From positions 5,704,001 through 5,768,000 of the forward strand of contig NC_089433.1 in NCBI RefSeq assembly GCF_026210795.1: 64,000 bases of DNA, written 5' to 3'. Position numbers and translations under genes: made by a program. Below, in pieces: positions 1 to 64,000 of this stretch. How positions within the stretch are numbered: the first letter of the stretch is position 1; the number at the start of each line of letters is the position of its first letter. The DNA comes from Rhizophagus irregularis (lineage: Eukaryota). The notes beneath the pieces were generated by a model. It had not been told where the DNA came from and searched no databases. It worked only from the letters and a program-made list of their open reading frames with translations.

Positions 1-93
1 TGCGTATTAGGACATAAAGTTTTTCGGGAACAGAAAATTATATCCATGAATTACGAAGATCTTTATTTAAAACTTTTTAAAAAATTTTTTTAG

Positions 94-1032
94 CCACTAC
101 AACGGCATTGAGTGTTTCGCTTTATTTTCTTGCAAAATATCCAGTAAGTAGTAGAATTTGCGGTTGATTTTTCAAAATTTACATCTTTTTATTAATCTTT
201 TTGTAATTCAAAATGAATAGGAAATGCAAGAAAAAGCACGAGCAGAAGTAATCCGTATTCTTGGTAACGAACCAATTATACCAAGTTTAGATCAATTAAA
301 GGTACTATTAAATCATTACAATCATTTATTTGTTCCCACATTTCACGATTTTATTGTATTTCATCCAAAATCATATATATTAATTATATACTGTATGTCT
401 GTATATAACTATATATATATTAGGAATTGAAATATGTCAATGCAATTATTAAAGAAACTTTACGAACCCATCCACCGACACCAATATTAACTGTTAGAAG
501 ATTAAAGAAGCCAATTAAGGTTGGCTCCTACATTTTACCAATAAACTCTACATGTATGATAAATACTTGGAAAATTCATCGTGATCCAAAATATTGGGAA
601 AATCCTAATCAATACAACCCTGAAAGATTCTTATCAAGTGACGAAAAAAGAGACAAATTTGCTTGGATTCCTTTTTCTGCTGGTCCAAGAAATTGGTATA
701 TATAGCAAATACTTTTTTTTTTACAAATATAAAATAATTTTATCATATTTTAAATTTTAAATTTTTCTTAAAACATTTTTATAGTGTCGGACAAAATCTC
801 ACTTTATTACAACAAAGAGTTGTTCTTTCAATGTTCCGTAAGTAAAGTATATTTGTATTGTTTTATTTTGTTCATAGTTAAGTTATTTAATATCATTTCT
901 ATTAAAGTGCTCAGATATAAATGGGTCCTTCCTGAAAATAACGTTAACAAGGACAAAATATTATTAAAGTCTCATTTTTTACTAACTCCCATTGATATAA
1001 AACTTGTGTTTACTGAAAGAATTAATGAATAA
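94..1032 (+). CDS. Cytochrome P450, 3' part (5' end lies outside the window); exons about 94-143, 221-301, 424-695, 785-837, 908-1032
   Basis: ExxR (KETLRTHPP), PERF and heme motif FSAGPRN/CVG split by an intron at 696-784; GT-AG junctions keep the frame. Confidence 0.93.
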
Positions 1033-2569
1033 GTTATTAGGATTATTCTCAGAGATGATAATTATGTATAATTTTGTAAAAATGAATCTAGTTATCCACT
1101 TGCCTCAACATACTCAAGTATCTTTGTTGAACCTTGATGCAATAACAATACTACTTTAAAGAGTCGAATTTGAAGAGCAATAATTTCATTTATTATTTAT
1201 TTATTTTATTTATTTTAAATTTTCTTGTAATACTATCTATATTCGATTTACATAAATTTTATTATTATAATTGACTCTTTAAGAGTGAAAGGTCATTTTA
1301 ACTTGAGTCTTCTATAAAAACTTAATTATAAGACAAATTTTGGGCAGTAGTTTACATTATGGCTTTGTTTACCTGAAGGCCAATTGAAATTAATTTAGTA
1401 GGACGTCTTTGACCCTTGAAACAATGTAAAAATTATTAAAATTATTAAAATAAATTTGGCTCAATTCTTCTTTTCAATAATCAAGGCCAATACTAATCGA
1501 AAAAAAATATGATAAGCCTTTTCGGTCATTAAACCATACATATTCTATTAATTTTTAGATATCTGATAAATGTTCCTTTGCTGAAAAAATGTCATTTTTA
1601 ATGAATTACAACAATATTGGAAACAGTAATTAATATGTATTTTTATTAAGTCAACAAAAATTTATCTTCAATTTTCTCGAATTTTCTAAAGTATTATAAT
1701 AATCGTGTTGTAACGGGCTTTAATTTTCTCAAAAAGTGGAGAATTTTTTTTGATTAGCGGGTTAGGTATTAGAGTCTAAAAAAAAAGATCTGCAAATATC
1801 CAATCATGTGATTAATGAAATTTAATTATTGTACAGTACAGGGAGGCGATGTATTCAATTCCGTAATCCGCATTTTTATGGATATACACAGTATGATCTC
1901 ATTTAAATTAAATTATTATTATAGATTTACATGGTGCTTTTGTAGACCATACAGTTGGATTAACAGCAGAAAAAATATTTGATATGTAGACCAAATCAAA
2001 CCATATCCCATTGGCCTAAATTAGATGTTCATCGTTGATATAGCCTTAAGGCATTATTAGAATGGGTCGATAATTTAGATGGTTTGGAGTTTGGTCTACA
2101 ACAGTTGCAATTTCTTCGATTTTAATATGAAAAAAAGGCAAAAATACCACTTTCACCTTTACAAATAAACTGATATTATTATCAACTGTAACGCCGATCA
2201 GAATTAAAGATATAATGTGAAAATTACGCACAATCCTAATGAGCGTGTAATAATATCCCATGTTTACTAATGGGCGCCCGTGATTTTTCATAGAAATATC
2301 AGGTGTATTTCATTTTACAAAAGATCACTTACTCTAATGAAAACAGATATCATAATGTGCTTTTGAGACATTTTATAACTTTTAGTTACTGAAAAATCTG
2401 TTTTAAACTTGGATAAAGGAAAAATAATAAGACATAAGAAAAAATAGTAATAATTAAAATAACTATAAAATAGTCTACTTTTTTATCACGGGCGTTAGTT
2501 CAAAACGTGTCGCATGAATATCATGATTTTTACGGCGCAGCCGTGAAAATCATTGATTGACTATGATAA

Positions 2570-3067
2570 ATTATAATTAACAAAATGGAGACAAATTTAG
2601 ATTGTAACACTAAAAATTTTAGCAAAATACCAAATCTATTTATTTTATAATATGACGAATTTAGAATGTCATCAATAAATAATAAATTTATGATAAACTA
2701 TCTCTATTATATCTCCGATAAATTAAAATTACAATAATAATCAAATGGAGACAAATTTAGTTTGTAACACTAAAAATTTTACAAATCTATTTATTTTATA
2801 ATATGACGATAATCTCTATTATATTAAAATTACAATAATAATCAAATGGAGACAAATTTAGTTTGTAACACTAAAAATTTTACAAATCTATTTATTTTAT
2901 AATATGACGATAAACTATCTCTATTATATCTCCGATAAATTATAATTAACAAAATGGAGACAAATTTAGTTTGTAACACTAAAAATTTTAGCAAAATACC
3001 AAATCTATTTTATTTTATAATATGACGAATTTAGAATGTCATCAATAAATAATAAATTTATGATAAA
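2570..3067. repeat. Degenerate tandem repeat, 4 units of about 100-160 bp
   Basis: AAATGGAGACAAATTTAG(A/T)TTGTAACACTAAAAATTTT recurs near 2583, 2744, 2844 and 2952. Confidence 0.85.
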
Positions 3068-3381
3068 CTAGCTGTAGCCCGTCACGCTGCGCCGGACGGA
3101 TGAATAAGCCAATCAGCATTTAGATTTTGAGGAGTTGACATCTTTGTTCTCTCAGTGCTGCAGCGAAGGCGTGTTTTAGGTTTTTAATTTCTTCTTTACT
3201 ATTTATTTTATGTTATTTCTATTTCATCTTTTTGCTTTACCTTCAACTTTGTAATTCTGGCCGGAATTATGTGATCGTTGGAAAATATTCCCTCTACTGT
3301 GTATCAACTAGCTCTAGATAATTTAATATAAATGAGATCATACTGTGTATCAACTAGCTCTAGATAATTTAATTTAAATGA
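3068..3381 (-). mobile_element. Short non-autonomous Helitron-like element
   Basis: On the minus strand the 3' end is a GC hairpin (CCGTC-n11-GACGG) a few nt before CTAG|T at 3068; candidate 5' ends A|TC at 3337 or 3381 (locally duplicated). A related 5'-end sequence lies on the + strand at about 1885-1916. Confidence 0.5.
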
Positions 3382-3483
3382 TGAAAATCTCTATCTATAA
3401 AAAGATAAAAAGTCAACAGCAATTAAAATAACCACAATTCTTAAACTTTGAATATACGAAATTGTTTTTTTTTTCTCTTAAAA

Positions 3484-5346
3484 ATGTATCAAGCGATCAT
3501 TTTGGGATCCCTTCTGTTTATAACGCTTTACATTTTAAAGCGTAAGCGTGAACCAGAATTGGTAAGATAATTGATTTAAACAGAATTTTATCGCTTTTTC
3601 TCCTTTTACTCAATTTTATTTTATTTTATTTTCTTAGACCATGCCGCCACTTGTTTCTTACAAATTCCCAATTATTGGCCATACTTTTGATTTTTTTTTA
3701 AATCCCGAAAAATTTCTTAAACAATGTAGAGAAGAAGTTCGTATATCAACGAATTTTTTTTTTTTGGCGTAAAAATTCAATTAACGTTAATTATTAATTA
3801 TATATAATAGTATGGTGATATCTTTTGTCTATATATATGGGGTCAAGTGAGAGTATTTGTTGGTATAGAGATTGCTCGTATTTTTTTTTGCATAAATATA
3901 AAATATTTTATATATTCTAATTTATAAATTCTTTTTAATTACTGCACAAACTTGTAGGAAAAGAACATTTTGGTGAAGTATATTCAAGAGATGATGTGTT
4001 TGATGTTTTAAAAGCATTCAACAAACGATTTCCGATAGATGTATTATGTCCAGATTTGCTGAAAGTTTCACCAGTTGCACCAAAAACACTTAAAGACACG
4101 ATCTTTAGCAAATTAAAACTTTATTCTGATCGTATGCAAAAAAGGGTTTATTTATCAACTCAAAAACATTTTGGAGATTGTGATGAATCAAAAATTTTTT
4201 ATAATCTATTTGAAATTGTAACAAAAATTATTTCTGATCCTATTGCAAATATTATTATTGGTGAAGTAAGTATAGATACTTTTTTTTTATGATACTAGTT
4301 AATTTTGAAAGAAAAAAAGTTTTAAAAGAAAATTACTTCTTTTTATAGGAGGAATCACAACATGAAGAAGTTTTAAATTCATTTGCAAACTTTATAATAG
4401 ATAGCATGATATTTTTAACTATTCCACCATTTCTTGATATAATTTATCCAGGACTTCAAGAATATGTTAATCGTATTCAGATAAGATTAGGATTATATAA
4501 TCCAGCAGTTAAACATCGAAAACCACTCCTTAAACATATAGAAAAGCAAGTATGTAAACGTTTACAAGAGAAAGAAAAATATGGTGACTCTTGGAAACGT
4601 CCTGATGATCATCTTCAAGATCTAATGGAAGAACATGATCCTAATAATATTAGTTGTCCGTATCTTTTAGACAGAATATATCTAATCATTTTTGCATCAA
4701 TTCATACAACGGCAATAGCCATTACAAATGTTATTTTAAGTTTAGCATCAAGACCCGAGTACATGCAAGAATTATATGAAGAACAATTAAAAGTTCATAA
4801 AGAAACGAATGTAAATGGCATAATTCCATTTGAAGCTCTTAGTGATATGAAAAAATTAGATAGTTTTATTAGAGAAACATTAAGATTAAGTGTAAATGTT
4901 GCGGGAATTGACCATCTCGTAAAGAAAGATTATACGTTCTCTAATGGATTGCAAATACCAAAAAATTGTATAACTAGTATTTATATTGATGATGTTTATC
5001 GAGATGAACCAAAATCATTTGAACCATTCAGACATTTAGATATAAATGTAGCATCAAAAGTCACTAAAAATTTTTTGACATTTGGAAATGGTAAACACAC
5101 GTGAGTATATTTATGTATATATGTATTGTAGTACAGTAAGTCAACAACTCAGTTATTATTAAATTATTTAGATGCCCTGGAAGACAACTTGCTGTAAATA
5201 ATATTAAATTTTTTATGCATAACGTTATCTTAAAATATAATTTTCGTACAGTAAGTAGTAAAATTGAAGAAAGCAGAGGAACGGGTTTTACGGCATTACC
5301 AGTTGAAACAAGTACTGCTGGTGTGATTTTTGAAAAGAGGGTTTAA
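3484..5346 (+). CDS. Cytochrome P450, complete; exons 3484-3561, 3638-3736, 3811-3862, about 3958-4265, about 4350-5100, about 5172-5346
   Basis: N-terminal membrane anchor, PPLVSYKFPIIGHT, I-helix FASIHTT, RETLR, FEPFRH, heme motif FGNGKHT/CPG across the last intron. Confidence 0.92.
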
Positions 5347-5774
5347 GTTAAATTTTATGCAAACTAAAATCCATTTTATTTTGCAAATTCTACTATGATA
5401 CTTAACAAATTATCAATAATTTTAATTTATATATAAATTAATATATAAACTTCTTAATAAATTTTTAAAATTTTAGTTTTATGCACCAGAAAATTTCTGT
5501 AAAGCTCAAATTATTGCTTAATTTGAGATAAACTAAAATCCATTTTATTTTCTATTATACTCAACAATAATTTTGTAAATAACAGATAATATTACTTGAG
5601 ATTTATGTTATCACGTGATCATAAATGATCGACAAATTTACTATTTTCAGTTTTACTATCTACATGAAACTCTAGTTTAGATACCCTATATGTTAATTAT
5701 GACTTTAGTTAAAACTTGTTGTATTTATATTCTTAATCAATGATTATTTTTATTTTTTTGTGATTTGATTTTTT

Positions 5775-5990
5775 CTATTTTTTTCTTAAAGGTTGATTTT
5801 GAGTTTTGGACGAAACTTCAAGCCATTCCAATGAATCTTGATGATCTTTATAACAACTTTTGCAAAGCTTATGATTGTGCATTTGTGCTTGTTTTTACTT
5901 TTACAACCATAAATGTTGCAATATGAATTATAATCCAAAGAAGTGCAAGTAACGTGTTCACATCAAAATACAATCCGAATTTAAATAGCA
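5775..5990 (-). pseudogene. Decayed Cys/His zinc-finger gene, relative of the ORFs at 26754 and 27260
   Basis: Hand translation gives VF*CEHVTCTSLDYNSYCNIYGCKSK, then a frameshift in an A-run, then QAQMHNHKLCKSCYKDHQDSLEW. Confidence 0.6.
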
Positions 5991-6301
5991 ATTACTACTT
6001 CAATTAATGCTTACTTTAAGTTGCTTTAGAAGTATTGTATATGTGATATAAATAGCGACTTTAATAAGAATATATCAATATCTTATATGGGAATCTCTTT
6101 TATTTGCATCAATAATATTTTGAACAAAATAAAATTATTTGCATTTTGTAAAAAATATTGTATTATAAGTATTATTAAATAGTAATTAATAAGTCAATAC
6201 TATTAAATAATCTGATGCTCTCTTAAAATTTATTTATTGATACGTATTACTATTGCTTTATAATAAGTATCAAGTGTTTTAATTATTAATATCTTATTTG
6301 T

Positions 6302-6721
6302 CTAATTTATAAATTTATTATTATTGTCCAAGCGTTTATTTCTTTTTTTTTTGAGACGCGGATAAGTAAATGGTAATGATCTTTTATCGAATTTGTTGAT
6401 GTAATCATTTAATTTCAAAAAATTTTTATGATTAACGAGAAATTCATTTTCTAATTTCAAGTATTCATTTTTTAAATCTGGCCTCACTTCTAGGTCAAGT
6501 TTGCTAAAACTAATTGTAGTTTTCAGATTATCAAAAAATCTTTCCAAAGATTTAATGGTATTATAGAATTCAAATCTAAAATCAGATTCCATATGAAGTT
6601 CACAATTTTTGTCAATAATGTGTTTCTCAAGATTATCTTTATCAATTGATAATTTGTCATAACAAAATATACAAAAGTCATGAAAGTGTTGCGAGTATCG
6701 GCATATAATTAACCGCAACAC
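6302..6721 (-). CDS. Hypothetical protein or terminal exon (139 aa, basic C-terminus)
   Basis: Open frame that starts at GTG right after a CAG (possible splice acceptor); no recognisable domain. Confidence 0.4.
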   Translation of the reverse strand: MLRLIICRYSQHFHDFCIFCYDKLSIDKDNLEKHIIDKNCELHMESDFRFEFYNTIKSLERFFDNLKTTISFSKLDLEVRPDLKNEYLKLENEFLVNHKNFLKLNDYINKFDKRSLPFTYPRLKKKRNKRLDNNNKFIN

Positions 6722-7766
6722 CTGTGACCATAACTATAATAAATCCAGTAAAATTGATTTTATATCTGTGATTTTTTAGCTATACGATATAACAAATAAA
6801 TATGTATAAAGTCTAATTACTATTTACTAGTAAGAAGTGAATTTATTAATTAATATGGTTTTTTACAGATTATGATGCTATTAATTGTTCAAAGAGACTA
6901 ATGTCGATGATCAAATTTAAAAAATTCAAGAAGGATTTTGATAAAAGCGGCAATTTTATTAATAACAAAATAATTAATATATTAATAGTGAAAGCAAGCA
7001 TAATAATCAAAATATAAAAAATAAGCATTGATTAAATTTTCATAATAATAAAAAGTTGTCAAATGTGCATATGTTATCAATTGTCGAAATTTTCACGCTT
7101 GGTATTTTTATTTCATGTTGTTCATTTAATTTTAATCCTGTAAACCTTTAAAGTTTTATATTGAATTAATTTTTATAAAAATTAAATTGTCTCAAACTAG
7201 ATAAAGTAATTTAACATATTATTTTATGGATCATTTTTTTTAATAGCATTTTTTTCTTAAGCTTCATAATCGCAATAAAAAAAGATCAAATAGGCATAAC
7301 TCGTAGACGCCACCAACAAAATTTCAACCTTAAAATTCAGTACCGGCATCACATTATTTCTATTATACTTTACATAATTTAATAATAATATATAATCTGA
7401 TAATTACAATTATTACAAATTTTTAAAGTTCAAAAAATTGTACTATACGAACAAATAAGCTAACATTTAGGTGCTCAAAAATTTGTCTAATACGAAATAA
7501 CAAGATTTTCTTTAAATTATACACAAATAACATTATCGCAAGCTACTCTGAATAAAGTGATAATGCTTTGTAAATCAAGGTTTATTGTTTTATTTTTTCT
7601 AACTGTATATGTGAAATGATTAATTTAATTTTAATTTACAAAATACATTATATATATTATATATTGGCTTCAATTTTTAATAATTAATACTTTAAATTGT
7701 AAAATAATTTTATTTTAGATTTTATTACTTAACCTTTTACGACTCATTGATAAATTACACAACTCC

Positions 7767-9101
7767 TTAATGATTCACTAATGCTTCGCGCTTTTGTCTG
7801 ACACCATCCTGATACGCAGCTGCTTCACGTTTTTGTCCACCTCCTCCACGATACGGTAATGCTTCACGTTTTTGTCCGCCACCTCCCCGATACGCGGCTG
7901 CTTCACGTTTTTGTCTACCACCTCCACGATAGCATAGCAAACATGCTTTATATCACTTTGACGATCATTTGCCGATCACAAGTTTCATTTTATTAAAAAA
8001 TGATTAAATTATGAAAAAGTGCAAGGCAAAGTAAATGCCTAAATAAGAAAAAAATAAAATATGCCACCTTTTATTGTTGTATAACTTTAAATTAAATAAT
8101 TTATATAATTTTTAATTTTTATATGCAAAATTATTAATATGTGATAATTTGAAGTTTCGGGATAAAAATTAAAGGCCGAAGCCAAATACGCAAAGCCGAA
8201 ACTTGAAATTTTGCATGAACATTCCTTTTATTATATATAATCTGTAAAAAAAATAATGCAAGGTTTTGACCCATAATGCAGGTTTTTTGCTTATAGAGAA
8301 ATTAGCCAATTATTTGTTATTAATATATTTCTAATAAAAAAGATTATTTACATCATTAAAAATAATGAAAAACTTTTAGTTGAAGATGAAGATGATAATA
8401 GTTTAAGTGAAGATAATAATGATGAGAATATTGAAAATAATTTAGAAATAATAGAAAGAAATATAGATAATCTGTTTGAAATATTATACTAAACATGGTT
8501 AAATTATTAATATAATTATTAGTATTTGTATTAATTTTTATGTTTTATATAAATTTTTAATTAAAATTAAAATTCTGTGAAGTTATTTGTAAATTTTAAA
8601 CACTTATTATATTTATTATTGTGTAAAATTGATCTGTCACGACATATGTATTATGTAATAAGATCAAATAAATGATCGGCAAATGATCGGCAAATTTGTG
8701 ATAAAATAGAGATGTTCGCTATGCTCTTCACGATACGGTAATGCTTCGCGTTTTTGTCCGCTACATTCCCAATACGCGGCTGCTTCACATTTTTGTCCAC
8801 CACCTCCGCGATATGGTAATGTCTTGCGTTTTTGCCTGCCACCTCCCCAATACGCAGCTGCTTCACGTTTTTGTCTACCACCTCCTCGATACGGTAAAGC
8901 GTCACGTTTTAGCCCACTCGATACTCTTAAATTATCTGGACTTTTTTCTATATATGACGAAGTATTTTGTAAATTTGAGTATTTAATTTGACTAGCATGA
9001 CGTCTAACAAGATGGTTGTTAGTATTTGGGTAATTGTTTAAAGTTGCACTTTGAACAATTGTGATAATTATTAAAAAAAAAGTAACAAAAATAAGTTTCA
9101 T
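7767..9101 (-). pseudogene. Secreted Kex2-processed repeat-peptide precursor (alpha-factor-like architecture), interrupted by a MITE
   Basis: Signal peptide MKLIFVTFFLIIITIVQSA, pro-region, then 13-aa repeats KR-[E/D]A-[LP/AA]-YRGGG[G/R]Q. Repeats resume at 7930-7767 beyond the insertion and end KREALVNH*. Removing 7931-8725 plus one TSD restores ...ALPYRGGGRQKR in frame. Confidence 0.88.
7931..8725. mobile_element. MITE with 9-bp TSD (Mutator-like) inserted in the peptide-precursor gene
   Basis: Imperfect TIRs AGCATAGCRAACAT...TATCAC...TTTGMCGATCATTTGCCGATCA; TSD CTCCACGAT (7922-7930) and CTTCACGAT (8726-8734). Confidence 0.85.
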
Positions 9102-9228
9102 ATTAAATTATGAGCTTTTTGTACAGAAATTTTGCATACTTATATAAAGTAATTTATGTAATTGTTGTATTATTTGTTGCATTTAACGTAAATTATGTAA
9201 GTGTATTATACATAGTATTTACAAAGTA

Positions 9229-10599
9229 CAGTCAACTCCCTCTATAGTCACTCCCGTTATAGTCACAATCTATCTATAGTCACTATCACACCTATCCTCA
9301 AAAATCTTATATTAAAAAGAACCGTTTATAATCACAGTTATATAAAGAATATATTAAATAACTTGGCATCTAATAATCGTACAAAGATGTATCATAGCTT
9401 GTTAGAATCGTCTCACTGAGACGAATCGAATGGTGGTAGTTTTATCCTTTTCCTTTTGCTATTGTTTACGGCCAGACCACCCATTGCCTCTTATGAGACT
9501 AATCTCGGGTCTGTGTCCTATCATCTTCAATAGGCAACCATTAAACCGAGTACTTAATTCCTCAGGTAACAGCACCATGTAGAAGACATCCCCCATCAAG
9601 CCATTTTAGGCTGATCTGAAGCTAGGTACACGCCGCCTACTCATCCTTAATCCATTGCATGATACTGGTACTCAATTTATTTTACGACCTTTAGAGAGCA
9701 CCTACTTTTATGGAGGACTTTTGACAGGTAACATCAACCATCTAGTACCCTTCCATACCACCATTTTAGGGAGTTTTATCCTTTTCCAATCACTGGCTGA
9801 CGAGTTATTCAACAAAATGTTAAACATCGGCATTATAATATTTCTTGATTTACGTTTACTGCGCCATTTAACATTTTGCTAGATTTCTCGGTACCTAGTG
9901 ATTGTAAAAACACGATTTATAGCTCGTTGGAATCGCCTCATCGAGACGAATCGAATGGTGGTAAGCTCATCTCTCTGTGATCAATATTGACGGAGTTATT
10001 ACTTAAAAACCATTTAATATTTTTTAATTTCGGAAATTGATCTAGTGATTGGATTTCGATGTATCTTATACCATTAGATTCGTCTCATCAAGACGAATCG
10101 AATAGTAGTAAGATCGTCTTTCTAGGATCAATATTGACAGAGTTATTACACAAAAACCATTAATATTTTTTTAATTTCGGAAATTAATCTAGTGATTGGA
10201 TTTCGACGTATTTTATACCATTAGAACCGTCTCATCAAGACGAATCGAATGGCGGTAAGATCGTCTTTCTAGGATCAATATTGACAGAGTTATTACACAA
10301 AAACCATTAATATTTTTTTAATTTCGGAAATTAATCTAGTGATTGGATTTCGACGTATTTTATACCATTAGAACCGTCTCATCAAGACGAATCGAATGGC
10401 GGTAAGATCATCTCTCTACGATTAATATTGGCGAAGTTACGGTACAATAAAGTTTTAAGTATAATTCTGGCTAAAATTATGTTAATTTTTGGCCAGAATT
10501 ATGATATACAAATACAAGAAATTTTTTATATAGTCACATCTCTTTATAATCACCAAATATGGACTGTCCCAAATGTGTGACTATAAAGAGAGTTGACTG
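9229..10599. mobile_element. Tc1/mariner-type non-autonomous element with internal 147-bp tandem repeats
   Basis: TIR CAGTCAACTCYCTYTATAGTCAC, TA on both flanks; internal units at 9935, 10082, 10229 and 10376. Confidence 0.88.
9454..9771. mobile_element. 318-bp GC-richer insert with 16-bp TSD (SINE-like or retrocopy) nested in the mariner-type element
   Basis: AGTTTTATCCTTTTCC duplicated at 9438-9453 and 9772-9787; no TIRs. Confidence 0.7.
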
Positions 10600-11068
10600 T
10601 ATATAACTTATTGTTAAAAAATTATTTGTTTATTAATGCAATGAATGTTTATGGATATTTCATTATAAATTATTTGTCGTAATTAAAATACAATGTCTAA
10701 TTATATTACTAAAAAGTCATTCCATAAAATTTATTTTAAGTTTACATGTTATTGTGAAAATTTGAAATTTTAATTGAAAACTACACGTAATGTTAAAAAT
10801 GATTTAAACTGCAAATGCAGTTTTATTTAATTCATTAATAAGCCAACAATACATGAAAGTTTAAATATTTGTACTGTTTATCAATAATACGTAAATAATT
10901 ATAAATTTATTTAATTTTTCTTTTGTAACGTAAATAAAATTTATTGCAATTAATGGTTTTGAACTATCAAATAATAATAAAATTAATTCATCTCAATTTG
11001 CTGGATATATTACAAGATATTCAGATGTTTGCATAAAATACAAAAATAATCATAATATATGCTCAGAA

Positions 11069-12181
11069 ATGGTTTCAAGTCAACAAGTTAATAATGAATT
11101 AATTTCAATTTTTAAAACTTTTAATAAACAAGAAGAATCAAATTATTTAGATAATTATAGATTAAAAATTGAAACCCCAAATAGTTACATCAAACAATTA
11201 GGAAAAGAATTAATTGCTGATTACAACTATAAATACTTCCCCTCATTACGTAATAAAAGCGAAAAAATAATTTTAACAACAAATAATGACAATTATGTTA
11301 ATGACTATTCAATTTATTTTGATACACTGAAAATGAGCTTAATTCGTTTAGAACAGCTTTTTATTCTCAACGATTTACCACCATTTTATATTTATGAATT
11401 TTTAAAACCTACAAAAAATAAATTTGGTCAAAATATATCAAGTTGGATTAAAAATATAACAGTGATTGATGTAAAGAAAATTAAGCAATTAAAAATATAT
11501 CTCGATGAGTATTTTCAGTTTATATTTGATCGGCCGAAAAATATCTATAAAATTAATAAATTAGCAGTGCCAATTGATTTTTCAGACCAAATTAAACTTG
11601 ACGAGTTTGCAGAATATTTAAGTAGAAATTCAATTGTCGTTTTAGATTTTTTTGATGAAAATCTTCGGTTAGTAAGTAGTGAAGAAGCAAATAACAGTTT
11701 TATTACTTGGTTTAAAGCAATTTATGAAACAAACAGCTATGAAATGCAAAAAATTACAGAATACAGATCAAATATTGAAAATCTTATAAAAAGAATAAAT
11801 GAAATTCATTCAAAATATAAAAAAATAAATTGTAACATAAATAAATTAGGAATAGAAGCAAAAATCGCAAAGTTGGCGTTAAAATTGATTCCTGATTATT
11901 GTGATAATAACGTTAATACTGAAAATAAGCAATGTTTAATTGATTTAGAACAATTAATTATCTGACATGGAATCTCTACGAGTATTGTTTTTGAATATAC
12001 AAAAAAAAATGCTAATCCAATAAATAATGATATTATTAATTGGATAAAAATAATAACTAAATTAGATAAAGAAAAAATTGTTTTTTTGAAAGAATACTTG
12101 GATCTATATTTAGAATACATTATTTATAGAATAAAAGATGATAAAAATATTAATGAGGTCTGGGATAAAAAATCTAAGTAA
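11069..12181 (+). pseudogene. Intronless ORFan of about 370 codons with an internally repeated domain; in-frame TGA at 11963-11965
   Basis: The frame stays open for about 71 codons after the TGA, and that segment aligns with an earlier part of the same protein (LIxLEQL...WIKxIT..D..KI..LKxYLD.Y...I..R). Confidence 0.75.
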
Positions 12182-15100
12182 AATTATTAAATGGTTGTTT
12201 GCATTTAATAAATATGATATACATTCTAATTTATAAGTAGAGTTAGGTAATATATCAATTTAATTATTTGATTAAAGAATATTTTGATGTAATTTTACTT
12301 TCATTGTAATAGTATTAAATTGTTATTATCAACATTCTGAATGACGAATTAAAAGTTCATAATAATAATTAATAAGATCCAATTACTTATCATTGCTATA
12401 TCTAATAACCATTTAACACCATAACTTTTGATGCACGTTTAATGAAAATTAAATTTAGCTTATTTTAATGTGACGCATTATGATAATTATAATAACAAAT
12501 AGTATCTAAATATTTTCATAATTTAATATATTAATTTTTACAAATGTAAATTTAAATTTAAAAATTTTCAATAATTACAAGATAATTTTTTTTTACCCCA
12601 TTTATCAAATTCTTTTATTATTATTATAACTACAAATAAATTCATTACACAGGAATTCATGGATTTAAGATGGATTTAAGCGTGAAATGTTGATCTTTAC
12701 ACTATTAAGTTACATTAACAAAGTATAGATTTTCCATGGATTTTAAACAATTATATTTTTGAATAAAGCATGGAAATGTTGATCTTTACGCTATAAAGTT
12801 ACTAAGAATTAAATTAAAATTTGCGCAATGTAAAATTTCAAAAATTTACAAGATAACTATATACAGTATATCATAAATAAAAGTCTGATTTACCCTAAAT
12901 TAAGTTTGTGTTGGCATTAAGAGTTTATTTCAATTTTATATTTATTATTTAATTATTTTAGCTTTACTGTCTTTAATAATTAAGTGGAGACCTATTGCAA
13001 TACTCAAAAATATACATAATTGATTAGTGATTGTACCAAATTGCAATTGTTACAAATCACTTTTCTATTAATTGCAGTTTTCTTTCTACAGTTAAGTTTC
13101 TACATTCCATGCAAAATTAATAGAACAATTTATTTTAAAATTCATAAATAGTATGTTTTTTTTTGCTGCAAAAAGACGTTTACTGATTTTCCGAAAATAA
13201 AAGGGATATATACAAATATGCTTAAAACATTCTCTTTTAATAAAATTTAAAGTACTAAAAATTTACAATCTGACCAAAATATATTTATGTTTGATGTTTA
13301 TGTCGTGTAAATTATCTCCTCCCTCTCTATCAAACTTTTGGCCGAAAAGTACGCTAAACTAATTATTAATTTAGAACGGGCCTTACCAACGGGTAATAAA
13401 ATTTTTCCGAATTAAAAAATTCCACAACTAACAAAAATCATTGATAAGTTTTCTAGTTTAACTGATACAATAATTAGTCTGTAAATAAAATTAGTTAAGA
13501 AGTTGTCTCATTTCAGTAAAAAACTACATTGATCATAAATTATTAAAGAAATAAACAAGATAAAATTTTTTATTACCTTTGATAGCAAATCTATGAACTA
13601 AGTAATTATAACGAATTCTTTTATTCAGATTAGAGTTCTTGACTACTACCAAATTCAAAATTGATTTTAATTTCAAATAAAATTTTAAAGTGTAAAAAAT
13701 TAAACTTAATATCAAAATTAGATATTAACACATATATAAATTTCAAAATCATTTTATTAAGTTATTGCTTTTATATTGACGCACTTTATAGTTTTCCATG
13801 TATTATTTATTGTATTATTCTTATTAATGCAAGCATTATCAGAATTGTATCGATTAATTGCTTGAAAATTTTATATTAACATTAGTAATCTAATCATATA
13901 ATGTTTATATTTAATAATGTCAGCATAAATTATCTTAAAGTATTACCAAATTGGAATATTTTTATCATAAGTACACAAGTGTAAAAGTTTTTATTTTTTG
14001 AAACAATTATTGAAAACAATTTTATTGGAAGCAGCAGTATTGAGCTGCATAAAACTCATTGATAAAGTAAATAAATCAAGTTTCCTTTGTATAGTGATTA
14101 TTGTAATGGTATTGATATTAAGGTTAACAAATCTGTAAATTTATTGTAGATATGTTCTTATAAAAATCATAAATTATTAATAAATATATTGAAAACTTTT
14201 ATATGACATAATAAGTTGAATATTATAAAATATTAATAATACAATAACCAAAATATAATATTAATTTTTTCATGTTTATTTAACTTTGAACTGGGTATTA
14301 ATTATTTTAAACTAATTCAATTAAAAATTAGATAAATAATCTATAACATTCGGTTAACGCAAATGACATAAAGACCTTTTAACTGATCGGAAAGATTATA
14401 AAACTGTATTTGGATATAAGGGTTTTTATCTACGCTCAAATACTTTACTTTACAAATTTCAAGTTACGTAAATATTTAAAATTTGAATTATACAAATTTA
14501 GTAATATAATTTATAAACATAATACAAATAAAGTATGTCAAAAATATGGTAATAATAATGATAATACTTAACATGACGTAAGACTTTTTTTAAAATTAAT
14601 AATGTTGCTAATAACTACAAATTAAAATTAAATTGATAATTTATTGTATTTCTAAAAACAAACAACGTCATATGTTTTGTTTTTAATCAAAATAATATTT
14701 GTTATTGTGCCATATGCCCATATATAATATATAATTTTAATGATCAGGTATTGTTTTTATTTACATAAAAACTAGCAATTGTGTCAAAGTATTTCAGAGA
14801 TAACATATTCATGTATAACCAAATTTTTATTTATAAACAAACAATTTATAAATTAGAAACTTACAAATCTAACTATGGATTGAGGAAATTTGTTTTACTT
14901 AAAAACCTAATGAATTATACATTTAATGTTAACGTTAACAAAACATTGAGTGTATTTTAAAATAGATAATAATAATTATAACTCGATTCAATTTTTCTTG
15001 TTCTAACACTTAAACACTTATGTAAAATTTATTTATAAATTACATTAGTCACAATCAGCTTAGGTCTTAATAAATAAAAATTAAATAAAAATAAATATGA

Positions 15101-15681
15101 ATCACATCATTAGGCATAGTTATTTAATTATAAATAATGTATTTATATTTCCGATCTAAAGCGTTTAATTTTAAATCGCAAACCAAAATTATATTTGAAA
15201 ATATTCGTTTTTATTAATATAATATATTATAAAATATGTTATTAATAAATGATATAATAGTAATGAAATAGAACATTGAGACAACATAATTTATAATAGT
15301 AATGAAAAAAATCTTAATTTCGTGAAATAATAATTAGTAAATTAATTGTATTGATAGTTCTAAATTTAAAATTGATTATATTTTTATAATATCAGTGTCA
15401 TTCAAAACATGTAATTTTATAAAATTTTACTTTAAACAAGTTATTATGAGTAAACTATTTAAGAGGATTTGTTCAAGAAAATTACAACCAACAATGCATT
15501 AAATGTATTAAGAGCATGTAAAATATATTAGTATTATAATTATATAATGCATTATATTTAATATTATTTGGGCAAATGGATAGTCATAGACTATTTGAAC
15601 TAACAAATAAGTTGCGATTATTAAATTTAACAATACTTTCTATTATTATAAATATCTCCAACTTAACACATTTTTATTATT

Positions 15682-17230
15682 ATGGATTACGCTATATTAA
15701 AACCATTTTTTGATCTATTTTCAAGAACACAAATTCAATCAGTTCTTATAGCTTGGCTGCCTACGAAAATAATGCCATACTTAACAGGGATAATAACAGT
15801 AGACATGTTTGCAATTACTGTTATAGTTTCCAGTCTTTCAACATTAACTTACCTATTTCATTCTTTAATATATGATTATTTAATAAGCCACTCAAACGAC
15901 AAAAATTTAATAACAATTCAGATAGATTATTACAATTTAGGAACATACAATGAAATGAATAAAAATATAATTTATGAATCATTGTCATGGCTAATTTCTG
16001 AGCAAACTAAAAAATTAGAAAAGGGCAAATTTATACTTCATTTAAAATAATAAATACAAACATAAGATACCGAACACGACAATTTCTCCAAAAAACAATA
16101 ATGAAATTACTGTTAAGTTCAAAGAAACACATTTTAACTTAATGTACAAAATTTCAGAAAAAAGTAATAGCCATAATGATAAAAACAAAGGAAGTTATTA
16201 TAACGTCCCATTTGTATCAATAGTTAACGACGATAAACCATCGATATATTTTTCCACCTTAAATAATAAAAAAACATGTGTTGGAGAAATTTTGTTGTTA
16301 TTTAATAATATTACTGAAAATTATTTAGAATTTCAAAGAAAAAATTATGGTCGTTTTAGATATGAAAACAATCAATCACAATGGAAACAAATACAAAAAT
16401 TGACTTCTTGCAGAGGATTTGATAGCATCGCGTTATAAAGAGAGGATCAAGAAAAATTATTAAAAAAAGAATTACACGCTTTTATAAACAATAAACATTT
16501 TTATGAAAAAAATGGGTTACCTTACAAGCGGGGTATACTTTTGTATGGAAAGCCTGGAACTGGAAAAACAAGCTTAGTAAATGCAATTTCAGCATATCTA
16601 TCTCGTGATATTTATTATTTAAACCTTAAAATGATTAAAAACGATAGCGAACTGAGTGCAACATTTAGCGCCATACCTTCTAATCAATTAATTGTTATTG
16701 AAGACGTGGATGCACAATCTACGGTTCTTCATAATAGAAAATTTGAAATAAACAGTATCGATAAATTTGTAAATGCAAAGTATATTGATAATAATGTCCA
16801 AAATTTTACAAGTTCTGATTTCAGTTTATCTGTGTTTTTGGCATGCTTAGATGGTCATTTAATTTCTGAGGGTAATATAATTATAATGACAACTAATCAT
16901 ATTGATTTTCTTGATCCTGCTTGCATTCGGCCAGGTCAAATAGACGTTCATTTTAAACTTGGTTATTGCACTCATTATCAATTGAATAAAATGTTCAAAA
17001 ACAATATTAACGAATCAGGAATTCCTGTCAATGTGTTAAAAAATATTAATGAAAATGTATTGCCACCATGTGAAGTTATGGCATTAATGTCATTGTATCA
17101 AAATGAACAAGAACAGGTTGTTATTGAAAATCTCATTAAAATAGCAAACCAATATAACAATAATCATAAAAATATTTGTAAAATAGAAAATATTACCATT
17201 AAAGATAAGAAAAGAAAATGTTCAATATAA
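15682..17230 (+). pseudogene. BCS1-like AAA+ ATPase, intronless, with a frameshift near 16045 and an in-frame TAA at 16436-16438
   Basis: N-terminal TM segment, PYKRGILLYGKPGTGKTS (Walker A), IVIEDVD (Walker B), MTTNHIDFLDPACIRPGQID. Confidence 0.9.
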
Positions 17231-17457
17231 TATTTATTAGATAGATAATATACAGAAAATTTGTTAAAGCATGCACAATAAAAAACGTAAAATACGTTCC
17301 CTTACATTTCTAGGTAATACACTATTACACTGATTATGAATTGTTGTATATTATAATTGTATTTAATTTTTTTTATTAATATTGTATTGTACGTAATTGT
17401 ATATAAACATCAATAAAATTATGAAGATTATTTATTATTTCATTCCAATAAACTACT

Positions 17458-17631
17458 ATGCATAAAACTAAACGTGATTTTGATAAATGTCATAAATTAA
17501 ATTCATGCAATGCTTGTAGTATGAAATTAAAAAGTCAACCAAAAAATTATGATGAATATCTTACACTTCTTTCAAATTGGAAAAAAAAATTAGATGATAA
17601 TAAAAAAAAAATTAATAATAACAAAAAGTAA
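17458..17631 (+). CDS. Possible small ORF (57 aa) with CxxC
   Basis: Hand translation MHKTKRDFDKCHKLNSCNACSMKLKSQPKNYDEYLTLLSNWKKK...; below the ORF-track length cutoff. Confidence 0.3.
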   Translation: MHKTKRDFDKCHKLNSCNACSMKLKSQPKNYDEYLTLLSNWKKKLDDNKKKINNNKK

Positions 17632-18503
17632 TTTGTTTCAGTCAACTAGAATAATTAAAGTATGTCATGTTAAATGTAAATTTATGAATATTCAATCCAT
17701 TGAACTCTATGCAAAATGTATGTGATAAATAAAAATACATTAGTATTGACTTTTTGGCATATCACTATATCCAATAATGTATAAATAATAATGAAACATT
17801 AATGAAGATGTAATAAGCAATAGTATTTAAAAAAAATGATAGATTTTATAGAAAATGATAATAAAAGTTTTAATAATTTCGATTTAATGTTATAAAAAAA
17901 TTCGATTATGATGTAGTAGGTCTTTTAATAACGAAAACTTTGTCTCTGGTAAAAGTTTGTTGATAATTAAATGATGCAATTAAAACAAAATAAAATAAAA
18001 ACAAAATATCAATAAATAATATGCTAAAAAAAGTTAAATATATTAATATAAATAATAAATTGACATACGTCAAATACACTTGTAATTAATTATAGGCTAT
18101 TCATTATAACAAAAAAGGGTCTACTTTTTTTATTTGAATTTCCAATGATCCTTTATAGACATAAGTGAGTCATGTTACACGTTTGCTTATTTACAATCAT
18201 TCAGGCGTTTCAAGGTCAGAATTGTAAAAGCTTATTACTTAATAAAAGTAAACCTGACAAATTTTTTTAATCTAAAATAAGCGTTTCTAATTGTTAGTAT
18301 CGCATTTTTTCACCCATAAACTACCAATAAAAATTATAGAAATTTTATTAAAATGAATTAATATTTTTTAAAAAAAAACAGTACGGATTATATTGTTTTA
18401 CAAAAACTTAATTAGTAATAAATATTTTAGGATTGTAAATTAAACTAGTTCAACTACCAGCAATGTTTAATTTGTACATTATGTAATATTTCTGAATATT
18501 ATG

Positions 18504-19292
18504 TTAATTGCAGCTACTGTCAATATTAAAATCCAAGGTATAATAAGGCAGAAAATCGTCTACGAAAGAAAATGATGTGTTTATTAATGACGGATCTATT
18601 AAGTATGGATCTGTATATAATGAACTAATATAAGTTTGATCCATAAATAAAGACGTATTTCTATCTATTTCCATAAAATCGCATTGTGATGTCATGTCGA
18701 CATCGATTTCCGGAATATTGAAACTTGTATTCGGCATGTTATTGTTTTTACCAATATTGTTTGATTTAATTTCTAACGAATGAGTCGTCACCGAATCATC
18801 CAAAACATTATTTAGCAAATTTCTTTTATTTGTATTATTTGCAATTTTATTTCGGTAAAGAGATCTAACTGGGGAATATTTATAATTAGGATATTCTATT
18901 AAATGAATTTTCTTTGTAATTTGAAACAATCTAGTCCAAAATTGCGATTCACGCTTTGTAACTTTTTCCCATAAACAAGAAGCAATTGCGGAAGTGTCAC
19001 CAACAGACATTTTTAATCCAATTAAACCTTTTGAAATATTTTTACGATACAAAACCCAAGGATTTTGAGGTCTTGGAATAGTTTTTGATCTTGTAGTATT
19101 TGAGGGAGATAATAATTCTTGCAAATTCAGAATTGTTTTAATGTCACTATAATCATTAATTAATTCGATAATCAACGGTTTTATATTGGTATCTAATTCA
19201 TTTAAATTTATTGAATTGGTTTGATCTCGCACTAAGGATTGTAGTTTTTTGATTTTATCTATTCCCAAATTTTTTTTTGTTTTTGTTAACAT
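18504..19292 (-). CDS. MATA-type HMG-box transcription factor, intronless
   Basis: IPRPQNPWVLYRK...SAIASCLW...FW...H..EYPNYKYSP followed by an acidic tail. Confidence 0.9.
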   Translation of the reverse strand: MLTKTKKNLGIDKIKKLQSLVRDQTNSINLNELDTNIKPLIIELINDYSDIKTILNLQELLSPSNTTRSKTIPRPQNPWVLYRKNISKGLIGLKMSVGDTSAIASCLWEKVTKRESQFWTRLFQITKKIHLIEYPNYKYSPVRSLYRNKIANNTNKRNLLNNVLDDSVTTHSLEIKSNNIGKNNNMPNTSFNIPEIDVDMTSQCDFMEIDRNTSLFMDQTYISSLYTDPYLIDPSLINTSFSFVDDFLPYYTLDFNIDSSCN

Positions 19293-19623
19293 AATTAATA
19301 AAAAAATGTCCGTGTAAATTTCTTTATATACTTAATTATTGGCGTTAAATAAAACTCAAATACACATATTTAGTTAATATTAATGCATACTTAATATGCG
19401 TATTATTTATTGTACTAACAATACATAAAATAAAAAAAATTTATTTTATCACATCAATTATATCAAATTAAGTTTGTTTTTATATGAACTAACATTAAAT
19501 GATTAAAAAAATAAAATAATGTTATCTGTTATATGAAAACGCCCAAAATCGAAGTTATTAAATAACCTGTAAATAGGATATTGTAAAGATACAATAATAT
19601 CTATATTAAAAATATTGATGGAT

Positions 19624-20163
19624 TTAAGGAAAATATATTTCTAAAGGACCTTCAATGCACATTAATTTCATTCGATTTGCTCCATAAACTAAATTAAAAT
19701 GTTGACGTCAACTTTTATTACGAGAATCTATTTATTGCATTTAAATTCAATTATTATTCTTACCTTCAAACTTAGTATCAAAAATCAAGGTTGTATTTGT
19801 TGGATCCTTAATGCCAGATGGCAAAATTTTTAATGCCGTATCATTGAAATTTTTCACTGCAAAAGGACAACTGAATTCGCTACAAAAATCTAAATTTTCA
19901 ATAAAACTGTTACCATTGTAGGAATATGAAAAGAGAATTGTCGCCCCTTGCTGTATTTCAATATAATTAAATCCTGCATATTTTGCAAAAAACCATTTTC
20001 CAATTATAATTGGATACGGAACGAAACTCAACTCGGCTAATTTTACCGGATAGTCAAAATCAGAACAATTTCTATATCCACTCAATTTATCAATAACCTG
20101 GCGATCATATAATACCATTGCATATGTTAAATTTATAAATAAAAATAATAAAATTAAATTCAT
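19624..20163 (-). CDS. Secreted ML (MD-2-related lipid recognition, NPC2-like) domain protein; exons 20163-19764 and 19688-19624
   Basis: Signal peptide, YRNC, F.PYPIIIGK, DFC...SCP; splicing at GAAG|GTAAG...TTTAG adds VYGANRMKLMCIEGPLEIYFP*, supplying the last Cys. Confidence 0.8.
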
Positions 20164-22299
20164 TTTTTTTATCGTTCACTATGCATTTGTTTTTAAGTAT
20201 TTATATAAATTAAGTTTTTTACGCCTTAAAAAATTTATAAAAAACACGCGTATTACTACCATCATATAATATTTTAAATTTAATTATAATTTTTGTACAA
20301 CCATTTGTAAATGTAATGCTAAGATTTTTGCACGTAGTAAATTTTAATAATCGCACAACAGTCTAGTTCTAATAGATTAATTATTTTGATTTGTACTATT
20401 GACTTTACCCAAGTTAATATCACATTACGTCAATTACTCACGCTTTAATCGTTATATAGTATAAATTATAAATAACAATACTAAATTTATAAAATCAATG
20501 GCGGAATTAATTATTGTTCATTTTATAAGCGTTTGTGTTAATTAAATAAAAAATAAATCAGCCCATAATTTCTTTTACGAAAATGTAACCTAAGTTGCGC
20601 TTGGATGACAAATTTCTAAGGGGAAGGCACACAAATAAATGTATACAAATAAATAATAAAATGAACTGAGTTAAGTTATAATTTAAGTACAATCTAAGAT
20701 TACGTGTTTCTTATTAAAATTTTTATATAAAATTGCATTTTAATTTTTAGAAAAATAGTATTGCAATAATACGCGTAACAAAAAACATTTAATAATCCAT
20801 AATTAATACGTAGAATTAATTTTATTCTTTTACTTTAAATTTTTGACTTTTATAATTATTTTTGGGTCCTAAATATTTCATGTAACAATTATGCTTAAAT
20901 ATGAATTTCAGATTTAAACAGAATATAATTAAAACCAACATTGAATTATTATTATCCCAAAAATTTATACTAATTTTGCCCAAACTCAAAGTACCAGCGA
21001 AATTATATGAAATTCAATCCAGATGAAAATCCGCTAAGGATCGAAGCACTAATTATAACAAGGAGTAATAATTCAATACTTATATAATAATACTGAAAAA
21101 ATTAATTTATTTACGCAAATAATATTTCTGGTTGCAAAAATAAATTCATTGTTTGATCGTTACCTTTTTTTATAATATTCCAATCAACAAACGCAAACTA
21201 ATAAACAAAAAAAATAACGAAATTATTATTATTAATGTATTTCAATAGAACACAATTTAAAAAACGTCAATAAGAAGTAAATATATTGTTGCATTACATT
21301 TTCTTAATACTTTAAATATAAATTATATTAATAATTTCGTATAATCGAAATCAACTTAAAATTCTATGAATTATATATTTTATTACTAATATTAAATAAT
21401 TCATCCTTTTAATTAAATACTACCTCGCTGCAAGTAACATTGTAAAAACATGGGAAAAAATTTATTGACAACCATATGGATATTCGTTAAATTTTCTGTG
21501 TTATGTTTCACATGATTAATATGCCGGTAGTTGGGTATATATGGTCTCATATATGGTGCATTGGTACCCAGACTAAAGTACTATCATTATTTTTGTTTGT
21601 CTGGGTCCCATACTTCCATTTGTAGCCTACATAGTTATTTTTTATAATCAAAATAACAATACCAACAAACCGTGATTAATATTGTTTAATAAAACAACTT
21701 AAAATGAATTGCTATTAATAACAAATCTTTTTATAAATAGAAACCACATAATCTAATAAAATGATATGTAATCTTTATCATGAATAAAATTAATAAATAA
21801 AATTCATTTATCAACGTTACTGCAATTGTTGAAGCTTCATATACATATTAATTTTACACCGTGAAAAAAAATTTTGTAAATAACACAAAACCAAGTTAGT
21901 ATTAAGATAGAATTATTTGATTTTATTAAAATTACCACCATTTATAGCGTATGACATTTTATGTCAATATAAATTTATACAATTTAATATGAGAATAAGT
22001 CTTACTAATATTAGTTGCTACAGCAAAATTTTTTTATTTACACCATTGATAAAAACTAATAATTGTTTAATTATAAAAGTATGGTTTAATTAAATTAAAT
22101 TGATGATTTTTTTTGGTAAATTGCAACTATAATCAAAAATAACTTAAGATGGGCGTGGTTGACAATTATATTTATAACTTCTTTTTCTAACATTAAATTC
22201 TCATAATCGTATAAAGTCACATGCCGGGTACCCGGGTATACTTTTCCAAAATATGTATACGGGGTAGGGTACACAGATGCGTCACGATCATCGTTAATT

Positions 22300-22414
22300 G
22301 CACCCCGGTTTTGTGGGCGCGGTTTTATATGATCACGTGAAGATTATTTATACAGTTTACAGTAGGATCGGCATCATGCATAAAGTAGAAACCGCGCCCA
22401 CAAAACCGAAATGC
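22300..22414. mobile_element. 115-bp MITE with 9-bp TSD (Mutator-like)
   Basis: Inverted repeat CGGTTTTGTGGGCGCGGTTT / AAACCGCGCCCACAAAACCG; TSD TCGTTAATT at 22291-22299 and 22415-22423. Confidence 0.85.
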
Positions 22415-23606
22415 TCGTTAATTTGTTTGAAAGCTAGCGCATTTATTATCTATCTATAACCACATTGTAAAATTGTTAAAAAATATTAAAAATGGTATAC
22501 TAGAAGAATTTTTTTTATTTTGCACTGATCATATGTATGCTGGTGTTTTTGTGGCAGGACATTATATAAATAAATCTCCGCAACATAAATATTATAGATA
22601 TACTTCTGGAGTTTTGAACCAGTCTAAAAAATCGAAATTATTGTTTCTAGTCTGTGTTATTTGCTCAAATAATCACACAAATTATTTATATTATAAAAAT
22701 ATAACAAATTTATTCATAATTACCTTCAAACTTTTATATAAACCTTTAAAAATTTTATGTAATTATTTTCGTAAACTAATTCATTATCCTAATAATGAAA
22801 TATTGATAATAATAAATGATTCAAATTATAATATAAATTTATTATGTAAATCATGAAGTTATTATGAATGTTAATTTGATTTATTTACCGTACACTGTGA
22901 ATAATTTAATAATTCGAAATATTTAATTTTGTGTCAAATTTAAAACTGTAAGTACAAACGGTTTGTTTATTTAAAAGTTTAAACATAAATTTGATACCTT
23001 ACACAAAATTTGAATCTATTTATGTTATGTCCACGTAAATTTCGGATTTCCAGTACTCAGATATTTAAATCTTTGGGGACCCAGACAAAACTACATGCAT
23101 AATTCTTTTTATCTAGTTTAACTGCTGTAATCCCATAAAAAATATATCTTTTATATTACAAGAATATTTACTTATTAATTAAACTTTCAATTTTACAATA
23201 ATTATAATAATTTTTTAACAACATTTGAATTAGAATTCATGGTTTGACTATTACAATAAGTTAATTGTAAAATTTAAATTATTTGAAAACGACGTTATTC
23301 ATTACTCAAAAAATCAGCAGTTATTAATAGCAAAAAAATGGTATTAATATAAAACTTATTTGGTAATTTAAACAAGGTTATTATTTAATGTACATTAATT
23401 ATTTGTTGTTATTTTGAAAACTTAAATTTATTAATTGTAGTAGGTATTTTTTTCATCAATAGATTTAAGTATTTTAAATATTAAAATTATAAATTAAAAC
23501 TTTTTACAATCGTAGAATTTTATTAAATTGATATTACATTACCAAGAACTACCTTTATTTTTAATTAACACGAATTTATGAACTGCTATGTAAATAAATA
23601 AAATGA

Positions 23607-24419
23607 CTAATTGTTTATTAAAGTAGGATCGATGTAAGAAAAAGTAGGGTCTATTTCCATGATGTCCAAAAATGCTTGATCATTTAATAATGAATCATAC
23701 AAATTTTGATCGTTAATTTTATTATCACATCCGTCTATCGGATCAAAAAGGATTGAATCCGTCTGAAATAGATTTTCATCCAACATTTCGATATCAAATT
23801 CATAATTATAATCAGTTTTTGTATCGGTTATGTCATTGAACATAAGTGAATCTTGACAAAAATTTTCTTCCCCTTTTTTTATATTCAAATCAGAAACATC
23901 CATATCAAAACTGCTTGTATCCATAGGAATGTTTGTTAAATTCGGTTTTAGATTAGGAATTGTGTTTTTGGTTTTTGTATTTTTTAATTTTTTCCTTTTA
24001 TCAGTAAAAGGATGGTATTTGTAATTAGGGTACTCTATTGCGTGTATTTCTTTTGTGACTAAACACAAATCACTCCAAAATTGTTTTTCTTCTTCAGATC
24101 TGATGCTCCATAAATAAGAAGCGATCCCTGACGTTTCACCAACAGTCATGTGTAAGCCTTTTGATACATTTTTACGAAACAAGTCCCATTTATTTTGAGC
24201 TCTTGGAATAGATTTTGTTCTAGTTACGTTAGACGATGAAAATAACTCTTGTAAATTTAATATTGTTTTAAAGTTTTCATATTTATTAATAAAATCGAAG
24301 ATCAATCGTTTTATTTTAGGTTCTTTTATATTTAAATCTAATAATTTTATTTGATCTTTCACAGGAGTACCGATACCTTGTATTTTTTTAATATATTCTT
24401 CAGTATTTTTAACAACCAT
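23607..24419 (-). CDS. MATA-type HMG-box transcription factor, paralog of 18504-19292 (true ATG probably 24419)
   Basis: IPRAQNKWDLFRK...SGIASYLW...EYPNYKYHP; shares the upstream KTILNLQEL motif with its paralog. Confidence 0.9.
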   Translation of the reverse strand: MVVKNTEEYIKKIQGIGTPVKDQIKLLDLNIKEPKIKRLIFDFINKYENFKTILNLQELFSSSNVTRTKSIPRAQNKWDLFRKNVSKGLHMTVGETSGIASYLWSIRSEEEKQFWSDLCLVTKEIHAIEYPNYKYHPFTDKRKKLKNTKTKNTIPNLKPNLTNIPMDTSSFDMDVSDLNIKKGEENFCQDSLMFNDITDTKTDYNYEFDIEMLDENLFQTDSILFDPIDGCDNKINDQNLYDSLLNDQAFLDIMEIDPTFSYIDPTLINN

Positions 24420-25639
24420 TAAGCAAAAAAATAGAGACAATATCTTCTTATATACAAAATATAAAACACTACAAAAACCTGTAGTATTATTTAAATATTT
24501 TGACGTACTTTAACTTTATTCAAAATTATTGTATGTACGCATTATTTAACAATTAATGTTTACAAGAATACAATTAATATTAGAATAAAATAATAATCAT
24601 AATTGTTAACTAGTGGATTGGCGTATCTAAGTATAAACGATAACAAACTGTAAAAGATTTGTTATTTATAAAGTCTCGTTTATTATGTATTGTTATTGAG
24701 TATAATTCGTATTGTAAATAAGTGATATACATTGTTATATGTTTATTAGCCAGACGGATTTATTAATTGTTTTAAATCTATTAGGTATTTGGTTTTTTCA
24801 CAATTTAATTTAAAATTTTTTTCGTATTGTTTAATTGAATAGGTTATATTTTTCAATTTTATATCTATATACAGTACAACAATTTTAATCGTTTTTTATT
24901 GTTTTTACAAAATTTAGCTTTTACCCATGGTTTGATGCTACATAAATCACTAAATATTTATTTATGATATCTATTCTAAATTACGTACAATGATTTAACA
25001 AGATATGCTGCGTACTAATCAATTATAATAATAAACAAGATTTTCTTATTTCGATTTTTTTTTAATTTGTTTGCATCTGATTATGTAAAAATATTATTTT
25101 TTTAAAAATATCATCATTGTTATTATTATTTGGTTTGATATATTTAAGAATGAATTACGAGGGTAAATTGTTTAAATAAAATGGTTCTCTGAACGGACAA
25201 AAAATATATTTAGCGCATTAAAATATAATATATGTTTGGCTAAAGAATTCATTGTTTAAGTTAATTTGTTTGACTTATAGAAAATATTTAAAATTGTAAT
25301 TTTCTATTAGCTTTTCAAATACATTTAATGAAGTCGCTAGGGTTTTTTACTTAGTGTTTGTATTCTTTAATTGACTTTGAGTAACTTGAAATTATTTGAA
25401 TGAACTTAATATTTGCAATAAATTTAGTAATTTTATTTTTGCATTTATTTTTATGCTTCTCTAATTATCATTTTCGATCTTAACTAGATTACAATTAAGA
25501 TCAATAACATTTTATGTTTTTATAAATAATATTGTATTATGTACAGTATTATTATATGTTATGTATTATTTAAGTTTAAATGTATTGTTAAAATTTAATT
25601 TATATAATAAGAAAAATACTGAGTAATTGGATTTTAAAA

Positions 25640-26110
25640 ATGAACTCGAAAAAAACTGCATTAAGACAAAATTTGTTAAATCTTTCCAATGAATTTTATA
25701 ATATTAAAATTCCTGATTATACTACAATATTTCACGAGAAAATTCATAATGAAAATCTCGAACACTTAATTCATGTAGAATATAATAAAGAACAAAAAAA
25801 CTATTGTCCATATTTATCATTTGACAACAATTCGTTGAAAGAGGCAGCTTATTTACTTAGTGAATATTTTTATTGTTTAGAAAAAACGTTAGATAAATTA
25901 ATTTACTCTATTATTAAACCTAAATATAAGCAAGAAAGTGAAAACTTACTTAATTTCTTATTGTGGAAAAAAAATGTTGTAACAATTAGATATTATATGG
26001 TTCATAACCTCTTTTACGAATTGAATAATATGCAATGGGATTTTAATATTAACATGATCGAAAAATTGTATGACAGTAAATTTAAAGAAACACATTTTCA
26101 ATTTAATTAA
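25640..26110 (+). CDS. Hypothetical intronless protein (156 aa)
   Basis: ATG-initiated ORF with TATATAAT 39 nt upstream; no recognisable domain. Confidence 0.6.
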   Translation: MNSKKTALRQNLLNLSNEFYNIKIPDYTTIFHEKIHNENLEHLIHVEYNKEQKNYCPYLSFDNNSLKEAAYLLSEYFYCLEKTLDKLIYSIIKPKYKQESENLLNFLLWKKNVVTIRYYMVHNLFYELNNMQWDFNINMIEKLYDSKFKETHFQFN

Positions 26111-26753
26111 CTTTATTTTTTAAAAATATAATTATTTTTATTTTGCATTTAAAATTAAATTTTATTTGACAAATTATAATAGTTTAAAATCATCTAAAAA
26201 ATAAATTATTTTAAAGTCAATTTGTATTCATTTATCGGCTTTCCTAATTTAAAAAAATGTTTTTTTATAGGTCAAAAAATATACAAATTGCAAAATAATA
26301 TTTGGCGTATTTTAAATGCTAATGTTATAACAATCTAAATTAAATATAAAATAACCTAATCATTATTTATTTTAGGTTAATTCCAGCAATTAAAATATTG
26401 TATTGTTAATATTGTTAATCGATCATTACTACTATTTGTTAGTTAACCAATATTTATCTAATTATGAAACAATAAGGTTTAAATGGATTGGCATTATTTA
26501 TAATCTAAAGTTAACAAATTCACTAGGAAACGGGAACCGTTGTAAGTCTGAGTGAGGTATAATAAATAAAGTTTGTATCGGTATTTTACTAATTAGCAGC
26601 ATATCGCTTGGAATTTCGGTAATTTGCTGCTGATTAGCAGCATAACGCCTTGGAATTCCTGTACAGTGAAACTCACGTGATTGAAAATTTACACGTTATT
26701 TTCATAGATCATGTTAGTGCGTAGACATAAATAGTCATTCGCTTCTCTAGTCT

Positions 26754-26936
26754 CTACTGACAATTATTGTAAATGGAGTTATTTATTATTTTATTGTCAT
26801 ATTCGATAACGCATTTTTTGCATAAATCGTGTTTATGATAATTGATTTTATTGCAATGAATGAAAAAACATTTTTTAATTGGCATATCTTTTGCCGAAGT
26901 GTATGAAAAATTTTTGCAAGCAGAGCAAAAATTCAT
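26754..26936 (-). CDS. Small zinc-finger protein (60 aa)
   Basis: C-x2-C-x15-C-x4-C-x5-H-x-H-x2-C-x2-C, identical spacing to the C-terminus of 27260-27859. Confidence 0.75.
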   Translation of the reverse strand: MNFCSACKNFSYTSAKDMPIKKCFFIHCNKINYHKHDLCKKCVIEYDNKIINNSIYNNCQ

Positions 26937-27259
26937 TGTAATTATAATTTTGAAATAAATGCTAATTCATTTTATGCTTTTTTATTTAATACATAATATC
27001 ATTAATGAATTTAATACTAATAAAATCAATGTTCAACAAATTGTATTATTGCTTAATATTGTCATAAATGTATTGAGGTACTATTAACAATCTTTACATA
27101 AACTAAAATATACTTTGCGTCATTAATTCTGTGCATATTCGTTTGTTCTGAAACTAATTTACAATTACAATAAATAAAACAGTAGTATTAATTAAAATTT
27201 ATGTATTCTACTTAAAATTATAAATATTAAAAAAATAACTTGATGTTAAAATAATAACC

Positions 27260-27859
27260 ATGTCTAAATTAATCGATAATTGCGATGAATTATTTTATGA
27301 TAATAATTTAATAAGCAATTCAAAAAGTAAAATTTATAACAAAAATACATATACTGTTAATAAGAAATTGTTAGGTCTTTACATTACTCCTGATGGCATT
27401 TCAAGTACAAAAAAATCTCGATATATTTATGGTAATATTAATAGTTTTAAGAATTTAGTTAGTACTAATGAAAAAGAAAAAATATTATGTGAAGGTTACG
27501 ATATTATTCATAATCAATTCAGTGTAAGTTCACAAAATGTTTTAATTCACAAATATTTTGATAAACTACTTAATGGCCCAGTAGTAATTATAAAAAATGA
27601 TAAATCTGATATTGATGTCGATATTCATAAAAATTTATCAAAATTAAGTAAAACACAAAACAGAAAAATATTTCGATGCGATTCTTGTGATGATATAGTT
27701 ATTAGATCGAATGAAATTAAATTTTCTCAAAAATGTTATTTCATAAATTGTTCAAATGAGTGCAATCATTTACATAAAATATGTATATATTGTCATGATT
27801 TTAAATTGCATAGTAATAGAAATAATAATAATAGAAAAAATAACATTAAATTTCTTTAA
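27260..27859 (+). CDS. Hypothetical protein with C-terminal Cys/His zinc finger (199 aa)
   Basis: CDSC-x15-CYFINC-x5-HLHKICIYC. Confidence 0.75.
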   Translation: MSKLIDNCDELFYDNNLISNSKSKIYNKNTYTVNKKLLGLYITPDGISSTKKSRYIYGNINSFKNLVSTNEKEKILCEGYDIIHNQFSVSSQNVLIHKYFDKLLNGPVVIIKNDKSDIDVDIHKNLSKLSKTQNRKIFRCDSCDDIVIRSNEIKFSQKCYFINCSNECNHLHKICIYCHDFKLHSNRNNNNRKNNIKFL

Positions 27860-28533
27860 ATTATGCAAATATTTCGATTTAATTTAAACACGTAAATAAT
27901 TTAGTTACTTAAATAAATTAACAATTTTTAATTTAATAATAAATTTAATAAAAACAAAATGTGATTTATAATTTTGTCTTACATTATTAATTTTCAAAAC
28001 TTGATTAACATATTATGGTAATCTTTGTTAAAAATGGTCTTTGATTTTATTTCTTTAATAATTGTAATTAAAACCATACTAAAGTTAACAAAATCCATTA
28101 TTTTTAAAAATTGTTTGATACATAATACAATGTATTGTTATAAGATCAGCATGTAGTAACATCGAATATGGAAAACATAGAAAACTTGTTTCGCTATACA
28201 GCTAATTTTAAAAATAAAGTTAATACTGTTATTATTATAAATTTTATGATGAAAAAAATAAAGAAAATAAAACAAGTAAAATTAAATTTTTTTAAACAAT
28301 TAATTCTATAGTAAAAAATAGTTTAATTTATATATTTATCGAAACGTAATAGTAAAATTTAGTATCAATACATAATATAACTTGTATTGTTAATTTTCTT
28401 TATAAGTAAATTGCATCAGCTTGTAGTAACTGCAATTATGGATAACATTGAAGTAATCCAAAATTTATTACACTATGCAGCTAATTTTGAAAATAAAGTT
28501 AAAGAAAAAAATGAAATCATGTAACAATTTTAA

Positions 28534-29247
28534 TTGCCGATCTGCATGTGATCGATAGAATTTATATAATAAAATGCGGCGCAACATTTATATATAAGCC
28601 ATGTCGATCATGTTTTTATATCAAATAAAATGCAACCATATTGTTATACAATTACGTAATTTAACACCTGCAATATACGTTTAAGATCTTAGAAAAAAAA
28701 ATTTTTTTATAAAAAGTTTTTTTTCTTTGCAGTTTATAAAGTTTTATATGTGGGAAACGGAGATTTCATAGTATTTACTACTATTTTACTTCTATGGTAT
28801 AAATGATTTCTAGCTCTTTAACTTTTCTTTGACGCTTATAAAACTTTTTTTGATTATTATTTCTGTCAACTATTACATTTTTAATAACACTACGCACTTT
28901 TATATCTCTTTTTCTTTCACAAATATGTCCAGTTTGTAAAAAATATGAATATAATGAAATATATGGATAATAAAAGGACTTTTATTAAGTTTTAGCGTAA
29001 TCTCAAAATAGGAATAGTTATCTTGAATTTTTTTTAAAAAAATAATAAACAAGTCATATAAATATGGACATAATAATGAAGTTCTGATATAATAGCGCCA
29101 GTTGCAACAAGTTTTTTAGGAGTTATGTATGTATTTGACGTTGTTGTTTCTTGGGGAAACAGAGATTTCAAACGGCATTTTTTTTATTAATTAACATAAC
29201 GCCACATTTTACTATGTAAATTCTATCGATCACATGCGGATCGGCAA
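28534..29247. mobile_element. MITE flanked by TTAA
   Basis: TIR of about 48 bp, TTGCCGATCYGCATGTGATCGATAGAATTTAYATARTAAAATGYGGCG; TTAA on both sides. Confidence 0.82.
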
Positions 29248-29824
29248 TTAAATATGATATATATTATTTTCAATATCAAAATATTTATATTAACATATTT
29301 CTTTTTTTAGCAAATATTTAGATCTAGAAATTTTAGTACTCAAAGACTCGATAACAAATAATAGAAATAAATATTTTGCAGTAATTATATATAGAAGTTT
29401 AAATTTATACGCGTGTAAATGGCAAAGCACTCTTATAATATAACAAATATAAATAAAATCAAAATAGAGGTTGGAACTGGTTTTAATGGCAAATTAACCA
29501 ATTAAAACTTAATTCTAGTTAGTATTGAATAAACAAACATAATTTAATTCACTGTTTTAGCCGTTTTCAAACTCTAAGTAAAAACACTACTCCAAACCTT
29601 TTTTATTTTTAAGTAATGTTGTAAAGCTTAAAATAATTGGCTCATTACGTGGCTTTACAAAGTTAATACTATATCAAAAAATTATAAAATACTTGTATGT
29701 CACATAATAAAAAACCTACTTATTACTACAAAAACGTGATAATTTGCGAAAAAATGTTGTTAAAAGTTCACAGTTTGAAATTAAAATAAATTTTTATTAT
29801 TAGTTTGGCCAAGAATTTGACAAA

Positions 29825-30271
29825 ATGAAAATGGATTATGATATCTTATTAAAAAATTATTTTCATCTTGAAAAAAATTTCGTTAATTTAGGAATAGAAA
29901 ACAAGGTATGTGTCTTAAATTTTTTATTTATATTGATGTTTTAATAATTACTTTAATTATTTTAGCATTTAAATCAAAGAAACGAAAATTTGATTCTGGA
30001 ATTAAAATTAAATAAAGAAGAATTATTAAAAATTGCAAATGATAAAAAAAACAAAACGAAAATAGTAAATGATTTTATTATAAATTTAGAATTTATAAAT
30101 GACTTCAATGAAAAACTATTAAAAAGAAAACTAAAAAAATATGAAGAAAGTATTGATAAATTAACTGATGAATATTCAGAATTGCATTATTTATATAATC
30201 GATTATTGGATGATGTAAAAAATGATAAAAGTCGAAGCAAATCTTACTATAGCGATAATAAACAAATTTAA
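29825..30271 (+). CDS. Small coiled-coil protein (about 128 aa); exons 29825-29905 and 29966-30271
   Basis: AAG|GTATGT...TTTAG|CAT intron joins the two frames; K/E/L-rich heptad-like sequence. Confidence 0.65.
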
Positions 30272-31915
30272 AAATTTATTGAACGTAAGTCTATAACTAA
30301 GTTGATCAATAAATTTTGATTTTTTTGCAATGATATTAAAATATATCGACGGAAATATATTTTATGAAGTTCACGTAGTTATTTTTAAAACAGTTTTGGT
30401 TTCTTACACATTTCGCACTTAACGCTTTTTATAATTCAATTTGTTATTTAATTTTAATTTTTTTATTTTTTACTAATCAACTATTTTATTTGGTTCTATA
30501 GGCAACTTAATAACATTTAATCAGTTTTATTAAATATTAATTTTTATACAACGATTAACCAGTTTTTCTTATTAGGTTTTTATTGTGTTTTTTTAAATAT
30601 TATGCTTGTATTTTTTTTTATTGTATTTATCTAAGTTTTTTCTCAAGATTTTTATTAGTTTGTTTCAATTTTTTGTTATACTTGTATTCATGTTTGGATT
30701 ATTTAAAGATTATATGTTTTGATTCAACATATATCTTTTTATCTATTTTATTTCATTATATCAATAATTTTTTTTAAATTTAATTTTATTTTCAATTGAG
30801 TTTACGCACGATACTTTTTTATTTTATTTTTTTATTTTATTGTTAAATTGTAATTAGAAATATTCTAAAAATAAAAATTACATTATTGTTTAATTAAAAT
30901 GTATTAATTATAGCTACTGTGATGATTAAATTATTATTATTTTTTTTTTCCAAAGCCAATATGCAAACAAGTGCGATTTTATTGATTTTACAGATATAAG
31001 GTCCATATAATTAAGTACATGACAACAAATCTTGCAAAAAAGTTAAGTAATGAATTAAACACGTAAAACACTACTACCTACACTGCTTGGAGTTACGAAT
31101 AAAAAAACAAAAAAGACTAAACTCCATCACTATTAAGATGGATTGGGCAAGAAAAAAAATAATATAAAAATAATTTCTAAAACCTAAATTAATTTAAAAA
31201 AAACTAAACTAATTTACGCAGCAAGTCTAAAATTTCTGCTAAGACCTTAGATCTTGACCCACCACGGGACTTGTCCTTCTTTTTCTTCTTTTGCTCTTCA
31301 GGCTTCTTGGACTTCGTCTCTTCTGGTTTCTTCTTAGAATTCTTAGAATTTGGTTGAGTTTCCTTAGTTTTCTGACTTCTTGAAGTTCGTTGATTCTTAT
31401 CGGTATTACTACCACGTGATCTTGTTGGTTGCTTCAAAGGAGTATGCCGATTCCCTGATAGGATATGTTCTCCCCAAGTTAATCATTTATCTAATGCTTC
31501 ACGCATATCAACCTACTTTTCAAAATAACCAATTAACTTATGCTCCCCTCTCGCTGTTTGTATAATTTTAAAACTTTTCAATCCTTTTATCGCAGAAAGG
31601 AAAAAATGTGGGCGCTAGTCGGTCCATAAGGTTGCTATCTTCATAGAATCTGGTATCTTATGAATTGTAGCTTGAAACTTCTCACGTTGTTTTCTTTCTT
31701 TGAGAGTCCACCTTGCTGGAAACCATCAGACAGGTATCCTCCCTAAATCCGTAGTCCAAACAGGATTTTCATTAATTTCGAACTGAGCTAACCGAAAGGT
31801 AATTAATTCTATCTTCAAACAAAGCGTCTGATATTTTCTTTGTGGCTTCATCTGTAAAGAGATAGTTTTCCCACATAGAGTTAGTTGTTTCAGAATATCT
31901 TCTGGTGTCCAGAAT

Positions 31916-32556
31916 TAGGGATGGCAACAGTCGGTCACGGTCAGTTATCGGTCGGTCATAACTGGTTAAGGGTCTTTGACCGACTGACCATTTTGGCTGA
32001 CCGTTTTTCTGACCGTTTAACCGACCGTTTAACCGATCACTTTTTTCTTTTTAACAAATTTTAATCAAGAAAAAACGTTAAAAAGTGTAATTTAATCAAA
32101 AAAAAAAACGTTATTTAACTTTTTTTATTGATTACAGCAAATTTCAAAATATACGGGACACTTGAGAAATTTGATTGTCAGGTTGTCGGGTAGCCGGATT
32201 ACTCAGCAGTAGGTTGTTTATTAGAAAAGTATAAATAACACGTGATGAGTATAATGAATAGTAGTATATCAGATTATATAATAACCTACTGCTGAGTAAC
32301 CCGACTACCTAACAATCCGACAATCAAATTTCTCAAGTGTCCCGTATATTTTGAAATTTGCTGTAAATTCGTAAAAAAAGTGTTAAGTGAATAAATATGG
32401 CTAAAATAATTGGTTAAATGGTCGGTTAAACGGTCGGTCAAACGGTCAGTCAAACCGGTCGGTTAAACAGTCGGTCAGAAGCCTTTGACTGACCAATATC
32501 GGTCACGGTCATAACCGGTCATGACCGGTTAATAACCGTGACCGTTGCCATCCCTA
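31916..32556. mobile_element. hAT-type MITE
   Basis: TIR TAGGGATGGCAAC, 8-bp TSD TCCAGAAT (31908-31915 and 32557-32564), GACCG/CGGTC subterminal repeats. Confidence 0.92.
32135..32363. mobile_element. Fold-back MITE with TA TSD, nested in the hAT MITE
   Basis: About 90-bp TIR beginning CAGCAAATTTCAAAATATACGGGACACTTGAG; TA flanks. Confidence 0.9.
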
Positions 32557-32949
32557 TCCAGAATACCAGAACGTTATAAACTAAAATGTCTCTGACTCGC
32601 GATGTATCATCATCGGTAGGTGTATGACCAGTTATTACATTTTTAACCAAATTTTTATTTGACTTCTTTTTTTGCTTCGAAGACTTTGTCAAATCCACAC
32701 TAATATTTTCTTGTTGTATTACATGTTGCGGCTGTGTAATATCAACTATTAATGGCGTGGCTGTGTTCAAATTATAATCCAAAAGTAAACAATCGACATT
32801 AGGTTGTGTACCAGATGATTCCGCGATCTACCGATCTTGATCATTATTTGACTTATTGATCAGCCGATTTATATTGAAATCTCGATCATCATCCATTAGA
32901 TTATCATCATCAGCTTCTAAATTCGGTTGAAAAGGTATTGCATCATAAT

Positions 32950-33391
32950 TAAGGTTGCTTGCCGAAACCTAGGGGTTTAGACAAGATGGCGTTTCGCCGA
33001 AAAGTGAAATTCTGCTAAAACTACAGTCAGATCTCTATATAATCACACCCCATATAGTCACATCATATAAAATTTCTCTATATAATCACACCTTTGGGAA
33101 ATACCAATATATATAATTACTATATAAAAAACCTTTATATAATCACATCATAGTAAAAGCCTCTATATAGTCACTAATTTTTGCAGAACTGATTAGGTGA
33201 CTATATAGAGATCTGACTGTATATTAAAGTTATATTAAAAAACTGGCGAAACTTTGGAGAAAGGCGAAACTGCCAAAACTTATTATAAATGCCGAAACTG
33301 CTGAAATTCTGCTGAAACTATAATAAATTTATAGTAAAATTTTGACGAAACTAATCGTAGGATTTTGAAGAGGTTTAGACAAGCAACCTTA
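32950..33391. mobile_element. hAT-type MITE
   Basis: TIR TAAGGTTGCTTGYCKAAACCT; 8-bp TSD ATCATAAT (32942-32949 and 33392-33399). Confidence 0.88.
33024..33219. mobile_element. Tc1/mariner-type MITE nested in the hAT MITE; related to 9229-10599
   Basis: TIR CAGTCAGATCTCTATATARTCAC, TA flanks. Confidence 0.88.
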
Positions 33392-34278
33392 ATCATAATC
33401 TAACTCTTCAGAGTCAGAATTATTTGAGGAATTGAGTTGGGTTTTTGAAATCTTTTTTTTCGATTTTTTTGATTTCTTTGATTTTTTGGACTTCTTGTAA
33501 CTTTTAGGTAAAAATTCCAGTTGTTTTTCCAGTTCCTCCCGCTTTTTAATTTGTTGTTGTAATAGTATAGATAAACTTTCGTCGTTTTCCACCTTCTTGG
33601 CTTTTACTGCGGTGAAGCCTTCTGAAGTGGAATACATAGCAACATGCAGGAAAAATGCAAAACTTTCTGGAGTTATTTGATAACGAGAAGCCCTTCCCTC
33701 CCAACTGTTAATATCTTTATCATTTAGGCCAAAATTATGCCATATTATATTACGTTAAACTTCTGTATTTTGTCTATTAAAAAATGAAGAACATAGACTT
33801 TCACAATATTGTATATAATTTTGATATGTGTATACTAAAAATGGTTCTTGTTCATATTCTTTAGTCAAAAAATTATTTTCAGCTATTTTAATAATAGTTC
33901 TAACGCTTTTCATAATAAAAAAACAAAAGTAAAAATTATTCATTTTTATTGCGGAATTGTTATGTTTTAAATATTTTGGGGAAAGAGTTTTTTTCAATTG
34001 ATGATTAAATTATTATTATTTTTTTTTTTTTTTTTTTTTTTTTGGTAGGCAAAAGGCGCAAAGCGCATATTTATTTATTAAAGAGAACCTAGTACAGAGT
34101 GCCAATTTACAGATAAAGGGTCTATAGTAAAACTATCTAATAACAAATCTTGTAAAAAACCTTAGTAAAGAATTAAACTCGTAAAACCTTACCAACAGCA
34201 ACCAAAGTTAAAGTAAAACAAAACAAAAAGCACTAAACTCCATTAAGACATTAATGGAAACAACAAGAAATGGTTGCA

Positions 34279-37200
34279 TTAATTTATCTTACCCACCTGG
34301 TTCACAACTACTGTAAAATCCAGGATTTCTTTACCAAACAAAATATACTCTTTAACACCCTCCAAGCCTTCATATCTTCTATACATGTTTTCAGGGTATT
34401 GTAAAATTTCTTCTTGCTTCTCTCTACAAAAATTAGAATCAGTTCTTTTCTTATCTTTTTTGTTAATCCCATAATTCTTTTCTATTATTTTCAATTTTTC
34501 GCAACGAGGTAACCAAATATGTTTCTTTGTTTCATCCATAATATATTGTAAAATCTTCGTTCCCAATTCTATTATCTTCAAATTGTTATTTATTCCCAAG
34601 ATACTTCCAATAAAGTTATACAATTGAATCGGGAAAACGCCTTTAATTAAATCTACAAAATTAAACTTATTATCCCTAAATTTTGGAAAAAAGATATCAA
34701 GTTTTTTAATATTTGTTAGTATTTGCACTTCATCAAAAGTAGCCCATATTCCTTTAATAAAGTAACCATAGTATCTATTGTTTGTCCTATTATCTGCTTT
34801 AAAATTTTTCTATTGTAACTACATGTCCACACATGATAGATTAAAGGTTTCTTTTTTCTTGTGACAAAATACACATCTAAAGTTCCGGTAAATATCATAC
34901 GAAGATTTCTTCATTTGTTCAATTGTTGGAATTTCTTCTATCAAACGTTGTATCTTCATTCTTTTTTGTTTACATATAAAATTATCAGTTTTAAAAGTTG
35001 TATCACCCTCTATTTGGAATCCAATATATGCAAAAACAATTTCCCATTTAACATCTAATATTCTATATCTCCAATTTCTATTCAGATTAAAAAATTTTTC
35101 CAATCCTTATATTCTAGTCAGAAGTCTAATAAACCGTCTTAAATTCATCTCTACCACGTAATTATTCCATAAGACTGGGAATTTATAGTGTTCTGTATTG
35201 TATTTAACTAAAGTGTTAGATAGTTTATCTTCTATTTCGTAGCAATCTTTAATTTCTTTATCCATTGTGTTATGTAATTTATTATCTGAGTGAGACTCTA
35301 CTTTAATTACATCTATCTGTTGTGATAATTCATCTAAAATTTCTTTTATATTAAACCATATGGCATTATTTTTGTCAAATTTTAATAGATCCTTTGTAGT
35401 TATTGTCTCCCATCTATTAGTTAGATACCTATAGTTTTTAATTACATTTTGACTGTCTGTATATATTTTATAGTTCTTATCATCCTGTATCATTAATAGT
35501 GCAGTAAAGAAAGCCATAGTCTCTGCTTTTGTTGAAGTCAACCAATGTTCTACTGTCAAAAAGTATTTATCTATGAGATTATCATTTTCGTCATATATCA
35601 TAACCCCAAAAATTGACTTAATATATTCTGTCTTGTTTCTCTTAACTGATCCATCTATATATATAGATATATTCTTTGAATTATTTAACGCTATCCTATC
35701 CTTAATGCAATATTGTATCTACTTCTTTTTTCCAGATTTTTGTTGACATTATCTGTTTTATCTCATCTATCATCATATAGAATCAGGTCTTTATTATCTA
35801 GTCTTTGTTGTATAATATTATATCTAAATGCACTATCGTATCTAAGTATCTCATCATAGAAATTAACACTGACCCCTTCATAATAATAAGTACAATTTTG
35901 TAATCTTTTTGAATGATGTTGTTTATTCCATCTATATGGTGATAATAAAAATACCCTTTCTATATGTTCCACGATTAAACAATTACTTTTAATTTCTCCT
36001 TTGAATACATCTGCATTAATTATCCCTAACTCACAACCTTTACACTTCCTTAGGATTATATTTTTTTCATAATCATCTGTCAAGTTTTCAAAATGATTAA
36101 AAAATACTACATTATTATCCCTATCTATTTTAATAATTCTTCCAAAGATTGTTCAATTTTGTGAAACTCCTCTAGTCATTTTTGAAACAACTGTTGCTCC
36201 TTTTTCTGGTAAAACTGTGGTCGGCAATAGAATCGTCCCTTTTAAATTATAAACTTCGTCTACAAATAAAATTTGTTCAACAATATTTGGTTTAATTCTG
36301 TAACTTATCCTAGAGACTGCTAAATCTGCCAATATATTCTCATAAAGTTTTCCATTCTTTTTTGACATTCTTTTTGTATTTAAAAGTTTAACAAATCTCT
36401 TCATTTCTAACTCTTCAATTGATAGTAAATATTTTTTATCCAGGGTAGTGATTTGATCCACAAAGATTAAATTATTATCTTGTAATGTCTTAAAATTCTT
36501 AATGTATACTCCATTTGATACAACGTCTCTAATCAATGTTGGTCCACCTTCTACATTAAATTTAATCATAATATTATCATTTCTTGCAAATTTAAAATTA
36601 TTTTCTATTAAAAGTTTTATGTTGTTTAAGATAAAATGGAATTTAAATCCAATATTTTTAATCTGCTTAATTTTATGAATTAACTTTTCATCAATAACAT
36701 ATATCGGATGGTTTTCTAAAAGCAATTGTTGTTGTATGTTGATAAATCTAACTTCCATTATTTTTCCCAGAATATCTGTATCATTAACCTGTAAAACAAA
36801 GTTTGTAATTTTGGCTTATTTTTGATTGGCAACTAAGTTATTCAAATTATAAATAAAATGAGTTTCTAAAATCGCGTTAGGTGCAGTTTTCGCAAATTTC
36901 AACCTATTTTTAATAAATGATCTGAAAGGAGCCATTAATCTTTCTAATATTCGTTCTTCTATGACATATAGTTGACTTCTATATTCAACTATTGGAATAA
37001 TTAGCATATTGAAAAAATAAATCATCATCTTATCAGTAATCCCTTTTCTACAAGATATATTCTTTATTATTGCTTTGATTTCGTTCCTGATTTGTTGTTC
37101 TACATGTCTATTATCATTAAAGGCATTTATCCAAACTCCTAAAAATCGTGATGATTGGTTGCAAGCTGTTGGCTTACTAACTTCTATTTCATCCTCTCCA

Positions 37201-40016
37201 AATTTAATTTTAACTACACTTTCTAAAGGCTTCTTTTTACTAACATTTTTCCTAAGGAGTAATTCTGATTTTTGCTTATTAATTTTTATGTCATTTAATC
37301 TATAGAAAGAATCAGCTATTTTTAAAATTCGTTCTAAATTTAATTTGTTGTTTGTGATAAATCCCGTATCATCCATATAAGCACATTCTGGAAATGTAAC
37401 TAATCTAGAGCGATACACATTTTCGTATACATCCAAATATTCTTTTGCTTCCATTCGAAATCCAAGATTTGTATTTCTTATTCTTGCTAGTAAGGGGTCG
37501 TAATATATTATCCAAAGCAATGGTGATATTATTTCACCTTGATCAATCCCTGTTAACATATCAAAAGGCTCGGTCAATCCTGTTGGAGTAAAGACTTGAT
37601 TCGTCCTATTTGTGAACAATCCTGTCAGAATTTGTGTTATTCTCTTTGGCATTTTTATTCTTTCGAGCGCCTTTCTTAGCATTGGTATATTAATTCTATC
37701 GTAAGCCTTAGACATATCCAACATAAGAAACCACATTTTTTTTTTATTTTGTTCTGCATAGTTGATAATTTCATTAACTATCCTTAAAGGTTCAAAAGTT
37801 GATTTCTTTGGGAGTCCTGCAAATTGGTATCCTTTTAAAATATCGTTAGTGGTAAAAATTTTAGAAAGTCTATTTGTTAGTATTTTAACAAAAAATTTCC
37901 TTGCAGTTTCTAAAAGTGTAATTGGTCGTGTATTGTTCAAGTCGTATTGCCATGGCTTGGGTTTTGGTATCGGATATATATGAGCACGAAGTCAATCTTT
38001 TGGTAATGTTCCTGTTTCTAATATTTCGTTAAATATTTCTTGAAGGATTTCTTTTAAGGGTATCAGAGTAAGCTTTATATCTTCATAAGAAATTCCTGTT
38101 GGACCATTTGCTTTTTTTCCTGGTAACATTTTTCCTATCTCAATTATTTCTTCCAAAGTTATAGGAGCTAAAACACTATCATATGTTGATTCAGATAATT
38201 CTTCTTTTGGCCTATATTCATCAATCCATTCAGCTGGAATTTCTTTTTCGCAATTTATAGATCCTGCACAATTCTGGAAATGATTTGCCACTAACTTTTT
38301 AATTTCTCCTTCATTCGTTACTAAAATATCTTCTCCATCTTTATCTTGCACTATTAACCTATCTATATTAATTTTTTTGAATTCCCTTTCCATAACATTA
38401 TCGATCATATGTCTTTGATTGTATTCTAAATCCTGTTGTCGCTTAGCTATTGCTTCCATAATCTTTTGTTCTTTCCTCTTTATCATCTCAGTATTCAAAA
38501 ATATATATGCTATAGAATATAGTTCTTTCATTTCCTTCAAATATGTATACTTAAGAATTTTTCTAAAGTTATAACTTAACACATAAAATTCATTATTAAT
38601 TTCTAAGGCTTTAATCATAGAGCGTAAATTTTTGATTATAATTTTCCAATTGTCTTTAATCATTGCAAATTTTTTATCTTTTTTTAGACTCCTTCTAATG
38701 TAAACTATATATCTATAAAATCTATATTCCAATGTATTTTTGATATCTTGATCTTCTTTTTCAAAAGATATTTTAATTTCGCTATGTTTTATATGGCTTT
38801 TCTTTGTTATAGAAATCACATGGTTATAAATATTCCATTTCTCTTCTATATTACTAGGTTTATAATTTTTTAACCTATTTTCTAATTCCTTAGCAGCTGT
38901 GTCAGTGATCATCTGTTTATCATCATCGTTTAATTCCTCATAGTAATATTTTATTCTATAAGATCTTTTTATTTTGGTTGGTAGTGATGGTTGTGAAATT
39001 ATAATTCTTCTGTTTAATCTAACATATATTAGCTTATGGTCAGTATCCATCCTATTATATTCTACTATATTTGTTTTTATTACTGCATTATAAAGATTAT
39101 TTGTCATCCATATATAATCAATACGAGAGAATGTGGCATAATTGCTAAATGTGCTAAAGCGTTCCATTAGTTGCTGATCATCTATTTCTAAGGAATCTTT
39201 ATGTACATCTATAAAATCATGGTTTTCCAGATATTTAAAAATACTAAGTTGATTGTCTATTCTAACGCCTCTATTTTTTAATTTTTCATATTTAGCATAT
39301 CTAAGGTTGAAATCTCCTAATAGCATTGTCTGATATTGATTCCTTCGTGTATCTTTAATCATATTTATCACTAATTGATTAATAGTTTGTTGTAAATTCC
39401 TTGCCTCAGTTGAATTACCACTTTTATTGTATATTGATATTATTGATAATTTGTTGTGTTTGCTAAAATTAAGATTTATTTCTAATATTCTTCCCATATG
39501 ATTTTGAACTTTGGTTACGTGATTTGCTATATTATTTTTAATAAAGACTAAGAGTCCTGTACTATTAATATTGGTATTATCTATTGTTCCAAACATCGTA
39601 TAATTTTTGTTAATTCCAACTTCTTGCATTAAAAATTTTCCATATTTAATATTAATTTTTGTTTCAGTAACCGCTAAAACATCAAAATTATATTTCGTTA
39701 ACACATCTTTAATATTCATCATTTTTAATTTTGTCATTCCTCTAATATTAAGAGTTCCCATATTGAAAAACGCTTTTGTATTATTTACTACATTTGTTTG
39801 ATTAATGTTATCTTCTAATTCCTCATTCAAAATATTATCATTATTATTATTATTAATAGTATTATTATTTTTATTGTTCTTTTTTCTTTTAATTCTTTTT
39901 TTGTAATTACGTAAATGAACAGGATCGTCACTTTTTCTTTTTTCATTATTGCTAGTTAGGGGGGAGTTATATATATTCAATTGATTTGAAATATTAGTAT
40001 TTTGGTTGTCTATCAT
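34279..40016 (-). pseudogene. LINE ORF2 polyprotein with several stops and frameshifts
   Basis: APE motifs TLNIRG, VTETK, LGDFN, RIDYIW, TDH; RT motifs RPITLLE, LDMSKAYD, GIDQG, YMDD, FLGVW; RNase H motifs IYIDGS, KAE, IYTDSQ, KVESHS; CVFC...HVWTC. Confidence 0.93.
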
Positions 40017-41718
40017 AATTAAATGTTGTTGTTTGTTGAAATTGAAGCATTGTTATCCCCCTTAATAACAGTGCTTTTTTGTTTTTTATTTGTGTTATTT
40101 TCTTGATTATCATATATTTGTTCAAATTTAGTACTCATATTTTGTAACATGTCCATCATTTTTTTCATTGTATCATCAGCTTGGTTCATTCGATTTGAAA
40201 GAATATAAACATTATTAGCAGCGTTACTTTCTGAACTGCTGCTTTCTTCATTTCTAGTACGTTTGTTATTACTATTAAAAACTACTCCTCCTCTTTTTTT
40301 ACTTTGATTTTGATTTGTATTTTTTGTTGTATCTTTAAGATTTGGGTTACTATGAACCTTAATCAAATTAAGCTCATTTCTCATCGCCGCTTGTTCTTTA
40401 TACATACAATCCATCATATCTTTAATTTTTCCAAAGTCATTTTTAATATCCTGTAAGTTATTGTTAGTCTGTCTATGATACCATTCTTCTTTTTCTTTAT
40501 CTTTCATATGTATTGAACCTCCTTTCTGAGTACCATGCAAAACATCACGTGATCTTACATTTGGCCGCGTTTTAGGTAGTTCATCCCATTCATGCATTCC
40601 TACTTCATTCATAATAAAATCTTTTTCATCATCAAAAGAATTTCTATTATCATCATCACCTCCATATAAATCATGATTTATATTGTTTCTATTCCAAGAT
40701 CTATCTACATACCTACCATTCTGATTACCATCTCGCGCATTATCAGCATAATAATCTCTTTTTCTAAATTTTCTATTACCCTGTGCTACCATATGAGCAT
40801 ATGTAGCAGGGTTACTATAATTGTTTGCTCTATTTCTTGTAAAACGATTTTGACGAATCTCTTTAATCTGTCTAAAATATTCATTCTTTCTCATTGGTCT
40901 TGTACGAGGGGGCATATAATCACAGTCTCTTATATAATGGCCTGTATATCCACATCTAAAACATGACTGCACACTGGGATCTGACCATTCAGTCTGTTTG
41001 TTTCTTACTAAAAAAATTTTTTGAGTAGCAGCAACCATCGCTACTTCGTCTTTAAAATATACATAAGTATACTTTTGTGTATCATTAGTATATGTATTCC
41101 GAGGAATATAAAATTCTACAACGCTATGATGATCTATAAATTTTTTAAATTCTACAGCCTGTGCATTAGGGGGGAGTCCATTTAACTTCATACAAAATTG
41201 CTTAAGTCCTTCTTTAATATTTTTATCCATTAAAAATGGAGTAACATATAACATTTCGCCATAGACCCAAAGCACGTGATTATCATAAAATCGATGAACA
41301 CTATTAGCATCTTTGAAGGTAATATAAACTACTTGGCGATTTGGTGCATATGCATGAGGCCTTCAAGAATAACATTTCTCTTCTTCTAATTCACTATATT
41401 TACGCATAAAGGGTTTAATTATAGTAGTAGTCAAACGAAGTGATGCATTAAATACTTGTATGACCTTATCTTGCGAATTTCCATTATTTTGTTTTTGTCG
41501 TATACGATTTGTTATAATCTCTTCAAAAAAATAATCTATACCATCACATCGATAAGGAGTTTCTTGTAAATCTTTCCATGTTTGTTGAGAGATTAATGTT
41601 GCTTGTAAAGAAATTCCTGTAATAATCTTATTAACTTTTTTTTGGCTATCATTCATTTGTGTAACTGTTCCTTCTGGAACTTTTTAAGTTATAATTTGAA
41701 CTTGAAGACTAATAATAT

Positions 41719-44700
41719 CGAGGGGTGAGGGGGGCCAACTTATTTGTTGTGTAACCAATGTATCACCATCATAACTGTCCACCCCTGAATTTTATACCGA
41801 TTTTTTTTTTGTTATATAATTATAATATCAAAAAAATATTCCAAGCCTACAACTTGTAATATACAACGTTTCTAAAAGCCGATGTTTGAGTATAGATTAG
41901 CACACTTGAGAACTGTTTAATACCAAAGTTTCATAATCTTTGGTGCATTATTGGCTTTCTGGTTAGTTCAAATATGGTTAATTAAGGGTTTTTGTGTAAT
42001 TAATTTTTTTTTCTCGGTTAGAAAATTAATAAAACAAACAAATTTTTTTAGTTGTAATAATTTTTTTTATTATATTTATTCGATATATTGTTTACATTTT
42101 CACTATTCTATAGAAATAGTTTTTTTTTAAGTGCTTCATCAGTAAAAGATGTCCAGTTTTTTAAATTGGAAATAATTATAGGTACCAATTTTTGTTTTTT
42201 TTTATATGGCGTTGAAATTCCGAATGCCCATATTAACCACAATAATTCTGATACTAAAAACATCTTGGTGAATGAATCTTTTGCTTCTTTAAGCTGCACC
42301 CATAGCCTAAGTTGTTCCAAAGCGTGAATAGGATTAGAAGGTAAATTACCCTTCTTCATGAGAGAAGGTTTTTTATTTTCTGTTGTAGAATAACTTGAAC
42401 GCATTGTTTTCAAGTTTTCTCTTAAACTTGCAGTACCTTTTTCTGGAATATAATTGTTAACTTCTCTGCACGTTTTTTGACGACTTCTCATGTAGATTGA
42501 GATACATCGTTCATAAATAAACCCAAGTTCATCATTTTCCAATTCGACATTATTATCCATTGATGATTTCAAAATTGTTACAAACATTTGGTTCAGAGGT
42601 GAATTAGAAAGGAGACTATTCGTCACATAGCGTAAAATGTTTGGTCCTAATTCATTACTTTTTTTAAACATTTCGATTACTAAAGATTTTAAATAATACA
42701 TAAAACGAATGAATTCAGGTCCAGGTATAATGTTGGTGGTCTGTGATTTTGTTTCTGTCACATATTCAACCTTTTCTGTACGGAGAGCTTCAAGTAAAGT
42801 GCGCATAATTGAAAACTTTGGATGGGAATTCATTAAATGGTCTCTTTTAAGTAATTTAAATAGTACCCAGCCAATAATATATGAAAATTTTAATGATTCC
42901 GCTTGATTTAAGGTAATGATATCCCTAGGAGTTAATGTGGAATCTGCACGTTCTTCTATATTTCCATTTTCGTGATTATTACCTTTAAATGTCTCGTCTA
43001 TTACTTTGCGAACAAGAAAATAAGCAACTAATCTTTGTGTTGTTGTAGTAGAATGATTTTGTATAATAACCTCTTGAAATTCCAAAAACCAAATGCCGGA
43101 ACACAAATAATTATTCAAACTAACTTCCAGTTGAGTAATCCATGTAGGTGACCAAAGTTTTCCCTTTTTTTTAGGAATTAATTTTAAAACAATATTTTTA
43201 ATATTATCGTTCCATTTTTCTAATAAAGAAAAAATTCTATTATTATAGAGACATGAATTAAAGAACTGCTGGCGCTCTTTTTGGAAAAATGAGACCTTTT
43301 GATTTAATTGATTAATATCTTCACTGAAAGATAATGTCTGAATTTCAATTCTTCCCATAAACAGATCATCTAAAAGAAGAGCTTTAAAAATTTTTTGTAC
43401 AAAAGGTGGCATATTGGATAATTGTGTAGTACTACTTAATAAAGTAGAATGCATACTATTATTCTTTGACATTTTAATTCTATAATCGCTTAATTTAACA
43501 AAAAAAAAAAAAATTAAATTATTTTCATTTAAATACAAATATTAATTTAAAAACAACTTACTATCTAGTAAGATAATCAAATTCCATTCCAGTTTGATTT
43601 GCTTTTCCGTAGTTAACACTTTGTAATTCAGAAGTCATTCTTGCAGTGACCTGAAATTTATTTAATGCATGTCCGTATCCTTTTAATATCTGTGTTGATG
43701 AATCACCTCCAAGCTGTCGAATTGTTCCAAATAGTCCTTCTAACATATCTTGTGATACTCGGCGTGGTTCAATAGTTGAATTTGGATGCAAGGTGAAAAT
43801 CTCTTTTGTCATTCCCAAAAAACCTTGGATAGATAAAAGTAAATCAAACTGGCACTGTGATGAAATCCAATTTATTGCACTGATTTTTTGATGATCTCTA
43901 ATTACAAACCAATCATAAATTTTTTTTAAGGTTTGGAGACGAGAATCTGCAAGACCTTCTAAGGGCTTTTTACTATGAAATATTTGCCGGTATAGACATG
44001 AATAATGTACAAATTCCTATATTTAAATAAAGGTTAATATTAATTAAGATACTAGTAATGTTTATTTTATTTAATTACCCTTGTTCCTGTTGATATTTCT
44101 TTAAGTTCATCAATTAAATTCATTGCATTTTCAACATCCTTGGATAGAGTATGTTCAGCAAGATCAACTCGCATCTTGCTCCATGAAGTAAGCCAAATAT
44201 GACGTTTGGTAAGTCGGCTAATTCTTGCTGTTGAATTTTGAGCAGTATACTCATAAACACCTTGGATATGACGCCAACTGACTTCTTTTCCATCTATCAT
44301 AATTTCTCTAATATTTCGACCTTGACCTTCTCCAATGTGACTTTTTGAAAGATTATTTCAAAGTTTTTTGAAAACGTGTGTGGGATCACTAATAAAAAAC
44401 CATGGTATACCAGTAATTGGATTTATTGTTTTATAATTTGTCCAATGTATTTGAGCATCATAAAGAGGTCGAACATTCATATCTTGAGATACAACTGCTA
44501 CTTTCCATCCTTCTTTATTAGAAGAAATTGTAACGTTAAACATTTGTGCTTCAAGGTCAACATTTGTAATAATAGCTGTATGCCATTTATTATCTTTAGG
44601 ACTTTTAAATTCACACAAATCATTAATATTCCAATTCTGTTTAATAGGCATTAGTTGCCTTAATGAGCTGCGATTAACTTGAAGTTCACTAGAAATGGAT

Positions 44701-47229
44701 GAATCTAATAATTGTACTGTAAATTTGCTACGATCAAGACTTGTTGCTATAATTTTAGCACGTTCATAATTATTTTTTCCAATATCAACTTCAACAATAT
44801 CCCCTAAAGACCATGAAAAAGCCCACCAGTCAAAACTTTTGATGTGATTCCTATTTTCTCCAGCACCATCACAAACAGATCCATAAGTATGAATGCCAAT
44901 ACATTCAAGATTTGCCGCAAGTTGAAAAAGTATTTTATTAATTTCGTGTGCATCAAGAGTATTAATTCCATAATATGCTATAGGGTATGCAAAGTTATAA
45001 GTAGCTGAATGCCAAATAATTTGATGCACTTGTGTTGCTAAATCTCGGTTATTATCTTTCAAATTAGGTAAGTTGCTTGTGTTTTCCCCTTGCAGCTCTT
45101 TTTCACATTGTATTATAAATGATTGTAATTCTTCTTTCTCATTTTCAAAATCCAAGTATCCAACATAACGATTATCCCGCTGACTCCAAAGTAAACCTAT
45201 TAAATATTAAACAAGTAAATAAATTCTTTTTAAATATACAATTTGGTAGCAAAACTAACCTTTTTGAATTTTAAAAGAGTCGTGAGAAAAAAATCCAATT
45301 CGACCATGGTTACCAATATTTTCTACAGCCATCTTTTCTAGTATATGGTATGCAGTTTTAATCTGCCATCCTGAGCATTGTTGGCTTTCATTTATATAAT
45401 TTTTTATTGTAGATACTGAAGGTAATCGCATAATACCTTTCATCGCTTCATAAGCAGTATTGCCTGCCCGACTATACACAGAAATAGCCCATCGCAAAAA
45501 CCTAAAGAAATTAAAGTAATTTATTATTATATAATTTAATTAATTGTATTTTTTTACACTTACATTGGATGATATCTCACTCCATTTACTTTTCCACTTT
45601 GGATTCTAATTAGTTCTTGAAACATCGGATTAAAGGAAGAAAGATCAACTTTCTTTTCTCTAACATCACGAGCTACTTTTTTGGCTATTTGACCTAGCTC
45701 TTCTGATACTACTTCTTCCTCCTCTTCTACCTTTTGTTGAAGCTGAAGTTGTAAATTACGTATTTTTTGTTCCTGACTTGTAATTTTCTTTAAAATAAAC
45801 AAATTAATATTAGTTTCTTATTTTTTTAAATTAACATATTTTATCATAATAATTACCTTTCTTTGAATTTGAATTTTTTTAGACAGAACTTCTTGAGAAG
45901 CATGAGCAGACTTGAAATGTAAAGTATCCATAAAATTTCGATTTTTGATTTTTATTAGCGTATCCTTCAATTTTTGACAATTTTTGCACACATTTGTTTC
46001 AGTTACTAACAAATGACAGTCTATTCTCCTATAGGCTTCTTGAGGTTGATTTTGGTTCTCCAGGATAGCAAATGGTTCGTGAATATTATTAGAATTTTTT
46101 TGATTCCTCACAAGATGAATTCCGCGAAGTTGAACCACTTTTTCGAATCCTAAAATATAAAAATCTTTTTTAAATTAATATGTAAATTAAAATTAAATTA
46201 ATAATAATTAAATACCTTCAGTCTTTTGTCCTGTGCATATTTTCGTCATAGATATATAATGAATTATCCTACTTATCTCCGAAATGGTTCTTTCACTTGT
46301 AATTCCTGTTTCTATTCCATTTATTTCTTTGACACTTTTTTTCAAGACGTATAACTCATAAGAGATTAAGTTTTTTTGCCATTTAATAATTAAATACTTT
46401 TCTATTTTCTGTTCTTTTCCAAAAAATGTAACGCCAATCCCATTAATAATGTCTCTTATCCCTACACCAAAAAACTCTGTCTTTATTAATGATGTAACTT
46501 CTGCAATATTGATCGAATCACAATTTTTCCAATATGAACTTTGCTCTGTTCTTAACAACGAAGCTAAATTGGAACCAGAAGAGTTTGGTTCAAAAAAAAT
46601 TGTAGCAAGTGCCGATCGTTCACCACTAAATATTTTTCTAACTTTAAGAAATTTTATCCAAGAACCAAAAGTACCAAATTTTTCGCCTGTTTTTTTATCA
46701 AAAACATAAAAAATCTTGTCTTGTTTGTCATAAATCAAGAGCCCCTCTCTATATTGCTTTTTTCTGTAAAAAAAATAAACTGGCTTTCCGTTAAATTTTG
46801 GCTGAAGACGGTACAAATCTTGAAGGGCTTCGAGATGCTTAGTTTTTTTGATACTTGAGAAATATTAACTTCACTTAATACACGTTTCTAAAAATATAAA
46901 AAAAGAATAAATCAATAAATATATTGGTAAAAAGGCTTAATTTGTACTTTTTTTACCATAATTACTGAATTAAAATCGCCGATGGAGTTTATTTTTTCTC
47001 AGAGAAGCGCGTCTGCAATTTAAAGTACTTGTATATGCTGAGGAGGATCTGATAGGTATCACGTTTTAAAGGATGGCATGTTGGCTTAGCTAATTTTTTT
47101 AATTGCAGGGGTTTATTGTAGGCGGATCAATGCATTTTTATAATAATGTATATGAATTTTATATGTAGGACAGTTTTGTTGATTAGGAATATTATTGTGT
47201 AACCTTAAGTTGGCCCCCCTCACCCCTCG
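41719..47229 (-). mobile_element. P-superfamily (THAP9-like) DNA transposon inserted in LINE ORF1
   Basis: Perfect 24-bp TIR CGAGGGGTGAGGGGGGCCAACTTA; 7-bp TSD ATAATAT (41712-41718 and 47230-47236); excision rejoins ORF1 as ...EDII|SLQVQ. Confidence 0.92.
42108..47080 (-). pseudogene. Multi-exon P-element-type transposase with premature stops (5' end approximate)
   Basis: VRYHPM/F.RWA, LPSVSTI, FSHDSFKIQKG, VCDGAGENR, FFISDPTHVFKKL*NNL, KMRVDLAEHTLS, SQDMLEGLFGTIRQLGG; GT-AG introns between the ORF-track fragments. Confidence 0.85.
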
Positions 47230-48220
47230 ATAATATCTTCTTGTTTAAGCATAGAATCTTCGAGAATACTATTTTGTACAATCTTCATAAACTTTTTATA
47301 TTCATCAATATTATCAGAGCTGTTGATCGGCACTTTAAGTATGGCAATGATTTTATTATTTTCTAATTTATGAAATTGATTAGTGTCGTCATCTTGCTCA
47401 TCTATAATCATTTCTATATCGGGTAAGATAACTTGCTGATTGTTTACAATTTGGTCATTTGATGTAATATTGTTATGATCGACAGATGTTTAACCAATAG
47501 CAGAACTAGATGTTTGTTTGTTAGATACATCATTATTTACGTCTAGATTTTGGTCTGTTGATTGGCCCGCTGTGTTTGTACTGACTTTTTTGGACGAAGA
47601 GACCAAGAATACTGGTGACGACGTATTTTGTAAAACTTGATTATTGGTATTAAAACTAACTTATTATTTCTTTTTACAAAGTTCACGTCTGCTAGAAGCC
47701 TCTTTAGGTTCTAGCGGTTCATTTATATTAGTTTGCAGAGGAGTAACAATATTGTCAGGTTCCTTTTTTTTTTGAAGAAACTACAGGGCCACCGTCATTT
47801 TTATCTTGGACCAAGTTTTTGGCCATTTCTGAACAAGTACGTTGTGAGAGAGGGGCGTTGGCGTCGCCATATTGTTCATATCAAAAGTAATTTCAACAAA
47901 GCCTGGGTACAAAGAGCTAAAATATGCCAGTTTTTTATAAACACTTTTCTTAAAAATTTTGGTAAATGACAGGAGCAGTTTTTTCAAATTCCCCTGATGA
48001 TTAAATTATTATTAACACCATTATAATGTTTAAATGAAAAAACAAAAATAAATTTGGAATTCAATTTGCTGATCAGATTAGATTTGGTATGAAAATTTGT
48101 TGATCCTATTTTTGGTATTAGCAATTTGATTGGCCAATGTTAGTTTGTTATTATCAAAATATGGGCATGATTTGCACAATTTTTTTTCCGGAAGTATTAT
48201 AGTACTTATTAATAGTACTA

Positions 48221-48268
48221 GACAGGACAGGACAAGACAAGACAGGACAGGACAGGACAGGACAGGAC
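48221..48268 (+). repeat. (GACAG)n microsatellite
   Basis: About 9 pentamer units. Confidence 0.95.
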
Positions 48269-48696
48269 ATGGACAGAACTCTTAAACCACAATTTTGTGA
48301 TTTAGAGCTTCCTGTGGTACTTTTATGTCATATTAAGTTTAACCATCAAATTGTAGGTTTTTTGGTAGAATTTAATTTTGTTGATCATTTTTATTTACTG
48401 AATTTAAAAAAAAACATTTCAATCGCAAATTCACAATTCATTATAACAAAAAAAAAAAATTTTATTTTTTAATAATGTTGTGTTAACATGTAATAAGTGA
48501 TTAATAAAAAAATATTTTGAAACATTTTTTAATTATTTTAACAAAAAAAATGTTGCAAAACCATTTTTTATTAATAAAAAAAACAGTTTCGCAACATTTT
48601 TTAATTGTTTTAATAAAAAACATTGTGAAACTGTTTCTTTAATAATAATTTTATAAAAAAATGCAAAAAACATCGCAAAAATGTTTTTTATTAGGT

Positions 48697-48985
48697 CCAT
48701 CACTCCTTTCGTCTCCCATCACTCTTTTTCGTCTCCCATCACTCCTTTTCATCTCCCAACACTTCTTTTTGCCTCCCATCACTCCTCTTCATCTTTCCAT
48801 CACTCTTTTTGCCTCCCATCATTCCTCTTCATTTTTCCATTACTCTTTTTCGTCTCCCATCATTCCTTTTCATCTCTCATCACTCCTCTTCATCTTTCCA
48901 TCACTCTTTTTGTCTCCTATCATTCCTTTTCGTCTCCCATCATTCTTCTTCATCTTTCAATCACTCCTTTTCGTCTCCCATCACT
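48697..48985 (+). repeat. Minisatellite of about 20-21 bp (CCATCACTCTTTTTCGTCTC-like); may belong with the GACAG tract to one non-autonomous element at about 48217-49050
   Basis: About 14 degenerate pyrimidine-rich units. Confidence 0.85.
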
Positions 48986-49149
48986 GGTCATTTTTTTTTA
49001 CAATAACTTCCACTTAAAGATCTTTCAAAATTATGTCAAGCTCCCTCATGAAAATGACCTCTTGTTATATTAAAAAATAACAATACTATAAATTAAAAAT
49101 ATAAATAATTATATAATTCCAAATTCTTGGATTAAAAAATTTTTTATTT

Positions 49150-49599
49150 TTAATATTTGCGATTTATTAGTAATTTCTTTTTTTTTCTGTATTCGCGATT
49201 TTTAAGGTTTCTCATAACTTTTTTATATTTTTGAAGCGGATATAACTCTTCATGTTCTTTTTTAATTTTTATTGATTTTTCAATATATGGCAATTTGTTT
49301 TCTTTTGTCGTGTTATTCCACATATTTCCTATTATTTTCGACAATTCACGAGATGTAGTGTTGGGATATTTTAATTTTACAAGTTTAAATATTTCACTTT
49401 TAAATAAAATAAATGAATTAGGTGGTTTTTTTGTAAGTAATTCAAAATCATACAAAACATAAAGTGGTACATTTATGTTATTTATTCTTTTAATGGCTTT
49501 TTCAGAATTTTTGAATAACGATTTATTAATAAGAACAGGTATATAGTCATTTTGAATATAAAAAATATCCTTTGTATTATATAAATTAAATAAAGACAT
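49150..49599 (-). CDS. HMG-box protein (SOX/TCF/MATA type), intronless
   Basis: KKPPNSFILFKS...YPNTTSRELSKIIGNMW...KLPY...KKEHEELYP..KY followed by a basic tail. Confidence 0.92.
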   Translation of the reverse strand: MSLFNLYNTKDIFYIQNDYIPVLINKSLFKNSEKAIKRINNINVPLYVLYDFELLTKKPPNSFILFKSEIFKLVKLKYPNTTSRELSKIIGNMWNNTTKENKLPYIEKSIKIKKEHEELYPLQKYKKVMRNLKNREYRKKKKLLINRKY

Positions 49600-50316
49600 A
49601 ATTTACAAAAAATTGAATCTTCGTTATATATAATGAAATTTTTTTGTAAATATAAATACATATATACAAATACATATCAATAAATTAATAATACGACTAA
49701 TAATTTAATAAAAACAAAAAAAATAATTAATTTTTTTTGATCATAATAACATTAATCGTAATACTTATTATAATACAATTAAACAAATAATTTGTAATAA
49801 GAATACATTATTAAGTATAATTTAAGTAGAGACAATTATCGATTTACATTTTAGTATATATAATACATATTAATTAATTATAATACAACACAATAATTCA
49901 ATGAAATGAAAGAAATTGAAATACTTTGAAAATATAATAGAAATATAACATAATTTTAGTATAAATTACTAAAATACAATTTAGCAACAACTACACATTA
50001 CGGTGTAAAATTTATTATAAATACGATAATGATTTAAATTCTAGTAATTTAATAATAATACGATAAAATAATTCAATGAAATGAAAGAAATTAGTTTTTT
50101 TTTTTGAAAAAAAGATAAAATTTAAAATTAGTTAGTAATACTTATTAAATACGATTAAACAATTAATCAAGTGACAAAAATTAAACTTCAATACATAATA
50201 AAATAAAATTAAATACGATTATTTATTTAATTACAATAATACTGAAAAGTTTTATTTATTTTTTCAATACTGGCATTAAAATATATTTATGTATATATAG
50301 GTCACATAAATTTACA

Positions 50317-51684
50317 ATGTTATCAAATAAAATGGCAACCCTTCCGAAATCTCCCCAGGAAAATCAGTTTACAGTTGCCGATATTCCAAAAGATAATATA
50401 TTGGAAATTAAAGAAATAATAAAAAACCCAATATTTAATGAATATTATATCAAAATAAAAGAATTAATAACGGAATATAGAAAGGATACAATATATCACA
50501 TATTAATTCCTTCTTTATTAGCCATTTCACATCACGCATTAATTAATGAAGGATTTTTAAATAATAAACATGAAATTAATTATAAAATTAAATTTAATGG
50601 TAAAACTAAAAGCTATAATTATATTATCGGCAACTCATCTAAGGAGAATAAAGTCAAACCCAAAGATAACTTTGCTTAAATTATTGGTTACGATATAACG
50701 AATCTTCCTGAGTTAGCTCGATTATTAGCCGTAGCAAATCACTTGACAGAAGATTCGGTTAATCAACACTTAGAATGGATGAAATTGAACACTTATACCT
50801 TTAAGTACAAAGAAAAAAATATGAATAGAATAGAATATACAGGTCAAATACAAAGCTTATTAGAAGACCTTACCTGGCAAAATGAATATATTAATGGATG
50901 GAATAAATTAGTTAGATATTTTTTATTGGGAATCATGATGTATGGATACTACCAAAATGATTTAAGTAAATCAATAAAAAAAAATAAAAAAGCAAAACAA
51001 CAAAAATCAAATTTTTTGAACGAGCTAAATAAAGCAGTTTCTAAATGCACCAATAGTATAATGGAAGAAAGTAAAACTAGTACTACAATTAATTCTGCTT
51101 TAGAAATAATTAAAATGGATAATGAATCTGCTGATAGTAAACTAACAAAGGAAGAATTAATTAAAAAACTCAAGGGTCATTTAAAGTTTTCATATTACTT
51201 ATTTTATTTTGTTAGAATGTTTGGATATGTATCATTGATAGCTTCAGTTTCTCCAGATCTGGCAGACAAACTACTAAAATCAATTAATCCAAAAAATTTA
51301 AACGAAATTAATAATTCTTTTAATGATTTAAAAGAAATTGATTTAGGAAAAGATCTAATCGCAAAAAATGCAGAATATGGAAATATAATTTGCAGAACAG
51401 TAATTGAATGCAGTCAAACTATGAAAATACATAACGATAAATTAAAAGAAGGCTTAGAGGAATTAATTGATCGTTATGCTTTTAATACTTATAGTAACAT
51501 AATATTCGAAGAAATAAATATTAATAATGAGAATAACTACAGAAGCGAATTTAATGCAATATCAGACGACGACGATATAAGCATGGACGAGGACGAGAAA
51601 AATAAAATAATGGATAAATTAAATGAAGATATACAAGATTTAAAAAGAAAATCAAGCATTGGTTCAAAGAAAATTGATCGATGA
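50317..51684 (+). pseudogene. Intronless ORFan of about 455 codons with one in-frame TAA (50677-50679)
   Basis: ORFs 50317-50679 and 50743-51684 are in the same frame and separated only by that stop. Confidence 0.7.
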
Positions 51685-52235
51685 GAAAGAAACTGGTTAG
51701 TAATAAACGGATAAATAAAACAACCGCTCCTTATAAAAAAAATAGAACACGTGGAAATAAAACCAAAAATAAAACCTTTAATTTAGAAGCGTTTAATACA
51801 GAAAGCCAGATAATTGATGACATTAAAAAAAATGAAATGCGTTCTCATATAAAAACTATTCGTAATGCACTTGACGAAAACATTTATAATGAATTAATTA
51901 AAAAATCAAGTGAAATTTTACATTAATACAATAATTTGAATGAAAGTGATGCAAAATTAGCTTCACAATATTCAACATTTAAAGAATTTATAGATTACAA
52001 TCATGTATTTATAATGGAAGAAAAAGAAAAAGAGATCATACAAAAAAATGTTATTGATTTTCGATCAGAATTAAATAATCTTCAACAAACTCAATTCAAT
52101 AACAACTTCAATACAATTACATCACAATATCAAAATAACGTTGGCTTTGATTGTTTAAATGATGATGATAAAAATCTTTTTATATTGAATGAAACAGTTA
52201 TTTATTGCAACAATTCTAATTTTTTTACACAATAG
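51681..52235 (+). pseudogene. Intronless ORFan of about 184 codons with one in-frame TAA (51924-51926)
   Basis: ORFs 51681-51926 and 51936-52235 are in the same frame; ATGA overlap with the upstream ORF. Confidence 0.6.
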
Positions 52236-52303
52236 TATTATCATTTTTTACAATACAATTTTTTATATAAATTTGACTTCTTGTCAATTGATAACAAAAT
52301 TCA

Positions 52304-53257
52304 ATGGCCGAAGAATTAACTAATTTATTTGATAATCTTCAAATTGAAAGAAATAGCAAATATGAAAATACAAACGTATATTGCGAGCAGATTAATACTA
52401 TCTCTAACACTTACGATCATTTATTACTAAATTTGATTAAAATTTTAATAGCAGATAACACAATGAAAATTAATATTTATGATAGAGTAATAATTATAAA
52501 CAATGTTTTGTTTTGCATAAATCTTAATCAAAATAATCAAATTGAAGATTATATTCCATATAAACCTTTAATGCGATTACCGGCATATAATAATAAATTA
52601 TCATTTGTTTCTAAAAATGACCCAACTTGGTGGGATGAATGTTGTACTGAATTTGAAAATTCTATGTTACATCTTAAAAATTTAACTAATAATACTACAA
52701 CATTCAATATTAAATCAATGATTGACCAAAAAAATTATATAGAAATTGAAATTATCAATTTAACCATTAAAATTATGAATAAAGAAAAAATAAGTGAATT
52801 TAGTTTAGTTCAAATGTACATTTTATCATTATACTTAGAAAATTTTTTTATAGAATATAAATTAGAATCAATTTATAGCGAAGAATTTTTATATACAAAT
52901 AAATACTTTACTTTCTATAGCCAATTAGTAATAAACTATTTAAAGAAAAGTGATCTGTTTTATTCTTATAATGAGAATTTTTATTTAAGATTCATTAACC
53001 CATCACTATTATATTTATTATACAGCGTTAAAAATACATTAATTCTTTTTAGACCTTATGGGTATGATGCATTATGTGATAATTCGGATATTATAGATTT
53101 AAACATACATGAAATAATTTCATTCAAAAAAGAAGGATTAAAATACTTTGCATTAAATAATTTAATTGAATTAAAATTAAATAATAAAAAATTACATATC
53201 ATTAATTCTGACGAATATGCTAATGTAATTTGCAATGATGCTTATATATTGAATTAG
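52304..53257 (+). CDS. Hypothetical intronless protein (317 aa)
   Basis: Long ORF in very AT-rich DNA; TATATAAA 40 nt upstream. Confidence 0.75.
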   Translation: MAEELTNLFDNLQIERNSKYENTNVYCEQINTISNTYDHLLLNLIKILIADNTMKINIYDRVIIINNVLFCINLNQNNQIEDYIPYKPLMRLPAYNNKLSFVSKNDPTWWDECCTEFENSMLHLKNLTNNTTTFNIKSMIDQKNYIEIEIINLTIKIMNKEKISEFSLVQMYILSLYLENFFIEYKLESIYSEEFLYTNKYFTFYSQLVINYLKKSDLFYSYNENFYLRFINPSLLYLLYSVKNTLILFRPYGYDALCDNSDIIDLNIHEIISFKKEGLKYFALNNLIELKLNNKKLHIINSDEYANVICNDAYILN

Positions 53258-55069
53258 TTTTAGTATTAAAGTATTAGTATATCACTTTACTACATATCGG
53301 CGGATTTGTTTCATCACCTAAATATGCTGAATTTTTGCATTATGTAAGCACAGCAAAGTTAAGGATGCATTGCACGATATCCATAAAGATGTGTGATTAA
53401 AAAAAATCAATTTTGATACGATTTTAATTTTGGCCGGAATTAACATAATTTTGGCCAGATTTATGATATGTAGATCAGTGTAACATCATATGATAACGCT
53501 AAGCCACTCCAATAAAATGTTTTTTTACTTTCGCTTCTTTTTAATTTAATTTCTAATTTTAAAAAGTACACAATTAGTATACGAGTCTCAAGTTAAAACT
53601 AAAAAATTGATTTTTAAATTATAAATTTAATCTATTACAGTATTTATATTAATACTTTAAATTTAAGTATAATAAGAAACATAAAACATTTTGAACGCTC
53701 AACACTTGTGACAAAAAAATAGTGAAATATAAAGATAACCACCCAAACTCTTTTCAAAAATTCACTTTCAAAATATCTTTACAATAAGTCTTCTCAAATG
53801 AACCTATATAAGCAAAAAGGGAGAATTTAGAACAATATTATTTAAAAAACTTCTTAGATCTAAAAGGTAAAAAGAAAAAAAAAAAGAAATAGAAAACTAG
53901 CCAAAAGAATAAAAAAAAACTCCAGCACTAAATATTCATACAACTCACAGACTGACATACCTTAAGTCGGATAGGTTGTAACTATGTCGGATGGGTTAAA
54001 ACACGGTTTTTTTTAAAAATATTTTTTTTTTAACGTTGGCAAGTTCAAAAAAAATTTTTTTTTCAATTGATCTACAACTCACCTGATGTGAAATCTTGTG
54101 TTTGCTGATCAGTTTAGTATTACGCAAAAGGACTAATAAGGCAATAAAGCAATTTTATCCCGTGAATCAAATCCGCCCATATGAGCAAAGTGATATATAT
54201 GAAATTTATTATAGTTACAAAAGAGCACGATTGATTAGATAAATTAAAATTTTAGTTTGAACTAAAAATATATTTGAGTTGTATTTTTCTTATTACTTTA
54301 TGTTTAAGACTATTGCAATAATAAATCGTTTTGCTTATTAGATTATCATAAATATCAAAAAATACTTGTTGTTATTATAGTACATGTGTATTTTCAGCAG
54401 AATTTATTTGGAAAAGTATTCGTTATTGAGGCGTCATACATTGTTGCCGTAATTTTTTGTATGGAAATGCAATTATGTGCGACGATAATTGTACATGCTA
54501 TTCGCAATATTGTTGAATAAACGTATAAATGGAACACACTGACACATTATGGAAAAATTCAATAAAATGAATCAAAAATTTATCAAGGTTTTATTATTCG
54601 TTTTATAACCCATTTTTATAATGCCTTAAGAATTTTCAATTATTTCCGTTGTGACGTATTCCATGGTGATCATGAGACAATTGACAAATATTGTTCTTTA
54701 ACAATACAAAAAAAAAAAATACAATACAATACAAATAAATAACTTAGTGTTTCATTAGTATAAAAAAAATGCTCAATGCACAAAAACAATAATTATTAAG
54801 TTAAGTCTTAATACAATATGAATTTAATAACATATATCAAATTTAAACTTAATTCAATATGTCGGGATATTAATTTATTATATATTATGTATTGTTTATT
54901 AATTTTAATTGTTTTGAGTTTGTAATTATAATACGATAATAGTATAAATGTATTATTATGATTTGATACAAATTAAAAATATTTAAGTAAATTTTTATTA
55001 TTAGATTTATCAAAAAATATGTTCAATAGAATATCTGTCAACTCGTACATTGATAATAAATGTAATAGA

Positions 55070-57270
55070 AAAAAATATTTATTGATTTTCACACAAAAAT
55101 AAATTGAAATACTGCACTATCTTTGCTTCAATTTTATAATTGTTATTGATTGAATATTTGTTATTATGCAATTTAATTTTTTAAATTATCGTTGCCTCAA
55201 TTAAAGCTCCGAACGGTTCGGGCTAAACCGGGGAACTGATCCGAAACCGGCTCAAAATTCGGTTCGGTTTGGTTCAGGTATTAGAACCGAAAAACCGGCG
55301 GTTCGGTTCGGTTTAATCTGATTTTTTATAAAAATGCGAAAATCGAATAGCCGGCCATCTAGTGATCGTACAAAGTCGAGCCATATATCATTGGATTCCT
55401 CTCGACGAGACGCGGCGAATGGTGGTAAGATCATGTCTCTAGCATCGATAGAGCACACGTTAACCCACGCTAAATGATTTATCAATAATTGGAATTAGCA
55501 AGCTATCTATCGGTGCTAGAGACATGATCTTAGCACCATTCGACGCGTCTCAGTGAGACGAATCCAATGAATATAAATTCGTTCGTGTAGGATCACTGGA
55601 TGGCGAATAATATCAAGTTTCACATTTTTTTAAAATTTTCGAGCGTTAAAAATTAAAAATTCCGATACATGAATTTATTCGTCGTCCAATGGTCGTATAA
55701 ATATGAATTAGGACTCATTGGATTCGTCTCGATGAGACGAGTCGAATGGTGGTAAGATCACATCTCTAGCATTGATAGATAGCTTGCTAATGCCAATTTT
55801 TTATAAATTATTTAGCGTGAATTAACTTACGATCTATTAATGCTAGTGACATGATCTCACCACCATTCGACTCGTCTCATCGAGACGAATCCAATGAGTC
55901 CTAATTCATATTTATACGACCATTGGACGACGAATAAATTCATGTATCGGAATTTTTAATTTTTATTGCTCGAAAATTTTAAAAAAATGCGAAACTTGAT
56001 ATTATTCGCCATCCAGTGGTCGTACACGAACGAATTTATATTCATTGGATTCGTCTCGACGAGACACGTCGAATGGTGCTAAGATCATGTCTCCAGCACC
56101 GATAGATAGCTTGCTAATTCCAATCATTGATAAATCATTTAGCGTGGGTTAACGTGTGTTCTATCGATGCTAGAGACATGATCTTACCACCATTCGACGC
56201 GTCTCGTCGCGACGAATCCAATGATATATGGCTCGACTTTATATGATCACTAGATGGCCGGCTATTCGATTTTTCGCATTTTTATAAAAATCGGATTAAA
56301 CTGAACCGAACCGCCGGTTTTTCGGTTCGGTTCTTACGGATTTCGGCTCTAATCCAAACCGTCTATAATCCGGACCAAACCGACCCGTTCGGAGCTTTAG
56401 CCTCAATTTTATAATCGTTATTGATTTAATATTAAGTCTAATATAATAATTATGACCGAAACTGAAGATAATATTTATTGATTTTCACACAAAAATAAAT
56501 CGAAATACTGCACTATCTTTGCTTCAATTTTATAATTGTTATAGATTGAAATTATTGTTGCCTCAATTTTATAATTGTTATTGATTTAATATTAAGTCTA
56601 ATATAATAATAATGACCGAAACTGAAGATAATATTTATTAATTTCCACACAAAGATAAATCGAAATACTGCACTATCTTTGCTTCAATTTTATAATTGTT
56701 ATAGATTGAAATTATTGTTGCCTCAATTTTATAATCGTTATTGATTGAATATTAAATCAATACAATAATGATGACCGAAACTGAAGATAATATTTATTGA
56801 TTTCTACACAAAGATCAATCGAACACTGCACTATTTTTGCTTCAATTTTGTAATTGTTATCGATTGAATATTCGTTATTATGCAAATTGATACGATAATG
56901 GTTTATAGAAGATAATATTCTTTGATTTTCACACAGAGATTAATTGAAATACTGCACTATCTTTCTTCGATTTTATAATTGTTATCGACTGAATATTTAA
57001 TCGATACAATGATGATAACCGTAATAAAAGATAATATTTATAGATTTGCCATTCAAAGATAAATCAAAATACTAGATTATTGTTTTTTTAATTATATAAT
57101 TGTTATCAATTAAATATTCGTTATTATGACTCAATTTTATTATTTAATCGATACAATAATGATGGCCGTATTAGAAGATAATGATTATTGATATCTAAAC
57201 AGATAAATCAAAATACTGCATTATCTTTGCTTTAATTTTATAATCGTTAATGCTTGAATATTAGTTATTA
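55070..57270. repeat. Degenerate tandem array (units of about 125-170 bp) interrupted by a hAT element
   Basis: ATTGATTTTCACACAAAAATAAAT(C/T)GAAATACTGCACTATCTTTGCTTCAATTTTATAATTGTTAT recurs about 7 times. Confidence 0.85.
55202..56399. mobile_element. hAT-type fold-back non-autonomous element, almost fully palindromic over 1.2 kb
   Basis: TIR TAAAGCTCCGAACGG; 8-bp TSD GCCTCAAT (55194-55201 and 56400-56407); AACCG/CGGTT subterminal repeats. Confidence 0.92.
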
Positions 57271-58632
57271 TGTGATGCTTCAAATAGATATTTAATGTAA
57301 AAAAATCAAAATTTATAATAATTTTGTCAGCGTTTGTTGAATTGTATATTATAATATAGCATTAATACATAATTAAAGCTATTCTTTTTCTATCAAAAAA
57401 GGTAATTATTATTATTATTATAACTTAATTTAAATTAGTATCACTTGTTGTAATGAACGCAAATTTTTATATAGAACAAAACGTCACTTTCATGAAAGCT
57501 TAACATGCTTTTAAAGATTTTTTAAATGAAAGTTATTGAACACTGCCATTAAAACTTCAATTTGACATATCAGTCAATAAGGATTCAATTTTTATAATAT
57601 TAATTATTAATTTTCTAAATTATTAGACTATAGTATAAATCTAGTTATATTAAAACACATAAAAAAATGGTTCATTATATTTTTTATCAATAATAATATA
57701 AGAAATGTTTTAAAACATTTTTTTTATATAAAAGACTTATAGATAATAAATTCATTATAATACTATCAACTTTGTAGGCAAGTCAGAGCAATAAATTTAT
57801 TAATTTTAAACTAATACAAAATTATGAAAATACACAATATAAAATTTTCATCTATTACTTTGCGACTTTGCAAACATCACTTAAAGTTTTGTTTTTTTAT
57901 AAAATTAATAATAGCATACAATTGAATTAACATTGTACAGTTTTGTATTTATTAATATTTCATTTTTATATAAAGTAAGTAAGTAACACTTAATAAATAC
58001 AATTTAATGATACAATACTTAATATATTTATAATACTGTTTTCATGCTGCAATCATGCAACACATTCAATTGTCCAATGAATTATTAATTTGAAATGATT
58101 GTTCATATTATAATTTGTTAAATTATCAAATATCAATAGCGACTAATTTTAAAAGTAAACATATTGATAACATAATTTTGTATTACCTATTGTAATTTTT
58201 TACGACTGTTGTCTTTGAAAACGCACAAAACAATAAAATTTATTTTTGTAAACAAAAAATACATAAATGAATGTGACGAAAACCACATATATTATAAGAA
58301 CACTTTACAATTCAAAGTTATAACGTAAAAAAAATATTTTCAAAATAAATATGCATATACGAAAGTTAATTTAGTTATAATTTATTATAAGTATATTTTC
58401 AAAAGCGTGAACTTAATGCTTTTTTTTTATAGTTCTGGATGAGCGTGTAAGTATGATAAGTCTTTAAAACAGTTCTATTATTTGGTGCAAGATGTCATAT
58501 TTAATCTGATTAAGGACAATAAAGAGTAGGTCAAATCAATAACATCATCAAAAAAATTATTTCTTGATTTACTAAGTTTTGTATTTTTTAATTCGCATAT
58601 AGCCTATAATAATAACAATATGACACAATTAA

Positions 58633-59441
58633 TTGCTAATTCGGTTAAGATCGGCAGTGTCTTACTATGTAAAATCGGGGTAAAAAAAGAAAATAATTAT
58701 CTCTTGATCCAATGATCCAATTTCAATGAACTTTTTTTTGTTCTATAGATCTTGATTTCCTCAATAAAATAAAAAATTTATTGAAATTGAAATACTAAAT
58801 TATAAGAAAATCGTGAAAAAGTATTTCATATTATTATTATGACTAAATTTTAGTAAATCATAAAAAAAGAATTGATTCCTAATTCAGTGATCCAATTTCA
58901 ATAATTTTTTTTTGTCTTTTAGGTCTTAACCTCTTCTTCACAATAAAAAAAAGTTTGTCAATATTGGACTGCTAGATCGGAAGATAATCACAAAGATATA
59001 TTTTGCTATATCACTGAATCTAAAAATCGTCTGGCAAAATATGTTTTCGCAATTATCTCACGATCTAGAGGCCCAATTTTGACAAAATTTTTTTATTATG
59101 TAGAGATTATTGAGATCCAAATAACAAAAAAAAGTTTAAATCGAAATTGGATACTGAAAAAAAATCAGTTTATCGAAATTGGATAATCAGATAATTGTCT
59201 GCTTTGTTATTAATGGAATCTGATCGTTGTCAGTAAAATATGTTTTTGTGATTATCTCACAACCTAATGGTCCAATTTCAATGAAATTATTTTTATTTTA
59301 TAAAGGTAATCCAGACTTACAGAACAAAAAAAAGTTCATCAAAATTGGATTATTAGATCATATGATAATTATTTTTATTATTTGCACCAATTTCCCCAAT
59401 TTTACATAGTAGGACACTGCTGATCTTAACCGAATTAGCAA
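58633..59441. mobile_element. MITE flanked by TTAA
   Basis: TIR of about 48 bp, TTGCTAATTCGGTTAAGATCRGCAGTGTCYTACTATGTAAAATYGGGG; TTAA on both sides. Confidence 0.88.
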
Positions 59442-59717
59442 TTAATGCGATTGATTTATAGATTCATAACATTTATAATAAAAACATTTTATTGTAGAAA
59501 GATGAATATTTTTTTGACCTTAATATATTAAATTTAAATTATTCATTTTTCGGACTACTGTACTAATTAATAAATGTGGGCTTAATTGTTATTTTCATAA
59601 TTTATAATTCGTTATAGTTGCTAACTGATAAAAATTCATGTATTCTTACAAAATATATTTCAAGCATGATCAAATGAGTTTAGTTAATTTGAGCCATGCA
59701 TAATTTTCATACTATAA

Positions 59718-59930
59718 TCACTGATTGATGATTACTTTACGTTTTATAAAAAATTGTTTTAGGAGAACATAACAACATGCATATAATAATATTGCAAATA
59801 CAACTAATATTGCGATTATTACTAGATAACAGTAATTTCCGCAGTTTAACCTTTCTTTGTTATAATGTGTTAATGCCTCACTGAAAGGTAGAAAAGAAAA
59901 AGGAAGCAGTAAGATTAACAAGTATATCAT
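59718..59930 (-). CDS. Small single-pass membrane protein (70 aa)
   Basis: Signal-peptide-like N-terminus, short ectodomain, TM helix followed by CC and a basic tail. Confidence 0.6.
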   Translation of the reverse strand: MIYLLILLLPFSFLPFSEALTHYNKERLNCGNYCYLVIIAILVVFAILLYACCYVLLKQFFIKRKVIINQ

Positions 59931-61538
59931 ATTTGAGTACTATACGTAACTAACAATTGTTTTTAAATATCAAATTTTGTATTATTGACAACAGTATTAT
60001 TATTTTACAGGTTGTATTGTTCTGCGAAAGTACTTATGTTTAGACAATAAAATAAATTATAAGTAATCCTGATTTAATGTTGAATATTTATATCTGTATT
60101 ATCACGATCATAATAATTATAATGATTTCAATCTAATTGTATCGAAAAACAAACGTTACGACATGATACACAAACATTCCAATGGGATAATAAATATTTG
60201 AAGTGATAAAGTTAATTGTCCTTTTTTTGTTAATTTGAATCTTAATCATCAAGTATAATTAGTAACATTAATAAATTTGCAATGCAAAAGTTAATTACAA
60301 AAAACATTTTTTTTAGTCAGGTGATAGAAATAAAGGTACATAGTATTTTATACAAAGTATTTTCAGTATCTGAAAGATCAATAATTAACCATCCTTATAT
60401 AGCTTTATATCAAACTATTTTTAGTAATGCTGAAATTAAAAAAATTTTAATCTCCCAAAATGTTTACGTAATACTACCATGTATAAATATTTAATAAAAT
60501 TGGACACTACTTTAACTATTTATTTGTTTTTCTCCCACGCCCAATTTTTGATACTTTTGTTATATTGCTTTCAAAATATTGTATTCATTATTTTTCCCAA
60601 TTTTCAAAAATAAAACAATTACTCATTTACGTATAAGTTGGAAATTGTATCAATAATTATCAATCATCTAATTAAAAATAATATCAGGTTTTTAAAATAC
60701 TGGTCATTTTGTTTAATTTGATTAACAAAACAAGCATATTCATAACATATATAAAAATAATTTATATAATTGTAATTTACGTAATATTACATAATGGCAA
60801 TAATAAACATTTAAATATTGATTTGGTATACGTAATTATTATAGAATATCATTAATATTTAATAACGCAATATTATCGCAAAACATAAAAATGTAAACCA
60901 AAACGAACAATTTAATTTTGCTGTATTTGTTTATGAAAATGATCATTTATGGTTAAGTTTTAAACTAATTTTTTTAAAACTGAATTATATAGTGTGCGAC
61001 ACTGTCTCTGCCTTTTTGAATTTTCAGAAATTCAATAAATTGCTCATATTTAAGCGCAGCTTAAAATTTAAATATTTTCTCTTAAATGATGACATGCACA
61101 CTTTCTCTCGATCGATTGCCTAATAAAAATTTCTTTCGGTTAAAATCGATTTTCATTTATAATACTTTTTAATAAAAGTACACATACACAATATTATTTA
61201 ATTAAATAAGTGTAACAATCACAATTTATTTATTTTATCAAACCGGCATCAATATAAGTCTATTTAGCTCACTGATCTAAAACGGATCATAAATTACATT
61301 TTGCTATTTATAATAAACTAAACAAAGAACAAATGCATTATGTTAGTTACCTTTGAACTTCAATTCCTTCTATTTTAGGATTGAATGGACCTTCAGATTC
61401 ATGTGTAACTTTATGAAACTCGTATTATCGTTATAATAGGAAATTAATAGTTCTCTTATCTGGGAATAATGCAATGCTGAAAACATTATAAAATTTCAGC
61501 TAATTACTTTAGTTTTTAAATGATTAAAATATATCGAT

Positions 61539-62112
61539 ATGGATCATCTTTTTCTTACTTGGGTTTGTTTATTTACAATATAGATTTTAATAATTTAAAA
61601 TAATGCATTTACTTATAAATTTTTTACATATTTAGAATTTGTGCTTAGAAGAGAGTAATAACTTGCAAGTAAAGTTTATTTTCGGTAAATACTCTGAAAC
61701 TAGAAAATATTGTTTGGATTGTAAAAACAATGATGAACAATTGCAGCATTTACGTGTTTTTGCAAGTGGATTTTTAGCGAAGATATACGTATCTAATAAA
61801 TTTCCTGATTTAAAAGGAAAGAAATTTGACGAAATTTGTAACGAATTGCAGGATGACATAATAAGGAGATTTTGCCAAAATAAAGATTATGAATTTTTTG
61901 AAGATGAAATATTGATTAAAAGATTATCTCGTTTCTTTGATCAAAAGTTAAATGATTACAGTAAAATATGTAAGAAATTTGTGAACGATAAAATTGTATA
62001 TTTTATTGTAAACGAAATCTATGGAAGTAGCAATAACGATAACAATAATGATAATGATAAATTATCTGAAAAGAAAACGATCAAGAAAATATTTTCTAAA
62101 CTAGAAAGTAAG
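61539..62112 (+). CDS. Spliced hypothetical gene (exons 61539-61562 and 61636 to about 62112; further exons likely from about 62347)
   Basis: TGG|GTTTGT...TTTAG|AAT junction is in frame with the 165-aa ORF; donor AAG|GTATAT. Confidence 0.55.
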
Positions 62113-62654
62113 GTATATTTAATCTATCAATATTAATATTTGAAGTCAAACTAACTATCGTGCATTCAACATTACTGTACCGTTAATACTTAACCAACCT
62201 CATCACTTGAATGTAATTCATAATATAAGCATTACCATTACTCAGATAAATAGTAATAATGTTAACTTTAGTTGTACGCAGTAATTTTTTTAATAAATAA
62301 ATAAACCCGTTTATTATTTAACGTTAAGGATATTTATTATTTTTAGATCATTGTGGAATATTCCGTCGTATTTTGAATTCAAATGATTTATCTAATGCTT
62401 ATAAAAATAACATTTCTCTAAGTAATGTAATACAAGAAATAATTTTCGGATCACTTTTTGAAAAGTCTTATCATCATTCATTTAACGTTAATTATTTTAA
62501 AATATTTAAAAATCTTATATTTTATTAGTTAGGTTTAAGATTATTTTTGTTTATTACTACATAAAATAAAATTTTATACTCAATATAAACAAATTATTGA
62601 TCTTAAAATAAAAGTATTATATTTTTAATTTTCATATCACTAGGCTTTTTGAAA

Positions 62655-62885
62655 ATGGATCATAGCCACATAATTGTTTAAGCTTTGATATTCTAATTTC
62701 TTAGTCGATTATAAATATTTTCTTAGTTTATGAACAGGTTTATTGATATTGATCATAGCCACATAATTGTGTGGCTTTGATATTCTAATTTCTCAGTCGA
62801 TTATAAATATTCTCTTAATTTATGAACAGGCTTATTGATATTGTGTGGCTTTTGATATTCTAATTTCTCAGTCGATTATAAAGTT
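62655..62885. repeat. Short direct repeat, about 2.5 units
   Basis: GCTTTGATATTCTAATTTCTYAGTCGATTATAAA occurs three times. Confidence 0.75.
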
Positions 62886-64000
62886 TCCCTTAATTTGAGT
62901 TTTTTATGAACAACTGTTTTGGATGGATTTTTGGCTTCCTATTGCTATAGAAAGTTAAGAACCTGTCTAAAGCAAGTTTAAAGAATTTTATTTCTTATAA
63001 TTAACATCGAAAATATACTTTGTCCGCCACGTGATCATTGCCTAATGAAATCGCAAATATAAATTTTTCACTCTGGAGTTCTGGCAGAACGGTTCCAAGC
63101 AGGTTTGCGCATAATTGTTTCAGACCTTTCCTTTAGTAATAATTCTTACTGAATTATTATTACCTTTTTTAGGCTAAGGTTATCATAATTTCGGCCCAGA
63201 AAGAATGCGTGCATTTTACATCACATATCAATATAAAATTCCCAACATAGATGGAATTTATAATAATTACCACACAATTGAAGCTTTTATTCTTTTGTAA
63301 AAAAAAACTTATTGGAATTTGGAAAAATTAACTATTATACTTCAAATACTTGTAACAATGAAGTTAAAATATTTGAAAAATTTCTTAGAATATTTTGAAT
63401 AATTCATGAATTATGCAATGCAAATAATTTTTGGTGCATGTATGAATTTCAAAAAAGTGATTTTGTAGTCAAAAACACAATTGTTTTTGAAAAAATCGTT
63501 GTAATCAGATTGATTCCAAATTTCTTTCAAACATTTATAATAATTTAACATTAGAATAAATAAAATGTGAAATAGATTGGAATGAATATATAAAAATTAT
63601 AAAAAATGATTTTATTAAAAAATGTATTAGAAATAAGAAGGGAGTTTTGGAATGAAAAATTATACTATAGTGCAGAACTTCTACTTATGTATAGTAACAA
63701 TTGATTAATTATAAATTTCTAAAAAAAAAATTTTTTTATATTAAAGTAAAAAATTTAACTGATAGTTTTTATAGATATGATCATTAGCTTTAAAAATTAT
63801 CAGTTATTTTTTTTCTAAATAAAATTTTGGCTAAGTTTTAGCTGTTTAAAAATCTGTAATTTAATTATACTGACCAAATTTAGTTAAAATTGAGACTAGT
63901 CTAATTTTTGCATTACAGATCTTTTTTAGCAACATTTAATATAATATTAATTGTTATTATACTTCAGATTTTTTTTCAATATGCTAAGAAGAAAAAAAAG

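What the first reader, a model, noticed from the sequence alone, without database searches (positions are those of the whole stretch)
5400..60000. Accessory island resembling a decaying endogenous large DNA virus or giant mobile element
Seen: after the intron-rich P450s, gene style changes abruptly to mostly intronless, N/K/I-rich ORFans with lineage-private paralog families (zinc fingers, HMG pair), a BCS1-like ATPase, tight packing at 50.3-53.3 kb, frequent premature stops and heavy TE colonisation. Known: a very large endogenous Nucleocytoviricota-derived region has been reported in Rhizophagus irregularis, and BCS1-like AAA ATPases occur in giant viruses. Caveats: no viral hallmark gene (capsid, PolB, A32 ATPase, RNA polymerase) is visible in this window, and two island genes have introns.
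Basis: inference. Interest (0 to 1): 0.7.

Follow-up and report, generated by a model that had tools for sequence, protein, structure and literature searches.

The report
Decaying orphan-gene island in mycorrhizal fungus
This stretch of a root-symbiont fungus chromosome holds broken and intact genes of unknown families that were once functional and whose relatives turn up only in unnamed environmental DNA; it likely arrived as one large mobile block, but no giant-virus gene was found in it.

Summary
The window is Rhizophagus irregularis DAOM 197198. The island is real, but a giant-virus origin is not supported. About 42% is transposon/repeat, including one 17-kb LINE/P-element block. Remove it, and a spliced coiled-coil gene, an HMG gene and a broken 640-aa gene lie in the same order and orientation as in a metagenome contig (55-64% identity, dN/dS 0.29). 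Three ORFan families (640, 426, 317 aa) have diverse relatives, none of them from a named genome other than R. irregularis. Island proteins cluster only with R. irregularis models (DAOM 197198 where a strain is named), unlike the flanking P450. No viral hallmark appears in 135 open frames. The BCS1-like ATPase nests in a fungal clade that excludes the 45 virus-contig homologues tested. The HMG, ML-like and KEX2-repeat genes are AM-fungal types. The 'tight packing' at 50.3-52.2 kb is one broken gene. Best reading (0.45): decaying cargo of a horizontally acquired large element of unknown class. Rivals: ordinary host accessory region (0.37), Nucleocytoviricota remnant (0.12).

The parts
1..5340 (+). 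Left flank: end of one cytochrome P450 gene and a second, multi-intron P450 (about 3485-5340); host genes, not part of the island
   Evidence: Pfam p450 E 1.8e-33 and 1.2e-27; 90% cluster of 29 members from many assemblies; X22 contig pieces coincide with P450 exon positions
6305..6733 (-). Open frame with a C..H-x-H-x2-C-x2-C zinc-finger-like motif (copy 1); may travel with the P450 duplicate rather than with the island
   Evidence: motif scan; covered by contigs with other alleles
7770..9101 (-). Two paralogous KEX2-processed-repeat (alpha-pheromone-like) precursors: 8667-9101 with a likely signal peptide and 13-aa KR-EA-type repeats; 7770-7952 a start-less fragment
   Evidence: repeat family D1; translations; KEPs with STE13 signatures are described in R. 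irregularis (PMC6339444, passages)
9229..10601 (.). High-copy non-autonomous TIR element (TA-CAGTC ends) with 147-nt internal repeats
   Evidence: TIRs; summed contig depth in the tens of thousands in X16
10934..12178 (+). ORFan of the ~426-aa internally repeated family; one in-frame stop at 11963
   Evidence: 10 hits: 1 R. irregularis model and 9 unnamed or 'hypothetical' environmental proteins at 36-66% identity; tblastn; stop lies opposite Arg in 7 of 7
15682..17227 (+). BCS1-like AAA ATPase gene, broken (frameshift near 16047, stop at 16436); fungal clade
   Evidence: Pfam AAA; Glomeromycota top hits; trees; 770-nt contig 16441-17210 without differences in RNA-guess run X19
18507..19292 (-). 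MATA-HMG-like gene 1 (262 aa)
   Evidence: cluster member named MATA-HMG; weak Pfam HMG_box E 0.01
19441..20163 (-). Spliced ML-domain-like gene, likely secreted (model OCT59_025765)
   Evidence: Pfam E1_DerP2_DerF2 E 0.0049, below cutoff; X20 contig joins 19688 to 19764 across a GT..AG intron with 0 differences
23610..24419 (-). MATA-HMG-like gene 2 (270 aa), paralog of gene 1
   Evidence: 37% identity over 292 columns; dN/dS 0.47 against gene 1
25640..26107 (+). 156-aa ORFan
   Evidence: single-member cluster; no family in Pfam, PHROGs or NCBIfam
26757..27856 (.). Two zinc-finger-like ORFans: 26757-26936 (-, 60 aa) and 27260-27856 (+, 199 aa), both C-x2-C...C-x4-C...H-x-H-x2-C-x2-C
   Evidence: motif scan against shuffles; clusters of 1 and 2 members
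28438..30270 (+). Multi-exon coiled-coil gene, interrupted by an inverted-repeat element (28519-29262); first gene of the syntenic module
   Evidence: three colinear segments match L002 6875-7629 (35-57% identity, weak on their own, E 0.003); shared donor after ...ENK in both genomes
30921..48015 (-). Secondary insertion block: a truncated and a near-full LINE (endonuclease, RT, RNase H, zinc-knuckle ORF1) at a thrice-repeated 18-nt target site, with MITEs and a nested P-element-like transposon (41719-47229; ~25-nt TIRs, 7-nt target duplication)
   Evidence: Pfam RVT_1, RNase_H, Exo_endo_phos, TNP-like; target site at 30921, 34000, 47996 and TIRs
49153..49599 (-). HMG-box gene 3; second gene of the syntenic module
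   Evidence: Pfam E 4.8e-17; 64-66% identity to the L002 HMG, dN/dS 0.29
50317..52232 (+). One intronless ~640-codon ORFan gene broken by two stops (50677, 51924) and a frameshift (~51680); third gene of the module
   Evidence: intact 640- and 637-aa homologues at 53% and 35%; tblastn tiles them over 50332-52214; dN/dS 0.29
52304..53254 (+). Intact 317-aa ORFan, 72 nt downstream; family of unknown fold
   Evidence: 18 hits among 1.84 billion representatives; AlphaFold pLDDT 76.6, pTM 0.79
55004..57281 (.). Palindromic TIR element (55284-56328) inside a degenerate 160-nt tandem array
   Evidence: the repeat finder I1, D5-D8
59721..59930 (-). 70-aa open frame with two hydrophobic stretches (possible small membrane protein)
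   Evidence: sequence only; not in the protein collection

Best explanation
The island is a strain-restricted, AT-rich gene block in R. irregularis DAOM 197198 that likely entered the chromosome as one piece, as cargo of a large mobile DNA element of AM fungi whose class is unknown, and is now decaying. Shown: it mixes AM-fungal-type genes (three HMG-box genes, an ML-like gene, KEX2-repeat precursors, a fungal-clade BCS1-like ATPase) with at least three uncharacterised protein families. The two genes that could be measured against another genome were under purifying selection. Three genes now carry stops or frameshifts, and a 17-kb LINE/P-element block split a three-gene module that is intact elsewhere. 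Inferred: (1) it is absent from other strains; (2) it came by horizontal arrival as a unit rather than by repeated loss; (3) the HMG and zinc-finger proteins served as the element's own nuclear transcriptional regulators; (4) the mobility genes lie outside the window or were deleted; (5) host silencing and TE insertion drive the decay, while some captured host-type genes are still transcribed.
For: Of 19 island proteins looked up, 13 were in the collection. They fall in 12 clusters of 1-5 members, each protein on at most 4 contigs. Named members are all R. irregularis, and DAOM 181602/197198 wherever a strain is named. The flank P450 cluster has 29 members, with CAB4/CAB5/PKY/PKK accession series (that these series belong to other strains is recalled). 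640-aa family: 5 hits, 2 R. irregularis models and 3 unnamed or hypothetical. 426-aa family: 10 hits, 1 R. irregularis model and 9 environmental. 317-aa family: 18 hits; 10 were looked up, and none has an NCBI source or an organism name. By contrast the BCS1-like search returned 24 named Glomeromycota proteins in its top 31 rows. Gene order coiled-coil(+) / HMG(-) / 640-aa(+) is shared with metagenome contig L002, whose left 6.8 kb has no significant match to the window. dN/dS is 0.29 for both measurable genes at dS 0.85-1.24. CpG observed/expected is 1.22 in non-TE island DNA against 0.65-0.77 in TE ORFs and P450 exons.
Against: No integrase, tyrosine recombinase, element-specific polymerase or capsid in 135 open frames. 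No terminal repeat between the candidate borders other than shared MITE sequence. Coding density of the non-TE part is only about 38%. Host-type and spliced genes are mixed in, with a conserved intron position in the module. [quoted passage not shown] The P450 control is a multicopy family, which inflates the contrast. Identical proteins of other strains would be hidden behind '-'. The flank 1-5340 as a whole also has CpG o/e 0.99, and the L002 left part 1.55, so the CpG signal is weak. Gene calls from metagenomes favour intronless ORFs. Only one independent syntenic locus was seen (L001 and L002 are 100% identical).
Confidence: 0.45

Rival explanations
1. An ordinary host accessory (B-compartment-like) region: fast-evolving fungal orphan genes and multi-copy families inherited vertically, kept in DAOM 197198 and lost or unannotated elsewhere, with no dedicated mobile element.
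For: The recognisable genes are AM-fungal types: MATA-HMG, ML-like, KEX2 repeats (PMC6339444), fungal-clade BCS1-like. Spliced genes with a conserved intron. No mobility gene. TE-rich, gene-sparse regions with orphan and strain-specific genes are described for this species (PMC8647823, PMC10234402, bioRxiv 10.1101/2021.08.12.456011; passages).
Against: Three deep families (down to 34-36% identity) with no named AM-fungal member outside R. irregularis would need many independent losses. The syntenic module has an unrelated left flank in L002. ORFan coding GC (22.7%) is far below the P450 exons (30.1%).
Confidence: 0.37
2. A remnant of an endogenous Nucleocytoviricota genome (Asfarviridae-like as in strain 4401, or Mycodnaviridae-like) whose hallmark genes lie outside the window or have eroded.
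For: Intronless, AT-rich ORFans known only from environmental data. BCS1-like ATPases are common in virus contigs: 120 matches, 80 loci kept. The fungal BCS1-like clade lies unresolved among viral lineages at the base of the tree. R. irregularis strains carry 15-33 viral PolB copies (PMC10640383). One fungal giant-virus contig is described as having lower GC and intron density than its host (PMC13533422, S2 Fig legend passage).
Against: No hallmark in 135 frames. The window's ATPase is 31-37% identical to its five best viral homologues but 52-75% to its nearest fungal-clade ones, and sits in an 18-row clade (support 100) with 0 of 45 viral rows. Profiles of the three ORFan families and 7 other island proteins hit nothing in 1.35 Mb of those virus loci. 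The 4401 GEVE has higher GC (36.6%) and few repeats (18%), the reverse of this block. A spliceosomal intron position is conserved.
Confidence: 0.12
3. Transfer from an AT-rich bacterium such as a Mollicutes-related endobacterium, with the 'premature stops' reflecting another genetic code.
For: Low GC and intronless ORFs.
Against: The four stops lie opposite different residues (TGA opposite Arg in 7 of 7; TAA opposite Asp, Gln/Lys, Lys/Ser), so no consistent recoding. HMG-box and spliced genes are eukaryotic.
Confidence: 0.03

Closest known systems
1.5-Mb Asfarviridae-related GEVE of R. irregularis strain 4401 (PMC10640383)
   Same: Same species; strain-restricted; low coding density (36% there, about 38% of non-TE DNA here); decaying genes mixed with fungal genes; some introns.
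   Different: The GEVE has five marker genes, GC 36.6% (host 28%) and 18% repeats. This block has no marker in the window, GC 22% and 42% repeats, and lies in DAOM 197198. The GEVE's own ORFs could not be compared, because the supplement gives only its DNA and marker alignments.
Accessory / B-compartment and 'young', orphan-rich regions of R. irregularis (bioRxiv 10.1101/2021.08.12.456011; PMC8647823; PMC10234402)
   Same: Repeat-rich, gene-sparse, orphan genes, strain-specific content, secreted proteins.
   Different: Here the orphans are shown to belong to conserved, formerly selected families with micro-synteny in another genome. None of the high-copy kinase, BTB, Sel1 or Kelch domains was hit in this window.
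Mycodnaviridae endogenous elements of zoosporic fungi (PMC13533422)
   Same: Fungal nuclear integrants; mosaic of ORFans and fungal genes; can be lower in GC and introns than the host.
   Different: Defined by MCP and other GVOGs and by high gene density; none of these is seen here. That paper found no MCP by hmmsearch in 40 non-zoosporic genomes.
Starship cargo elements (PMC9156397, search listing only; features recalled)
   Same: Works like them in this reading: a large block that carries accessory genes between genomes.
   Different: No captain tyrosine recombinase (DUF3435) in the window; Starships are known from Pezizomycotina (recalled).

Membership tests
Nucleocytoviricota endogenous element (GEVE) | Hallmark genes (MCP, PolB, A32, RNAP, VLTF3, D5, capping enzyme) inside the window | tested here: not met
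   Pfam on 42 long and 93 short open frames: no such family. Pfam only; no GVOG library was on hand, and frames under 44 aa were not scanned.
Nucleocytoviricota endogenous element (GEVE) | Hallmark genes elsewhere on the contig | not testable with these tools
   No genome is held for this window.
Nucleocytoviricota endogenous element (GEVE) | Genes whose nearest relatives are viral | tested here: not met
   BCS1-like nests with Glomeromycota, 0 of 45 viral rows in its clade. ORFan families: no relative in IMG/VR pattern scans, which have limited sensitivity.
Nucleocytoviricota endogenous element (GEVE) | Viral fold in the ORFans | tested here: inconclusive
   BFVD and PDB searches gave no match at E<=0.001; the 640-aa model is mostly low confidence.
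Nucleocytoviricota endogenous element (GEVE) | Composition distinct from host | tested here: inconclusive
   GC is 22% against 26.6% in the left flank, but the right side stays at 22-23% to the window end; the shift is opposite to the 4401 GEVE.
Starship / tyrosine-recombinase cargo element | Captain recombinase at one end, short terminal repeats | tested here: inconclusive
   No recombinase domain in the window, but the ends of the block are not located and may lie beyond 64 kb.
Polinton/Maverick | pPolB, retroviral-type integrase, capsid, long TIRs in 15-40 kb | tested here: not met
   No such domain; no long TIR enclosing the ORFans. Feature list recalled.
R. irregularis accessory / B-compartment region | Genes absent from other strains | tested here: inconclusive
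   Cluster contrast favours it, with the caveats given; other strains' assemblies could not be searched directly.
R. irregularis accessory / B-compartment region | Repeat-rich, gene-sparse, orphan-rich | tested here: met
   42% TE/repeat, 18 coding intervals in 54.6 kb; most have no family.
R. irregularis accessory / B-compartment region | Hi-C compartment B, high mCG, small-RNA production | not testable with these tools
KEX2-processed repeat proteins (KEPs) | Signal peptide plus near-identical motifs separated by KR, with STE13 dipeptides | tested here: met
   Read by eye from the translation of 8667-9101: hydrophobic N-terminus, KR-EA/DA repeats, some sites degenerate; no signal-peptide predictor was run.

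The most novel reading that the evidence does not exclude
The block is a fossil of an undescribed family of large, AT-rich, nuclear integrative DNA elements or viruses of AM fungi, unrelated to Nucleocytoviricota. It is marked by a conserved module (coiled-coil gene, HMG gene, 640-aa and 317-aa proteins) and a 426-aa repeat protein, has many intact relatives in environmental DNA, and includes a protein with a possibly new fold.
Probability: 0.3. Interest if true: 0.8.

Novelty: new variant of a known kind. Interest (0 to 1): 0.45.

Why it matters
About half of R. irregularis genes are strain-variable, and their origin is an open question. This block gives concrete markers, three conserved protein families and a syntenic module, with which to test whether some accessory DNA of AM fungi moves as large units. 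If it does, it would be a cargo-carrying element class in a lineage where none was found in my searches. The 317-aa family has a confident model with no structural neighbour found. The result also shows that gene models here (411, 450 and 528 aa versions of one locus) splice around the breaks of a pseudogene.

Tried and rejected
Whole-genome context: none held. Sequencing runs: no RNA holder listed; 20 of 24 rows hold the stretch or part of it. Runs X21-X24 had a 0.00 word share for 10.7-20.6 kb and were laid on 1-20000. X21's listed long pieces stop at 6692, X22's exon-like pieces fall on the P450s, and none is listed in 10.7-20 kb. No contig bridges the gap and the table is cut, so this is no proof of absence and gives no breakpoint. 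The 24.5-64 kb part was never laid. IMG/VR scans with the 640-aa, 426-aa and 317-aa alignments, the 156-aa and 199-aa proteins, one fungal BCS1-like protein and the L002 HMG: 0 relatives in 7 of 7. These rest on a few exact peptide patterns; one search missed the viral BCS1-like family that the alignment scan found, which shows the limit. GTDB genome scans: none in 2 of 2. Phage records: no match. PHROGs 0 of 18. NCBIfam: 1 weak low-complexity hit in 19. PDB sequence profiles: best E 0.27 and 0.17. Folds: 640-aa model pLDDT 44, best VIA Z 6.3 on helical pieces; 317-aa model best VIA Z 4.5, Foldseek no E<=0.001; this shows neither a different nor a new fold. ESM Atlas: no usable hit for two proteins. 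Five short ORFan motifs had 0 occurrences in the GEVE paper's supplement, which holds no ORF proteins, so this is uninformative. Alternative genetic code rejected. The Gln in the ATPase's RPG-Q motif is not counted as decay, because the R. clarus relative has it too. Portal or capsid identity of the 640-aa protein was considered from its size; there was no support. Earlier scan findings: nothing in 4 look-ups.


Full report
Identity. Exact look-ups place island proteins in clusters whose named members are Rhizophagus irregularis DAOM 181602/197198 gene models (GLOIN_2v1486240 'MATA-HMG', OCT59_025765, OCT59_025775), on a 5,829,432-base contig. No genome was laid, so everything below rests on the window, protein searches, two read layings and fetched loci.

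Anatomy. The first 5.3 kb holds two P450 genes. The island's middle third is not island at all. 30921-48015 is a block of two LINE copies at an 18-nt site that occurs exactly three times (30921, 34000, 47996). A P-element-like transposon (TIRs at 41719 and 47229, 7-nt duplication) is nested in the LINE's ORF1, and MITEs lie inside the block. With other TIR elements and arrays, repeats cover 42% of 5400-60000. The 18 coding intervals cover 38% of the remainder (intervals drawn by hand). Non-TE island DNA is 22% GC against 26.6% in the left flank, and it stays at 22-23% up to 64 kb, so no right border shows.

Host-type genes. Three HMG-box genes; the extreme expansion of MATA-HMG genes in this fungus is known to me from a reference title in PMC4219462 and from recall. 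An ML-like gene whose GT..AG intron is skipped by a difference-free contig in run X20. Two KEX2-repeat precursors, a class described as abundant in R. irregularis (PMC6339444, passages). A BCS1-like ATPase: 24 of the top 31 rows of its search are named Glomeromycota proteins. In a 115-row tree it lies in a 28-row clade (SH-aLRT 99) with 23 Glomeromycota and 2 other fungal rows (5 of 120 hits under 180 aa left out). An alignment scan found 120 related stretches in IMG/VR, of which 80 loci were kept. With 45 of 65 distinct viral proteins added, the window's protein stays in an 18-row clade (support 100) with no viral row; its five best viral matches are 31-37% identical. The base of that tree is unresolved, so a very old viral origin of the whole fungal clade is not excluded. 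The gene is broken, yet a 770-nt difference-free contig from RNA-guess run X19 lies on it.

The ORFans. They are not junk. (i) 50317-52232 is one gene. Intact 640- and 637-aa relatives tile across its four open frames, and database models of 411, 450 and 528 aa splice around the breaks. (ii) 10934-12178 belongs to an internally repeated family of about 350-550 aa and has one stop, opposite Arg in 7 of 7 relatives. (iii) 52304-53254 is intact, with 18 hits among 1.84 billion representatives. Its model is confident (pLDDT 76.6, pTM 0.79). Apart from R. irregularis models, no hit of the three families carries an organism name (for the 317-aa family 10 of 18 were looked up). A Cys/His motif recurs three times, against a shuffle mean of 0.01.

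Synteny. A metagenome scan returned one locus twice (L001, L002; 100% identical). It reads coiled-coil gene (+), HMG (-), 640-aa gene (+). The window has the same three genes in the same order and orientation once the 17-kb block is set aside. The gaps are then 650+1135 nt against 276 nt, and 718 against 460 nt. The coiled-coil match is weak alone (E 0.003), but three segments are colinear and the splice donor after ...ENK is shared. dN/dS is 0.29 for the HMG (143 codons) and for the 640-aa gene (422 codons), at dS 0.85 and 1.24 (simple Nei-Gojobori counts). L002's left 6.8 kb has no significant match to the window. It looks like spliced fungal DNA, but that is my impression and was not tested.

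Accessory status. 13 of 19 island proteins were in the collection, in clusters of 1-5 members and on at most 4 contigs each. The P450 exon's cluster has 29 members from several accession series. This favours restriction to DAOM 197198. However, the control is multicopy, and identical proteins from other strains would be unnamed. Contigs with other alleles cover pieces up to 6692, so a border at 5.4-5.7 kb is doubtful.

Virus test. No hallmark domain in 135 open frames. No hit of three family profiles and seven other island proteins in 1.35 Mb of BCS1-bearing virus loci. The published GEVE (PMC10640383; parts 1-3 of 5 of the text, the supplement's sheet list and two searches of it) is in strain 4401, GC-rich and repeat-poor. 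Its Tables S2-S4, which list 59 smaller viral regions including DAOM's, were not in the readable supplement and could bear on this block. Mycodnaviridae (PMC13533422; abstract, section 6, passages) are defined by MCP and high gene density.

Mechanism. Shown: a mosaic block, past purifying selection, conserved micro-synteny, later TE insertion and gene breakage, and probable transcription of at least two host-type genes. Inferred: arrival as a unit on a large mobile element, regulation by its HMG and zinc-finger proteins, silencing by the host. I put this at 0.45, an ordinary vertically inherited accessory region at 0.37, an NCLDV remnant at 0.12 and bacterial transfer at 0.03.

Literature. Nine searches showed no paper that describes these families or such an element in Glomeromycota. 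Most listed papers were seen as listings only, and subscription journals are missing. Passages only were read for PMC6339444, bioRxiv 10.1101/2021.08.12.456011, PMC10827195, PMC5294986, PMC4219462, PMC10234402 and PMC8647823.

Verdict. A real, decaying accessory block with undescribed protein families. Not shown to be viral; worth the strain-comparison and contig-context tests.

Noticed in passing
window 7770-7952 and 8667-9101 (-): Alpha-pheromone-like KEX2/STE13 repeat precursors predicted to release short Tyr-Arg-Gly-rich peptides; one copy has lost its start and several KR sites in the other are degenerate.
   Followed up: partly
window 30921, 34000, 47996: The same 18-nt target sequence borders two LINE copies inserted head to tail, which suggests a target preference or re-insertion into its own duplication.
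   Followed up: partly
window 41719-47229: P-element-like transposon nested in LINE ORF1, with an extra 454-aa ORF (42111-43472) of no Pfam family downstream of the transposase.
   Followed up: partly
window 4600-6700: Runs X16, X17 and X21 share a 10-nt insertion after 5549 and the same substitutions at 5966 and 6028, pointing to a second copy of the P450 plus its downstream 1.3 kb, or to small assembly errors.
   Followed up: no
window 28165-28223: Degenerate duplicate of the first exon of the coiled-coil gene (28444-28502).
   Followed up: no
window 55284-56328 and 9370-10427: A 508-nt-arm palindrome built from the same ~90-nt unit that forms 147-nt tandem repeats inside the 9.2-10.6 kb TIR element.
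   Followed up: no
   Followed up: partly
window 17458-17628 (+): 57-aa ORF with a CHxxxxCxxC motif directly downstream of the BCS1-like gene; single-member cluster.
   Followed up: partly

What the first reader, a model, noticed from the sequence alone, without database searches (positions are those of the whole stretch)
7767..9101. Alpha-factor-like multicopy peptide precursor whose two spacer types converge on one heptapeptide, YRGGG[G/R]Q
Seen: after removing the MITE, the gene encodes a signal peptide, a pro-region and 8 repeats plus a stub, alternating KR-EA-LP-YRGGGxQ and KR-EA-AA-Y(R/W)GGGxQ. The ORF track shows only the first half. Known: Kex2 cuts after KR, Kex1 trims the KR, and Ste13-type dipeptidyl aminopeptidases remove X-Ala and X-Pro dipeptides, as in ascomycete alpha-pheromones. 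Inference: EA-LP and EA-AA are both exactly two removable dipeptides, so two different spacers yield the same 7-mer. That suggests selection for a processed signalling peptide (pheromone or symbiosis effector) in a lineage with no peptide pheromone known to me. It does not obviously resemble the KR-separated SP7-type repeats.
Basis: partly seen in the sequence, partly recalled or inferred. Interest (0 to 1): 0.88.

Follow-up and report, generated by a model that had tools for sequence, protein, structure and literature searches.

The report
Transposon-broken peptide precursor in mycorrhizal fungus
A transposon-interrupted, likely dead gene of the root-symbiotic fungus Rhizophagus irregularis belongs to a small family of precursors predicted to be secreted and cut, like yeast mating pheromone, into seven-residue Tyr-Arg peptides; that design is already reported in this fungus, this peptide family was not found in print, and its likely signalling role is untested.

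Summary
The anatomy is real. The minus-strand gene has a hydrophobic leader, a pro-region and eight 13-residue KR-spacer-core units plus a stub. A 795-bp inverted-repeat element with a 9-bp target duplication splits unit 5. The copy is decaying: only 3 of 7 unsplit units are clean, and 9 of 12 amino-acid changes are C>T/G>A. The Arg variant may also be decay. Relatives support processing: nine different four-residue spacers all keep Ala or Pro at positions 2 and 4. A spacer-blind scan gave X-Pro-X-Pro in 18 of 18 matches in AT-rich loci (three related genes) and 0 of 30 elsewhere. Cores differ by lineage (YRGGGGQ, YRFSGSQ, YRFPASQ). The class is published: Kex2-processed repeat proteins with Ste13 spacers were reported in R. 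irregularis in 2019, and published members already converge on one peptide (YGY) from several spacers. This heptapeptide family was not found in print. Many copies are broken. One unexpected result: precursor genes in another likely mycorrhizal fungus sit beside homologues of the window's intronless orphan genes, suggesting a shared, possibly mobile gene island. No viral marker was found. Verdict: new member of a known kind; this copy is a likely pseudogene; function untested.

The parts
9045..9101 (-). Predicted signal peptide (residues 1-19)
   Evidence: 11-residue hydropathy 3.4 from residue 3, at most 0.0 after residue 22; same leader shape in 5 of 5 relatives examined. No signal-peptide predictor was run.
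8910..9044 (-). Pro-region with an extra RR-HA site (RR-EA in the paralogues)
8871..8909 (-). Unit 1: KR-DALP-YRGGGRQ (clean)
8832..8870 (-). Unit 2: KR-EAAA-YWGGGRQ (Arg to Trp, a CpG C>T change)
8793..8831 (-). Unit 3: KR-KTLP-YRGGGGQ (spacer decayed; followed by KC)
8754..8792 (-). Unit 4: KC-EAAA-YWECSGQ (cleavage site and core decayed)
8726..8753 (-). 5' part of unit 5, ending in one copy of the 9-bp target duplication (8726-8734)
7931..8725 (.). 795-bp non-autonomous DNA transposon-like insert, 21.5% GC, with terminal inverted repeats. The 9-bp duplication suggests the Mutator/MULE type (TSD length recalled). It puts a stop codon at 8664-8666.
7911..7930 (-). 3' part of unit 5, beginning with the second copy of the target duplication (7922-7930)
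7833..7910 (-). Units 6 and 7: KR-EAAA-YRGGGGQ and KR-EALP-YRGGGGQ (clean, but cut off from the start codon)
7794..7832 (-). Unit 8: KR-EAAA-YQDGVRQ (decayed)
7767..7793 (-). Stub KR-EALVNH and the original stop codon
8664..9101 (-). Reading frame as it stands today: 145 codons from Met, ending inside the insert
10934..12181 (+). Neighbouring intronless orphan gene with one in-frame stop; a close homologue lies next to the family's precursor gene in locus L001
   Evidence: 67.7% identity over 418 aa, E 5e-159; no intron-sized gap, and 81 synonymous versus 88 non-synonymous single-difference codons
26754..27859 (.). Two small Cys/His-rich ORFs whose homologues flank family precursor genes in L001 and in L012/L026/L037
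   Evidence: 29% over 145 aa, E 5e-10; 33% over 51 aa, E 7e-5; shared C/H motif

Best explanation
This is a transposon-interrupted, decaying and likely dead copy of a Kex2-processed repeat protein gene of Rhizophagus irregularis, whose intact relatives are predicted to be secreted and trimmed by Kex2, Kex1 and a Ste13-type dipeptidyl aminopeptidase into several copies of a short unmodified Tyr-Arg peptide (ancestrally likely YRGGGGQ) that likely serves as a diffusible signal. Shown by sequence: leader, pro-region, repeat units, insert, decay, homologues. Inferred from alpha-factor biochemistry: cleavage after KR, removal of the C-terminal KR, and removal of X-Ala/X-Pro dipeptides until Tyr-Arg stops the enzyme. 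Inferred more weakly: the peptide acts on a fungal receptor (self, kin or mate recognition), because the processing frame is conserved while the core differs by lineage and the N-terminus is set exactly. The family appears to turn over by birth and death, and a short intact paralogue with the same core (P0004) may make this copy dispensable.
For: Nine distinct four-residue spacers have only Ala or Pro at positions 2 and 4 but six different residues at position 3; a two-residue spacer EA also occurs (P0005). Spacer-blind metagenome scan: 18 of 18 matches in 8 AT-rich loci are X-Pro-X-Pro, against 0 of 30 in the other 30 metagenome loci and 0 of 2 in viral loci. Intact members: P0004 (R. irregularis, 74 aa) and P0012/P0014. 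In L012 the three cores are identical in protein while differing at synonymous sites. Decay here: 9 of 12 non-synonymous changes are C>T/G>A against 22% expected, p 1.5e-4, consistent with the CpG methylation reported in this species (PMC8647823 passages). Other broken members: P0002 (same insert), P0017 and P0018 (frameshifted), L001/L005/L010 (frameshifted), L022/L025 (fragment). No DUF3328 hit among the 37 window ORFs scanned.
Against: No expression or peptide data were obtained. The 8 metagenome loci are only three genes, 84-93% alike in DNA, so they count as one or two independent events, and their organism is inferred, not named. No insert-free full-length copy of this exact gene was found (P0001 stops at the first repeat). 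The decay tally leaves out the tied G/R column, rests on a majority of only 7 units, and also found 15 synonymous differences, so some variation predates decay. Nothing tested speaks to a receptor; Halary 2013 found an STE3 orthologue but no peptide pheromone gene (PMC3834313 passages). The DUF3328 scan covered only 37 of the 55 stop-to-stop ORFs of 90 aa or more, and would miss spliced genes.
Confidence: 0.62

Rival explanations
1. The peptides are processed as predicted but are structural or chemically modified products (Tyr cross-linking in the wall or spore, or RiPP-like cyclisation), not receptor ligands.
For: Every core has Tyr at or near its start, and most are Gly-rich. Le Marquer 2019 notes the Tyr richness and raises cyclisation. 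Two P450 fragments lie at 424-705 and 4349-5104.
Against: No DUF3328 hit in the window ORFs scanned. No P450 homologue was seen beside the precursors in L001, L022 or L037. Le Marquer states that Ste13 signatures are absent from Rep1 and from cyclic-peptide precursors.
Confidence: 0.15
2. The precursor genes are cargo of a large mobile or virus-derived gene island of mycorrhizal fungi, which spreads, reshuffles and silences them; the peptide may serve the element.
For: Precursor genes at two unlinked loci of another organism are flanked by homologues of three window ORFs, in a different order and orientation. In 30 control loci only 1 of 2852 ORFs gave a weak hit. The neighbours are intronless where tested, lie in 18-27% GC sequence, and several carry single in-frame stops. 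R. irregularis is known to hold virus-derived regions (PMC10640383).
Against: No viral or transposase marker among these ORFs (Pfam, PHROGs, NCBIfam). No relative locus in IMG/VR in 5 protein scans or in prokaryote genomes. The published 1.5-Mb viral region is 36.6% GC, and its supplement lacks the repeat motif. Ordinary synteny with local rearrangement also fits.
Confidence: 0.15
3. The window's copy is still a working, shortened gene: the 145-codon frame is made and would release YRGGGRQ and YWGGGRQ.
For: The leader and pro-region are open and differ at only 4 of 71 residues from P0001. Units 1 and 2 keep their KR sites and spacers.
Against: Units 3 and 4 are damaged. The other R. irregularis copy with the insert has lost even the first KR (KC) and carries different damage (P0002). 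The mutation spectrum is that of deamination.
Confidence: 0.12
4. The protein acts uncut as a repeat effector or wall protein, as SP7 was described to do.
For: SP7 has KR-flanked repeats and was described as acting as a native protein (PMC5293756 passage).
Against: The strict Ala/Pro rule at spacer positions 2 and 4, with Ala and Pro interchanged, has no purpose in an uncut protein.
Confidence: 0.06

Closest known systems
KEX2-processed repeat proteins (KEPs) with STE13 signature in Rhizophagus irregularis (Le Marquer 2019, PMC6339444; Umemura 2020, PMC7329392)
   Same: Same species, leader, KR-separated repeats, X-Ala/X-Pro spacers close to those of yeast, Tyr-containing cores.
   Different: This copy is interrupted and decayed. 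Whether the YR heptapeptide family is among their entries could not be seen: Le Marquer's table is on an external site, and Umemura's table lists accessions without sequences.
RiSP618 and RiSP734 (Kamel 2017, PMC5293756, Table S1C)
   Same: Several spacers (EA, DA, DAEA, DAEAEA, DAEPEA) converge on one Tyr peptide after KR.
   Different: Their core is the tripeptide YGY, and they are reported as expressed in planta. No YRGGG protein is in that table.
Ascomycete alpha-pheromone precursors (MF-alpha)
   Same: Prepro-leader, KR, X-Ala/X-Pro spacers, multiple copies, lineage-specific core.
   Different: No MF_alpha or MF_alpha_N Pfam match. The core is 7 residues with no Trp-x-Trp or Cys pair. No receptor or mating link is shown. 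An Atlas hit to an MF-alpha cluster at 0.75 is below the tool's lead threshold.
Dikaritin-type RiPP precursors (ustiloxin, asperipin)
   Same: Leader, Kex2 sites, Tyr in the core.
   Different: No DUF3328 gene detected nearby; Ste13 spacers present.
SP7 family of R. irregularis
   Same: Secreted, with KR-flanked repeats.
   Different: Different repeat motifs by the paper's description; not compared by alignment here.

Membership tests
KEP (KEX2-processed repeat protein) | N-terminal signal peptide, no other membrane segment | tested here: met
   Hydropathy only; SignalP not available
KEP (KEX2-processed repeat protein) | Repeated near-identical motifs separated by KR/RR/KK | tested here: met
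   8 of 9 unit boundaries are KR, one is KC
KEP (KEX2-processed repeat protein) | Intact, expressed reading frame | tested here: not met
   For this copy: 795-bp insert with a stop codon and decayed units. Relatives P0004 and P0012 are intact; expression not tested.
KEP with STE13 signature | X-Ala/X-Pro dipeptides after the Kex2 site | tested here: met
   7 of 8 units here (unit 3 is KTLP); all distinct spacers in relatives
KEP with STE13 signature | Peptides actually released in vivo | not testable with these tools
   Needs peptidomics
Ascomycete alpha-pheromone precursor | Sequence similarity to MF_alpha or known pheromone cores | tested here: not met
   No Pfam family for the window ORF, P0003, P0004, P0005 or P0012
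Ascomycete alpha-pheromone precursor | Ste2-type receptor and mating-type-dependent action | not testable with these tools
   No genome held; Halary 2013 reports only an STE3 orthologue
Dikaritin-type RiPP | DUF3328 (UstYa) gene next to the precursor | tested here: not met
   None in the 37 window ORFs scanned, nor in six neighbour ORFs of L001, L022 and L037; spliced genes could be missed
MITE / non-autonomous MULE (the insert) | Terminal inverted repeats and target duplication | tested here: met
   14-bp ends, 9-bp duplication; the MULE assignment rests on the recalled TSD length
MITE / non-autonomous MULE (the insert) | High copy number in the genome | not testable with these tools
   No second full copy in the window or in 38 loci; no genome held
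Giant endogenous viral element (flanking island) | Nucleocytoviricota marker genes (PolB, RNA polymerase, capsid, VLTF3) | tested here: inconclusive
   None among the ORFs scanned, but only 64 kb is in view, broken remnants would be missed, and both fold models were unusable

The most novel reading that the evidence does not exclude
The YR-x-x-[G/A]-x-Q heptapeptides are the missing peptide pheromones or kin-recognition signals of arbuscular mycorrhizal fungi: one processing frame with a lineage-specific core, carried and reshuffled on a mobile, intronless and possibly virus-derived gene island, so that strains gain and lose signal alleles as copies are inserted, frameshifted or silenced.
Probability: 0.12. 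Interest if true: 0.85.

Novelty: new member of a known kind. Interest (0 to 1): 0.42.

Why it matters
No peptide pheromone is known in arbuscular mycorrhizal fungi (Halary 2013 found none; Le Marquer 2019 proposed KEPs as candidates). This family gives cheap, exactly defined candidates with a built-in specificity control: YRGGGGQ and GGYRGGAAQ from R. irregularis against YRFSGSQ, YRYSGSQ and YRFPASQ from a relative. The window's own copy matters mainly as a record of turnover. The shared orphan-gene neighbourhood is the less expected result, and it can be settled with public chromosome-level genomes.

Tried and rejected
No whole genome is held, so copy number, processing enzymes and element abundance were not tested. 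Expression was not examined. The first metagenome scan with an alignment found no relative among 400 stretches. IMG/VR: the peptide pattern gave 2 GC-rich chance matches; five protein scans gave no locus (one search reported 1 related stretch of 14 but no locus). The prokaryote genome scan was negative. Metagenome loci could not be extended. Seven HMMER hits beyond the first homologue search were P0006-P0012; six of them (P0006-P0011) are unrelated compositional matches and were dropped. AlphaFold models of two neighbour proteins were unusable (pLDDT 36 and 31), so no fold search was run. The Atlas gave only sub-threshold leads for P0004 and nothing for the long neighbour. The window self-tblastx was mostly low-complexity noise and is used only for its strongest pairs. 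A recalled name for large AMF elements ('Voyagers') found no matching paper. Earlier scan notes: nothing by sequence or place; the eight notes concern other fungi and were not used. Rejected: chance or low-complexity artefact, alpha-pheromone family membership, and identity with the published 1.5-Mb viral region (GC content).

Full report
1. Observation. The gene lies on the minus strand, from ATG 9101 to the stop at 7767. Both halves are arrays of 39-bp units with a 78-bp alternation. Between them sits a 795-bp insert (7931-8725, 21.5% GC). Its ends are 14-bp inverted repeats with one mismatch, extending to about 75 bp at 78%, and it is flanked by a 9-bp target duplication with one mismatch. 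The insert splits unit 5 and stops the frame after 145 codons. Without it the gene would be 531 nt, a whole number of codons. A two-KR pattern that leaves the spacer free matches twice in the window and never in 100 shuffles.

2. The copy is decaying. Of the 7 unsplit units, 3 are clean (units 1, 6, 7), and units 6 and 7 lie behind the insert's stop. Against the column majority, leaving out the tied G/R column, there are 12 non-synonymous and 15 synonymous differences. Nine of the 12 are C>T or G>A, where 22% would be expected (binomial p 1.5e-4), and five of them fall in CpG. CpG methylation of repeats and of 18% of genes is reported in this species (PMC8647823, passages). The Gly/Arg position is tied 4 to 4. 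Arg needs one G>A change, and P0002 and P0004 have Gly, so YRGGGGQ is the likely ancestral core. This last step is inference.

3. Organism. Three of five window ORFs looked up are in the protein collection letter for letter, and the named cluster mates of one are R. irregularis proteins, one called MATA-HMG. The named homologues of the gene are also R. irregularis.

4. Family. Three homologue searches and one HMMER search gave a small family. P0001 is the same gene's 5' end, 4 differences in 71 residues, ending at the first repeat. P0002 is the same gene in another R. irregularis record, also running into the insert. P0004 is an intact 74-residue R. irregularis protein with spacers EADP, EAEP and EAEA before YRGGGGQ, YRGGGGQ and YRGGGA. 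P0005 is partial, with EA and EAEA before GGYRGGAAQ. P0012-P0014 are intact, with EPEP and EPMP before YRFSGSQ. P0003, P0015, P0017 and P0018 form a paralogue with the same pro-region; P0017's repeats match the window's repeats read one base out of frame (48% over 56 residues, E 4e-11), so it is frameshifted. No insert-free full-length copy of the window's gene was found.

5. Test of the processing idea. A metagenome scan fixed QKR, YR, [G/A] and QKR but left the four spacer codons free. It returned 38 loci. In the 8 AT-rich loci all 18 matches have X-Pro-X-Pro spacers; in the other 30 loci, and in 2 viral loci, none of 32 matches has two X-Ala/X-Pro dipeptides. The 8 loci are three genes, 84-93% alike, so this is one or two independent events, not 18. 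Across the family, nine distinct four-residue spacers (the decayed KTLP left out) have only Ala or Pro at positions 2 and 4, and six residues at position 3. That is the known specificity of Ste13-type dipeptidyl aminopeptidases (PMC6339444). The three metagenome genes are likely from another mycorrhizal fungus: 27-32% GC, 78% DNA identity to a window gene, and a shared repeat. One of the three is intact, one is frameshifted and one is a fragment.

6. Mechanism. Shown: leader, pro-region, KR sites, spacers, cores, insert, decay and relatives. Inferred from yeast alpha-factor: signal cleavage, Kex2 cut after KR, Kex1 trimming, and dipeptide removal that halts at Tyr-Arg. Inferred more weakly: a diffusible signal read by a fungal receptor, because the frame and the exact N-terminus are conserved while the core differs by lineage. 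I put the whole statement at 0.62: about 0.9 for a KEP-type gene, 0.85 for this copy being dead, and about even odds for signalling as such against structural, modified or host-directed roles. The rival confidences are not exclusive of one another.

7. Neighbourhood. Locus L001 carries, 2.3 kb from its precursor gene, a 443-codon ORF that is 67.7% identical over 418 residues to the window ORF starting 1.8 kb from the window's precursor (E 5e-159). The pair aligns without intron-sized gaps and shows 81 synonymous to 88 non-synonymous single-difference codons, so it was a real gene; the window copy has one stop. A second L001 ORF and a small ORF just upstream of the precursor in L012/L026/L037 match two Cys/His-rich ORFs at window 26.8-27.9 kb. 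In 30 control loci 1 of 2852 ORFs gave a weak hit. Order and orientation differ between the organisms, and several long window ORFs carry single stops. This looks like a shared pool of orphan genes that moves and decays together. A viral or transposon origin could not be shown: no marker in Pfam, PHROGs or NCBIfam, no relative locus in IMG/VR or prokaryote genomes, and unusable fold models. The published 1.5-Mb viral region of R. irregularis is GC-richer (PMC10640383, parts 1-3 of 5 read), and its supplement lacks the repeat motif. Plain synteny remains possible.

8. What is known. Le Marquer 2019 (PMC6339444; passages, section 18, supplements searched) counts 12 KEPs in R. irregularis, says most carry yeast-like Ste13 signatures and are Tyr-rich, and raises a pheromone or hormone role. 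Its sequence table is on an external site that I could not see, and it may hold this family. Umemura 2020 (PMC7329392; passages and supplement searches) lists Rhizophagus KEP accessions without sequences. Kamel 2017 (PMC5293756; passages, section 12, supplement searches) lists RiSP618 and RiSP734, in which several spacers converge on YGY. Its R. irregularis table has one unrelated RGGG; of 20 RGGG places in the Gigaspora table I saw 2, both unrelated; motif figures are not held. A full-text search for YRGGG found 21 papers, 20 listed, none about fungal peptides by title or abstract. A 2020-onward search for KEPs in AM fungi gave one review (listing only). Halary 2013 (PMC3834313, passages) found an STE3 orthologue and no peptide pheromone gene; Mateus 2020 (PMC7490403, passages) saw no upregulated pheromone gene. 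PMC13533422 and PMC5751038 were searched for passages and added nothing needed here. The 9-bp duplication as a MULE trait and the 'BCS1-like' and 'ML-like' labels are recalled, not from a call.

9. Verdict. A real but broken gene, a new member of a known kind. What is left of value is a defined heptapeptide family with lineage-specific cores, ready for direct assay, and an unexplained shared gene neighbourhood. Interest 0.42.

Noticed in passing
P0002 versus window 7931-8725: In the other R. irregularis copy the frame runs into the opposite end of the same insert, and does so after unit 3 instead of unit 5. Either the insert's interior was inverted between its terminal repeats and two units were lost, or the element hit the same 9-mer twice. 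An assembly error is also possible.
   Followed up: partly
window 18504-19331, 23607-24509, 49150-49602: Three HMG-box ORFs within 64 kb (two of them below the Pfam cut-off); a cluster mate is named MATA-HMG. A pheromone-like precursor near MATA-HMG genes may be chance, but is worth a genome-wide check.
   Followed up: partly
window 10934-12178, 16046-17227, 50185-51681, 51678-52232: Long intronless-looking ORFs each broken by a single stop, including an AAA ATPase: the orphan-gene island seems to be decaying as a block.
   Followed up: partly
window 19747-20175: ORF with a hydrophobic leader and ML-domain-like look (recalled; no Pfam hit). One public gene model (P0021) fuses it to the neighbouring HMG gene and drops the leader, probably a mis-annotation.
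   Followed up: no
window 34279-41683: Decayed non-LTR retrotransposon: zinc knuckle, endonuclease, reverse transcriptase and RNase H with in-frame stops.
   Followed up: no
window 43561-46174: Broken TNP-like (P-element-type) transposase.
   Followed up: no
window 9355-10450 and 55252-56327; L022 1-160: A 147-bp tandem repeat just upstream of the precursor gene, related to a 327-bp tandem repeat at 55-56 kb and to the DNA just upstream of the precursor fragment in L022.
   Followed up: no
window 424-705 and 3939-5104: Two cytochrome P450 gene pieces, the second ending 2.7 kb beyond the precursor's stop codon; not seen next to the precursors in the metagenome loci.
   Followed up: partly
L022 351-700 and L037 5443-5642: The L022 precursor is a leaderless fragment whose last unit runs straight into a repeat also present in L037 (83% identity): another copy cut by a mobile element.
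   Followed up: no
L001 2500-3378; L022 2937-3482: Intronless phosphodiesterase/nucleotide pyrophosphatase and SWIRM-domain ORFs beside family precursors; no homologue in the window.
   Followed up: partly
window pro-region, residues 33-36 (about 8994-9005): An extra RR-HA site, RR-EA in the paralogues P0003, P0015, P0017 and P0018, suggests that a roughly 28-residue pro-peptide is also released with a trimmed N-terminus.
   Followed up: no

What the first reader, a model, noticed from the sequence alone, without database searches (positions are those of the whole stretch)
44440..44830. Tandem Tudor/Agenet-like modules inserted inside the P-transposase catalytic core
Seen: between VCDGAGENR and FFISDPTH lie two similar beta-rich units, WSLGDIVEVDIGKNNYERAKIIATSLDRSKFTVQL...VNRSSLR and WNINDLCEFKSPKDNKWHTAIITNVDLEAQMFNVTI...MNVRP. 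Known: this linker is much shorter in typical P/THAP9 transposases, and the pattern fits Tudor/Agenet folds, which read methylated histones. Inference: a chromatin-reading DNA transposase that may target heterochromatin, consistent with its insertion into a LINE.
Basis: partly seen in the sequence, partly recalled or inferred. Interest (0 to 1): 0.75.

Follow-up and report, generated by a model that had tools for sequence, protein, structure and literature searches.

The report
Fungal transposase with built-in Tudor pair
A cut-and-paste transposon family of mycorrhizal fungi carries two extra domains, predicted to fold like histone-reading Tudor/Agenet domains, inside its catalytic core; most copies, this one included, lack the pocket for methylated histones, so the pair likely grips DNA, chromatin or a partner protein in another way.

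Summary
A 129-residue insert (44436-44822) lengthens the stretch after the second catalytic Asp of a P-type transposase from 33-48 residues (relatives; Drosophila 36) to 161. It models as two Tudor barrels (pLDDT 86); the best structural matches are plant tandem Agenet H3K9me2 readers (Foldseek E 3e-6; Z 11.1). It marks one transposase clade of arbuscular mycorrhizal fungi and is under relaxed purifying selection. The element (41719-47229; 24-bp TIRs, 7-bp TSD) sits in a LINE; this copy has a frameshift and a premature stop, while a relative is intact. The histone-reader reading is not supported for this copy: neither barrel has an aromatic residue (F/W/Y) at the four cage positions. A complete cage occurs in 0 of 72 second barrels and 3 of 72 first barrels, all in one sub-lineage. 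One insertion into a LINE in a repeat-rich genome says nothing about targeting. Best reading: a captured, mostly cage-less tandem Agenet module that likely tethers the transpososome without reading methyl marks. I found no paper on a Tudor-bearing DNA transposase; a 2025 paper calls a Gypsy retrotransposon the first Tudor-bearing TE. New variant of a known kind.

The parts
41719..47229 (-). P-type DNA transposon, 5511 bp, defective copy
   Evidence: TIRs and TSD; contigs of 4 of 4 runs join 41711 to 47230, skipping 5518 = 5511+7
41719..41742 (.). Terminal inverted repeat, 24 bp perfect
   Evidence: relatives start C[TG]AGGGG
47206..47229 (.). Terminal inverted repeat, 24 bp perfect
41712..41718 (.). 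7-bp target-site duplication, left copy
   Evidence: empty-site joint
47230..47236 (.). 7-bp target-site duplication, right copy
46216..46886 (-). Exon for the N-terminal beta-rich domain (no Pfam or Atlas match); one base missing in an A-run near 46850 relative to L001; a tiny upstream exon with ATG at 46959 is inferred
45857..46149 (-). Transposase exon
   Evidence: GT-AG borders, conserved in L001
45564..45787 (-). Transposase exon, helical, coiled-coil-like
45260..45501 (-). Transposase exon with first catalytic Asp (HDSF, about 45279-45281)
   Evidence: aligned FDEM motif of relatives
44079..45196 (-). Exon with RNase H N-part, second catalytic Asp (CDG, about 44868-44870), the Tudor insert and the start of the GTP-binding domain
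   Evidence: Pfam PF21787 E 3.6e-11, PF21788 E 3.4e-8
44655..44813 (-). Tudor/Agenet barrel 1; cage positions I/E/L/S
44466..44633 (-). Tudor/Agenet barrel 2; cage positions S/H/I/N; invariant Trp on strand 4
44358..44360 (-). Premature stop (TGA where L001 has CGA)
43562..44016 (-). Exon with RNase H C-part and catalytic Glu (SQDMLE, about 43738-43740)
   Evidence: PF21789 E 5.6e-4; P0031 aligns to 6P5A here
42108..43488 (-). Last exon, about 460-aa helical C-terminal region, no Pfam match
35110..41711 (-). Host LINE downstream of the insertion: rest of ORF1 (RRM, CCHC knuckle), endonuclease, RT, RNase H; broken by stops
47237..47600 (-). Host LINE ORF1, 5' part, in frame with 41363-41711 across the empty site

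Best explanation
This is a P-type cut-and-paste transposase of arbuscular mycorrhizal fungi with a 129-residue insert in its RNase H core that is predicted to fold as a tandem Tudor/Agenet pair and, lacking the methyl-lysine cage here, likely acts as a mark-independent tether to DNA, nucleosomes or a host protein during target capture. Shown: insert, position, family range, cage residues, element ends. Predicted: the fold. Inferred: (1) one ancestral capture of an Agenet-type module into the loop between the helix after the second catalytic Asp and strand 5; (2) by RNase H topology (own knowledge) that loop lies at the sheet end away from the active site, so the pair would project from the transpososome without blocking catalysis; (3) selection keeps the barrels, their Glu/Arg interface and the Pro-rich linker, but not the pocket, so any binding would use another surface. 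This particular copy is defective and would need transposase from an intact relative.
For: Fold: Foldseek top hits AGDP3/ADCP1 tandem Agenet, E 3.3e-6, TM 0.54-0.65; VIA Z 11.1, rmsd 3.3 over 121 residues; single barrels to TDRD3 Z 9.8, rmsd 1.6 and SMN Z 9.5, rmsd 1.7. The pair is again confident (pLDDT 80-92) in a 987-aa relative. One origin is not ruled out: 47 family rows form one side of a branch, SH-aLRT 100, on flanks with the insert removed (quick tree). Named carriers: Rhizophagus, Glomus, Diversispora, Acaulospora, Gigaspora, Dentiscutata, Cetraspora, Entrophospora, Paraglomus. Spacing 152-169 in 38 of 50 family proteins. Constraint: dN 0.09 against dS 0.26-0.43 versus L001; median dN/dS 0.43-0.45 over 33 pairs. 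L001 has an open 1467-codon spliced frame with the insert. Strand-1 Glu 60 of 60 and 49 of 50, terminal Arg 52 of 60 and 45 of 50, spaced like the FXR1 ionic lock E6/R47, E65/R112 (PMC2970552 passages). No cage. Precedent for Tudors that bind DNA rather than methylated tails: ARID4A (PMC8038949 passages) and Rad9 (PMC2034471 abstract). Conserved Lys/Arg at 5 barrel-1 and 5 barrel-2 columns.
Against: No binding was tested. Constraint is 2-3 times weaker than in the core (0.14-0.22), which mere folding could explain. Entrophospora copies keep only barrel 1 (spacing 111). The full-length model failed in the RNase H core (pLDDT under 50), so the insert's place relative to DNA rests on topology, not on a model. 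Cage positions were read by sequence register to SMN/SPF30, not from a superposition.
Confidence: 0.5

Rival explanations
1. Structural passenger: a Tudor pair landed in a tolerant loop, lost its ligand, and persists because it must fold and exact deletion is rare.
For: Pocket residues vary between clades (I/E/L, F/H or Y/Q, L/Q or K/L). dN/dS 0.43-0.45. Barrel 2 is absent in Entrophospora. Most invariant residues are core or interface positions.
Against: Kept across the named genera of several orders with synonymous sites near saturation (dS above 1 between clades). Surface Lys/Arg/Asp and an invariant strand-4 Trp (50 of 50) are conserved. No clean loop-only family member was seen: short forms examined keep the tail of barrel 2 or lose core residues too.
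Confidence: 0.3
2. Methyl-mark reader steering insertion to heterochromatin. The window's lineage would need a non-canonical pocket, for example Tyr/His on strand 2 with the invariant Trp on strand 4 of barrel 2.
For: Closest structures are H3K9me2 readers. A sub-lineage from Dentiscutata, Cetraspora and a metagenome has F-Y-Y-(C/F) in barrel 1 (P0056, P0060, P0163). 42 of 72 first barrels keep Phe at cage 1, and 46 of 72 have Tyr/His at cage 2. The insertion is in a CpG-depleted LINE (o/e 0.66-0.74 against 0.85-1.5 elsewhere in the window).
Against: Window copy 0 of 4 aromatic positions in both barrels; 0 of 72 second barrels have more than one, while ADCP1 loses binding when two cage residues of barrel 2 are mutated (PMC6318295 passages). 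The caged sequences are nested deep in one clade, not basal. The CpG depletion covers the LINE and the element itself and may postdate insertion. One site is no sample of targets.
Confidence: 0.15
3. The insert is a separate nested sequence or a retained intron that is spliced out, not part of the transposase.
For: Some public gene models skip part of it (P0011, P0019, P0023, P0054).
Against: In frame and stop-free in the window, in L001 and in most relatives. Codon-level constraint. GC and coding style match the exon, unlike the six 62-73-nt AT-rich introns.
Confidence: 0.03

Closest known systems
Drosophila P element transposase (PDB 6P5A) and THAP9-like/P transposases of sponge and amphioxus
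   Same: Split RNase H with DDE triad, GTP-binding insertion domain, TIRs, multi-exon gene (PMC7776569 passages). Nearest named insert-free relatives are from Sycon and Branchiostoma.
   Different: A second insertion of 129 aa before strand 5; 7-bp rather than 8-bp TSD; 24-bp rather than 31-bp TIR; no THAP match; a long unassigned C-terminal region.
Plant tandem Agenet readers ADCP1/AGDP1 and AGDP3; FXR1/FXR2/FMRP tandem Agenet
   Same: Predicted two-barrel arrangement (Z 10-11), Glu/Arg pattern and Pro-rich linker.
   Different: About 18% identity; the barrel-2 Y/W/F cage is S/H/I here; embedded in an enzyme's catalytic domain.
SMN/TDRD3/SPF30-type Tudor
   Same: Best sequence match of barrel 2, ungapped to SPF30; rmsd 1.6-1.7.
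   Different: Four-residue aromatic box replaced by small or aliphatic residues.
Chromovirus integrases and Ectocarpus Gypsy-10_Ec32 (C-terminal Tudor)
   Same: A transposable element's DDE enzyme fused to a Royal-family fold (PMC12477816 passages; PMC12477314 passages).
   Different: Those are LTR retrotransposons with a terminal domain; this is a DNA transposase with an internal tandem pair, mostly without a cage.
DNA-binding Tudors ARID4A/B and yeast Rad9
   Same: Tudor fold without methyl-tail binding; the proposed working model.
   Different: Those have a shown basic DNA-binding surface; here the net charge is neutral and binding is untested.

Membership tests
P superfamily DNA transposon | Split RNase H DDE core of P type | tested here: met
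   PF21787 E 3.6e-11, PF21789 E 5.6e-4; HDSF, CDG, SQDMLE located; relative P0031 hits only 6P5A, E 5e-4
P superfamily DNA transposon | GTP-binding insertion domain after strand 5 | tested here: met
   PF21788 E 3.4e-8, above cut-off
P superfamily DNA transposon | Terminal inverted repeats and a target-site duplication | tested here: met
   24-bp TIR, 7-bp TSD. L001 and L009/L010 have TIRs but non-matching flanks. That 7-bp TSDs occur in the superfamily is recalled, not from a call.
Canonical Drosophila P / THAP9 clade | 8-bp TSD and 31-bp TIR | tested here: not met
   7 bp and 24 bp against PMC7776569; not filed in this clade
Canonical Drosophila P / THAP9 clade | N-terminal THAP domain | tested here: inconclusive
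   No Pfam match at E up to 1 for the N-terminal exons; no Atlas hit; a divergent zinc site is not excluded
Royal family Tudor/Agenet fold | SH3-like beta-barrel, here in tandem | tested here: met
   (Atlas: Tudor_3/Agenet clusters at 0.90-0.91, low recognition value)
Tandem Agenet (ADCP1/FXR type) | Strand-1 Glu and terminal Arg in both barrels, Pro-rich linker | tested here: met
   against PMC2970552 and PMC6318295; matched by spacing, not by superposition; single Tudor repeats show the same Glu/Arg pattern
Methyl-lysine reader (ADCP1/AGDP1 type) | Three-residue aromatic cage in barrel 2 | tested here: not met
   S/H/I in the window; 0 of 72 distinct second barrels complete
Methyl-lysine/arginine reader (SMN or 53BP1 type) | Aromatic cage in barrel 1 | tested here: not met
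   I/E/L/S in the window; complete in 3 of 72 distinct first barrels, one sub-lineage
Methyl-lysine reader (ADCP1/AGDP1 type) | Acidic peptide-binding cleft and binding to modified H3 | not testable with these tools
   No model coordinates or histone partner available
Heterochromatin-targeting transposable element | Insertions enriched in H3K9me/5mC chromatin | not testable with these tools
   No whole genome held; relatives' flanks are 0-700 bp

The most novel reading that the evidence does not exclude
A family of cut-and-paste transposases with a chromatin reader built into the catalytic domain, the DNA-transposon counterpart of chromoviruses. The Gigasporaceae sub-lineage with a full F-Y-Y cage reads a methyl mark, the large clade with Phe and Tyr/His reads the unmodified H3 tail (as barrel 1 of AGDP1 does), and cage-less lineages have switched ligand, so natural variants differ in where they insert.
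Probability: 0.2. Interest if true: 0.82.

Novelty: new variant of a known kind. Interest (0 to 1): 0.56.

Why it matters
Reader-fold fusions are described for retrotransposon integrases, and a 2025 paper (PMC12477816) calls a Gypsy element the first TE with a Tudor domain; I found no report for a DNA transposase. The family shows that the P-type RNase H core tolerates a 130-residue two-domain graft in a loop that other members keep short, which is of use for transposase engineering. It supplies natural caged, half-caged, cage-less and single-barrel variants to test whether a DDE transposase can choose targets by chromatin state. It also places full-length, apparently intact P-type elements in mycorrhizal fungi, where a fungal survey listed P elements only as single occurrences (PMC5751038 table).

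Tried and rejected
No whole genome is held, so no copy census or target map. phmmer of the insert alone against PDB sequences gave no Tudor hit; the family profile gave TDRD1 E 0.049 and SPF30 E 0.29. A profile search for a cellular donor found only family members plus two weak Tudor proteins at E about 0.2; Atlas neighbours were bacterial Tudor/Agenet clusters, a lead only; the donor is unknown. P0111 against PDB gave only an unrelated VHL-like match. The full-length AlphaFold model did not resolve the RNase H core, and its Foldseek list held only Tudor-type and spurious rows. Expression: no RNA holder listed; contigs of 8 runs laid in two calls showed no joint at the predicted introns that can be read as splicing; no conclusion drawn. 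Joints inside the insert (44441-44583, 44633-44825) are 'between: not known' and were taken as divergent paralogues. The empty-site contigs differ from the window by 8+11 letters, so they are probably other LINE copies: they fix the TSD length, not an insertion polymorphism. TSDs were not recovered for L001 and L009/L010 (0 of 2 distinct loci; assembly chimeras possible); 11 junction 7-mers show T at position 2 in 8 and A at position 6 in 10, which fits a palindromic 7-bp target (L010 and one window end dropped as duplicates). The careful tree did not finish; the quick tree used 57 of 80 rows (23 under 150 aa dropped, among them the window's own and P0056) and has long outgroup branches; a FastTree on 73 rows gave the same groups. 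Cage counts rest on barrels that a motif pattern could read (61 and 54 of 94 sequences; 72 and 72 distinct texts). dN/dS used 9 sequences, 33 of 36 pairs, not independent. Literature: no relevant paper in searches 19 (0 papers), 20, 56, 59, 63, 91, 105; 'Tudor' occurs 0 times in PMC11075540, PMC5751038, PMC8647823 (main texts only, supplements not read). Repbase and subscription journals were not searchable. Earlier scan findings: none. No complex prediction was sent.
Full report
Observation. Pfam places a P-type RNase H N-part before the insert (PF21787, E 3.6e-11), a GTP-binding insertion domain after it (PF21788, E 3.4e-8) and a sub-threshold TUDOR match inside it (E 3.7e-4). The distance from the second catalytic Asp to the Asp of DPTH is 161 residues. 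It is 33-48 in nine distant P-type transposases returned by an unbiased phmmer (two named as Sycon, one as Branchiostoma) and 36 in Drosophila 6P5A. The insert is 129 residues, 44436-44822.

Fold. AlphaFold2 on a 26-sequence alignment gives two beta-barrels, mean pLDDT 86, pTM 0.72. Foldseek ranks plant tandem Agenet domains first (7YTA E 3.3e-6; ADCP1 6IE5-7; TM 0.54-0.65), then ZGPAT, SGF29, UHRF1, 53BP1, FMRP. An independent aligner over 48,161 chains gives 7YTA Z 11.1 (rmsd 3.3, 121 aligned), FXR1 Z 10.0, TDRD3 Z 9.8 for barrel 1 and SMN Z 9.5 for barrel 2. The barrels stay confident in a 987-aa relative whose core did not model. Sequence agrees: phmmer pulled multi-Tudor proteins through barrel 2, and shuffle controls gave 0 and 1 of 1000.

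The element. Perfect 24-bp TIRs bound 41719-47229 with a 7-bp duplication. Contigs in 4 of 4 runs join 41711 to 47230, skipping 5511+7 bases. The host is ORF1 of a LINE with endonuclease, RT and RNase H, read through in frame at the empty site. Six GT-AG introns give about 1450 codons with all three catalytic motifs. This copy has a premature TGA at 44358-44360 and lacks one base near 46850 relative to L001. L001, 83% identical in DNA, has the same introns and an open 1467-codon frame. Two other full-length loci lack matching flanks.

The family. All named insert-bearing homologues are from arbuscular mycorrhizal fungi of nine genera; the window is most like Rhizophagus records. 38 of 50 family proteins with both motifs have spacing 152-169; Entrophospora copies have one barrel (111); the other short forms I looked at keep the tail of barrel 2 or lose core residues and look like deletions or gene-model skips, not checked at DNA level. 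On flanking sequence alone the family is one side of a branch (47 rows, SH-aLRT 100, quick tree) with four sub-clades. The barrels are constrained but less than the core: median dN/dS 0.43-0.45 against 0.14-0.22 (33 pairs of 9 sequences).

The cage. ADCP1 binds H3K9me2 with Y301/W306/F323 of the second barrel and loses binding on double mutation (PMC6318295 passages; PMC6208443 passages). I set the register from the ungapped alignment of barrel 2 to SPF30 and from hhalign. The window reads I/E/L/S and S/H/I/N; all 24 control repeats from three multi-Tudor proteins have four aromatics, and four repeats of a fourth protein, P0111, have one. Across distinct barrels, aromatic counts are 0/1/2/3/4 in 27/24/18/2/1 first barrels and 0/1 in 20/52 second barrels. 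The three complete cages (P0056 Dentiscutata, P0060 Cetraspora, P0163 metagenome) belong to one nested sub-lineage, so the cage is either retained there or regained. What is kept everywhere is the strand-1 Glu and terminal Arg of both barrels, as in the FXR1 ionic lock, the Pro-rich linker and a Trp on strand 4 of barrel 2. From residue numbers in PMC6208443 (E45, F48, Y53 of barrel 1 contact H3K4 and H3A7) I infer that the large Phe/Tyr-His clade keeps that half of the AGDP1 surface; this was not superposed.

How it likely works. The module sits in a loop that, by RNase H topology (own knowledge), is far from the active site, so catalysis can go on, as the intact L001 suggests. Without a cage, methyl-lysine reading by this lineage is unlikely (0.15). 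Tudors that bind DNA instead are known (ARID4A; Rad9), and a transposase has use for an extra grip on target DNA or nucleosomes, so I favour a mark-independent tether (0.5). A folded passenger remains close (0.3), given neutral net charge, relaxed constraint and the loss of barrel 2 in one lineage. The LINE insertion is not evidence of targeting: about half of the R. irregularis genome is repeats (PMC11075540 abstract), repeat density differs little between compartments (18.2 against 18.9 per 10 kb; bioRxiv 10.1101/2021.08.12.456011 passages), and n is 1.

Comparison and novelty. It is a P-superfamily element by core and GTP-binding domain, but not of the Drosophila P/THAP9 type (7-bp TSD, no THAP match). 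It has the fold of ADCP1-type readers but fails their defining test. UniRef labels a few members 'Agenet domain-containing' automatically, so the domain is visible in databases, but searches found no paper on it, and three papers on fungal or Rhizophagus TEs never mention Tudor in their main text (supplements unseen). PMC12477816 (passages) states that a brown-algal Gypsy element is the first TE with a Tudor domain. Papers were seen as passages (PMC6318295, PMC6208443, PMC12477816, PMC11075540, PMC5751038, PMC7776569, PMC8647823, PMC8038949, PMC2970552, PMC12477314, bioRxiv 2021.08.12.456011) or abstract and outline (PMC2034471).

Verdict. Real, family-wide and apparently undescribed architecture; fold confirmed; histone-reading and heterochromatin targeting not supported for this copy and open for one sub-lineage. 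New variant of a known kind, interest 0.56.

Noticed in passing
window 47223-47411 and P0008: A public R. irregularis gene model fuses the LINE ORF1 piece (100% identical) to the transposase exons, an annotation artefact of this nested insertion.
   Followed up: partly
window 35110-47900: LINE with RRM/CCHC ORF1 and endonuclease-RT-RNase H ORF2, broken by stops; CpG o/e 0.66-0.74 over 36001-48000 against 0.85-1.5 in the rest of the window.
   Followed up: partly
window 46216-46886 and 42108-43488: N-terminal beta-rich domain (pLDDT about 80 in a relative; weak similarity to the N-terminus of insert-free P0099) and a helical C-terminal region of about 460 aa have no Pfam match.
   Followed up: partly
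P0030, P0031, P0034 (Entrophospora): Single-barrel version of the insert.
   Followed up: partly
P0038 (Glomus cerebriforme): Gene model joining the tandem barrels to a DUF659 (hAT-related) domain; a chimera or nested elements.
   Followed up: no
L009 1-5690, L010 1-5526: Clade-II elements with longer TIRs (about 35 bp, CTAGGGGTTAG...) and identical flanks; L010 is 164 bp shorter; flanks share a 12-bp inverted word outside the TIRs.
   Followed up: no
P0067, P0079, P0115: Unnamed proteins with 4-13 fully caged SMN-type Tudor repeats; P0079 also has a helicase domain.
   Followed up: no
window 48211-48274 and 48696-48991: Short tandem repeats: a 5/10-bp GACAG array and a 20-bp pyrimidine-rich array.
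   Followed up: no
window 4349-5101, 16439-17227, 49153-49599: Cytochrome P450, AAA ATPase and HMG-box genes; ORFs at 18507-19331 and 23610-24509 look related to each other by eye and have no Pfam match.
   Followed up: no
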